DNA of 63,970 nt, filler included, from Atractiella rhizophila (GCA_021432655.1; 11 parts of 8 records of this genome joined end to end with filler, not necessarily neighbours in it); one strand, 5' to 3'; counted from the whole stretch's first letter, positions 1 through 63,970 are shown. The notes: generated from the sequence alone by a model not told the origin. A program made the numbers and translations.

Positions 1-132
1 AAGCGCTCGAAAATGTATACATAATCGGAATCTTTAACGAGTTGTTTCAGCGCCTTCTGAAACACTTGTTAAGACCTTATTTCTCTCCAATCAACATGTG
101 ACAATGTCTAAACATGAATCATCGGATTGCAG

Positions 133-3953
<3,821 letters not shown>

Positions 3954-4604
3954 ATTTGTTAAACACTATTTATCGCATCGCAGAAGTTTCAACAACCGCA
4001 TTTGTATCTTCAACAACGATACTGCCAGCTCACCTCATTTTCTTGCGCTCGCTGGGCTGTCCCTCTTCCTTCAACGGGAATTTCCACTGTTTCAACAACT
4101 CCGTACCAAAAGAAACCAAAAAAAAAGGGGAAAACAAGGAAAGCAACCAAAATTCAAACAAGCAACCCCCTCCAAAACCCCCCGGGAATGACAAGCTGAT
4201 AAACGTACCAATGGACAGCTCCCTAGCTGAGAAGTCATCGTCTCACTGAATTATAACGCCTGCCTGAGAACAATCTAGTGATGCTAGCCCAGCATGCCGA
4301 AATGTGGACAAAACTTCAGTTTGATGAGAGATTATCAGCCCTTCTCATTTTATCTCGATATTGCATTGTGCATGACTTGCAGGACATGAGTCGATTCAAT
4401 CAATGGCATTGTCAGTCTGCTTTCACGCCATACGTTCAGTACGTTCAGTACCACCTTTGTGATAACCTCAGGAAATCAAGTACATAAGAATCTGCAACGA
4501 ACTTGAATTAGAATAACAATTAACCACTAGAGGAAATCCGTCCAACAGAACAAGCAGCCCAAATAAACATACATTTCGAGAAAATGCACTAGATTTCGAA
4601 ACAC

Positions 4605-5750
4605 TCAAGAGATTTCAATGCCAAGCTCTTTTGCCAAATCCTTGACCTCGGTATGGTCTCTCGTCGTCAACATCCTACCAGCAGAATTGTAAGTATTATA
4701 TCCAGCATAATGCATTGCGTCCCTTCCACGGGAAGGGAACAAAGGAGGACAGACCTGTTCGTATAGTGGCATTGAAGACCTAACGCAAGCGGTTAAGACA
4801 AAAGGAAGGAAAGTGGGAAACGAAGAAGGGCGTACCAGGACCGAAAATAAAGTCACCTCCAAGCTGTTTCATGTCCCCTTGTTTCCCAATGTACTTCAAG
4901 CCCATGCTCAATCCATCCTGTCCGTAAAAAACCGCAACGCCAAGCAGGTTCACAAATCAGAAAGCAGTAATAAGCGATGACGACGGAAAGTCGCGTACAA
5001 AGATGCTGTCTTTGATCCCTGCCCAGCCCCTCTTCTTTAGGTATGTTGGGTCTTCACCCTTCTCCAACGTTCTCAAAGTCATTCCCAGCGCGATGTAGGT
5101 TGACTTGGTTGGATCCGTGTAGATGGCGTAAGGAGTGGACAGGAGTGAACGGTAGGGCTTTATGAGCTTGTAATCTCCACAGCCAATGAAGACCTGTTTT
5201 AACAAAGAGAAAGCATTAAATAGAGTCATGCGGTATGAGAGAGGAGAGACGAAAATGCTGAGGATACATAAATTAAAGGAAAGGGAGGTTCGGAAAAGGG
5301 AGATTGAGAGGACATACCAACTTCACACCTGCTTCTTCCAGCACGGAAGCCTTTACCTCATCCGTCCACGCCTGGACGTATTGTTGACACCTTCAAGGTA
5401 GTCACGTATGTGAGTTGTTGCAGCTATCAAAACGATACGAGTAATAAACGTACATTCCACAGTAAAAGTGTCTACCCTTGGATGTTAGTTCTGGAGTGAA
5501 GGAAGCCCTTCGAAAGGAAGTACCGGATCCACACTACAGCTGTTTTTTGGTGCTCAAACAGCGACCCGAGGGTTACTTTGTTGCCTATTATATCCCACCA
5601 AAAAACATTCCTCGCTTAACACGATCTGTGAGGTTGAATGATGAAAGAACACAGACCATCTTCATCGAAAACTTCCAGCTTCGAAGCCTTCTCTAATTCT
5701 TCCGCTGACGGCTTCGTGGTCCTAAAGGCCTCTTTGTCTTTTGGTGCCAT
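4605..5750 (-). CDS. AhpC/TSA-2 (PRXL2/FAM213-like) thioredoxin-fold protein
   Basis: MAPKDKEAF... start; spliced RHFYCGMCQQYV CxxC motif; VFIGCGDYKLIKPY, IYTDPT; C-terminal HTEVKDL. Confidence 0.85.
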
Positions 5751-5903
5751 TGTCAGTTAGTCGATACTTTGTTGCAGGATGCTTTCAAGTTGGACGTCAA
5801 ATTAGAAAATGTCCAGGTTGGAACAGAAGACGTAACAACACACGTGACCTGTGTCAAGGTGGGGTCAAAGCTTAATTCAATTACCAGAAGCAACGACAGC
5901 AAA

Positions 5904-7627
5904 ATGGCGACAGCAGACGAGGGCAATCCCCTCCTCCTCCGTCCCTCAAAAGTAGACTATACCTCTCCTTTCTTCCTCCCCGGCCGTCCGGCACCTCCAA
6001 TCTGGCACCCCGTTCCCGTGGTCTCAGCTTCCTTTACCCAGGTGTGCATCCACTTTCCAATATTGTCGGTGGTTATGTGATACTCAAGAGTGGTTGCCTT
6101 GGGTGGGGGGACTGTAGGGTGCTTATGGGGCAGCAGCGGGATTGTTTTTCAGCGCAGTGCAGAATGCCGTTCAGTCTCATAATAAGGGATTTATGGGCGT
6201 TTTCACGAGGTCGGGAGGGACTATTGGGCTCTTTGGTGAGTGATCTCTCATGCGGAGGATATGTTGGCAAAGAGTGAACCTGGAAAATGGTCTTCTGTTA
6301 CTTTGTACATTCACAGATAGTGCGCTTTCCTGTATGGGCTGGGCTTGGTCTAAGCACGCAAACAATCTTTTAATTCGCTTTTCTCGCAAACTCTGCGAGC
6401 GCTGTTAAAACCTCAGCTTTTGTTCAACTCCCTTGAAATTACCAAAGTGTCGTCTTACTTCATTCTTAGTATTACTCTGGTTCCCTCGTCGTAGGAACTC
6501 AAGCTGACAAAACCTGTGGCCTTTCAACCGGGAGCTTCTCTTGGGTCTTAATTTGATATTTCCAACGTTACTTGTCGCAGATTGACTTGTTTTCGGGCAG
6601 AAACTATGATCACTCTCATTAGAGTCTCATACAACTGCCCTGTTATATTTTAACGATTGATGTATGGAGGGACATGGTCAACATTTTTGTTGAACGGCAC
6701 TCCTTCGAGTATGATTTTGTCTCTTCCTTCAGTCTTCGCTCACGTCAGCCTTCATCTCTCTCCCTGAATCCAATTGTACTTTATATGAACTGATGGTTGT
6801 TTGAAATACCTGCTGGTATTCAAAATTAAAAGCATTGCTTGCATTGTAATTCCACATGATGTTCCTAAATTATCCAAGGGACGACTTCAACAAGAATTAA
6901 TCGAAATATGGGCCGTGCTCAAGAGATCCTCGCTGTATCTTGCGCAAGGTCGAAAGTTGTGTCCACAAGAAGCATGCATAGCGGCATAGCATAGTGTTTG
7001 CATGATTGTTGTTAATGCAGTTCCTGTCGGTTCGGAGTGCCAGTACTCTTAACTCGAGCATATTGACGTGCGATAACCATCAGTTTCCTCTTCTACATCG
7101 ATAGTTTTTCGCATTTTGCATCAATTCATTGAGATAACTTTGCATCCCAATTTTTGGTTCCGAATACTATATCAAGGCTGCTTTGCGACAAATTATAAAG
7201 AGTTTGCAGATGCTGATACCATCAATTAGCGGCACTTCCTTTCGTTTACACTTTCGTCGATGGAACCATGCAAAACGTTCGGGAGCGCGCCTCAACGGAC
7301 GGAATCAACGGTGCTGCGGCTGGTACGTTTTATTTGCTTCCACCCCAATGAACGAAAACTGAGAAGGGAAACCTAGGATGTGCTGCCGGATTCCTCGGTG
7401 GCCTCTCCCAGCGCTCTCTGACCAAAGCCTTTGCATCATGTGCTTTTCTTGGAGGAGCAGTTGCAACCTTCGAACTTTCGGGTAGCAGTTTCGGAGGGGA
7501 GATGAATAAGGACGGGAGACGGAAGACCCCAGAAGAACAGCTCGAGGAAAGAGAGTCCTTGCCTGCTGCAGAGGAGAGGAGGAGGAGGGAAATCAAGGAG
7601 AGCTTGAGGGCTGTCATGTCAAAATAG
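5904..7627 (+). CDS. NDUFA11: Complex I accessory subunit NDUFA11 (21.3 kDa, Tim17 family); exons 5904-6041, 6118-6235, 7230-7322, 7377-7627
   Basis: GLFFSAVQNAVQSHNKGFMGVFTRSGGTIGLF joins in frame to AALPFVYTFVDGTMQNVRE...INGAAAGCAAGFLGG across a 994-nt GT-AG intron. Confidence 0.85.
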
Positions 7628-7720
7628 ACAATTTATCGAGTTAATCTCTAGTTCGATGTGAATGAAGGCTTGACTTGGGGGTAAGGAGGTTGTGTTACTC
7701 ACATATTCAGTGTCCCTTAC

Positions 7721-8400
7721 ATGCCTAAGCAATTTGGAATTGCTCGTTTTATGTTGCTCTCCGCCCCCACCATAAGAGAACACATTGTCTCTTTTTTCTT
7801 TCTGTTACGAACTGCTCGAGCTGTTCGTAGGCTAGATGTTGTTGATCACACGAGTGACACTGCAACATTTGGTAATGCCGTGTACGTCCTGCTTCCTGTC
7901 TTTCTTTCTCTGGACCAATTTTTGCAAGGAAGGATTGGACTTCGCGGAGGCAGAGAAAGTAACCTTCTTTAATCTAACGGGCATCTCACGAATATGACGG
8001 GTGCGACGGCACGCATCACTTTTGAGGGGACTGTCGTGATCTTGTCGCTCCAGTCGACTATATTTTGATCTTTCTCTAGGGAATCACCTATCTCGGCTCT
8101 CAGCATATCAATCACGACAATTTAAGCTACAGTCCAGGCGATGCGGAACCTTTGCAGCTCAGCGGAAATGGTCAACCAGCACAATTCGTTGCCTTTCGTT
8201 CACTCTTCGGATGCGAGCAGGACGTCACCCAACCTTGCTCGTTACCAACTTAGAGGAAGCGTGGATCGACGTTGAATACTTCTCGTGGAGTTCGAGGACG
8301 GAAGTGAATATGTAGCTACTGGAACAGAAGGAGTTGTGAACTCAACGCTTTCAATCGGACTTCGCATCAAATCTCTCAAGTGAATCCTTCATTCCTTGCG
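7721..8400 (+). pseudogene. Probable degraded surface/secreted beta-sandwich protein
   Basis: TGATARITFEGT|GITYLG and, in a shifted frame, HPTLLVTNLEEAWIDVEY; frames do not join cleanly. Confidence 0.3.
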
Positions 8401-9280
8401 ACATCACTCTCCAACATGTCACCCATATAGGCAGAATACGGCGGCAGCTGTACCCATCGAAGTTTCCAGGAATTTAAGGCCAAAGAACTGGACGCTCGTA
8501 ATCGTTTGTTCCGACCAATAACTCAGGTTCCAAAACAGATCGATGTTGCGCACGGTTTGATTTGTGGTCGTGTGATGGGTTTTTGTTGTGGTTTTAGGTG
8601 CCATTCTCCTAGACATCCACCTGAGTTGGTGATGCCCATTATTTCCTGATATACAACCGCTCATCTGCATCATTATCCTTGGTCAAGCTAGGACGGACAG
8701 AGATTTTGTAAAGTATACTATTTGACACAATACCCAAAGCAACTTGACAGGCAGACTACCAAGGCGGACAGCCCGAATCTTCCTGTTGCAATTGTTGCAA
8801 TTGTGGAAGTAACCAGCAAGAGCCGATAATCAAATTTAAAGCAGGTGATTAGGAGAGCAGGTGAAGCCCTCACTCCGGCTTTGCAAAAGAGCATTTTCTT
8901 TGCATTGAGAATAAGTGTGACGTGCATATAGATGGAACTCGCGTCTGCTGCAAGAAAATGAGTCAACGTATGAATCCAATACTCGACTTTCATGGCATTA
9001 TAAGAATATGTATTCTCAACACCTGACATGCCCACAAACAGGACACACCTCTTGTTGTCCGTCCTACCTCCAGTATTCCTCTCCACCCTGCGGTCCCTAC
9101 AGCCAACTCTCTCCTCCCAAGGTTTATTATCACACGTATTAGCTTAGCTCCAGGTTATCATTGGAGTCCAAAACCAAATCTCGATCACGACTCTCTTTCT
9201 TCGCAAGCTTCAACCACCTTCAACCAACCCTCCAAACACTTCCTCCACCAAACCCCAGAGCACATCAGCATCAAATCGGC

Positions 9281-9825
9281 ATGAGCACACGCACCAACAC
9301 CACCAAGCGTCGAAAACTCGACGACGGCACCTCCGCGCCCATGAGCGCTTCAGGTTCACAAACGGGGCTGGGGCAGGGAACGGGACAGAGTGGTGGTGCC
9401 GGGAAGGATAAAGAGGGAGGAACAGGACGGGGGAGAGGTGGTGGGACTCGCGCAAAGGCCGCTGCTAATGCTGCAGCTCTGGCTGCCGCCGCTCAAGCTC
9501 AGGCTCAGGCGTTGGCTCAGGCGCAAGCTGTCCTGGCTGCTGGGGAGGATAAGATGGGGAAGAACGATGTGCAGGTTCGTTGATATCCTCTTTGCTTTGC
9601 CATTTTGCATGCGTTGGGGTTGTGGAGGTGTTGAGGGGAAGGTGAGGATGGATGCTGATTGCTGTTTCAGTTTTCATTGTCGAGTTTGAGCACCCAATCC
9701 ATTCATTCCTACATCATCCACCACTCCCTTCTCTCCGATTCGACGCTCCATAATCTGACTTTTGAGTCCGTCTCCCGCCCTCTTCCTCGAACACTAGCTC
9801 CAATTCCAGCGGACGAGACGTCGTC
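9281..9825 (+). CDS. Nuclear protein, possibly Sap30-like; 3' end lost in gap
   Basis: KRRK NLS-like motif, Gly/Ala-rich linker, intron, then FSSLSTQSIHSYIIHHSLL. Confidence 0.4.
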
Positions 9826-9925
9826 NNNNNNNNNNNNNNNNNNNNNNNNNNNNNNNNNNNNNNNNNNNNTTAATTAATTAANNNNNNNNNNNNNNNNNNN
9901 NNNNNNNNNNNNNNNNNNNNNNNNN
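9826..9925. other. Artificial contig linker (six-frame stop); also at 19711, 22862, 28001, 33665, 35989, 45786, 55568, 58486, 62285
   Basis: Identical 100-bp N44-TTAATTAATTAA-N44 blocks. Confidence 0.97.
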
Positions 9926-11164
9926 AACGCACGATAAGCTTGACCCAAAGAGTCTACACCGCGACTATCTTGGAAAAGTTCGGTTTCACAAACAGCTATG
10001 CCAGCGTACCGGCAAATCCCAAAATCAAACTCGAGCCTTTCAACGGCACATGGACTCAGGAGGAACTTGAAAACAGACCTGAGTGGTCCTTCCTCGAAGC
10101 AACTGGATGCCTGAACTGGCTCTCAGTCTGCACAAGACCTGATATCACTTATGCCCTTTCAAATGTCCAACGCTTCGCAGCCAATCCAGGGCCAGAACAT
10201 TTCAAGGCCGTAAAACAAATCTTTCGTTATCTCAGCGCCACGTCGAACAAAGGCCTTCTCTTCAACGGAAACGATCGTCGCCCCCTTCACGCATACGCTG
10301 ATGCCTCTTTCGCCTCTCTCCTACCTTCTCTCAAGTCCCAAGAAGGCCGCCTCACCATGCTTTGCGGCGCACCAATCACCTTCAAGTCAAAACCTCAAAC
10401 AGTAGTCGCATTGTCTTCCGGAGAAGCAGAGTATGGGGCCGCCGCCAAAGCAACTGCTGACCTGCTCTGGACAAGAGGCCTCTACTCAGAATTGGACGCG
10501 CTTCGAAGCGTTCACAACGTCCTTGATGGAGAAGACATCCCACCAACCACTGTCTATGAAGACAACCAAGCCGCGATAAAGATCTCAACGAATGGAGTGC
10601 ACCATGCACAAAGCAAGCCTTTCTTGCTTCGTTATCACATGGTACGAGACAACGTTCAGAAAGGGAACGTAATCCTACGGTATATTCCAACACGGCATCA
10701 AATAGCCGACGTCCTGACAAAACCGTTATCGAAAGACGCTTTCCATCAATGCATCCACGCTATGGGTGTACGAGACGTAGGAGAACGGATACAATTTTCA
10801 TAGAACAAGTTTCATACACTGATCACACACCATTTCTCAAACCGTCCCACCCATCCCAGCATCTGACACCATCTCCGACTACATTTTCCATCTCTCTGTT
10901 TTCTATCGGTAGCGTACGTAGTGGGAGTGTTGAACTGTCGTTGTTACTCTCGCTGATCTGCTTTCACTTTACGCCTCTTTCCGCATTTCGTATTGTTGTT
11001 CCGTCCGCTCCCGTAGTTTACTTCGCATTCTCACCTTACCTGAGGTTCATCTTTTGTCACCATCATTTCTGATGAACCTCAGGTAAGCCCTCCTGTCTCA
11101 TATAGTCATGTAATATTCATTGATCTTTTGTCACCATCATTTCTGATGAACCTCAGGTTCAACA
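9926..11164 (+). mobile_element. Ty1/copia 3' end: RT/RNase H (to 10803), PPT, 3' LTR family C (10928-11164)
   Basis: TRPDITYA, YADAS, SSGEAEY, YEDNQAAI, QIADVLTK; AGTGGGAG PPT abutting a 237-bp TGTTGAAC...GTTCAACA LTR. Confidence 0.95.
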
Positions 11165-11372
11165 GTGCCTTCATCATTCCGGCGTACTGCTCCATGAAAG
11201 GTTTAGTACTGGTGATTCCAACCAAATGATCATCAGCATAGACTCCAGCCATCTTGTACCCAATGTAGGCGCTCAAAGCGTAGATCGACTGAAGCATGGT
11301 CAACACTGTGACGGCAGGGATTTTGATGGTTGCTGAAAAGAGTGGAGGTCGCGGGGAGGCAGCTGAGTCCAT
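11165..11372 (-). pseudogene. 5' part of an unknown hydrophobic protein interrupted by the copia element
   Basis: Open frame MDSAASPRPP...QYAGMMKA runs directly into the LTR end. Confidence 0.4.
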
Positions 11373-11726
11373 TTTGAAGACGAATAGAGCTGGGAGAGTC
11401 AGAATAAACGAGCAATGAGATTACTGAGATGAGAGAGTAGTCCAACTTGAAGGCCTTTCCAAACGTGACTAGAGTTGAGCTTTGCCGGGGTCCTACCCCC
11501 GTTTGGTCTTCAACAGCCCGTGATCGGTTCGCTTCCTTCAGCTTCCGAATCATTTGGTTTTTAAGTACAATTTACTGTAAACAAGTCGTGAATAAACAGA
11601 ATTAAAAAGCACTGCAAGCTTGCTCTAAGCATCTTTCTCTGGGTACCGACCACTGCACTACTCGGAGAAACAACGAATATCTCATTCACGCTTTCAGGCT
11701 CTCTTTACTTTACAAACATTCATTCC

Positions 11727-12643
11727 TCAATCAGTTTTCTTCCCCCCTTTAGCAGCAGCCGGACCGGTTCCAGCCAAACTGTCATAATCCTTCTGCAACT
11801 CCCTCAATTGTCCTTTCAACTTCTCCACCTCCTCACTGTCCTTCCCTCCGGTGCCCACTTGTCTCTGAAGGCGTGCTAGGCCCTCTTGTGTTTTGATGAG
11901 GTCGAGAATGAGGGAGTAGGTGCGGGAGAGGATGCTGTATGTTGACCGAGAGGTTTAGAAAAGTGACCTAAAGGGTTGAAGGATAGGGGAGAACTTACAG
12001 AGAGAGGAAGAGCGTGAATCCATTGAGATACATGTTCCTTTCCCTACGAGCACCGTCCGTTAGCCGCGACACCAACTCAAGAAGGAAAGGTAAAGGGAAA
12101 GGCGTACGACAAAAACTTCTTGCTCCGCCACTCGTTCTCTGCTCCCAAATCCAACTTGATCCCCTCCGTTCTGTTCCTCGTCCCTTGCGCATGAATCTTC
12201 ATCATTTGTTGAAGGGCGTCAACGAAGAGGACGCCGACAAATCTGTACGCAACAGCCTTGGTCAGGGCTGGAAGCTGCGGAGTTGGGAGACGGACATGAA
12301 GAGTATTTTGAGGCCGTATTGCAGTTTTGCTATCTGTTGTCCACATGCCATAGATTAGTAGACAACACAAGTAGACGGGTCGGGAAAGGTGGAACAGAAC
12401 GTACAGTTGGAGATTCAGAGACGAATTTGAACATCGCTCTCCTCCAAGTAAACGGGATGGGAAGCTACGAACATCGGCAGTGAATGGAGAGCCGTGGCAG
12501 AAAAGGGTATACTGACGATAAGAGCCACGAAGAGTGACATTTCGAAGACGAGAAGGCAGAATACTATCCAGTTGTACAGCTATTTCCGTCACATCGTATC
12601 AATGAAAGGCTTGTTGCCAAGCAGAAAAAGAACGTACTGCCAT
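11727..12643 (-). CDS. Bap31/Yet3-family ER membrane protein
   Basis: MALYNWIVFCLLVFEM...LPIPFTWRR, FVDAL, RNMYLNGFTLFLSL, coiled coil, C-terminal KKTD ER-retrieval motif. Confidence 0.92.
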
Positions 12644-12975
12644 GGTTAATAGTTGTTTTGAGGCAAATTTTGTGGCTAAAAAGTGCGTTTGTGAAGGGAG
12701 AAGAAGGGCAGTCGTCGCTTTAAAGGGAGGAGACGTGGAATCGTTGACGTCAGACTTTCAGCGGTCACAACTCGGTAATTTCCTTCTCTGGAGTCATTAC
12801 CTGCGTCCACGCACGACCCCTCGCGCAGTTCAAACCCAAACGTCGATGCCTTGCAGTCGCACCAAATTAACTCAAGGCTTGAAATACAATGGCAAAGTCA
12901 GAGGGCAATTATGTATACAATCTGAGTTTCAACCTAGGGATGCACAGCGCTTTGTCAGGTCTTTGTGACTGAAGT

Positions 12976-14824
12976 TTAGCACTGGCTGGGACCTTGGGCG
13001 ATCTGACTTGCATCGCTAGGGAGAATTCCTGCGTCGACAGCTTTGGTATCTATTCGTAGTCATCAGAAAAATTGACAGAGGAACGAGAAGGAAACGTCGT
13101 ACAGCTCCAGGCGAAATCAGTTTCCGTCTTCCAAGTCCACCACGTCCATCCCCAGCTCTTCTCGAAAGTGCTAACCTCAGACGCAGCATACTGTTGATAG
13201 AATTCCAGACCCCCATCGGAATCAAGGGAGAAGTCGCCGTTCCTTAAAACTATATTCAGTTCAATGACATTGGGAAGAGATCTGAAGACCTTACTCGTTG
13301 ATCAATGCCAATGAGAACTCTCCAGCCATCACGGGCTGCTCTGCGTTCACATAGGAGTTGGCATCACACGCTCCCGCCAGCACTTCTGAACGAGTATCGT
13401 AAGCATCACCGCTGTACGCGAAATACCGCTGCGTGAATGGATCAGTCATCGTATCTGATAAATGGGAGGAGAGACGAACATGATCGTCAAAGATTACGTG
13501 GGTGTACCCGCTAGGGAGATTCTGCGAGGGATTTCCGCTTCCCCACGACCTTCATGTTAAAGGATCAACGTTCTGTAATTTAAAGGCAACAGGGAGAATG
13601 TTGACGAACGCGGCCATGAATACCTTGAAACTTCATCAACCTTGTCGCACCTGAAATTCAGCGAACAGGACTCACTATGTTCAAGCAATCCGTGTATGTC
13701 GTCCTCTTCCTCAGTCCAACATCATTCGATCCACGTGGTACCCAATCCCTCTTCCTGCTTGCCGTTTCCGTATTCATAGCACCGCACGAAACACCAAGCT
13801 GAGCCTCAGTATCTCTGACCGCTATACCGACAGGTTATCAGAGCTGAACCGTCGAAAGGAGAAGCCGTACTCTGATAAAAAGTAGGATAATAGCTGTCAA
13901 TAAGTCCGTTCTGAGCGCCAGAACGCGTAGGTTCGTTCACGGCTTCGATGGCAAAAACCGCTGCAAAGTCTGGGTCATTCGACTTCGACTGGGTCATGTT
14001 CCACGCCCAGAGCTTCGCGCGACCGAATGAATCTTGGTTGTAGAAGCCAGGAGTGTCGACTGTATGACCGGTGAAGGCTCTACGAAATATATCAGCAAAA
14101 GGAAGACGCTCGGAAGAAGCGTACTGGTTCTCGGTTTGCACTTGAGGTGCGGCATGGAGGTCGATCTCAGCGTACATCCCAGCATCTGAGATCCAGCTGA
14201 GGAGACGCTTCAGGTACGTGAATCCTCCAGTCGCATAATGATCGTCAGAAGTCTTGGTATCTTCGACGATCCAGTGGCCAACTGGGATGCGGACCGTGTT
14301 CCTACGTTCAATGTTCAAGTTAATATCGAAGTGGAAAGCAGGAGGAAGGGTGCTTACAAGCCGTAGGAGGCCATCTGGTTGATATCGTCTTGAGTGATCC
14401 AATTCGCCCAATGGGACTCAAAACCAGCCTGGGCTGACGGGTTATTCTGCATGCAAGTGTACTCGTCCGGATAGTCCCCTGCTTCACTGTTCACACGCTG
14501 CCTAAGATTTGGATGCTGGTCCGACTTACCACACCCGATGGCACTCCATTCGCCGCCCATCATCCATGGCCTGTGCACCGAATCGTTAAAGACGTATACG
14601 ATGCATTTGGGTGTGCAATAAATACTTACTCGACGATGAATAATCCACCCAGGTTTACGCCTACAAACCGCGAAGCCGTGAAAGCATGAGCGAGAGACCT
14701 TGCACCTTTATTTTATAGGACACTCACCGCGAATGATGCCTTGAGGTATGTTGGCCGAACCTCCAAGGGCTTCGCTAGCGAGTATGGCTCCGAGGAGCAA
14801 AGAAGGAGGAGTTCTCTTGATCAT
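12976..14824 (-). CDS. Secreted glycoside hydrolase family 5 (beta-glucanase-like)
   Basis: Signal peptide, GVNLGG..VEPWM, TVRIPVGHW, DLHAAP, acid/base AVNEP, nucleophile AGEFS, GWTWWTWK. Confidence 0.92.
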
Positions 14825-15693
14825 TGGAGGAAGCAAGTATAGATTGACGAAAAAAGGCGCGTTAAAGATTGGGAAATTTAAAGATTGATACTGGTGAATG
14901 AGTGGAACCAAAAGATGTTCACGACCTGGAGAAAAGAGTGCTTTATATCTCCTGCCAGCCTTTACACTGATTCGGTGGGAGCTATGTACCAGAACGCGGA
15001 GACCTTGAGGTCCAGTTTGGGGTTAATAGATAGTGACGTCCTTGCAAGCAGAACAGCGCGCACAACAGGCACTCAGGTGAAGCTGAGCTTGATGAAAAGA
15101 CGCGACATGTGCACGATTGCAGATCCTCCCCCGCCTGCCCCAGCCCATCATCCCCTCCCGCATCTGTTGTCAGGCAGCGATTCGGAGAAAGCAGATGGGG
15201 CTAAATTTGAATATTCCTTGCGTCCTTGAACAAGACAAGAATAAATAGTTCGTAGCCTGTGGGAGGAGAACGAGTCGGATCAATTTCACGCGCTTGAAAA
15301 TGCTTCAAGTCTGTGAATAACAAGAAAACAGTCATAAAAATGGCACTGAGTCTATCATTTGAATCCCATCTCGTGTCTTTCGTTATTAAGTCACCCTTGC
15401 GAAGACCTCTCTTGTGCGTCTTGTCAGGAAAGGAACCAACGCCGAACTGACGTCCTTGATTAATTTGATTCGTGTTAAAAGCTATAAGGCCGTACATCAG
15501 CTTAAACTGCTGGACAATGCCAGCAAGATGAAACGAAAGGCAAATGAAATGCGTTGATGACGAGCGGGAGAAGTTGCCTGTTTGGGAAGTCACCTCTGGC
15601 TCCTCATCCCAGTCTCCCCAAATCCAAGCGAAACCAATCATATTCCCCAGCTAGGTTACATAACTTCAGCTGAAGCGCCACAAAAGGACCAAG

Positions 15694-16410
15694 ATGCACT
15701 TCTCCCTCCGTCTGGCCTTCAGCCTCCTTTCCCTCTCACTCGCCTTCTCCAACACATCTCCCCTTCTCTCCCTCTCAGCGTATGTCTCCCCCTCATCACA
15801 CATCACATGTCCCATTAATGGTGGCTCTATGTAGCATACCTGAATCGACGGCAGAGCTGTGCGCATATGACAAAGTGGAGGTCTACCGCTCGTCGTCCCT
15901 TGTGAACGATTTGGATGCCATAAGAGCAGTAGTGAGGGCAGGAGGGGAGTTTAAGGCATTTGTGAGGGAGGGCGAGGAGTTGGAAGTCGCGGATAGGTTT
16001 AAAGTGGAATGTGGAGGTGAAGTGGAAGAGATCATGGGTCGTACGTTCCTCTCCTCACGATACAGCAAACTGGGGTATCAAACATGACTTATTGAGATAC
16101 AGGACCTTCCTCCCTCGCTCCCACCTCCAACATCCTCACATTCATCCTCCCCGCCATCAGCTCCTCCTCCTCCATGACCATCCAACGATCCTCCCCTGCC
16201 AAAACCAAACGGGCACCAGAATACGACAACACGCCCATCTTCCAAAAATACGTCCTCTTCACCCCCTCCCTCATCTTCGCCGTCCTCGTCGTCGGAATCT
16301 TGTTCATCCCCGCTCTATCCGTCGCTTCTTCCGCCCTCATTGCCACCGAGACGCCGGAGGGATTGGTGGGGAGGATGAGTGGGATGGGGAATGTTGTGGA
16401 GTCGAAATGA
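15694..16410 (+). CDS. Type I membrane protein, Voa1/Ac45-like V-ATPase accessory factor
   Basis: Signal peptide; C-terminal PIFQKYVLFTPSLIF followed by a TM helix. Confidence 0.6.
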
Positions 16411-18437
16411 TTTGGTATTTGTTTACGGTGGTCTGTGGCGAAGTGGAGATGGAGGATGGTGAATGTGTTGAGGTGAGCGACTTTGAGTTTGGTGTGTGCT
16501 GTGAGGCGGTGTGCGTATGAGAGAGGGTAAAATTATTAATCTCTTTGTGACGAAGGTTCGACCGAGAGAACCTTGTTCCGAGAATACCCTAAAATCAGAG
16601 AGGAACTATGAGTCTCGTTTGAAGAGCACGGTACAATTGCTTCCTATATCTTATACCGATATCTCAGAACCGCATATCTGAAGGCGCAAGTGCGTCACAA
16701 GCCTAGTCGTGTGAGGATTGCAATTCCAGGAGACTTGTCTCGCGATTCAACGCGCTAATAAGTCTCCATTCCATAATTCCATAATTTGAGGATTACAAAC
16801 GACATCAAACAGTATTCCAATAGGGAGAAATCACAAACTTCCAGCGAAGGCAAAAAAAGTTACTTACACTACCGACGAGTAGAGGGGTTGTCGGGGTTGT
16901 CGTCGAATCGATTATATGAACTACTCTTTTTTATCTCAGGCAGGACGGGTGAATTATGCCTTGATGGTTTTGATGTCCATTGATCCAGATACCAACGGCG
17001 AATGATGGAAGAGGGGAAGCCGAAGAATATTTTATCTGAGCAAGTCGTGCGCGTTCCCAGCTGAGGTGGAACAGTAAATCACACTTAAGATTGTTGTATT
17101 CTCTATCATGACACGAGGATGGTGTACAATTTTGTAGGGAAAAAAGAGAACAAAGGCTTAAGGATCACTTCCTCTTCATTTTCGCTAGCCACAAGGTGCA
17201 GAACTTCTTCAACGGGTCGTTTTGCGGCCTGAAGCTGCAAGTCGCGATGTGCCTCATAACTGTTTATTGTATCAGTTTCTGCTATTGAATTTTTTCTTTG
17301 CGTTGACGTACTCTCGTAGCGCTCTTTGCCTTGACATCTCCACGTGCAGAATGAGGGACACTGTTGGTCTATGTGGTAGGAGTTTTGAAAAAACATTGGA
17401 CGGGGATAGGCGAATACTTACTTTGGAACCACTCCCGGTGCTCAGAAATAGTAAAACCTATCGCGGGAAGGATTTCCTGTCCATCCACCTTGACCACTTT
17501 GTATGTTCCAACCGGGAAATGAACGAAGTCTTTCAACTCAAGGCCCGTCCTAATGCCAATGTTTAATCCGCGCAGCTTGAAGATAAAGTGGTGCACGCAC
17601 GCTTGTAGTAAGAAAAATTCGTCGCTAGCTGGACAGTCCAATTCCTTGAAGATATGAAAGTTTCTAGCTAAGGTGTTCATGATTTCTATGACTTCTGGCT
17701 ACGCTGCCGCTCTTAAGATTGTGCTTAATGCTGTTTTATTCACAGGTGTTTTTCTCCCTATATATAAGAATTGGCACTCGCCAACTGCCCTATGGGACCA
17801 GGCGAGAGCCATCAATGCTGGTATGGTTCGGGTGGTAAACTCCTTCTTCCGACACGGAACCTGAAGGAGTAACTGGCAAGCGGCTGTTGGCGACCGCCTC
17901 TTAACTACCTGCAGTGATACTTGTCGGAAAGACCAAACGGCATAAGGGTGGTGGCGCATCGGCGGCTCTGATAGTGTTTGGATCGTTTGTTACGTCGAGC
18001 ACCAGTCGTTTTCGACAGCAGGAACCGCCAAGGTGGCTCAAACTGATACTGATACTACTCGGCTCTTGACGAAGTAGGAGATTACATTTTTATTTGAGGG
18101 CGGAAGATTCTAGAGTTTGATAGGGCAATCTTTCATGATAAGGAGCATTACTCGCTGTTTGGGGTTTAAGCACGCTGATCTTGACCCGCGATACCTAAGC
18201 ATGATGCCACTAGCCGCAATATACATCCCCCTTTAGATTGCTCCCCCGTCAACAGGTATAAAACGAGGGTTGATTTACTCATCAACTTCCTTTCATTCTC
18301 TTCGACCAGAAAGAGTTGAAGTTACTGGTGGAGGAGACAAGTTGGCCGCACACTGACTGCCATGCAAATTCTGATAGTGATTGGTTGTACACTTGAGGTT
18401 ACGTCTGCCTGACACATTGTGCTCTTTTCAGAGCAAC

Positions 18438-18916
18438 TTAACAATAGTTGGGTGGTTGTACTCCCTCCTGCTTCACGCTTTCCGCCGCTCCAGCATTAGC
18501 CTTCGAAAAATCACCCAACACCTCCATTGTGTGCGCTTCCTCTTCCTCCGGCGTTTTTGACCAATGATAGGTCACATTGGACTCTACCGTATCCGGAATT
18601 CCTTTAAACTTGTGGAAGACTTTACCCGTGAGAGTAGTCTTGGTGGGTTGAACATCGATGGATATTATTCTTTGCTCCGCTTGTCATCTTCGAGAATATC
18701 GAGAGTCAAAGGAACGCACTCATGTGTCACGCCCTCGATAACTCCCATTTGTTGTCCTTGCCAAGCTCTGAATGTCTCTCTCCCAACGATAGGAGGATGG
18801 GTGCCTAGTGTCAAGCGTACATCTTCTGCGAATCGGGAAGTGTAGAGCGGCGTGTCAAGGGCATCGGAAGCTTCGATGGTCTGCAAGAATATCAGAACAT
18901 GTCCACTGAAATCCAT
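18438..18916 (-). CDS. SnoaL/NTF2-like protein with an apparent 1-nt frameshift near 18540
   Basis: FAEDVRLTLGTHPPIVGRE; one intron; MEVLGDFS tail in another frame. Confidence 0.6.
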
Positions 18917-19442
18917 TGCGAATGCAATGAGAAGGCAAAGATACCTTTCGTGCCCATGCTTCTCCAGCAGCACGTTGGGAGTCGGTCACTGACATGTCTA
19001 CTACTGTTGTGGGGAATGAGATAATAAAGAGAGGCAACAGGAGAGAGACACAAGGCCCGCCCTGTTATGGGCAGTCGCATAAACCTCAAATCTCCTGGGC
19101 ATTACACAACTCTGATGTAGCTGACTCTGCACAGACATAGTGAAAGCACGTTGCACCAATGGCGCCAGCCAGCGGGGTCAACAGGGAACAGACAAAAGAT
19201 AAGGGAAATCTTGTCCTAGCCCATTGCGGCAATTCCTTGGCGAGCTGAAAATCCGTTGTGTCTCAGAGATTTTGAACATCAATAATTCAGCTCGCAAAAG
19301 ATTCGGTTCGCTTTCTGACAGGCAACGGTGAAATAGTTCAATATGGGAGTAAATGTACCACAAGTGTCTAGAATTGTTTATGAGAGTCACATAATAAGCA
19401 GAAGTATGTCAAGTCGGTCAAAAGGATCAATGTAGACAGACC

Positions 19443-19710
19443 TCATTCAGATCCGCCATTCCTGAGCTTTACAGCAATCTCGAAATCCTTCAAAAACCTC
19501 CATCTTCCAACATTCTTAACATCAGTCTTCTCCCATCCATTGAACGTTCTCGGATACAACGGCAACATGTCCAAGATGCTTGTATCGTGAGCGACTATGA
19601 CAAAAACGTCTTCATGAGCATCGAAGGCTTCCATCTTCTCCACAGCTTTCTGGGCAAGGTCAAGATCAGCGTTCAAGGCGGGGTTGAGTTCATAGAAAGG
19701 TGTTGTGCGG
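19443..19710 (-). CDS. Metallo-beta-lactamase-fold lactonase/lactamase, C-terminus only
   Basis: KMEAFDAHEDVFVIVAHD ... RWRFLKDF. Confidence 0.75.
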
Positions 19711-19810
19711 NNNNNNNNNNNNNNNNNNNNNNNNNNNNNNNNNNNNNNNNNNNNTTAATTAATTAANNNNNNNNNNNNNNNNNNNNNNNNNNNNNNNNNN
19801 NNNNNNNNNN

Positions 19811-21074
19811 ATAGGCGAGGACGTTGAACAGATTAGGCACCCCCGATTTTTTCAAATCCTCGTAGACTTTACCCTCCTCAGCGGACGCTTCTTTCCTCCA
19901 CGTGTCCTTGAGAAGGACAGCTCGATCCAATTCCTCGTCATAGGCAATGAAGCACCTGGTACCACGTCCGAGAGGAAAGTGATGAGCCCTCGTAAACTCT
20001 CGGTGGAGCAACAGCGTCTTCTTCGCGACTTTGACAGAAAATACAGAGTCCACACTCCTGCTAATCCTCAGGATTTCCTTGATCCGGATATAGTTAAGTT
20101 TCGAGGCTAGATCTACTTGAGCGAAAGATGTATCTAGTCCTCGTTCGTGATCTTTTGCGTGTATGAATCGCCAAAGGAATTCCTGAAGATGGTCTGTGTC
20201 CTCTAGTGAAAACGAGACGGAAACCTCTGCGCAAGCACGCGAGTGACGGATTAGGCGGCAGGTATCAGCGTGAACGAAGAAGGAAAAGACCCTGGCTCGA
20301 AACTGGCGGGCTTGAATGATTGTGTTGTATAGCGTGATTTGGCCGCGAATGAGCTTGCCGTCGAGGCTCAGTGTCTCGAACACGGTGGCCTGGTCGTCGT
20401 CGAAAGCAGATCGACTGGGATGACGCGTCTCCTCCCCGTTAGTCGAGCTGTACTCCCTGAATTCCCCAAACAGCATGGCATGCCCCATGTCACAGACCTT
20501 ACGGTTGGAGTGTCTGCCGTGGAATTCTTTGTCGAAATAGAGAGTTAAGCCTGTGTTAACGGACTTCGCTCCGAAGATTCCGAGCGTGTTGTTGTCGGGA
20601 TGGGTCGACGTGTTAACGAGACTCCAATTCCCTCCATGATCATTTACTTCCCGCAGCATGGGGTCAAAGGCAGCTATCTGTAGCGAAGTGTCAGCACGCA
20701 ACTCTGGCTGACAGAAAACCTAGGCCGCAGGAAGCTAGCCAGAGAGCACAGGCGGTGGAGAGGAGCCTGTAGAAATCACTCACCAATTGATCGTATTTCT
20801 GTGTCTCAGTTGGCTTTTCGTCCAGCTTTAGTTTGATTCTCTTGCTGAACTTCTTTGGTGCCTTTGGTAAAAAGTCGAGAAACGCTTCAATATCCACCTT
20901 TACAAACTTCCCCCTCATCTCTCGTTCCGCCTTCACATAACTCTCCCTTTCATCTGAAAATAGGGTGTGTTCTTCGCCTCCCGACTGGCTGTCACTAATT
21001 GAGGTGCTTGTAGCGCCAGAGGTGAACATTGGAGCTAAACTTTCTTGCCTGAGTGTGGAGGGCGGAGTCGACAT
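19811..21074 (-). CDS. Fungal-type protein kinase (FunK1/Pkinase_fungal), N-terminal part
   Basis: GQITLY...QFRARVFS, FLWRF...RGLDTS, GRGTRCF, LLKDTWR, EEGKVY...GVPNL. Confidence 0.88.
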
Positions 21075-21384
21075 GCTGGCGATAATGACGGCTGACTGCC
21101 TGGCTTGCTTTGAGGCAGCCAGCTTGCTCAAAGCTTGTTAAGGAGAATAACGAATAACAGAATAACACAGTCGCGTGTCGTCGCGATATGCGCGCGTCGA
21201 CGCAGAGCTCTTTGAGCAAACTAGATTCTCAGCCTCAACGGCTAGACTGCTAGACTGCTAGACTTCTGTAATACCCTTGCATACAAATTGCCATTATACC
21301 CATATACGACCATCTCCCAGCAGCCAACAAGACCAGCGCTTATCCGACTTATTCCATTAGAGCCAGCAAGCGACAGGCGATGAC

Positions 21385-22861
21385 ATGTACCCTTCTTCGC
21401 CAAGACTGCTCTCTACGCAAAAGCCTGTCTTCCGGCTGCTAATCTACGCCTCCTTACTACTTATCGCACTTAATGGTCTCTATTTCTTTTCCCTCCGTTC
21501 TAGCCCTAGAGATTATCAGCGCCTAAGAAGTGCAGTCTTGGGCAGTCCATCTGGAGTCAAAGAAGACGTAGTGAAGGATGGGGATGGGGATGTAGGTGGA
21601 GCAGCGTGGTTTGTGAATGCGAAGGAGTGGGTGGGGATGGACTCAGAGCAAAGGCATGCATGGAGAGAGAGGATGGCGAGTTCTGTACGCTCTTCCTTTA
21701 ATAAAAAACTCAACCTGCGGGCCTGCACACTGTGAAGCGTTAATCTGACTCCATACGAAAGGTGTTTGACCTTCCGTTACTTTCCTCTGCACAGAGTTCT
21801 AGAGAAGGAGCCATCACGATACTCCTGCCCTCGTCATCTCGCGTGCCAAGCGAACCCGCCTCTCTCCTCCCCTACCTCCTCTCCTCCCTCCTCTCAACCT
21901 TTTCAAACTCCAAACCCACAATCACAGTCGCATGTGCACCAGAAGAAGTACAAGGAACGATGGCGCAAATTCGCTCCTTCTTTACCAGCCCGCTCTCCTC
22001 GACTCTTCCCACCAACGTCAACGCTAACGACCCACATTGGAGTGCTGGAGGGTTCAGAGGAGCGTTGGAGGGCCAATTGGAGAGGTTGAGGTTTGTGGGG
22101 TATGAGGAAGTGGAGGATGAGGAGGGAGGTGTAATCGACTTTGGATTTGGATATACATATCGATCGTCCATGGCGAAAGCCTCCAAGTCGACATCGCCGA
22201 GATGGATCTTGCGTCTCTCTTCTGCCTCTTCCATCAACAGCACGGATCTATTCTCTTCGAATAGTAAAGGCGAAGAAGGACACAACGGGCCGCAGCCAAC
22301 AACTCTTTCCCTTTCGCTCTCCAACACAAACGATAACCTCAACTTCCTCCTTCCTTCCCTCTTCCCACTCAGCAAGAATCCAAACCCAATAGACCTCCAA
22401 CTCCAACGCGCCATCTCCGGTCTCTCAATACACTATGACACTCTCCTCCTGCCCTCCTTCCAAATAATAGACACGCGCGACGCCGCTTCCGCCATCTCAC
22501 AAGCCGTCTTCCTTCTCCACGCCTCACCTCCAGCATTAGGGGATCTTTCATCCCGAGAGAAAGGAGAGAGGGGGGAGCGGAGGATGGAGGTGGCCGTTGG
22601 AGGTGTGAAGACGGTTGAGAGGAGAGAGGTTGTAGATGCTATACTCAAGATCGCTTCGTCTAGAGCTCCTGTTGGATGGCTACGTGGGACCCAGGTGAAG
22701 GAAGAACAGACAGATGGTGGATGGTGGGACTGGTTCTCCACCCCTCTCCGCACTTCCTCCCCTTCTTCCCCTTCGTCCTCGTTCTCATCCTCAGAATATG
22801 GGTATACATTAACAGAAACCCTCTCCGCTCATCTCATCCCCCTGCTTCTAGCACACCAAAC
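21385..22861 (+). CDS. Hypothetical type II membrane protein, 3' end lost in gap
   Basis: N-terminal TM helix, one intron, ~365-codon open frame. Confidence 0.55.
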
Positions 22862-23948
22862 NNNNNNNNNNNNNNNNNNNNNNNNNNNNNNNNNNNNNNN
22901 NNNNNTTAATTAATTAANNNNNNNNNNNNNNNNNNNNNNNNNNNNNNNNNNNNNNNNNNNNAGATTCTCCAGGAAGTAGAGAGAGTTTGAGCAAGAGAGG
23001 CATTTTGTGTTTTATGAGAGCGTGAAAGTCATCTCGTCGAACATCGAGGTAGCAAGCTTCACCAAGCTACCGAGCGTCCTACAGCTGTATCGCTACTCGT
23101 CTCCAAAGCCCATACAACTACCTCTTCCACCAGGTCAGCTTCTACAGTACCTTTCCTCCGTTTAAAGCTAGCCGCTCCTTCTGCCCCTACGTCGGACGTA
23201 TGTAGCGAAGTATCCAAGCTCAGCAGGATAGTTGGTATTAGTCGATAGTCGATTAGCACCTTTTTACACTTACTTCCTTGCTTGGTACGGACGTGAGGGG
23301 AACCGTTTTCCGTCTTGAAACTAAGAGGATCACAGACTTGTATTAGGTAGGGGAGGGGTATTAGGACTATCTCGTGTAGCAACAGTAGGCGCGGTAAACG
23401 CGTAGGTTAGGATAAAGATTGATCCGAGGGCTTGGGGATCAGGGTGGTACTTTCTTTCGGTTCATGAAGGAGGAGAGGTGCCCAAAGTGGAAGGAGTCGG
23501 GAGGAAGGGCGGCTGCTAAAAGTCGTCTAGTCCTTGCTACACTCGTCGATCTTAAACTGAGACTGGGTCTCAAATACCCGTCATAGATTGTTTCTTGGTT
23601 AACGTTGCAGTTGTTCAGCCCTGGTAATCAGTGTTGGGCTCGTTCTTGTGTTGATCTGAATTGTTTCCTTATGAATGGATTGTTAGAAGCCATTTATTCC
23701 CGTTGAGTTTCTCGTTGACTCTCCTTTGAGAGCAGATGAGGGCATTTTGGATTAATTTATGCATTTCGTGTCTTCGCTTTCAACCTCCCTTCCTGTATCT
23801 TTCTGCGAGTGCAACCCCGCATTTACCCCATGCAGCATTTATGTCGCTTGCGACTGCCCCGTCGATTTCAGCGCGTCCGTCTCTGCTCCCCACCTCAAGT
23901 TATAAAGGCTACTATTCAACGCTCAGCAGCTCCAACTACCTCTAAACG

Positions 23949-25757
23949 ATGGTGCTGTTCGCTCTTCTGCTGACTGTTCTCGCTTTCCTAGGGATCGGAT
24001 TGCAACCCAATCCAATCGCTAACCTGCTCCTCATCGCCATTCTCATCCTTCAACACTCAGAGCGTCGAATCAACGGGAAGGACATCGCCATCGATGTAGT
24101 CGCTGTTTCAGTGGGATCAACCCTTTCTTACTCTCCGACCCTTTCTTCTGCGATTGGAGAAGACATCAAAACGCTGCTCTTGACATTTGCCATCACGACC
24201 ATCTACGCCGCTTGGGCTGTCCTCCTCGTCTTTCTCGGCTCAAAGGCGGGGCCGCTGTTTGACAATAGATCTGGATGGGCGTTTTATCACTTCTCACTCA
24301 TCTGGGCGAGCGGCTGGTACTTCTTGGGAGCTATTTCCCCTTTGGGAAGGCAAGGAGATTGGACGATATATGAACCGTTCTTCCTCGATCAGTTTAGATG
24401 GATCGTTCCTATCTTCGGAGAAGTCGGAGTGGACTTCATATCCGCTTCGATGGCGTACCTAGTATTTGAACTCTTCCATGCACGCAGGCACTCCATTGGA
24501 GAAGATAGACAGCGGAAGGTTGCCGATTTGATCGATGTCAGAGAAGAAGAGTTGGACGACATCGAACTGGTTCAAGAGCCTTCCGATGGACCCAGAGGGC
24601 TCCTCCCCCTCTTTCTATTTCTTCTGGCAGTCGTTCTACCGAGCCAGTTGTCGTCATCTCCCACGCCACCAGCACCTAACTCCCCCTTCGTATCCATGAC
24701 TTGCGTCCTTCCGCGTCAGCATTCGTCCAGTCGATCTTCTCCCACATTCAAAGAGTATCTCAGGGAGACAGAATTGTTGTCTTCAAACTCGAAGCTCCTC
24801 CTTTGGCCCGAAGCCGCCGTTCATTTCGACAAAGATAATCTGTACGAAGGGCTTGAGGCCATTGGACACCTCAGCAGTCAGCGTCGAACATTTATGGGTG
24901 TAGGATACACTGCACCGTACAATCTTCTCAACCTTTCGAATCCGGATGATACCTTCACCTCAAAATCCGCGAACGCCTTTACTCTCTTCGATCCAGAGGG
25001 CAGACAGCTCTTTACCTATCTTAAACAACAGCTGGTTCCTATAGCCGAATCCTTCGCCTTCCGATCTGGAAATGGACCGATCCCATCCGCTAAAATTGCC
25101 ATCCCTATTCCTCCTAGTAGATCAGCAAATCCCAAACGTCCAAACTCTGTCGATCTCACAGTCTCGCCTGCAATATGCCACGACACCTCCTTCCCGTCCC
25201 TGCTCACTTCCCAAGCATCAAAATCTGACCTGATCCTTTCTCCCTCCTCCATCTGGTCCACGCCCCTCGCGTGGTCGCGGATTCATCATCTCTCTCTGCG
25301 ATCAAAGACAAATGGATTCAGCATCTTCACATGTGATGGAGGCGAAGGAGGAATTTCGAGTTTCGTTGATGCCGAAGGAAGAGTGAGGGCATGGCAAGCA
25401 GGAAACGGACAGAGCTTCACGGTGGAAGTCCAGACAAATCCCACCGTTGGGAAGAGCACTTTCTTTGCACAGCTTGGATGGAGCGGTATCCTTGCGCTCG
25501 TATGGGGAGTTGGCGCCATCGGGTGGGGGACGAGAATTGCAGCTTCGAAGGAAAATATCCGTCTCATTGATAGGCTGACACACCGGGATGGGAGGCTTGG
25601 GACAACTGAGGTGGCGGGGAGTTGTTGGAACTGGAATTATCCTATCTCTCCTCTGACCTGGCTGAGAAGGGCTACATCAGGACGGGACAGAGGGACAGGC
25701 GATGAAAATCAGGAGGCGCCGAGAAATCTAATTGATGTTGATGAGGATACAGTCTGA
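23949..25757 (+). CDS. Apolipoprotein N-acyltransferase (Lnt)-like membrane nitrilase-fold protein, intronless
   Basis: Multiple TM helices, then LLWPEAA, YLKQQLVPIAES, AICHD (E-K-C triad); C-terminal TM helix. Confidence 0.85.
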   Translation: MVLFALLLTVLAFLGIGLQPNPIANLLLIAILILQHSERRINGKDIAIDVVAVSVGSTLSYSPTLSSAIGEDIKTLLLTFAITTIYAAWAVLLVFLGSKAGPLFDNRSGWAFYHFSLIWASGWYFLGAISPLGRQGDWTIYEPFFLDQFRWIVPIFGEVGVDFISASMAYLVFELFHARRHSIGEDRQRKVADLIDVREEELDDIELVQEPSDGPRGLLPLFLFLLAVVLPSQLSSSPTPPAPNSPFVSMTCVLPRQHSSSRSSPTFKEYLRETELLSSNSKLLLWPEAAVHFDKDNLYEGLEAIGHLSSQRRTFMGVGYTAPYNLLNLSNPDDTFTSKSANAFTLFDPEGRQLFTYLKQQLVPIAESFAFRSGNGPIPSAKIAIPIPPSRSANPKRPNSVDLTVSPAICHDTSFPSLLTSQASKSDLILSPSSIWSTPLAWSRIHHLSLRSKTNGFSIFTCDGGEGGISSFVDAEGRVRAWQAGNGQSFTVEVQTNPTVGKSTFFAQLGWSGILALVWGVGAIGWGTRIAASKENIRLIDRLTHRDGRLGTTEVAGSCWNWNYPISPLTWLRRATSGRDRGTGDENQEAPRNLIDVDEDTV

Positions 25758-26194
25758 GTACATTAATGTATGTTTCTATCCCTTCATCACCCAATTGCTG
25801 AATTACATTCTATCAGCTTGATTCTTGTTACCCGATGAAATTGCAAAGTAGTTCTTTTACTCCACTAAACTCGACCGTTCCACTACTTCTTCCACGTATT
25901 CCCAACACTCCTCATCTCTTCTCGCGCTTCCTTATTAAATAAGAAGATTCAATCCTGGAACCCTGACACAGCAGGTAGAAGTTAGCTCTCTGCAGCTTCA
26001 TAGAGCACCAATTTGCTTCCTTATCCGCACCACAAATCTTGTGTTGAAACAAAGTGGAGAAGACTTGTGGTTGCAAAGGTATACGATAGTTGACGAAGTC
26101 GAATTACTCTCAGCTGTGCTCTCCATTCTTTATGATCTTTATAAGAGGTCGTAAGACCACCAGGTTGCTTCACCTCTTCCCGTGACCAGGCGTC

Positions 26195-27643
26195 ATGTCA
26201 TCTTTTCCACCAATTAACGCAGCCAATTTACTTGGACCATGGTTGATCGGAGGTCTGTTCGTTTCTTTTGACATGCACCCAACATATTGACAACCTTGGA
26301 ACCAGGTCTATTATCAGCAGCACTCGTTGGAATAGTCATCCTGCAGGGAGGTGCATTTTACTACCACTACCCCAACGTAAGATGTATCTCCATTTCATTG
26401 TACTTGGCTAATCTCGCTTGTATAGGAACGATGGATCTTACGCCTTCTAGTTGGAGGAGTGCTCGTCTTGTCGATCTCAACTGCGGGGGTAACATTTGGT
26501 CTCTGTTGGCATTATCTCATCAATGGAAGGGACAACGATGCAGCTGTCCGAAAGGCACCACGTATTCAGCCGTGGGTCTTTCTTACACCTGTCTTCTCTG
26601 CCGTATGCTCATTCTCTATAATCATGCAATGGCCACTAATCCCCATCTTTGAAGCTTTTAGCGCAAACATTCTTTGCCTATCGGTGCTTGTTTCCCTCTT
26701 CTTTTATCAAATCATTTTGACCCTCTGCCGTAGCTGTTGGGGATTTCTGAATAAGAAGCGTGGGATCGGCCTGATTCTTTTGATTTTCATATCATTTCCT
26801 TTTGTTAGCGGCATTGTCAACTGGGCTCTTGTACAAGTCCTTTTTAAATCTCTGGCCAATCCAACGAAGACGGCTGAGTTGACAAAAAAGATCCAAGTCA
26901 CGCTCTATTTGTGGTAAGCCTACAAGCTCTTGGTTTCGCTTTACTAAGCGATAGCCTAGGGTCTGGTCGACAGCTGTTACAGACCTTGCGATATCTGCCT
27001 TATTGGCCTGGAATGTTTCGAAAACACGGCATGGGTTCAATGCGACGTACCACATTTTGCAAGTTCCCTGCGGACGTTATCTAATTATAACACAGCACTG
27101 ATAATCTGCTACTCAAACTCATCCAGCTGTCATTGACCACGGCTGCTCTAACATCCCTCATGGCAATTCTTGATGCCATTTTTTCGGCTGTTTTCGCTTC
27201 GAAGTCAGTTTCTTTCTCAGCTGCTAGCAAACGCTGACAATCCCGGCCCAGGAACAACATATTTGTGATCTTTTTACTTCAGCTTACGCACACATACGCC
27301 CTTTCAGTCATCTTCACTCTAAACATCCGATCTACTTGGAAGCGCAGCTTACCCAGCTCATCTAATCCTTCGAACTCGCGGCCCTCCAAGGCGGGTACTC
27401 GACCAAAACGTTCCAACGTTTCCGTCTCCACAAATACTGGAAGAACCTCTCTCAGTGGTGGCATTCGGGTGGATGTGATTTCAATGCAGAGGGGTGAGGA
27501 TACGGCTGAACCCAGCGGAAATGTAGATGGATACATGCTTGATGCGAGTGTTCTTTTCAATTTACTCCCCCACTGTTCTTCTAAACCTCTTGCAGGATAT
27601 CGATTCCAAAAGGTCCGCGTTTTCGAACATGCAAAAGAATTAA
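26195..27643 (+). CDS. DUF6534-type multi-pass membrane protein
   Basis: LLGPWLIGGLLSAALVGIVILQ...Y, TDLAISALLAW, TDNLLLKLI, YALSVIFTLNIR; last intron probably GC-AG (end 27690 if unspliced). Confidence 0.8.
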
Positions 27644-28352
27644 CATGTCTAGTTTTGGGTGACTTTGTTATGCGGCTCTCGTCGACTTGACTCAGCCTTT
27701 GGCTTGCAAAGTAGTCTGTTGTTGTTTGGGAATAATGGACAAGGAGATTGCTCGCTGAAGTGTCCGGTTTATTGGACGAGGGTCCATTGTTGCAGCGAGA
27801 TTCTCTCCTTCAACAAAACAAATCTATTTCTCTTGTTCGATCAACACGAGTCTTCGCTTCTGCTCTTCCACGGGTTCAAACTGGCGTTCTAGCCTCTGCA
27901 ATGACCGCCACAGCACCCTACACAACCACTTTAGTCCAAGGAATAGAAACAGAAATGGGCTGTACTGTTTTGGTATAGTACCACTCAAGGCCAGCAACAC
28001 NNNNNNNNNNNNNNNNNNNNNNNNNNNNNNNNNNNNNNNNNNNNTTAATTAATTAANNNNNNNNNNNNNNNNNNNNNNNNNNNNNNNNNNNNNNNNNNNN
28101 GATTTGCTTCCCGTCCCATCCATTATGACCCAACTCTGCACGGATATTGTCTCTTCGGCCAGCTTGGCCATTGATTGAGAGAGCTATTCCTTGTTCCCTT
28201 ATAATGAAGCTTCATTGTACTTGTTAAAACCTCAGTTTGCATCAGTTGGAGCTGCACTCACATGCTTCTACAGTGTAATTTTGAGCACATTTGAGAATTA
28301 GGTTCAGCTTGACATCTAACCTTCGGCGTTGACAGTAAAAGGAGGCAATGCA

Positions 28353-28548
28353 TGTTGGATTAGGTGTCATATTTCATTGTGTTGTCTTTGTGTGGTCAGC
28401 CACCTTTGCTATGTTTACTCACTTTGTAGTTTTTCTTCCTCAGGAGCAGTCTTAGTGGTCATCATCTTTGAGCAACAACTGCTGTCCCCTAGCTTCATCC
28501 AACCTCCATTTCTCTCACAGTAGCAAGAGCAGTGGCTAGGGATTGACA
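28353..28548 (+). repeat. Copia LTR family A, intron-less form
   Basis: TGTTGGATTAG...GGATTGACA; homologous to 30474-30722 minus 53 nt. Confidence 0.85.
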
Positions 28549-28621
28549 GATCAGTTGGAATTTTGAATTTTCTAATTTGCTACCAACTTGGTTGAAAATT
28601 TTGACCACTCAGACATCTGTT

Positions 28622-28841
28622 TGTTAGTTGTAGTGTGTTGTGTTGGTCATCTGCCTCTTATGACTCATATGAGTCATCACCATGTAGTTTAGTTTTGTCT
28701 AGGAGTGTTGGTGCTCATTATTGACCACCAACTACTCCTAGGTATGTCTCTCCATACTTCATCAATGCCTCATTATTGACCACCAACTACTCCCAGTCTT
28801 AGATCCTTACATGCTAGCGAGAGCTGGTGGCTAGGATTACA
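28622..28841 (+). repeat. Copia LTR family B
   Basis: TGTTAGTTGTAG...GGATTACA; same family as the PPT-adjacent LTR at 35860. Confidence 0.85.
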
Positions 28842-29499
28842 CTTTGCCACACCCATAACCTTCCCCCTCCTCCAGACCACATTTTCACCGCCCCTGCACT
28901 CAAATTTCGCTCAATTTCGATGATCAAGACAGATCTATGATCCTTAGACATTTCTTTACCACCTCAGAATGTGTCTGCTTACTCAGGAAGCAAGAAATAT
29001 CGAAATCTATCACATTACCACCCACCTTCATGCCTCAAAACGCACTTTGCCACCCTGGACTCAAACTTTGACAAATTTGGACGTTATAGGGCTTATTTTG
29101 ATCGTGAAACACTGTGCTACAACTTTAATAGGAACCATCTTGGTCACAATAAGCGAAAATTTCGAGATAGACACTCCATCACCTCCTTTACACCTCAAAA
29201 AACATATTTTTGGACTTTTTGAAGTCAAATCTGGTCTGATCTGGACGATTGTATTGCCATTGGATTCACAAGAGGCTATTCTACTATCCTACAACAGAGA
29301 TCACCTTGATCAGAACAGTCAAAATTTCGAAATTTGCCACCGTCACATCATCATTACATCAGCCCTATGTCCTTTCTCCATCACATCAGTGGATCTTAGG
29401 ACTCAACCACAGGGTCTAGGAGGATGTTTGGGATGGAAATGGCTCTTAATGGGTTGGAATTTGCTGGGTTGAACAGTCTTGCTGCAGCAAATGATGTCA

Positions 29500-30473
29500 C
29501 TATGCCTCAAGCAAGCATTGAGTGGATAGCAGACACTGGTGCAACTTCCCACATGTCTCCCCATCGTCATTGGTTCAGAACCTATCAGAAGAAAGTTATT
29601 CCTATTAGGGTAGCAAGTGGAGAAGTGATCTGGAGTGCTGGGATTGGGAGCTTGATCTTTAAGCCAAGTTGGGGGAGAAGAAGACCACCACCATTACCAT
29701 TTCAGACGTCCTACATGTCCCCAAGCTCTACAACAACCTTCTATCAGTCTTCAAGCTTACCATCTACAAGGGAATGAGGGTCTCCATCAAGCACAACAAG
29801 GTTCTCTTCTTCCAGCATCAAAAACTCTGCCTTACTGCCACTGTGGACTACAAGAATGGAAGCATGGCTGGGATACTTGATGGGAACACCCTTCCTGCTC
29901 CAGAATTCGCTGGGAATGCTTCTACACTGCCCATGGATGCTTCTCTATGGCACAGGAGACTTGGACACCTGAATTATGAGGACATTGAGCGTCTGAAGAG
30001 GAAGGAACTTGTGAATGGGATGACTTTGGACCTGGAGCATGATCCAGACCCTATTTGCGAGCCATGCCTAGCTGGGAAGCAGCATAGGGTCTTCAACAAG
30101 TCAGCAGAGACCAGGGAGAAGAAAGTATTGGGTAGGATCAGCTCAGACCTGCATGGACCTCTTCCAGTCACATCCAGAGAAGGATATCGATATTGCGTCA
30201 CCTTCATCGATGAAGCAACAAATCATTGTACAATTGCTTTCCTCAAGAAGAAATCAGAGGCCCCAGAACTCTTCAAGACCTTCAAGAATTGGGTAGAGAA
30301 TGTTACTGGGAAGAAGATCAAGAAGTTTAGAGAGGACAAGGAAGGCGCTTATTCCTCCAAAGAATTCGATCAATACCTCAAGGCCTGTGGTATTCAGCGC
30401 GAACAGACGATCAGGAACTCTCCTCACCAGAATGGCAGGGCAGAACGAGCGAATAGGACGATTCAGGAGACTA
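29500..30473 (+). mobile_element. Copia protease / GAG-pre-integrase / integrase fragment, frameshifted
   Basis: WIADTGATSHM, LWHRRLGH, CEPCLAGK, SDLHGP, PHQNGRAER. Confidence 0.93.
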
Positions 30474-30722
30474 TGTTGGATTAGCTGTTAAATTTCATGG
30501 TGTTGTCTTAGTGTGGTCAGCCACCTTTGCTGTGTTTACTCACTTCGTAGTTTGTCTCCCTAGGGGGCAGTCTTGGTGGTTATCATCTTTGACCACCAAC
30601 TCCTGTCCCCTAGGTATGTGTTTCCTCATCAATCCTATCATCTTTGACCACCAACTCCTGCCCTAGCTCCATCCAGCGTCTATTTCTCTCATGGTAGTGA
30701 GAGCTGTGGCTAGGGATTGACA
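30474..30722 (+). repeat. Copia LTR family A, intron-containing form
   Basis: TG...CA ends; hairpin, GTATGT...CTAG intron and direct repeat. Confidence 0.85.
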
Positions 30723-30789
30723 GATCAGTTGGAATTGCAATTTTCAATTTTGCCACCCACTTGGTTGAAAATTTTGACCACTCAGCCAT

Positions 30790-33664
30790 CCTTTGTCCAA
30801 TATATGAGGGCAGTCCTGTTTGCTGAGATCGTGTCCAACATTGAGAGGAGTAAGGACAGGGTTGCAATCGTCCATCTGTTGGCGTTCCAGAAGATCCTTG
30901 ACATACTGTTCTTGATCCAACCACATCATTCTTCGCTTCCTATCCCTCCTAATGCGAACCCCAAGTAGGAATTCCGTTGGTCCAAGGTCTCTGAGCTTAA
31001 ATCGCTTCCCTAACTCCCTCTTGAAGTCCTCTACAGCACCCTTTGATGTGCTAGCGATCGTAATATCATCCACAAAGACTGGGACAAGTACTTTGATGTC
31101 CCCCTTCGAGTAAATCCAAACACTGGCATCACTCTTGATCTTGATAAAGCCCATGGATGTGATTTCCTTGTCAAATTTCTTCTGCCACTGACGTCCTCCT
31201 TGCCTGGTGCCGTAGATTGCTTTGAGGAGTTTGAGAGCATATTCTGGGGAACCTTGAGGGTGACCTTCTGGCTGCTTGGCATAGACTTCTGCATCCATTT
31301 CGCCATTTAGGAACGCTGTGGAGATGTCCACAGACTCTAACTCCATATCCAGGACACAGGTGAGTGAAAGAATCATCCTAAGTGTCGCCCATTTGACCGT
31401 CGATGCGAAAGTGTCAAAGTAGTCGAATCCAGGGCGTTGAGAGAACCCCTTGATGACGAATCTGCCCTTGAAGCGCTCAATAGAACCATTTGACTTCTTC
31501 TTAACCGCAAACACCCCCATTGAGAACCAACGATTCTTGCTCCTTATAGGCGGTTTGACCAGAATCCAACTCTTGTTGTCCAAGTGAGATTGAATCTCCT
31601 TCATGAGAGAATCTGATGCTGGATGGAGCTAGGGGACAGAGATTAGTGGTCAAAGATGATGACCGCCTAAACTGCCCCCTAGGGGGCTAAAACTCCGAAA
31701 TGAAGCAAACACAACAAAGGTGGCTGACCACACAACACAAGACCACGAAATATAACACCTAATCCAACACTCCCACCTGGGCAGCCACCTCTTGAAGCTC
31801 CCACCAAATCCAAGAACTGTCCAAGACCACAAAATATAACACCTAATCCAACACTCCCACCTGGGCAGCCACCTCTTGAAGCTCCCACCAAATCCAAGAA
31901 CCGTCCAAGATAGCCACCGAACAAAGCTCCCACCGAATAAAGACAAGCATGAAATAGCATGGCAAAAAGAAAACATATTAGTTGACTGTCTAAAACCAGT
32001 AGAGAGATCCTCATACCGCTTAAAGCGGCGTCTTATAACCCCCCCGGAAGGAGGACACAGTTTTATTGCGCCCCATAACTGCCTCATTCACTTGGGTAGG
32101 GGCGCAGACCCATCATTTCTCGAATTACAACTCCAGCAACCGGTAAGCCTTGGTGAGGAGGTCTGCAGGCATAGACTCGCCAGGGCAGAAGACTGGGGTG
32201 ATGAGTCCAGCTTCTACTGTGTCCCTGAGCCAGTAGAAGCGAAGATCCAAGTGCTTCATGTGTCCATGGTGAGAAAATCTGATGCTGGATGGAGCTAGGG
32301 GACAGAGATTGGTGGTCAAAGATGATGACCGCCTAAACTGCCCCCTAGGGGCTAAAACTCCGAAGTGAAGCAAACAAAACAGAGGTGGCTGACCACACAA
32401 ACATAACAGAAATATAACACCTAATCCAACACTTCTTTCCAACAGGATCCCAGAACTCCCACCCTTTCGCTGCAAGGGAATAGCCTATAAATGCGCATTT
32501 TCGAGTATGAGATCCTAAGCTGTGTGCCCTTTCATCCTTCTGAACTTGAACGTAAGCAGTGCATCCAATGATTCTGAATCTTGAGATGGTTGGAGTAAGT
32601 CCAGTGAGTTTTGTGTGGGGAATAGCATGGTTGATTAAAGCTGAGGGAGATCTGTTGCGAATGTGGACGACTGCTGAAGCAATAGATGGCCAGAGAAAGA
32701 GTGGAAGTCCCGATTCTTCAAACATGGCGACCATAGTCTCCTGAATCGTCCTATTAGCTCGTTCTGCCCTGCCATTCTGGTGAGGAGAGTTCCTGATCGT
32801 CTGTTCCCGCTGAATACCACAGGCCTTGAGGTATTGATCGAATTCCTTAGAGGAATAAGCACCTTCATTGTCCTCTCTAAACTTCTTGACCTTCTTCCCA
32901 GTAACATTCTCTACCCAATTCTTGAAGGTCTTGAAGAGTTCTGGGGCCTCTGATTTCTTCTTGAGGAAGGCAATTGTGCAATGATTCGTCGCTTCATCGA
33001 TGAAGGTGACCCAATATCGATATCCTTCTCTGGAAGTGACTGGAAGAGGTCCATGCAGGTCTGAGCTGATCCTACCCAGTACTTCCTTCTCCCTGGTCTC
33101 TGCTGACTTGTTGAAGACCCTATGCTGCTTCCCAGCTAGGCATGGCTCACAAATAGGGTCTGGATCATCCTCCAGGTCCAAAATCATCCCATTCACAAGT
33201 TCCTTCCTCTTCAGACGCTTGATGTCCTCATAATTCAGGTGTCCAAGTCTCCTATGCCATAGAGAAGCATCCATGGGCAGTGTAGAAGCATTCCCAGCAA
33301 ATTCTGGAGCAGGAAGGGTGTTTCCCATCAAGTATCCCAGCCATGCTTCCATTCTTGTAGTCCACAGTGGCAGTAAGGCAGAGTTTTTTGATGCTGGAAG
33401 AAGAGAACCTTGTTGTGCTTGATGGAGACCCTCATTCCCTTGTAGATGGTAAGCTTGAAAGACTGATAGAAGGTTGTTGTAGAGCTTGGGGACATGTAGG
33501 ACATCTGAGATGGTGATGGTGATGGTCTTCTTCTCCCCCAACTTGGCTTCAAAGATCAAGCTCCCAATCCCAGCACTCCAAATCACTTCTCCACTTGCTA
33601 CCCTAATAGGAATAACCTTCTTCTGATAGGTTCTGAACCAATGGCGATGGGGAGACATGTGGGA
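30790..33664 (-). mobile_element. Rearranged copia mosaic: integrase, LTR-A fragment, RNase H end, 3' UTR/PPT (84-bp tandem duplication ~31741-31910), LTR-A fragment, RT
   Basis: KGFSQRPGFDY, VDISTAFLNG, FVDD, HLDLRFYWLRD; LTR fragments at ~32271-32430 and ~31605-31770. Confidence 0.92.
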
Positions 33665-33764
33665 NNNNNNNNNNNNNNNNNNNNNNNNNNNNNNNNNNNN
33701 NNNNNNNNTTAATTAATTAANNNNNNNNNNNNNNNNNNNNNNNNNNNNNNNNNNNNNNNNNNNN

Positions 33765-34802
33765 GTAGTAGAAAGGGCAACGAGGGATTGTAGTTTGCTG
33801 CTCCAACTGACCGCTCCATTGCCTATCTTGAGGAGATAGCCTCCCGTAGAATGTCCAGTATCCTTGCACCCAGCAAAATCTGCATTGCAGAAAGCATGAA
33901 AAGGTTGCTTGAGGTCAAAACCAGCTGCAGAATACTCAATTCCTAAGTTCTGAGTGCCTTTGAGGTACCGTAGAAGATGCTTGGCCGCTTCCCAGTGCTT
34001 CTTTCCTGGGTTAGAGAGGTACTTTCCAAGGACAGAGACTGCATGAGCGATATCTGGACGAGTGGAGATGGCCAAGTACATCATGGAGCCAACAACGTTG
34101 CTGTAAGGGATTGTGCGCATTTCTTCCTGTTCTTCCTTTGTCTGGGGGCAGTCCTGCTTGCTGACACCGTCTCCAACGTTGAGAGGAGTGAGGACAGGGT
34201 TGCAGTCATCCATCTGTTGGCGTTCTAGAAGGTCCTTAACATACTGTTCTTGATCCAACCACATAATTCTTCGCTTCCTATCCCTCCTAATACGAACCCC
34301 AAGTAGGAATTCCGTTGGTCCAAGGTCTCTGAGTTTGAATCGCTTCCCTAACTCCCTCTTGAAGTCCTCTACAGCACCCTTTGACGTGCTAGCGATCGTA
34401 ATATCATCCACAAAGACCGGGACAAGTACTTTGATGTCCCCCTTCAAGTAAATCCACAGACTAGAGTCGCTCTTGATCTTCTTAAATCCCATATCGACAA
34501 GTTCCTTATCAAGTTTCTTCTGCCATTGACGCCCTCCTTGCCTTGTGCCATAGATGGCCTTGATTAGCTTCAGAACGTACTCTGGAGGACCCTGTGGATG
34601 ACCTTCTGGTTGTTGTGCGTAGACTTCTGCATCCATATCGCCGTTAAGGAATGCCGTAGAGATATCCACTGACTCCAGCTCCATGTCCAAGACACAAGCG
34701 AGCGAAAGGATCGTCCTAAGTGTCGCCCATTTGACCGTAGATGCGAAAGTGTCAAAGTAGTCGAATCCAGGGCGTTGAGAGAACCCCTTGATGACGAATC
34801 TG

Positions 34803-34839
<37 letters not shown>

Positions 34840-35988
34840 TGTTAAGGACCTTCTAGAACGCCAACAGATGGATGACTGCAACCCTGTCCTCACTCCTCTC
34901 AACGTTGGACACGGTCTCAGCAAGCAGGACTGCCCCCAGACAAAGGAAGAACAGGAAGAAATGCGCACAATCCCTTACAGCAACGTTGTTGGCTCCATGA
35001 TGTACTTGGCCATCTCCACTCGTCCAGATATCGCTCACGCAGTCTCTGTACTTGGAAAATACCTCTCTAACCCAGGAAAGAAGCACTGGGAAGCGGCCAA
35101 GCATCTTCTACGGTACCTTAAAGGCACCCAGAACTTAGGAATTGAGTATTCTGCAACTGCTTTTGACCTCAAGCAACCTTTTCACGCTTTCTGCGATGCA
35201 GATTTTGCTGGGTGCAAGGATACTGGACGTTCTACGGGAGGCTATCTCCTCAAGATAGGCAATGGAGCGGTCAGTTGGAGCAGCAAACTACAATCCCTCG
35301 TTGCCCTTTCCACAACCGAAGCAGAATATGTCTCAGGGGTCTCAGCCGGCCAAGAAGTCGTCTGGCTAAGGAATCTTTTAGAAGAAATTGGCTTCGCTCC
35401 TCAAGGTCCTACTCCCCTCTTCACAGACAGTAGCAGCACTCTCCAGGTATCCAAGAACCCTGAGCACCATGGTCGAATGAAACACCTGGACCTTCGCTTT
35501 TATTGGCTCAGAGATGTTGTTGAGATGGGCAAGATCAGTCCAGTCTTCTGTCCGGGGGTCAACATGCCAGCGGACCTCCTTACCAAGGCACTTCCAGTCG
35601 CCAGTGTAGACAAGTTTCGAGTTATGATGGGTTTGCGCCCCTACCCAAGTGTCTGAGGCAGTTATGGGGCGCAATAAAAATTCCTTTCCTCCTCTGTGGG
35701 GTTATAAGACGCCGCTTTAAGCGGTACGAGGACTTTTCCTCTTCTTTTCATTGCAAAACTAATATGCTTTCTGCTTTATATCGAGTATACATTGTGTGAA
35801 TTCGGTGGGAGAGTCTCTGGATTTGGTGGGAGCATCAAGAGACAGCTGCCCAGGTGGGAGTGTTAGTTGTAGTGGTTATTTTGGTCATCTGCCTCTTATG
35901 ACTCTTATGACTGGTATGAGTCATCACTATGTAGTTTAGTTCTGCCTAGGAGTGTTGGTGCTCATTATTGACCACCAACCACTCCTAG
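33765..35988. mobile_element. Divergently oriented copia RT fragments around an A32 tract; plus copy continues to RNase H (stop 35656), PPT and LTR-B (35860-)
   Basis: STRPDIAHAV, FCDADFAG, STTEAEY, PADLLTK; GGTGGGAG|TGTTAG. Confidence 0.92.
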
Positions 35989-36662
35989 NNNNNNNNNNNN
36001 NNNNNNNNNNNNNNNNNNNNNNNNNNNNNNNNTTAATTAATTAANNNNNNNNNNNNNNNNNNNNNNNNNNNNNNNNNNNNNNNNNNNNGAAAAAACTATT
36101 CCCCAATCGTTCACGTGAGCGGCTGGACCTACAAATCGTAAAGCAACCAGGGGGATGCTGCCGCGGGATAAGGAAGGCGAAGCAGAGGTTGGGACTGACA
36201 AATTATAGTAAAATTCAAAAGAAAAGTCTGCCCAGCAATCTTGCAGGTATAGTCACTTTATCGAGTAGCCACGCAGGTTGGATGAGCGAAAACTGGAGCG
36301 ATGTGTCAATGGTTTGATGGTGGTCCAGCGAGAGGAAGCCCGAAGACAAAGGGTTTCCTCAACCTTATCTCAGACTAATTGAAATATCACCTGACCGTGG
36401 AACCACGTTCAAGCTTTAATTTCTTTGGCAGTGATGTCGCAGTATTGCACTTCAGTCTGAGGAGCAGTATTGCATCTGTTTATTTAGAGATCCCTGAAAT
36501 TTGCACACAGAAATAGAAATAAGTTCATCAAAAGCACTATATGTCGGCCGGTTAAAACGATATGAAATGGTGAAAATCGAAGGTTTGGAAGTACTGATGA
36601 ATATAAATCATAATGAGAGGCTGCAGGTATTCAGTTCTGTTTTCGCTGGGATCCATGAAGAA

Positions 36663-37394
36663 TCAAGGGAGAACGCAGGTGCCTCCAAAGCTATAGCGAT
36701 AACCAGCTTGACAGCCATCTACGCGCTTTCGATTGGCAGTTTTCTTCGTGGGAAGGGGACAACGCACGGACGACACACTTGTTCTTGACACAGCTCAAGC
36801 TCCTAGCGCCAGGATGTTTCGCAGCGCAATCGACACCATCTCCGGATTGTGCGCAACCGCCACAGTTGAAGATATCATCGAGATCGACGCACTGCTCTTA
36901 TTTGTGAGTACGAAAGGATGCATGAGGTAGACTCTGACCTCAAAGCTTCCCGAAGTGCTCGAGGGACACAATCTCATGCCCTCCACGCACGTTTCCTCGT
37001 CTTCCACTCGTCTGATCGGTTTCACATTGTTCTCCTTGATTTTCTCAAAATGACCCTCATAGATTTGTTTCGAAGATTTCTTGTTCTCTTCTGCGTGACA
37101 CCCTTTGTGTCCTTTCTTGCACTTTCTTTCCTTCTTCCGCTCATGCTCCTTCCAACTTGGCGAGGGAGATGGTGAAGGCGATGGATTCCACCTTTTGGCT
37201 CGCGTCGGCACGTCCGCTCCTTCAAGGTCAAAGGAGCCGAAGCCTTGCTCCACATCGTAACTCTTGTCGAAGGAACGCGGATGAACTGGATCGAGGGAGT
37301 AACGATCGCGGAGGAGGAGACGGTCGACTGCAGACCGAAGAAAGATGGCTAGAACGAACTGGATGAAGATGGAAGAAAGGAGAAGGTATCGCAT
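36663..37394 (-). CDS. Secreted Cys-rich CPL1/PriA-like protein
   Basis: Signal peptide, Kex2-like KR site, spliced ECVDLDDIFNCGGC...DC...SCVKNKCVV.GCQAGY. Confidence 0.82.
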
Positions 37395-37868
37395 CCTGAA
37401 AGTTGTGGAAAAGAACGACGAAGGTAAGCTTGAAAGGAAATTCAATGTGAGAAAGGAGCGTGAGAGATTCGAATGGCCACGCTGAGACCTTGACCTAGGT
37501 ATTTATCTGCAACCAAACCCTCGAAATATCCTCACTGGAGCCAGTGAAGGGAAGTGAGATGATCCGCGACTTGGAATGAGGCCTTTAGCTAGTCACTGAA
37601 AAAGGGTGAAGCGTACAAAAAGAAGAGAGCGTTAAACTGATATGTGCTTGATGGCAAAACGACCCTAGGCAGCCTTCTGCTAACGCAGCTTCTGGGCTGA
37701 GTGGTTTTGATACCATGAACATTTTTCTTTCTGTGCAGATGTTTGGAATTCGCTTGTCTTTTGGAACTCTGGAGCTCACTTGAAACGTTCACGTCTTGTT
37801 CCATGTTCTCTCCCGAAAAGGTTCTCTCCCGAAAAGTTTGCAGAAGCGCTGCGGGGTACGTACCGCCG

Positions 37869-37874
37869 ACGCGT
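37869..37874. promoter_or_regulatory. Possible MCB cell-cycle box
   Basis: ACGCGT ~70 bp upstream of the RFC5 ATG; a single hexamer could be chance. Confidence 0.3.
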
Positions 37875-37939
37875 ACGACTTGCAAAACGACAATCCAACC
37901 AATTTCGCGACTTTCCTCTAGCGAATATAAGTCTTCAAG

Positions 37940-39446
37940 ATGTCGCTATACGTAGACAAATACCGTCCAAAGAGCTTGGAGGAGTTGGACTACCACCCAG
38001 AGCTTTCAAAGCGCATCTCCACACTAGTTCGTCGTCCCAAACGACTTCTACCAAAGTCCTGACAATAACCGCGTCCTACAGGCTGAAGGAGGAGACTTCC
38101 CGCATTGTTTGTTCTATGGTCCTTCAGGTGCTGGGAAAAAGACGAGGATAATGGCAACGCTGAGGGAGCTTTATGGACCTGGCGTTGAAAAGGTGCGCTC
38201 TCTCATGCTGAAGAACGGCGAAGGGGAGCGTGATACCTTCTCGAGGACAGTTGAGGATAGATCAGAGAGTTTTCGTCACCCCCAGCCGGCGGAAATTGGA
38301 CGTGAATGTCGTTCAGTCGAATTACCACATTGAATTGACTCCTGCGTGAGCTTCGACTCTGCGTCACCTTTAGTTAATGTTGAAAGGAGAGGCAGGGACG
38401 TTGGGAACTGGGACCGCTCTGTCATCCAAGACATCCTCAAAGAAATTGCTCAGACACAGCAAGTGGATCTGAATGCAAAAAAACGTTTCAAAGGTCAGCA
38501 CAGACTTTCTCCTCAATGGTGGGGATCTAACAGGAAAGTAGTGGTGGTGATCAACGAGGCTGATTTGTTGAGTCGAGACGCCCAGGCAGCCCTTCGCCGT
38601 ACGATGGAGAAATACACCGCCAACTTACGGGTCATCCTTTGTGCCAATTCCACCTCACGAATTATCAGTCCAATCAAGTCTCGTTGCCTTCTCCTGCGCG
38701 TCGGAGCGCCATCAGAAGACGAGGTTCTTCCCTCCTTCGTTCTCCCAGGAAAGAATAGATAATTGAAGGGGACATAGATATGCAAAGTGATTCAACGCGT
38801 CTCCACCCTCGCCTCCCTTCAAGTTCCACCCCACATCCCACCGCTCCTCTCCCGTCTTTCATCTCGTAACCTCCGGCGTGCCCTCCTCACCCTCGAATCC
38901 CTAGCCACCATAGATCCCACCTTTTCCAAAATCCCAGACGACCATCCACTCCTGCAACCGAACCCCACACGAAAAGCCCTGAACGATGCTCTCGACTTGG
39001 TGCCGAGGCCAGACTGGGAGAAGTATGCGGGAAAGGTTGCTGAGAAAATCATCAGCGATCAGTCGCCAGAGAGGCTGTTAGAGGTCAGGGGGATGATTTA
39101 TGAGCTGCTCGTCCATTGCATTCCTCCAGGCATCGTCATTTCCGTATGTCTCTCCATGATCACCTTTTTCCTTCGAATCCAAATTGACGGTGAGATTGTG
39201 GGACAGACGTTGGCGAAAAGATTGACAGAGAGGGTTGACGAAGCTTTGAAGCCAGAGATTATCCATTGGGCAGCACACTATGAACATCGGGTGGTGCAAG
39301 GCAACAAACCGATATTTCACATCGAAGGTAGGTCTTACATCCTCCATTTGGCTTTGGACTGAAGCTGTTTGCACTGCCTAGCATTTGTGGCAAAGATCAT
39401 GTCGGTGTACAAGCATTTCTTGATGGGATTCGATGACTTTTCTTGA
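37940..39446 (+). CDS. RFC5: Replication factor C subunit (yeast Rfc5 / human RFC3)
   Basis: MSLYVDKYRPKSL, YGPSGAGKKTR, AQAALRRTMEKY, IKSRC, YELLVHCIP, IFHIEAFVAK. Confidence 0.96.
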
Positions 39447-39592
39447 TCTCTCTTCCCCTCGCCGTCCTCGCTACGTTTGTATTTATTTTCAGTTATTCTG
39501 TGCAATCTCTGTCAAAGACGCTTTGGGAGTGGCATTGGACTGAAGAGGCAGACAGCGACAAATGATACTAAATACAGAAGCAAGATTACAAT

Positions 39593-41372
39593 TCACTCTC
39601 CTCCCTCCTCCAACCACTTGTTCCAATCATCCATCCTCTTCTTTTCCTCCTCTTCCGTCGCCTTGTCGGGCACGATCGCTTCCTTGTCTGCGCTCTTTCG
39701 AAACTTGGGTTTTCCCTCCAGGAGGGCAGCTTGGATCTGTCGGCCGCCAAAGAANNNNNNNNNNNNNNNNNNNNNNNNNNNNNNNNNNNNNNNNNNNNNN
39801 NNNNNNNNNNNNNNNNNNNNNATCAAGAGACGTCAGCCAGTAGTTCTTTGAGAGAGATGATTGGAGAGAAGAAATTCGGAAGAGGACGTACGAGGACGCA
39901 TGCTTGTGCGGAGAGCTCATCCTTGAAACGGATGCTCATAATCCCTTCTGGTTCTTTCTGTTCCCACAGATGTGAAATCAGTATCGACAATGGAATGAAG
40001 TGAAGCAATGGTGAGAAGACGCACATCGTAGAGAACAACATTGGTGACCTCGCCTAACTTGCCACATTCTTCCCTGACATCCTCCTTCAAATCGAGCAGC
40101 AAGCTCGGATCTTCTTCCAGCTCGGCGAGCGTAAACATCTTTCGGAGGATAACAATCTTAGGTAACTTGTTCAAGGTCTTTAATGCGTCCTCTTCGTCTG
40201 AGGACCAGTCAGTAAGTTTCCTGCGTGAACGTTCGCGGTCAGGTTTCGATTGGGAACTGCTTGAGACGGAGGGAAGAGGTGGAGGGGCATACATCTTAAG
40301 TTTTTCGGCCTGCTTCCCCTGCTTCTTCTTCTTCATCTCCTCACTCTTCGCCATCCCGTTCCCATTCCCCCCTCCCCTCCCACCTGCTTCCCCATTCCTC
40401 GTCGAATCGACCTCCATCTTCTTTCCAAAGTCAGCCTTCACAACCCTCATCCTATTCCCCTCGCCACCTTCCGCGCCTGGTTTCCCCTCCTCTTCTTCTC
40501 TCTCCAAAACCGTGTCATCCAACAAGGTGGTAGCCAGCACAACGCTTTCTTCCCTCAAATAAACGACGAGTGCCTCCCCCTTGAACCGTCCCTCCGAATC
40601 ATAATACATCTTGATCTTCGGTTCTCCATCCGACGACTCCAAGATCACTCCGCCTTTGAGGAAGGTCCGATGGAGGAGCTCAACGGTGGTATAGGAGGGA
40701 AGATTGGAAACGAACACGGCGGTTTGACGGGGTGGAGGGGCGGCGGAAGTGGAGGCTTTGGAGGAATTGCTCTTTTTCACTTTTCCTCGTAGGATCGCTG
40801 GCGTGTCGTCGTCGTCGTTGTCTTGCTTCTTTCGTTTCTTCCCACGATTCAAGACTGGCGCAGCTGGCGTCTAATTCGCCCAAAATTGTTAGCATGTTGC
40901 TTGGTCATATGTTTCTGCTCTTATAGAGCGAGGCCAATCCTCTTTGGTTCATTCTGGAGCCTTCATCCAGCATAGAAGGAAAAGCCATAGCGAGGGATGC
41001 AGCGGAACGTCTGAGCGAATGCATCGTCCAATGTTCACAAGCGCTCACACTCCCCGCTTCCGTTTTATTAAAAGGCACGTTCTCGTCTCATTCCTTCGGT
41101 GGTGACTTCACCGCACCCCAGCCCTTGGTGCATCGTAGAGAAAGGGAGAAGAAACCCACCTGCTCATCAACCCCTTGGACACTATAAGCCTCCTGCTGCC
41201 TTTTGATAACCTCGTCATCCACACACTCCACCCACGTTGCCTTCCCATCGTCGTATTCGTACTCTTTCCCACTGGCGTCGTCTTCGAACTTCCATTTCCC
41301 TGTGAGACGGTCAAAGTGGATGCGTGGGTCTGGATCCCCTCCTGCTGAAGGTGGGAAGGACGGCTGCGACAT
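39593..41372 (-). CDS. CUS2: U2 snRNP-associated factor Cus2/Tat-SF1 (RRM + UHM); internal N gap
   Basis: AVFVSNLP, KIKMY...FKGEALVVYLREESV, ILRKMFTL, DLKEDVREEC, FFGGRQI. Confidence 0.93.
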
Positions 41373-41462
41373 CGTCGTCTTATAATTACTTGGTCTTCTT
41401 GTGATCGTCGTGACTCTAAATTCGACGACCAGCATAACAATACAGGTTGGGCAGCAGCCAAG

Positions 41463-44400
41463 ATGTCGTCCCTGCGGCCTCCAAATCAGACGCCCAGAGC
41501 AGTCAAAAAGTCTACGGGGCCATCGACAGCTGCCTCTCCCCAAGGTGCGTCTCTCATCTCCCGAGTTGAGCGAAGAAGCCAACGAAAACATGCACAGTAC
41601 GCGCCGCCCTCGCCGCCCTTCGAGCCAAATCACAGGCGCCAGAAACACCTACGCCTGCAAAGGCAACTTCTCCTCCTCCAGAGCCAGCATCTCCAACGCC
41701 AACGCCGCGTGCTGGGGCTTCCAAGACTTCTTCCAGCTTAGGAAGAGCCGCCGGGTCATCCCTTCGCACTCCTACTGCTCCACGCACTGGGACTGCCTCT
41801 GCTTCTTCTACGAGGGGAGGGGCGATAAGGAAAAGCCCATCCGCTTCTGGATTGCGCGGAAGAGGAGCGGCGAAGACGACGACGACGCCTGGAAGGAAGG
41901 TGCTGCCGAAGGAAGATAAGTGGAATGATGGTGCGAGTGCCTTTGATTTTGGAGGGTTCGGAGGTGGAGGGTCTGGAGGAGGGAGTGGAGCAGCACGCGG
42001 AGGCGGATGGCTCGACAGCGCGGCTGATAGCTTGCTGCCTCCCGTTGGTCCGCTGGTAGAGAAAGCGCGTAGTACAGGTATGTCTACTTCCTGCCTAGAT
42101 GTGCATCATGGTGCAGTGGTAAAGAATGAGTTGCACAGGACACTTGAATATCAGTTCCCGGTCTATGCCATCCCTTCCATCTGAACTGTGGACCCTTCTA
42201 CCGTCTACGTCGCCATATCATCCGTCCAATATGCCTTCCCTGCCATCCAAAAGCACGAGTTCTGGCTCAAATACGATCCTTAACTTTGATTTCTCGACGT
42301 ACGAGCCAGTGTCCTCCTCTTCGTATTGGAACGAAAAGGAACTAAAGACGTTGAAGGCGGGCACAAACGAGCTTACTTCTCTCGAGGTCCAGATAGGGGA
42401 TTTTAAGGATCTCGAACACCTCGATCTGCATAATAACCTACTCCAGTCGCTTCCCTCCACCTTCCTCAACTTGACCAACCTGACGACACTCGACCTATCC
42501 TCCAACAAACTCTCCTCCTTCCCACTCCCCCTCCTCGCACTCTCCAATCTCACCTCACTCGACCTCTCCTCCAACTCCCTCCCCTCTCTTTGGACTTCTT
42601 CCTTTCGAGATGAATTGGAGAAATGTAAAGAAGAATCTGCGAAAGAAGAAGTGGAGAGGAAAGAAGCCATAAAAGCCATAACGGGCGACGAATCTTTCGG
42701 TTCCTTACTCGATTCCTCCTACAATTCCAGCGGTGGATTTTTCGCCGGTTTCCAGCAAAAGAAGACCTTTCTACCTACTCCTCTTCCTAGGGCTCAATCC
42801 CCTCCTCTATCCCGCGACCCGAATAATGCACCATGGCCGAAGCTGACAAGTCTGAAGCTCGTGGCCAACAAACTGACACTGCCAGCTCTGGAGGAGATTG
42901 GGGACGGTTGGCCCGTCCGACTCGTGACCCTGGAGATGGATGGAAATGTACTTGGCGTGGGAAAACGAGACGGTGGGGAGGTGTTGAAGGTATTTGGAGG
43001 ACTAGAACGATTGGAAAAGCTCAGTCTGAGGAATAACGAGATTGGAGATTCCTTCTTCCGATCTTTGGAGGGCGATGCGCAGGGGAATGAAGCGAGGGAG
43101 CAGGGCCGTTGGAAATCGTTGAAGGAACTAGATCTCATGAGTAACGAGATCGACTCCACTTCCGGGCTCGAAGGCACGTTGGGGATCGTGATGGAATCGA
43201 AAGAGAGGCGAGCGGAATATCGAGGCTTGCCGGACAGCTTGACGAAGCTGGTGAAAGCGACGATGCCGCGGGAAGGAGAAGGGGTATGGAATGTAAGCGT
43301 TGGAGTGGGAGAAAATTTCTTGAAGGATGAAGGCAAGAGAAGGAGGGAGATGTTGAGGCGGAAGAAAGCGAGTAGAGCCGAGAATAAGCTCGCGGCTGCT
43401 GCTATTGGGAAGGAGGAGAAGAGTAAAGAAGAAGAGGAGGAGGAGGAGCGAGATGAAAGAGAGGCGGACGCGGATGAGGACACTCAGGTCGTGGAAGTCC
43501 CGCTGAAAGAAAAGGGCAGAGAGGATAACTCACCCCCTCCTCCGTACATGCCTTCAGAGAAGCCACTCAAGTCAAGGCAGAGACAGGCGTCAGAAGTTAC
43601 GACTGCCACGGAAGGGAAGAAGGTTGAGAAACTTGCGTGGGAGGTAGATGCTGAAGAGGGACTGACAGAAGGTGCGAGGAGGAGAGCGAGGATAGAGGCG
43701 TCGAGACGAGCAGCAGTCGAGGAAAGAGAGAATAAGGTTGGAGAGGAGGAAGACTTGAGCGTCGTCTATCACGCTTACAATGCACATTCCCATTCTCTCA
43801 ATTTATCAAACAGTAAACTCGAACGCCTCCCCATACCTTCATCCGACGATTTCGAACCTATCGATCCGCGTACAGTGGATTTGTCCAAGAACGCCATGAA
43901 GGATCTTCCGTGGGATTCACTGGCCGCATGGGGATGGAGGGATAACTTGAAAAGTCTTGATTTGAGTCGGAACAAGATAGCCGCAGTACAGTTGATGGGC
44001 TGGATGGACGGCAGGGGAAACCACGTCGTATTTCCAAACCTCGAATCGCTCAACCTATCTGGAAACTCGCTCTCCGATCGTGTCAAGGTCACGTCTCCCA
44101 CTTCGTCCCCTAACGGTGGCACAGCGACGTCCGCGCTCTTCTTCGAGGTCGTGGCGAAGGCAGCGCCGGGTTTGAAGAGCCTGGAATTGACCTTTAATTT
44201 CTTCACGTCCTGTGACGGCATCCAGTCCCTGCTCATGCCGAGTAAAGGCAAGGGTCTGGAGTGGTTAGGTCTCAGTGGGAATAAGGTGGCAGACCTCGAG
44301 GATTTAGTGGCGTTAGCGGAGAAGATTAAGGAGGAGGGAAAGGGGGAGGGGTGGAGGTGTGAAGAGGTAGACTTTAGGGACAATGAAATCAGTAGGGTAG

Positions 44401-44600
44401 GTCCTTTCTTTCTCGACGGCGCAATCAAATAAATGCTAATCGGTGCTTGGATCATGTAGCTCCCACCAGCCCTTGGATTCCTCCCGCTCAGCTCGTTTCT
44501 CGTCACTGGTAACACGTTCAGAGTACCTCATCGCCGTGTATATGAGGTTGGAGGGACGAAAGAGCTCATGAAATGGCTCAGGAACTCTTATTCAGGATAA
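41463..44600 (+). CDS. Leucine-rich repeat protein
   Basis: Many LxxLDLSxNxL repeats, acidic linker, C-terminal LPPALGFL...GNTFRVP. Confidence 0.9.
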
Positions 44601-45885
44601 GATCATCTTTTGTTAGTGATTCATGGTCCGTTCATCTTGCATTTCAATCATTTGGCCACCATTTTTTTCTTGTCACAAGGATTCTCAAGTCAGCAGTACT
44701 CTACTCTACATTGTTGCTAGTAATCGTTCGAGATGCATATTATTAAATTATCGCCCCATTTTCAGGTCTGAAAGAGAACTGTTTAGCAAGAGAGATTGTA
44801 GTACAGGAACCTTTCAAAGAGGAAGGAAAGCAAATGAATCATTCGCTGCACCAAATGATACTTTGACCCTCACCATGAGTCATCAAAACAACAAACAAAA
44901 GTTCGCCTGCTTTGACCTTCAAGGCAACTTTAACGACGCAGTGTCAACGACGATCGTATTGCTCCAGGTATGCTCAAATGTGTTAGCTGCCGAATACAAA
45001 CGGTGGAGTGGTGAATATTGCGGTCGATGGATTGAAGTGGAAGTCGACTGGAAGGATGTCACATCATTTTTGCAGGGGAAAGGAAGAAGAGAATCTAGTG
45101 CGCTTTTCTTTGGCTTGCAGCAATTGTGGCGCGGGTCGATGTCTCTCTTCGATTCCTCTTAGCCTTCACAGGCTCGCGAGTGTCATCATTTTCGATCTAA
45201 ATTGAACTTTTTCGGATGTTTCTCGAGGAGTCGTCCTAAGACTGGCTACTGCAAGGGAACGTGATTGCCCTAAAATATAACAATTGCATGAGACTTAAAA
45301 CCGTCTTAAGCTCGAGTTGTAGCGCAATAACCCAATTTCAAGAACAAACGTCGATGCGATAGTGTGAGCGGAGCAAACCTTTGCGGTTGTCCAAAAGTGC
45401 GGATTTTGACTTTTTCTGTCTCTTTGTGATCAGAGTTCGCCGAGGATGAAATTTATATGAAACATCAGCAAATGTGAAAAATAATTGATTTGTCACTGGC
45501 TGAAACAACATGCTTTGATTTTCAAGCAGATACTTTCTCACATGCATTCTTTCTTCCTACAATGCTGCGACTTTTCATCTCCAACCATAAGATTCACTAC
45601 CCTGTTGACCTCTATAGAAGGACCAAGGTGCTCATTGTACTCTTGAGGCATTTCACTCAATAGCGTTGTAATGACGCCGCCTGCCCACCACGGTGACAAA
45701 CCAAAAGGGTCATCCAATGGAGAACCTGCCCATCGAATTGATTCGAATTGACCAGCTTTGCATCGCCACATCAAGCGGTTTCGATNNNNNNNNNNNNNNN
45801 NNNNNNNNNNNNNNNNNNNNNNNNNNNNNTTAATTAATTAANNNNNNNNNNNNNNNNNNNNNNNNNNNNNNNNNNNNNNNNNNNN

Positions 45886-46149
45886 AAAGCAATAAAAGGA
45901 AAACTCGGAAATAAGACATACTGAGCAGTACAAGTGAGAAAGGACAATAAAGCAATAATGGAGACGGTGCAGACCGGCGAAATGTATAAGGTTTGCTGAG
46001 CGGCGATTCGTGTGAGACAGGGGAAGGCGGCGATCAGCGAGAACGTGAGCAAAGCGGCGATGGGCAGGCGCGTGGTCCTATGGCATGGTAAAGTGGGTCA
46101 CGTGACTTCAGATGGTGCATTTCGGTAATGCGTAGGGGCAAGCCTGACA
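45886..46149 (-). repeat. Partial LTR (family E, TGTCAGG end) abutting gypsy pol
   Basis: Ends CCTGACA like the 48370 solo LTR; gypsy coding similarity starts immediately after. Confidence 0.55.
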
Positions 46150-47965
46150 ATGAACTGACGAAAATCGAGGTCTCCTGGGTCTGGAGGGTAGATCAGCAAC
46201 GTTCATTCAACGCTTTGAAACAGCTCATGACTTGGGCGCCCATTTTGGCACATCTCGAACAAATAAGACGATTTTTGCTCGAAGTCGACGCATCAAATTT
46301 TGCGACGGGCGCCGTTTTGTCGCAAATGAAGTCAGATGACAAGTTTCACCCTCTCGGTTTCGTGTCAAAATCGCTCAATGCTGCCCAGAGAAACTATGAC
46401 ACCTATGACAAAGAAATGCTTGCGATTATGTGGGGGCTGCAAGAATGGAGACGTCTTCTTCAGGGTACTGATGAGCCATTTCTGATCTTGACAGACCACA
46501 AAAACCTTGAATATTTCAGGATGCCACAAAAGTTAATCGGCGACAAGTGAGGTGGATCACTGAACTTGCATCTTTCAACTTCACAATTTTATACCGTCCC
46601 GGACAAAACTCCGCAAAACCAGATGCGCTCAGTCGGCTACCCGATCACAACCCGGCCACTCGCAACAAGTTCGATGTAGTATTACTCCCAGAGCGTTTTT
46701 TCAACACGGATTGTATTACCATTAGTGCAACACGGAGTGCGGTTGCGCTCACAAGGCAAATGTCGGAGTTGAGCATACTGGAGCGCGTGAAAAGATGCCT
46801 GAACGGGAAGAACGGGTGGTCAAAGCCTTGATAGAGATCCTGGACGAACCAGTCAATTCCATTCGCCGACGCGAATGGCAAGAAGTCGACGGCGCTGTCT
46901 ATTTTCACGGAAAACTCTACATTCCTCGCGACGACGAAATTCGCCGCTCGATTTTGCAAGATCTGCATGATTCGCAAATCGCCGGTCATCCAGGCGTAAA
47001 ATCGACGACGGCTCTCGTGAAAAGGTACTACTGGTGGCCAGGTTTGGCGCATTACGTCCGCCGCTACGTCGGCGCCTGTCACACTTGTCACAGAACGAAA
47101 AACTTTCCTTCCCGACCTGTCGGGTTTTTGCAACCAAATGATATTCCCACACGTCGTTGGCAAATCATCAGCATGGACTTAGTTGGACCACTCCCAGAAT
47201 CGGGGGGGTTTGATACGATTTTCGTCATAGTAGACAGACTCTCAAAACGTACCTGTCTCATACCTACTCATTCGACGATGGATGCGGAAGGCATTGCAAG
47301 ACTTTTCGCGATCATGTATGGAAGTTACATGGACTTTTCGATGTTGCAATTTTCGATCGCAGAAAAGAGTTTGTGTCCAAACTCACATTGGCACTTTTTC
47401 GCCTTTTAGGCATCAAATGTTCACATCGACAGCCTACCACCCATAAAGTGGTGGCCAGACTGAACGTATGATATGAACCAAGAAGTTGAACAATATTTAC
47501 ACATTTTCTGCAACAACCTTCAAGATAATTGGGTGGAAGGACTTCCCAAAGCAGAATTTGCGCTCAACGATCGTGTCAGTTCGGCGACGGGCGTAACTCC
47601 ATTTTCGCTCGATTGCGGTCAACATCCTCGCATGGCCTTTGAACCCATCTCTGACGAGGATGTTCCCGAAGCGGCGCAATTCGTTGAAAAGATGCAAATC
47701 GCTGACCGGGAAGCACAAGCGGCACTCGAACAAGCAGCTGATCTCATAGCAAAGCATTATGACAGAAAATGCGCACAGGTGCCCGAATATCATGTCAGCG
47801 ATTTCGTCTGGTTGAGCGTAAAAAACATTAAATCAACAAGACCTGTCAAGAAGTTGGACGACAAATGGCATGGCCCCTTTCACGTTTTGCACGTTTTTTG
47901 TAACCCCTCAACCTTAAACTCGAGTTACCATCCTCATGGAAGATGCATCCAGTGTCGCATGTTGG
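46150..47965 (+). mobile_element. Degenerate Ty3/gypsy pol (RNase H, integrase)
   Basis: VDASNFATGAVL, YDKEMLAI, TDHKNL, HD...AGHPG, YWWPG, SMDLV; frameshifts and stops. Confidence 0.93.
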
Positions 47966-47968
47966 CCA

Positions 47969-48940
47969 TCTCGCGAGTTTGCTCTCTCGCGTTTGCAGTC
48001 TTGCGAGTTTGCATTCTTCGCATTCTCGCCAGTTGGCCGTCTTGCAGGTTTGCTGTCTCGCAAGTTGGCCGTCTCGCGAGTTGGCAGTCTCGCAAGTTTG
48101 CTGTCTCGTTAGTTTGCTCTCTTGCGTTTGCTGTCTTGCGAGTTTGCAATCTTGCTACTTTGCTGTCTCGCTAGTTTGCATTCTTGCTAGTTTGCATTCT
48201 TGCTAGTTTGCATTCTTGCTAGTTTGCTGTCTCGCGAGTTTGCATTCTCGCTAGTTTACTGTCTCGCTAGTTTACTGTCTCACTAGTTTGCTGTCTCGCG
48301 AGTGTGCTCTCTCGCATTTGCAGTCTCGCAAGTTTGCTATCTCGCGAGTTAGCTGTCTCGCAAGGCAACTGTTAGGGCTGACACTATGTGCGGTCGCTGA
48401 CAGGCGATGCGTCTGTAGTGGAGATAAACCTAAGTGCATGATATGACATGAAGACTAACCTGTAGTGGAGATAAACCTAAGAGAATACTCTGAGGTCACC
48501 TCCACTACTCTCTGATCTATATATACAAGCGGAATAACACTGCCACAGAGCGTAGAGGAGAGCAGATGAAACATGTAAGAGAACTAAAAGGGAAGTGACA
48601 GTGGGATTACGCGGAGTTAATAAGAGGAGGGTAGGCACAATTGGGCTAAGTGGTGATGTAGGTGCAAATGGGCGACGGGAGACGCAGTGGCGACGGGCGC
48701 CGATTCGCAGGGAACGCAAATGGGCGATAGGAGACGCAATCCGGCGAACGGGCGCCGATTTGCATAAGATGCAAACCTGACAGCAACCTAGCATTTGGGT
48801 TCACCTCGCAAGTTTGCCATCTCGCGAGTTTGCTGTCTCACGAGTTTGATGTCTCGCGAGTTTGCTGTCTCGCGAGTTTGATGTCTCGCGAGTTTGTTGT
48901 CCCGTGAGTTTGTTGTCCCGCAAGTTTGCTCTCTCGCGCA
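47969..48940. repeat. 16-bp minisatellite (consensus TCGCGAGTTTGCTGTC) in two blocks, ~47969-48363 and ~48805-48940
   Basis: Directly visible periodicity. Confidence 0.9.
48370..48782 (-). repeat. Solo LTR (family D, 413 bp)
   Basis: TG...CA ends, imperfect terminal inverted repeat, perfect GCAAC target-site duplication, TATATATA. Confidence 0.9.
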
Positions 48941-49091
48941 TCTGCTCCCTCGCAACTACAGGGGCACTTCGCACGTTGCAACCCATCGCTGAACCAAACT
49001 TCACCTTTCACGACTGGAAGGCACTTTGCACGTTGCAGCCAGCCTGTGGCCCAAAGTGCCCACTTCTCGACTGGTAGCGAACTGAGCCCCC

Positions 49092-49637
49092 TCACAATGA
49101 ACCTCGCATGTTTGAGCGAGTTCGCTTCGGGGCTGATCCCACCTCGCGAACCATTTTGGCTGTCACGTCTGAGCTGACAGGACTCAACAGTGTGTTCCGT
49201 CCCGTCAGGTTAGTTCCGTCAGTCAGCGCCTCGCAACTAGGCTGACGGGACTCAGCCTGCCCTGACCCCCAGCCAAATTTGACTGACGGAACAGTTCCGT
49301 CATGAAGGAATAGTAGTAGATGTCCATCGTGAGGGGCTTCTTGCCAGTATTTCGATAACCGATTCGCAGGGTGGAGTTCTTTCAATCTTTCGGACGTGAA
49401 CTTGATCGTCTTCAGAAGGTCTCGCTCCTTGCTGGGTAATTTTGGGTCCAGCATCCACAAATCAAATTCTTTTCCGTGCAGTTTTTCGCCCAACTTTTGA
49501 AGGATTGCCTCCTCTAACGCAGCAACCGTTTTGTTGGCAGGAAATTCGATAACAGACGTTTTTCCGACTAGCTGATTTTCATCACCGGGTTGCACTACTT
49601 GATACAGTAACTCATAAACGACGTCGTGAGCCGACAT
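49092..49637 (-). CDS. Crinkler (CRN)-type N-terminal ubiquitin-like header, truncated
   Basis: TVAALEEAI...FDLWML...LHPANRLSKYW..P..GHLLLFL. Confidence 0.65.
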   Translation of the reverse strand: MSAHDVVYELLYQVVQPGDENQLVGKTSVIEFPANKTVAALEEAILQKLGEKLHGKEFDLWMLDPKLPSKERDLLKTIKFTSERLKELHPANRLSKYWQEAPHDGHLLLFLHDGTVPSVKFGWGSGQAESRQPSCEALTDGTNLTGRNTLLSPVSSDVTAKMVREVGSAPKRTRSNMRGSL

Positions 49638-50262
49638 TGTCTCAAGAATGGGACATGGGACAAGAGTTAGGACGAGTTGGGATGGAGAATGATCGTTAAC
49701 GCCAGTTCCCCCTTGGGGTTTACTACCTCACTGCATCGTTGCTGCTAAAACTGACTAGCTCCCAAGTTGAACCTGGTTATTACTCGTTGGGTTTGGCAAG
49801 GTCTTGAGAAGATTTGCTCAGAGAGGAAATTGCATTTGCCAAAAAGGTATGTATGAAACCTGGCACCCGTTCTGTTGCGCCTCAGCAGGACCTCTCTGCT
49901 AATATCTCCTACAGTATGCACCAAAAATTTGGAGCAAATTTGCCAAAATGGCAAGGATGGATCTGTGGATATGAGCTCGGGAGAGATGGAGGCGGAGGGA
50001 GCGAGGAAGAGATTGGAGAGATCGTCAAGTTTTACCTTACACTCTGGACAAGCAGTGACAGGGTTCGATCGTCCTGCATGCCTGGCACAATTAAAAGGAA
50101 TGGCTGGGGACAGGACAGGAATCTCTATCCCGAGCGAACATGCGGGGGCTTGGGAATCCCATATGCCAAAATTGCAGAGTGAGGTGGTATAATAGAACCT
50201 CTGTGATACTACCTTATAAGTTGAAACGCAGAGATTTAGCTGTGGTTCTGCCTTGAGAGTCG

Positions 50263-51457
50263 TCAAGCAAACCCAGTCCTGCCAACCCACTCCCCAGCCG
50301 CTGGTCCCCCCATCCGGCGTATCACAGTGAGCCAGAACCACTTGCCATCCACCCACATTTCCCTTTCACCAAAGTCGATGGCATGCAGGACAAGCTCTGC
50401 ATTGACCTTGGCCAACCGTGCTAGTTTCGCTCCTCCCTCTTCCACCGACAACTGAGATGTAGAGGCGGATGGTGAAGAAGGGGACAGCAATACACATCCC
50501 ACTCGCAACTCCAGCTCACGATGCTCTGGTACCACAGCCAGCTCCACCTTTTCGAATGCAGAACCCTCACTCGCCTCCTTCTTGATAGGGTGTGCGACGA
50601 TCCTCAATCCCTTCGTCTCTAATCGGAGACAGTCCAAGAAATGTACCTCCGCAGCTGACGAGCTGGTGTGAGTGAATCCGGGGAGGGGAAGCGCGGCTTC
50701 GGGGCGTGTGAGGAGATAGAGGGCTGGGGAGGAGGAGCGGAGGAGGAAGGGGAGGAGGAGAGCGCAAAGGGCAGGGAGAGACGAAGGGCGGGTGTTTGTT
50801 GCTGCTTGCGGTGGAGGGAGGGGCAGAGTCATGATTGAAGCTGGGGACGAGAGGGGGACGAGAGAGTGGGAGTGCGCGAACGCAGTGGGATTGGGAGGCG
50901 ACATGGAACTGTGCGAAAAGAGTTAGAGGAGCGCATGTACATGGAAGAGAAGAGAGGACAGACGAGACAATAACCGTGTCAATTGTTGACCAGGGAAGGG
51001 AGGAGGCCATCTCCCTCAGCGATGCTCCAAGCGAGAGTTCGCAGGTCACCACTTGGACACCTTCGATGATTGGATAACCATCCCCCTTCCTGACGACCAC
51101 AATAACCTCTGCTCCTCTTTGTTTATACTGCTTCACGACCTCCACGTCGACCGCTGTCCGAACCCCACTCACGACAAAGAGTACCTTCTCTTGCTGAGGA
51201 AGAAGGATGCGAGTCCTGTCACGTAAGACGGCGAGGAGAACGCGTGAGGTGTGCACGAGGAGGAAGATGCGAAATGGTATCGTGAGGGTGAGGTAGCGTG
51301 TCGGATTCAGAGGCAACGGCGAAGGATAGAGTACAAAGATGAGCAGCAGCGTGAAGTAGGCGATGTAGAGTCCGAGGGAGAGGATGAGGCGGGAGGGACG
51401 GAGCGTGAAGCGGAGGAGCGTTAGGAAGTGCTGGATGTCAGACCGCTGAGCTTCCAT
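50263..51457 (-). CDS. Membrane protein with a degenerate SDR/Rossmann-like domain
   Basis: N-terminal TM helices, VLFVVSG...GAEVIVVVR...CELS...IDTVIVSS; one intron. Confidence 0.5.
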
Positions 51458-51823
51458 TTCTGTAGATATATTGGTATGTTGGAGTTGAACGAAAAGCAAT
51501 CGATTGAGACGTTTATCAAGTCGAGTAGGCGGCGCGGGTTCGGTATAGCTTGATTGGAATATGCATCAGTACTACCCCATCGCATGGCGTGAGAACGAGA
51601 AGAATACCAATGGTTCACTGAAACAATGTTCTACCAGAGTCCCTATCTTTTCGCAGGATGATGAGGGAGCTGGTTGTTATTGGTGTCTCTGCTAGCACGT
51701 GATCCAGAATCGTGGTTTTGATCGAATAATACTCCTTCCTGTTCAAGTTGCTGTTCTCCGATTGCTACCTGGCGTATTTCGCTCTGGCTCGCCTACGTTG
51801 TCCTGAAATCAAGCGCTGAAACG

Positions 51824-54800
51824 ATGTCGACAGCCCAACAGCGCGACTTCCTCGCGTCCCTCCCCTCGAGTCTTGACAACATCTTCAGCGCTACCCAAAC
51901 CCAATCAACCTCCAAACCATCCAAACGACTGCTGATTACTCTCTCAAAGACGTTCAAGCAGTCCTGCGCCATAACGACCGTCCCCGATGGAGGGAACGAA
52001 AACAAGCGGGTGTCTCTGACAGGAGAACGAGGGTTCAGGGAAGCCCTTCAAGGACTCCTAGATAGAACACTTGATAAAAAACGCGGTCATTCTGGGGCGG
52101 AGAGAGTCGTAAGGTTCTGCGTGGAGTGGGTGGAATGGGAAGGGAAACAGAGTGCGTCTTCCCGTCTGTTCTCCTCAGGTCGGGATCCACAATGTTTACT
52201 GTGAGTGTGATCGCGGGCAGAGGAGGAGGGAAAGGAGAACCTCCAACAACCACTCCAACGCCTCGTATCTGCCTTGTTCAGGCATTATTGCAAAGGCTTC
52301 AAGGCAAAAGATAAAACTGTACGCTTCAGATGCGTGCAGATTGTCGCTGCGCTCCTCTCCAAGATCCAAGAACTCGAGTTCGTCATCAATTCCTCTAAAC
52401 CCTTTTAACTCGGTGCTCACGACAAGAACAGTGAAGAGGATCATTCTCTCCTCCTTCCACACCTATCCGCACGTCTACAAGATAAAGAACCCGCTGTAAG
52501 AGGCCAGGCAGTGTTAGGGTTGGCGAGATTGCAGGAAGAACTGGATGATGACGAAGGATTTGGAGAGTCGACAGAGGGAGAAGATGAGGAGGAAGAGGAA
52601 GAGGTTAGCGCGTCTCGATTGTTGGCGAGGACAATGAAGTATGATCCGTCAGCGTACGTCTTCTGCCCTCCCCTTCCTTGGAGCAGTACTGATAAATGTC
52701 ATTCCGCTACGTGAACAGCGAAGTCCGGCGTCTCGCGCTTCTTAACCTCTCCCTTTCGGCAGCCACCTTGCCCCCGCTCCTAAGCCGCCAACGCGACATG
52801 GACCCTTTGACGCGAAAAGCGCTTTACCGAATCGTCCTCAAAGAAATAGGCATCGTCAGCTTAGGAAGGCAGAGGGAAGGCGCGATTGAGAAGGGGCTGA
52901 AGGACAGGGAGGAGAACGTTAAGAAAGCAGCGAAGGAGTGGGTGTGTGCGAGTCTCCCGATCATAGTAGCCGGAGAAGGCAACGGGACGGAGGAGTTGTT
53001 GAAGGTACTCAAAGAGATGGATGTCATCACCAGTACGATGGCAAAGGACGTTTTAGAATGTTTATTCGAGGGAAGGCCTGAACTTATGGATGAGGTCGCG
53101 TTCGATGGTTCGTCTCCGTCTTTCTGTCTTGAGTTGGAACTCATTCGTGCTAGATGCATATTGGAACACCCTTACACCGGAGTCGGCTTTCCTTGTCCGC
53201 GTCTACCTGCTATGGTTACAGAAACAAAACGTGCGTTTCTTACTCTCGCCGTGCAACCTTTTTGTGTGGTAACATGGACGACAACAGGACGAAGCAAAAC
53301 TCTCTGTTCACATGCCAGAAATCACACCCCTCTCGCAACTCATCCAATCCAAATTTACCCAGCTTGGTAATCTGGTAGAAGCTATCGAGTCGAAGGACCC
53401 GGAAACTCTTGAGCAGGAGGCAGAGGACGAAGATGTTCAGAGTCTTATCAGGCTTGCTTTTGTGGAGAGGGAACTTTTGGCGATTGCAGTGAAGGAGGAC
53501 TACGCGGATGAAATTGGACGGAGGGCCATGTTTGCACTTATCCGTAGGTTACCCTTCAACTCCATCATTCCGTCGACGGCCTGACCGCGAATATTGATTA
53601 TGTGACCGCGAATATTGATTATGTGACCGCGAATATTGATTATGTGACCGCGAATATTGATTATGTGACCAACAGGTGATATGATCTCCAATCCTCTTCT
53701 CCCTCAGGACCTCCTCCCACCCGCTCTAGACGTGCTCTGCAAGATCTCCGCCAACGAACAAGACTTTATGCGGGTAGTTGTGGAGATCGTCCAGTCTCTT
53801 CGTGACGATGAAGAGGACTTCGACGATTCGAAGGATGCAGACGCGATGAGGGAAGATGATGACGACGACGAAGACGGAGGAGCTCAGCGGAGGGATCAGG
53901 CGAGAAAAGTAAAGAAAAACTTCGAGGTCCCAACGGAAGGGGACAGACTCGATATCCACATTAGGTGTCTAGGCATCTTTAGGGCTATGCTGGAGCGCGT
54001 GGAAGGGGCAAGTCTTCTCCTTCAAATCATAGAAAAGAGAGTATGTTAATTCGTCGTGGTACAGACACTACAAGACAACACATCTCTCCAAGGTCTCTTA
54101 CACGAGCTTGTCATTCCTTCCGTCAAATCCAAGGAACCAGCTGTGCGGTATGAAGGATTAATGTGTCTTGGACTTATCTGCCTCCTAGACAAGGTATACT
54201 TCCACATTTCTTCTGACTAAATGTAACTGAAGCATGGTGTTTGGCAAGAAAACCGCAATCGATGCATTCGGTCTCTTCACGCATCAGTCGCAAAATGCGG
54301 AAGGGGATCTCAGAATCAAGGTTCTTCAGACTATCTTCGACATACTCATGCTGCACGGTTTAAATTTTCTCTCTGAGAAAGGACATTCAGTTTGTCTCCC
54401 TGCTTCTCTTGTTCTCGGCCGCTGATTGCAGACTGCTGGTAGCCAGATCGCGTGATTGACTTCTTGCTTCATTCGCTTGACCAATCCGATCCCGAAGCGC
54501 AAGCCACCAGTGGCGTCGGTATCAGTAAGCTCATGCTGAGCGGCATGATTGCCGATGACGAGGTCTGTCGCTGTCTCCCTAAAGTGAAATCGATACACTA
54601 GGATTGATGATCGTTCCAGGTGCTCAAGAGTCTCGTCTTGATGTACTTTTCGCCAGAAACGGCAGGGAACCAACCACTGCGACAATGCCTCTCCTACTTT
54701 TTCCCCGTCTACTGCTTCTCATCCGCTGCACACCAGAGGAGGATGCAAAAGGTCTTCATGCCGTCTCTCGATATCCTGAATGGTGTATACGAAGATCTTG

Positions 54801-55567
54801 GTGACGAGGAAAGGCAAGACATGATCCCTCCGCCTCAGATTGCTGCACAGATGGTGGATTGGACTGATCCCAGAAGGGCCGTCACTCTGTGAGTTTCTGT
54901 TAAGCAAGTTTCTCCCACTTACAACATATCGATCCAGCGAGAATCTTGACCAGCCGACAGACGAGTTAGTGCACTACGATCTTTGTTTGGACATCATCAA
55001 ACAGATATACAAGGAATCCAAAAGTTTGTCCGATCCATCTCGAACGATTGCTGCTAAGTTATTTTGCAGAGGAACAGCGCAAACTGTTTTGCCAACTTCT
55101 TTCAAGGTTGTGGCTTCCAGACCAGTTGGACGAGTGGAAAGCCAAAGGCATGGCTATCTGGATATCTGACCTCAAAGATGTGAGATAAATGTCCTAGGCT
55201 ATCCCTGATCTATCCTCACCAGCTGTCAGCGACGACCGCTCGCTGATGCGGTTTCCAAAAACGCTATCAACAAGTTCGAGAAGAATTTGAAGGATAAATA
55301 TCCCAAAGAGCTCGCAGGCCTCGACGACGATGATCTTCATGTTGCGGAAGCATGGATTGAGATTCAAGCTGAAATCGAGCAACTGCGCCAACTAGCGCAA
55401 GAAAAGGATGCGACAGTTGTATCTAAGAAGGCGAAGTGAGAGTTGGTTATAGCTCGTTCCCGCACAACTTAACGCAACGATAGGTCAAAAGCTGGAGGCA
55501 GTAAATCTATGAAAGGGAAGAAAGGGAAGAAAAAGTCCTCATCAGAGGAGGAGGAAGACCTCGACCT
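51824..55567 (+). CDS. YCG1: Condensin subunit CAP-G (Cnd3/Ycg1), 3' end lost in gap
   Basis: KDKTVRFRCVQ, YDPSAEVRRLAL, GLKDREENV, DYADEIGRR, LRQCLSYFFPVY, MVDWTDPR. Confidence 0.94.
53582..53670. repeat. 21-bp perfect tandem repeat (4 copies plus a partial) in an intron
   Basis: TGACCGCGAATATTGATTATG units at 53582, 53603, 53624, 53645. Confidence 0.95.
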
Positions 55568-56092
55568 NNNNNNNNNNNNNNNNNNNNNNNNNNNNNNNNN
55601 NNNNNNNNNNNTTAATTAATTAANNNNNNNNNNNNNNNNNNNNNNNNNNNNNNNNNNNNNNNNNNNNGTATTTGCTCAGCTCATGGTTCCCGCAATAGGA
55701 TTGCCTGCCCAGTTACTTTTTCGGCAGGGTACAATCTTCTCCCGCTGTCGAAAGATCTCTTTCGCGGCTTAGTTGGAGGTAGAAAATTCCAAAAACGAGT
55801 GGTCGATCAAATTGTTAGTGATGTTAGACTTACTTACTCCTCGACCTTATCTCAATTGCTAGATTCACAAGCAAGTTGCGCAGCATTCCCGGCACACGGG
55901 AGACATTTAACCGGACTCAACTTCTCCCCAGATTCCCAGATTCCCCAGTCCTCAGAATAACTGTCAAACAGGAAAAGTTCTACTATAGATCATCTATAGA
56001 GTGCAGCTGTTTTTGGGTCAACCTGGTCATATCACAATTGTACGCCCAATCCATAAAACGTCGTCAATCCCCTAGTCCAAGAACGACCAACC

Positions 56093-58485
56093 ATGTCAGC
56101 TCTCATCCCCTCCGTTCGTTTGCACCTCGCGCAAACCGTGCTCGACCCACCGCTTCCAACTGTAGCGCCAGCAGACGACTTGCCTTACCTGTCTGCATCT
56201 ATTGTAGAGATTGTGGAGAATATTAAGACCGGGAAACCTGGATGGACCGCGCAAAGAGTTCTAGAGGCGTTCATCAGGAGCAGTAGGAGGGCACATGAGA
56301 GAACAAATTGTTTGGTGAGCTTTCCAGACTGTTGAACTCATGTCCATTTCTTTGTTCAGCACTGTATTTGTATTCCTCTGTGCAGTTTGCTCAGTTTCGA
56401 GTGGGAGATTTTGGGCTCCGAAACGAACTATTGGTGCTGATATTAGGTTCAAAATGAACAACAGTGGATACTTGACCGTTGACAGACTAGATGTAGTCTC
56501 CAGATGTGGGAGTGTTATGACGCTGTATAACGGACACTCGATTTCTTGCACCTGTTCTGAATAAAAGCTAATAACTTTACAGACAGGAACCCTCTACCCC
56601 GAGGCTCTCGCAGCTGCCAAAGCGCTCGACACAGCCTATCCTCCGGGAAGCGGACGTGTCAAAGGCCTGTTGCACGGTGTACCCATCTCGATCAAAGACC
56701 ATCTAGGCATTGCTGGCGGAGAGGGTACGATTGGCATTACGTCTTATATCGGCAAGAAGTTCGAGAGAGATGCTTTGATTGTCAAGGTGCTGAAGGAACA
56801 GGGAGCCGTGGTATATGTTAAAACGAACGTTCCACAGTAAGTCTGGATAGTCTTTTAGAACTGATGAGCTGCTGACGTTGACATGTGGAAAGGACGATGC
56901 TGGCTTTCGAATGCTCAAACCCCATTTTCGTACGTACACTTACTCAGAAAGGCACTTGGAAAACTGACGTTCGGTGATCGTAACAAAGGGTGCAACTACA
57001 AACCCCTACAATGGAGACCATACCTCTGGTGGTTCCTCTGGTGGTGAAGCCTCGTTGCTGGCGCAAGATGGCAGTGCTGCTGGAATCGGGTCAGCTTCTT
57101 TTATTGTATGAAATCCTGACTGTAACTGAGGAGAGAGCATAGGAGCGACGTTGGCGGAAGTCTTCGGATCCCAGCGCATTATTGGTAAGTTCATCGATAG
57201 CATTACTATTTGATTATTCTTACTACGCGTTTGATAGTGGAGTATACTCTCTCAAACCGTCGAAAGGGCGCTTCCCTCAATCGTCCTACTCCAATACCCC
57301 CGGCGCAGCAGGCTTTAATTCAGTCAATTCTGTGCTAGGCCCAATGGCACGCTCAGTGGACGACTTGGAAGTATTGACGAAGGTGGTAGTTGAAGCGATG
57401 GACCAGATGGAGGGAGGAAGAGAGCGAAAAATTGCAGGAGATACTTTCATTGCAATTCCATGGAGGAATACCGAGGAGAGGAAGTACCGTTTCGGTTATT
57501 GGAAGGAAGACGGTTTTGTGAAGGCGAGCCCTGCTTGTCAGAGAGCCGTGGGGATGACCGTGGACGCCTTGAGACAGAAAGGGTATGAATGCATTGAGGT
57601 GAGCCTCTCCACCATCCGCGAGAAACACGCTGAACTTGCTGCAGATCGATCCGAAAGATTACGGTGTTTCTTTTGCTATGCTCTCTACGTTTACAGGCGC
57701 TGAGTTTCATCCTAGTCTTCCGCGCGATGGAGATTTTTGCCGTCTACACGTCCGCTGACCGCTACAACACGCTCACGAGACCGCTGAAGAACGACAAGAG
57801 GGAGCGTTCAATGTTTCTCCCCCTTCTTTCTGCCCGACTGCCTTGGCTTTTGAAGGTCATGGTCAGCTGGCTCTTCCGCTATGCCTTAGGAGACCATATC
57901 ATGGCTACGCTTCTGCGATCAGGGGGACATAAGGATACAGAAGCCATTATGCGCTGGAATGTGAAGAAGTGAGGTCAAATACACTTCATCCAGACTCTTT
58001 TGCTGATGGGATAACAGGGCCGATTTTACACTTGAGATAAGAGAAAAAGTTCACCTTCATTGGTCTTCTGCGAAGGCAATTGCTGATTTTCGCATGTAGT
58101 GGTTTCAAGAGCTCAACCTTGACTTCATCATCTGTCCAACTCAAGCAACGCCAGCTATGGCACACGGAAAAACTTGGAATCTTTCTCCCCTAGCTGCAGC
58201 TACCATATTCTTCAATATCCTCGACTTCACTGTCGGGTGCCTGCCGGTCACGCGTGTTTCCTCCTCCCTCGACGCTCTACCGTCGACCTGGAAAGAGGAC
58301 CTGAAGGGCCGCGGAGCCCCCATCCTCCATGACGCTCTTTACAATCAGAAGGCGTATGATGCAAAGCAGATGGAGGGTTTGCCGGTTGGAATTCAGATTG
58401 CCGGGAGCAATTGGGAAGAGGAGGATGTGTTGAAGGCAATGAAGATTGTTGACGAGGCTTTGGGTAAGAGGGACTTTGGGAGGGG
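56093..58485 (+). CDS. Amidase-signature family protein (acetamidase/FAAH-like)
   Basis: LHGVPISIKD, KTNVPQ, GGSSGGE, GSDVGGSLRIPAHY, GLPVGIQI. Confidence 0.93.
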
Positions 58486-58585
58486 NNNNNNNNNNNNNNN
58501 NNNNNNNNNNNNNNNNNNNNNNNNNNNNNTTAATTAATTAANNNNNNNNNNNNNNNNNNNNNNNNNNNNNNNNNNNNNNNNNNNN

Positions 58586-59390
58586 CGAACGGCATCGCAC
58601 GCATGGCATCGAACCTGATGATTTTGCCAACTTGCTCATTACAAGTGGATTGGTTTTGGAGGACGAGGGAGTGGAATGGGTGAGCTTCCACAGGTGCGCA
58701 TTCTTTCGCCTCTCGCGACTTGACTGTTGACCTAATGCAATTGTGATAAAGTGGATACGATTTTGGGTACCTTCTCAAGACACTGACAGACGATGCGCTA
58801 CCCGATACCGAGGAAGGATTTTTCGAACTTATGCAAGTTTGGTTTCCGCGGATATGGGATATTAAGGTATCTTCTTTTCAGAATTCAGCAGAACATTCCT
58901 AAATGACACTGAGTAGTATGTCATGAAGTCGGTCAAAACACTCAAAGGCGGCCTTCAGGAGGTCGCAGATGATCTTGGTGTACGCCTTTCCTCTGTCTTC
59001 AACAATGAGAAGGCTAACGAAAGAACAGGTTCCTCGAATAGGCCCACAACATCAAGCAGGCTCCGATTCGCTTCTCACAGCGGGGACATTCTTTGCGATG
59101 AAGCGGCGATTTTTTGGTGACAATATAGACGACAGCTTACGGTTCGTGCTCCTTCTCTCTGCTGCTCTTCGTTTGCCAACGCGACGCTCTTGGATAGTGG
59201 TGTCCTCTTTGGCCTCAACCTCCTTCATCCAGAGCCTCGAGCCAACGGCGCCTTTTACTCAAGCACCCCGTACACCTCACACGCCTCCATTCCCGGCGCC
59301 ACACCAGGTCGAGAGCAAAGTGGTCCGCCTCTACCTGGAGCAGCGAGGTCAGCCATTCCTGCATTTCTTTCTTCTAAGTCCGAAAGATGA
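58586..59390 (+). CDS. POP2: CCR4-NOT deadenylase Caf1/Pop2, C-terminal part (3' end uncertain, possibly 59553)
   Basis: LITSGLVL, WVSFHSGYDFGYLLK, KGGLQEVADDL, HQAGSDSLLT. Confidence 0.93.
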
Positions 59391-59790
59391 CGATGGGATG
59401 CCCAACAGTGTGGCTATGATGAACAGCATCTGGCGGCCAGCTCGTGATAGCCCAGCTGGCATAATCGCAAATCCGCCGAGTAGAACAGATGTTCGAGACA
59501 AGGCAGCGGGAGATGGGAGCGCAAGTGAAGGTCCAATGAGTCCTGATCGCTGATGCGACGAAGATCTGTTTCTAGACGTATTGTGAGTTTGTCATGCGGG
59601 CGAAGTCGTGGGATGTTTAAAGTGTTCCGCTGTTGCGATTCCAGTGTCTATAACATATCAGCTATTCATTTCATTTCATTTGCTATTTTGTTTCAGTTCG
59701 GTTCAACAGGAACAAACTCAGACACAATCACAAAGTCTATTTGAAACCCATTCCTCCAAACTCTCCCCTCGCTCACCCTAGCAAATAAGA

Positions 59791-61669
<1,879 letters not shown>

Positions 61670-62099
61670 TTTGGTTGTGCTTGCGTTGAAATAGGGCTGT
61701 TTTGATGGTCGATGTTGGGTTGATGGTGGTAGATTTTTTTCAGCTGCACTTTTATCTGTTATCAGCGGGCGTGATTCGGCGATGATCGTGCAAGTGGGAT
61801 TCGGTTGGGGTTGGGGTTCATGATCTTTTTTATCATATCCGCTGTATTGTACGGAGGACAGAAAGAGGGAGTTGTGGCATCGTCTATGACAGTAATCGAT
61901 TTCATTGACAGTATTCAAACATCTTTTTCTTCAATTCTTGTTGAAATAAGGCGAGAATAAGGAGAAACGCAAGTGCAAGATGCGAGCGTAGGAGAAGAGA
62001 AGGGAGAACGAAGTCAAACAACGAGATAAAGGTGTCTATCGTATCGAATCTCAAAAGCCGTTCTCCTCCTCATCAACGCAATCGATCTCTCTATCTTCC

Positions 62100-62284
62100 T
62101 CAAGCAGCCGGAGCCGCCTCCTCAGCAGGCTTTTCCTCCGCTTCAGGCTTAGCTGTTACCCAACAAATCATCAATTCCAACGCAAACGCAAACGGAAATC
62201 ATGTTGTCACGTACCAGCCTCAGCGCCATCGCCCATGTCGCTCGTCCAGAGCGTAAGGTTGTCCCTCAAGAGCTGCATGATGAG
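62100..62284 (-). CDS. 14-3-3 protein, C-terminus only
   Basis: LIMQLLRDNLTLWTSD plus acidic tail. Confidence 0.93.
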
Positions 62285-62384
62285 NNNNNNNNNNNNNNNN
62301 NNNNNNNNNNNNNNNNNNNNNNNNNNNNTTAATTAATTAANNNNNNNNNNNNNNNNNNNNNNNNNNNNNNNNNNNNNNNNNNNN

Positions 62385-62733
62385 TGAACAGCGAAGGGTT
62401 GACTGGCGGAAACCATGCCTTTGGTAGAGAAGACGACGGAGCGTCTCGAGTTGAAAGCGATGTTTGGAGGAATCGATGATGTTGAACCTGAGGTTCATCA
62501 GAAATGATGGTGACAAAAGATCAATGAATATTACATGACTATATGAGACAGGAGGGCTTACCTGAGGTTCATCAGAAATGATGGTGACAAAAGATGAACC
62601 TCAGGTAAGGTGAGAATGCGAAGTAAACTACGGGAGCGGACGGAACAACAATACGAAATGCGGAAAGAGGCGTAAAGTGAAAGCAGATCAGCGAGAGTAA
62701 CAACGACAGTTCAACAGATGAAGGAGGAGCCAT
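62385..62733 (-). pseudogene. Gamma-glutamyltranspeptidase N-terminus disrupted by a solo LTR
   Basis: Removing the LTR and one TSD gives MAPPSSIPPNIAFNSRRSVVFSTKGMVSASQPFAV. Confidence 0.8.
62480..62716 (-). repeat. Solo LTR family C
   Basis: Reverse complement of 10928-11164, identical by eye; perfect GATGA TSD. Confidence 0.96.
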
Positions 62734-63905
62734 TGTGAGAGTTCCGTGCGACGGGGAATGAAAACGAAGCCTCAGATCGAGAGTTTCTGACGATGGGGTA
62801 TCAGGTGATACAGCCAGGTTGTCCTAGAGCTTGGATTGTAGTAGCAATAGGAGCAGATAGGCAGCGGCTCAAAGAGGAATCTACGATGGAAATGAAATCA
62901 TGCTACATAATTTCAAATGCTGATCAGAAGGCTCAATGTGTGAACCTTGTGCAGGAGTAACAGGAGTCCAAAGAGATGAGATGACAACAGAACTCATTCG
63001 CACAATCGCAGAGCTGTCTTAAGAGAGAGAAGTTACAATAAGGATGATTGCTGCCCGGAATGCTTACAATATGTCTCTAGTGCGGGTGCTCTGCAAGTCC
63101 TAACTTAACTTGAAGCGATTCATGAGATGGGATTATCTGATACGGCATACATCGGTTAGACTTTGAGGCAGTAGATTCTGCGCCGGCGAGACCGAAGACA
63201 TGCCATGGCACTGCTGCATAATGGTATGTATTAATCTGTAAGAACGATTTGATATCGAGTTCTTTCAAACCAATAATCCAGGAACGAGCAGTTTAAGATA
63301 GCATGGCGCAGTCGTCACTCAGGTGGTCATGGCTCACGTTTCTCGGCGTTTATTGTTTAAGGCAGTTTATTATTCCGAGAGAAAAGTCGATAAAAACGTC
63401 TTCACACTGTCAAGTCGAGTTTATGACGAAAGACAGTGGCCACTCTGTGATCTGGTGAGATAAATGTATGCGATACAACCTCTAAGGTATCTTGCTTAAA
63501 TCATCCAGGTTGACCAGATATCTCGAGTAACCCTCCCAACAGAACGCGCACCATGCTTTCTGACTCTCTCCTAAGTCAAGCCAGGCCCCCAGCTCGAGTT
63601 TCTGTTGCCATCCACACCTGCCAGTATCGTCCTTTCGTTATTCTATCTACATTTTACTTGGGTAAGTTACGACAAACAAAGCGCAAGAACAAACGTGTTA
63701 AAGTGTTGTTGTTCACGTCCATAGAAACCTAAATATTCGGAACCTTACCCCAGCTAGCCACCTTTGTGCTTCCAACCAACGAAGTCAAGTCAGTCAGAAG
63801 TCACTCAAAGGGAAAGGTATAAAAGCCTCCTTTCCTCCTCAAATTCCCACTCACACACAAATTACCAGTTTCCACAAATTTTCTTACCCTACCTTTCTTC
63901 CCAAA

Positions 63906-63970
63906 ATGGTCAATCTTACTACGTATGTGCAAGCACCGTCCTTCAATGGTCGCCCCTAACGTGTCCCTTT
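63906..63970 (+). CDS. Probable start of an unidentified gene
   Basis: TATAAAA at 63818, C/A-rich leader, AAAATG GTC AAT CTT, then a GTATGT donor. Confidence 0.45.

Follow-up and report, generated by a model that had tools for sequence, protein, structure and literature searches.

In a window of 63,970 nucleotides from Atractiella rhizophila, four long terminal repeats (LTR-A, -B, -C and -D) share one arrangement, a hairpin ending at or over an AG|GT junction and a GT..YAG segment of 47–74 nt whose 3' end repeats the loop and the 3' arm of that hairpin. Such segments (47–83 nt when relatives in metagenomes are included) are probably genuine spliceosomal introns, with the repeated sequence as exon 1 and the intron rebuilt by way of cDNA of the spliced leader. 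We propose that intron-bearing LTRs occur in fungal Ty1/copia-type elements and in at least one further LTR family, that of LTR-D. The design had been described in an earlier note on the window; all of its coordinates were correct when checked in the sequence, reading and folding confirmed the hairpins in the four LTRs, and its splicing model is partly supported, with every sequence-level prediction that could be tested borne out. The window is made of contigs chained via N-linkers, so distances across the gaps are meaningless.

LTR-C (10928..11164, plus strand; 237 bp, TGTTGAAC..GTTCAACA) is a 3' LTR with the purine tract GTAGTGGGAG just before it. Its hairpin (11035..11087, plus strand) has a perfect 17-bp stem, with the 3' arm over AG|GTAAG, and between its proposed intron (11083..11156, plus strand; 74 nt, GTAAGC..CAG) and the LTR end there are 8 nt only (11157–11164). 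Repeat copy 1 (R1; 11049..11082, plus strand) would be exon 1, from the start site to the 5' splice site, and copy 2 (R2; 11123..11156, plus strand) forms the last 34 nt of the proposed intron; what had been noted as a 36-bp repeat is this 34-nt repeat with the shared GT counted. A second, 100% identical copy of LTR-C is a solo LTR on the minus strand (62480..62716; proposed intron 62561–62488), flanked by the 5-bp target duplication TCATC (62717–62721 and 62475–62479). The element that has LTR-C as its 3' LTR is truncated by the contig start at 9926 and retains the pol C-terminus (RNase H region; 10054..10773, plus strand), which tblastn matched to the C-terminus of the B-type pol (31% identity, 243 aa); this pol is the most distant row of the pol tree.

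LTR-B (28618..28811, plus strand), the 5' LTR of a copia element, is followed by a primer-binding-site-like TGCTAGCG at 28812. It holds, all on the plus strand, a hairpin (28698..28742), repeat copy 1 (28714..28741), a proposed intron of 55 nt (28742..28796, GTATGT..CAG) and copy 2 (28769..28796) with one mismatch against copy 1. Downstream on the same strand lie an unnamed ORF (28948..29472), without a Pfam match and gag by position only, and the protease/integrase of the element (29663..30484). LTR-A (30474..30691, plus strand) precedes the primer-binding site TGGTAGTGAGAGC at 30692 and contains, on the plus strand, a hairpin (30559..30614), copy 1 (30582..30613) and a proposed intron of 53 nt (30614..30666, GTATGT..TAG), the 3' part of which is copy 2, with a 1-nt indel relative to copy 1. 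An extension of LTR-A past 30691 was rejected, the sequence beyond being primer-binding site and leader.

As predicted, both the window and its relatives contain LTRs that miss precisely the proposed intron: they consist of exactly the hairpin arm, a single repeat copy and exon 2. One is an A'-type LTR (28353..28517, plus strand), with arm, single copy and downstream exon, after which a degenerate primer-binding site and leader extend up to 28617. Another case is an internally deleted A''-type element (31606..32433, minus strand) inside another copia pol, with the order 5' LTR (32433–32270), pol end, purine tract and 3' LTR (31771–31606) and with no intron in either LTR. A B-type 3' LTR (35861..35988, plus strand) follows a pol end and the purine tract CCAGGTGGGAG, and the assembly breaks exactly behind its exon-1 end ..CTCCTAG; the metagenome locus L001 is a complete, intron-bearing homologue of it.

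The Pfam matches gag_pre-integrs, rve, Pol_BBD and RVT_2 fall in the ORFs 29663–30484, 30744–31628, 32345–33712 and 33713–34852, and the domain order protease–integrase–reverse transcriptase, with a copia-type reverse transcriptase, indicates Ty1/copia (Pseudoviridae) elements. As in Ty1/copia, LTR ends are TG..CA with 5-bp target duplications (TCATC for the second copy of C, GTTGC for D); the metagenome locus L028 has paired 249-bp LTRs (TGTTGA..TCAACA). The primer-binding site GGTTATGAGCCC directly follows the LTR in 22 of 47 distinct instances, and the purine tract ..GGTGGGAG directly precedes 3' LTRs; TGGTAGTGAGAGC and GGTTATGAGCCC presumably match initiator tRNA-Met. LTR-D (48782..48370, minus strand; 413 bp, TG..CA) is a solo LTR inserted in a 16-mer tandem array and flanked by the GTTGC duplication (48787–48783 and 48369–48365), with no superfamily assigned. 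On the minus strand it carries TATATATA (48525..48518), a hairpin (48508..48462), repeat copy 1 (48481..48460), a proposed intron of 47 nt (48459..48413, GTTAGT..CAG) and copy 2 (48434..48413), with 43 nt between the proposed intron and the LTR end. C and D had been described as unrelated in sequence, which stands at the DNA level, but the owner of C is a distant copia element.

We scanned the whole window (64 kb) for direct repeats that are exact and spaced (minimum 16 nt, period 30–200); the non-tandem ones were A, B, C (twice) and D and no others, and the remaining matches were three tandem arrays. The four-LTR arrangement is far beyond chance, because these are the only such repeats in the window and because the metagenome loci described below show an excess of sense over antisense splice-like borders. 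The strand of the intron is the sense of pol, purine tract and primer-binding site in A, B and C. Computed folding gave energies of −38.2 kcal/mol (z −6.9) for the hairpin of A, −27.1 (z −5.2) for B, −28.5 (z −8.07) for C and −30.1 (z −4.5) for D, and none of 200 shuffles for each LTR folded as well as the real sequence. The stem extends to the G of GT in A and B and stops 2 nt short of the junction in D.

Relatives of the B-type pol (52–59% identical to the query) are encoded at 80 metagenome loci, which are unannotated contigs, many of them collapsed assemblies. A script recovered the architecture in 44 of these and 2 more were recognised by eye. Distinct instances number 46–47, in 21 repeat families. 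The predicted enrichment of GT/AG at repeat ends across families was evident: AG|GT (or GC) borders occurred in 48 of 75 spaced repeats in the sense orientation versus 4 of 75 in antisense. Detection relied on an exact repeat run of at least 16 nt and took no account of positions +5, +6 and −3, and these are conserved nevertheless (+5G in 38/46, +6T in 40/46, −3Y in 44/46), with eight donors lacking G at +5 (e.g. GTATCT, GTACTG). Five distinct instances, all in one clade, have GC-AG borders (donors GCATGT or GCGAGT). A GT/GC 5' splice site with +3 to +6 consensus and a 3' YAG points to U2-type introns, and the length of 47–83 nt is typical of the host, in which introns of 49–72 nt were seen as joints in the RNA run X3. 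Two further motifs are non-specific, a loose CTNAY in most instances, found in a branch-point search, and an AATA-rich motif closing the unique part of the intron in 26 of 47. An introner-like or intron-generating transposon was considered and rejected: the segment is present only at one fixed place in the LTR and in sense orientation, and free copies of it did not turn up in the window.

The left border of the repeat lies where a transcription start would be expected. A strict TATA box, detected in 12 of 47 instances and absent in the other 35 (A, B and C among these), is always 33–44 nt upstream of copy 1 (33–36 nt in 10 of the 12), and a pyrimidine immediately precedes copy 1 in 42 of 46. 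The hairpin has z ≤ −2.6 in 46 of 47 distinct instances, and its median energy, −29.2 kcal/mol when the upstream arm is included, is −3.2 kcal/mol if the RNA begins at copy 1.

The repeat copies evolve in concert. Mean identity between the 21 families is 0.39, and the two copies are exactly alike in each detected instance, with exact runs of 20–35 nt that include the loop; since only identical copies could be detected, elements whose copies have diverged would be missed and the apparent identity within elements is inflated. Related elements differ by at least 57 substitutions that appear in copy 1 and copy 2 alike. Such concerted evolution is a prediction of the copying of spliced-leader cDNA onto copy 2 and, together with the TATA spacing, it suggests a retroviral-type R region at both ends of the RNA. 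Conservation is lineage-wide, with carriers on all major branches of the pol tree; the intron is missing from 19 loci that together make up a single clade (support 99) and from two others, each sister to a carrier. The LTRs that lack precisely the intron are no proof of splicing, since a deletion between the copies, by polymerase slippage or recombination, yields the same intron-less LTR. One element (L077) has a 5' LTR with the intron and a 3' LTR without it, which a simple cycle does not account for unless a deletion followed later or the plus strand slipped. At another locus (L048) a possible extra repeat unit was seen.

Run X3 is RNA, as attested by GT..AG joints in host genes, and consists of contigs, not reads. 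One of its contigs runs from the 3' end of pol into U3 and stops at 11078, the exact base from which 31-mers are common to both repeat copies of LTR-C; a break there is expected if the RNA also includes the point where the unique intron part meets copy 2. The joint 11082/11157 was not among the 15 joints listed of 28 in this run, and a contig spanning 11079–11164 was not among the contig pieces listed.

From the arrangement of these elements we infer splicing, the start site, a difference between the 5' and the 3' LTR, the landing site of strand transfer and a role of the hairpin, as follows. Exon 1 would begin at the transcription start and end at the 5' splice site, its 20–35 nt recurring as the end of the intron, where they directly abut exon 2, a stretch of only 8–57 nt ahead of the LTR end and the primer-binding site. 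Transcription in the 5' LTR would begin at copy 1, past the 5' arm of the hairpin, and the 5' end of the RNA would therefore lack the hairpin and the leader would be spliced. In the 3' LTR the arm encoded in U3 would be transcribed, pair with copy 1 and mask the 5' splice site, so that the intron would stay. Minus-strand strong-stop cDNA made on the spliced leader, and so comprising exon 2 and exon 1, would then match copy 2 and exon 2 at the RNA 3' end, anneal there and be extended over the unique intron part, copy 1 and U3; the new LTR would in this way regain its intron, and its copy 2 would be a fresh copy of exon 1.

More tentatively, and with rather less than even probability, this may be a copia lineage replicating from spliced genomic RNA by means of a 'split R' LTR, an AATA-rich poly(A)-positioning signal and a U3 arm with a dual role. 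The upstream R would serve as first exon and start, and the downstream R as strand-transfer acceptor near the RNA 3' end. The AATA-rich motif before copy 2 may position poly(A), and splicing would delete this signal at the 5' LTR; the U3 arm at the 3' LTR would both block splicing and hide copy 1 from the incoming cDNA. If true, one device would tell the 5' from the 3' LTR, give the status of a spliced message and preserve the intron.

It is unlikely that the mRNA is spliced but the replication template is not, the similarity of the copies being held by selection, for example for shared pairing with the U3 arm. Unspliced RNA is the replication template of retroviruses, the arm can pair with either copy (both contain the same 3' arm sequence), pairing with both would control the 5' and the 3' splice sites, and splice signals are conserved; however, selection for pairing would preserve the 3' arm alone, when the exact runs include the loop, and neither the exactly mirrored substitutions nor a repeat beginning at the expected start-site position would be explained. 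We give still less credence to a neutral by-product, in which splicing at the 5' LTR only overwrites the 3' end of the intron with exon 1, to no benefit, and the role of the hairpin lies elsewhere, in transcription or transfer. The mechanism is the one we favour, so the same sequence evidence applies, and a benefit is speculative; yet the trait is on all major branches despite the divergence of pol, a strong hairpin is always present between TATA box and start and, as an argument only, persistence with few losses suggests selection. Very improbable is a doubled R, or a strand-transfer or packaging device, that arose by template switching of reverse transcriptase with GT/AG incidental: deletions and duplications between short direct repeats are a known product of reverse transcriptases, and intron-less forms and the possible extra unit of L048 would fit, but the border excess in the sense orientation, the agreement of +5, +6 and −3 with the fungal splice consensus in 83–96% of instances, the conserved GC-AG clade and the host-like lengths would not.

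We found no prior description of a self-restoring LTR intron in the literature. Its closest parallels lie in part in retroviruses, where the leader splice donor of HTLV-1 and BLV (in the R region) and of foamy viruses is inside the LTR: there too a 5' splice site is present at both RNA ends and use of the 3' copy must be avoided. Retroviral donors differ in that the acceptor is far downstream, the intron reaches beyond the LTR and exon 1 is not repeated, and retroviruses replicate unspliced RNA and therefore have nothing to rebuild. Introns gained when an exon segment with AGGT is duplicated in tandem likewise have a direct repeat that provides both splice sites, and splicing that restores the original sequence; in the LTRs, in contrast, the repeat is exon 1 alone, the unique intron part is single, and the arrangement would be remade at each replication, not once. 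The internal complementary region of DIRS elements and the poly(A)/splice-donor control of 5' versus 3' LTR use in HIV-1 follow a similar logic: a shortened RNA can regain complete ends because a terminal segment exists twice, and the two LTR copies act differently in RNA owing to sequence found only upstream of the start; they are other elements, with no intron and with other enzymes (tyrosine recombinase in DIRS). Maize LTR retrotransposons have spliced, LTR-contained transcripts, claimed as the first evidence of introns in LTRs (bioRxiv 10.64898/2026.05.08.723830), and share with our elements an intron inside the LTR; in the available part of that account these introns are long (mean 1303 bp) and taken as non-coding RNA processing, and an exon-1 repeat, a hairpin and a link to reverse transcription do not appear. 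Ogre, EVADE, copia and BARE also use the host spliceosome, their internal introns yielding subgenomic gag RNA (PMC12786077; PMC5580714, PMC3735527), but, in the excerpts available, these introns lie in the internal region and tune the gag/pol ratio, spliced RNA does not serve as template and the intron is not regenerated (PMC12786077).

If true, an LTR that rebuilds its own intron in each cycle would be a new solution, with spliced RNA as the replicating genome. Since the Ty1 intron-loss experiment, retroelements have reportedly been assumed to lose introns spliced from their template, and in the exceptions known to us the template is unspliced RNA. The LTR would also be a natural compact splice-control module, with a U3 arm silencing the splice site at the 3' copy only. 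Its signature lends itself to easy searches: a hairpin, an AG|GT junction and a second exon 1 ahead of the 3' splice site, within ~60 nt of the LTR end. Such searches could help to annotate LTRs and predict start sites in fungal genomes. Some fungi, as the earlier note stated, depend on introns for RNA accumulation. Poorly spliced transposon RNA feeds RNAi in fungi, according to the available part of a review (PMC7175516). We speculate that the benefit to the element is intron-dependent expression; if true, the self-restoring intron would account for how parasites without introns could manage in fungi that need introns and have RNAi.

The four LTRs of the window that carry a hairpin and a short proposed intron (LTR-A to LTR-D) were re-read in the sequence, and all four sites proved to be exactly as the earlier note had described them. 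Each consists of an inverted repeat with a 3' arm finishing at or over AG/GT, a unique stretch starting with GTAAGC, GTATGT, GTATGT or GTTAGT, and a repetition of the loop and 3' arm, terminating in CAG or TAG. The repeat before the 5' splice site (the proposed exon 1) is referred to here as copy 1, and the same repeat at the 3' end of the intron as copy 2. The hairpins fold at -27 to -38 kcal/mol (z -4.5 to -8.1), each better than 200 of 200 shuffles, and the stem of LTR-C spans AG/GTAAG.

LTR-C (10928-11164) is a 3' LTR that follows a copia pol C-terminus (10054-10773) and a purine tract; a solo LTR at 62480-62716, flanked by the target duplication TCATC, is 100% identical to it. LTR-B (28618-28811) is a 5' LTR followed by the primer-binding-site-like TGCTAGCG and then by ORFs, with protease and integrase matches in a downstream ORF (29663-30484). 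LTR-A (30474-30691) is followed by TGGTAGTGAGAGC; it had been drawn longer before, but the sequence beyond 30691 is leader. The proposed intron is sense-oriented relative to the element in A, B and C. LTR-D, which lies on the minus strand (48782-48370), is another solo LTR, flanked by the target duplication GTTGC; its orientation and its own target duplication rule it out as a piece of the adjacent gypsy element (46092-48171, plus strand). That element is truncated, with RNase H and integrase, and is followed by a tandem array of 16-nt units (47985-48396 and 48805-48986), into which LTR-D inserted.

A scan of the window for exact spaced direct repeats of at least 16 nt with a period of 30-200 returned A, B, C (twice) and D and otherwise just three tandem arrays; the repeat architecture of A-D is more than chance. 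A 26-nt spaced repeat at 53582-53670 was ruled out as a further case, being a tandem array of four copies of a 21-nt unit, which lies among unnamed ORFs, one of them (53273-53581) stopping just upstream.

It should be noted that the window consists of 12 contigs chained through N44-TTAATTAATTAA-N44 linkers (21 N runs, e.g. 9826-9925, 19711-19810 and 35989-36088), unlike which the gap at 39755-39821 is a plain N67. Order, distance and neighbourhood across gaps are therefore meaningless. The 3' LTR of the B type is interrupted precisely at the end of exon 1 (35988). A copia RT/RNase H segment is present as an inverted duplication (33765-34251 and 34830-35316, 96.7% identity), with its halves joined at an A/T homopolymer run (34800-34850) that is read as poly-K or poly-F in ORFs; an assembly error at the start of a contig may account for this. 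At 31738-31905, the purine tract and the LTR start are duplicated immediately upstream of the 3' LTR as an 84-bp tandem, and the same duplication occurs in the metagenome loci L013, L022-L030, L036, L043-L045 and L079 (period 32-75, e.g. around ..ATCAGGGGGTTGTG). A match to a fungal-type protein kinase, together with the 49-72 nt GT..AG introns that RNA shows in host genes, marks the window as fungal DNA; neither Rfam families nor, in a tRNA scan, tRNA genes were found in it.

Scanning metagenome contigs with the C-terminus of the B-type pol yielded 80 loci, 52-59% identical to the query with a single exception (L001, 97%). Their repeats were searched by script, as exact spaced repeats of at least 16 nt with a period of 35-130 and with no sequence prior. 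AG/GT or AG/GC stood at the repeat border in 48 of 75 cases in sense and 4 of 75 in antisense, which bears out the enrichment of GT/AG at repeat ends across families that the earlier note had named beforehand as a test. At least one such repeat was present in 44 of the 80 loci, and two further carriers were recognised by eye: L005, split across contig ends, and L048, in which the repeat is followed by the apparent start of another unit. Once identical sequences had been removed, 47 distinct instances remained, of which the metagenomes supply 43 and the window four; border statistics refer to 46, omitting a copy in L010 that is truncated where its contig begins. The exact 22-nt pattern of LTR-C had no match in the metagenome contigs, and a copia integrase scan of viral contigs returned no relatives. 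The observation of the earlier note is confirmed and generalised.

Detection relied on AG and GT/GC alone, and the other splice positions are independent of it. Donors carry G at +5 in 38/46 and T at +6 in 40/46, and position -3 is a pyrimidine in 44/46; the eight of 46 donors that have no G at +5 count against the splice reading. The most frequent donors are GTATGT (11/47), GTGTGT (7) and GTGAGT (6). GC donors (GCATGT or GCGAGT), a minor canonical class, occur in five distinct instances, all within a single well-supported clade. The proposed introns are 47-83 nt long, similar to the host introns seen in RNA (49-72 nt). Directly before copy 2 lies an AATA-rich motif (AATATA, AATACA or TAATA; e.g. 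window 11108-11122), found in the last 10 nt of the unique part in 26/47 instances versus 1/47 near the intron 5' end. Speculatively, it could be a branch site or a poly(A)-positioning element that would be spliced out at the 5' LTR.

A strict TATA box is present in 12 of the 47 instances and precedes the beginning of copy 1 by 33-44 nt; in 10 of these 12 the distance is 33-36 nt. The base preceding copy 1 is a pyrimidine in 42/46, and over the 8 nt before copy 1 the pyrimidine fraction is 0.68 versus 0.51 further upstream. The 5' arm of the hairpin occupies the interval from the TATA box to the predicted start; RNA that includes the arm has a median fold energy of -29.2 kcal/mol, compared with -3.2 for an RNA beginning at copy 1. 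Pairing of copy 1 with the 38 nt before it involves at least 8 nt of the copy in 45/47 instances, the exceptions being L047 and the truncated L010 copy. Exon 2, the sequence after the intron, is short: 8 nt (C), 15 nt (B), 25 nt (A) and 43 nt (D), and 9-57 nt up to the primer-binding site wherever that motif was found (22 instances).

Related elements use two kinds of primer-binding site. Those of the TGGTAGCG type follow the LTRs of A, B and L001 (window 28812-28824 and 30692-30704), and those of the GGTTATGAGCCC type follow most metagenome relatives (L028 and 21 other instances); the clade of relatives lacking the intron has GGTTATGGGCCC. These sites would correspond to the 3' end and to the anticodon arm of initiator tRNA.

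Three A-type LTRs of the window (28353-28517, 32433-32270 and 31771-31606) consist only of arm, single repeat copy and downstream exon, a sequence equal to the product that splicing would be predicted to give. Deletion between the two repeat copies leaves the same sequence, so the intron-less LTRs do not discriminate between the two. In the full-length element L077, the 5' LTR has the intron (2105-2243) and the 3' LTR does not (about 6940-7019); its close relative L028 has it in both LTRs, with 3 differences in 249 bp. The mixed pair of L077 does not fit simply with a cycle in which the intron is rebuilt.

The two copies of the repeat match exactly over 20-35 nt in every detected instance. This identity is partly built in, as only repeats with an exact run of 16 nt or more were detected, and an element whose copies had diverged would count as a non-carrier. 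The repeats make up 21 families; from one family to another, the last 20 nt have a mean identity of only 39%. Within families, minimum spanning trees count at least 57 substitutions between related elements, each of them in both copies. Between A and B, loop and arm both differ, and yet copy 2 tracks its own copy 1 in each. This matching is explained if, in each cycle, exon-1 cDNA is copied into the position of copy 2. Selection for pairing with the arm might also keep the copies alike, but would leave the loop half of the repeat unconstrained. Independent drift of an old duplication is ruled out by the tracking of copy 1 by copy 2. Old dead copies (B, A and the 3' LTR of L028) have private mismatches, as expected of changes that arose after insertion.

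Only three sequencing runs cover parts of 10900-20800. Two of them (X1 and X2) contribute small shares with host-gene pieces only; the third, X3, is RNA in the form of assembled contigs and contains host genes with GT..AG introns. An X3 contig with a depth of 9.6 extends from the 3' region of pol past the left border of LTR-C and ends at 11078; directly after this, at 11049-11079, comes the first 31-mer common to both repeat copies. This end would be expected of an assembly graph if the junction of unique part and copy 2 was also present in the X3 RNA. Another contig, 98% identical, begins precisely at the right border of LTR-C and continues into letters that are not LTR, which points to an allele or paralogue that lacks the insertion. 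The 11082/11157 joint was not among the 15 of 28 joints listed for X3, nor was there a contig over 11079-11164 among those listed; such a gap in coverage carries no weight as evidence. LTR-C interrupts a minus-strand ORF beginning near 11383, and to the right of LTR-C (11165-11421 and 11700-13900) a minus-strand gene has very high X3 coverage and introns of 49-72 nt. None of the 80 metagenome loci had terminal poly(A) or poly(T), sought as a mark of transcripts. The contigs of L005 and L050 begin precisely at the repeat and carry repeat and exon 2 without the unique part; they were rejected as spliced transcripts, since the same ends arise when the assembly graph breaks at a repeat or when copies with and without the intron are mixed.

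The simplest account of the combined evidence would be the self-restoring intron proposed in the earlier note, a mechanism that these sequence patterns strongly support. Transcription would start at copy 1, and the leader would be spliced, with the intron retained in the 3' LTR. Strong-stop cDNA of the spliced leader would then match copy 2 plus exon 2 perfectly, anneal there and be extended across the unique stretch of the intron and then copy 1. In an addition to that model, the hairpin would also conceal copy 1 from the incoming cDNA and thereby direct the transfer to copy 2.

Full-text searches, in a collection with few subscription journals, turned up no account of an LTR intron whose end repeats exon 1, so that an older description is possible. 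A 2026 maize preprint reports, in its accessible part, long introns in LTR-contained non-coding transcripts and terms this the first evidence of introns in LTRs; unlike the fungal ones, they are presented there without repeat, hairpin or link to replication (bioRxiv 10.64898/2026.05.08.723830). The available portion of a plant review names Ogre and EVADE as exceptions with internal introns (PMC12786077), and that of a yeast transposon review only spliceosome-coupled RNAi and a cryptic Tf2 intron (PMC7175516).

In a tree of pol C-termini (83 rows, quick search, SH-aLRT support only), intron carriers are found on all major branches, the trait being uncovered or ambiguous in 13 of the 80 loci. 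Nineteen loci without such a repeat in their LTRs form one clade (support 99), for which the search was extended down to repeats of 10 nt and the primer-binding-site motif lay inside the searched stretch in 11 of 19. The intron-less L053 and L058 are sisters to the carriers L015 and L021, respectively. The trait is therefore old in this lineage, with occasional losses. The LTR-C element is a far more distant copia (31-39% identity) and LTR-D belongs to an unplaced family; the design therefore extends beyond the lineage, or has had multiple origins.
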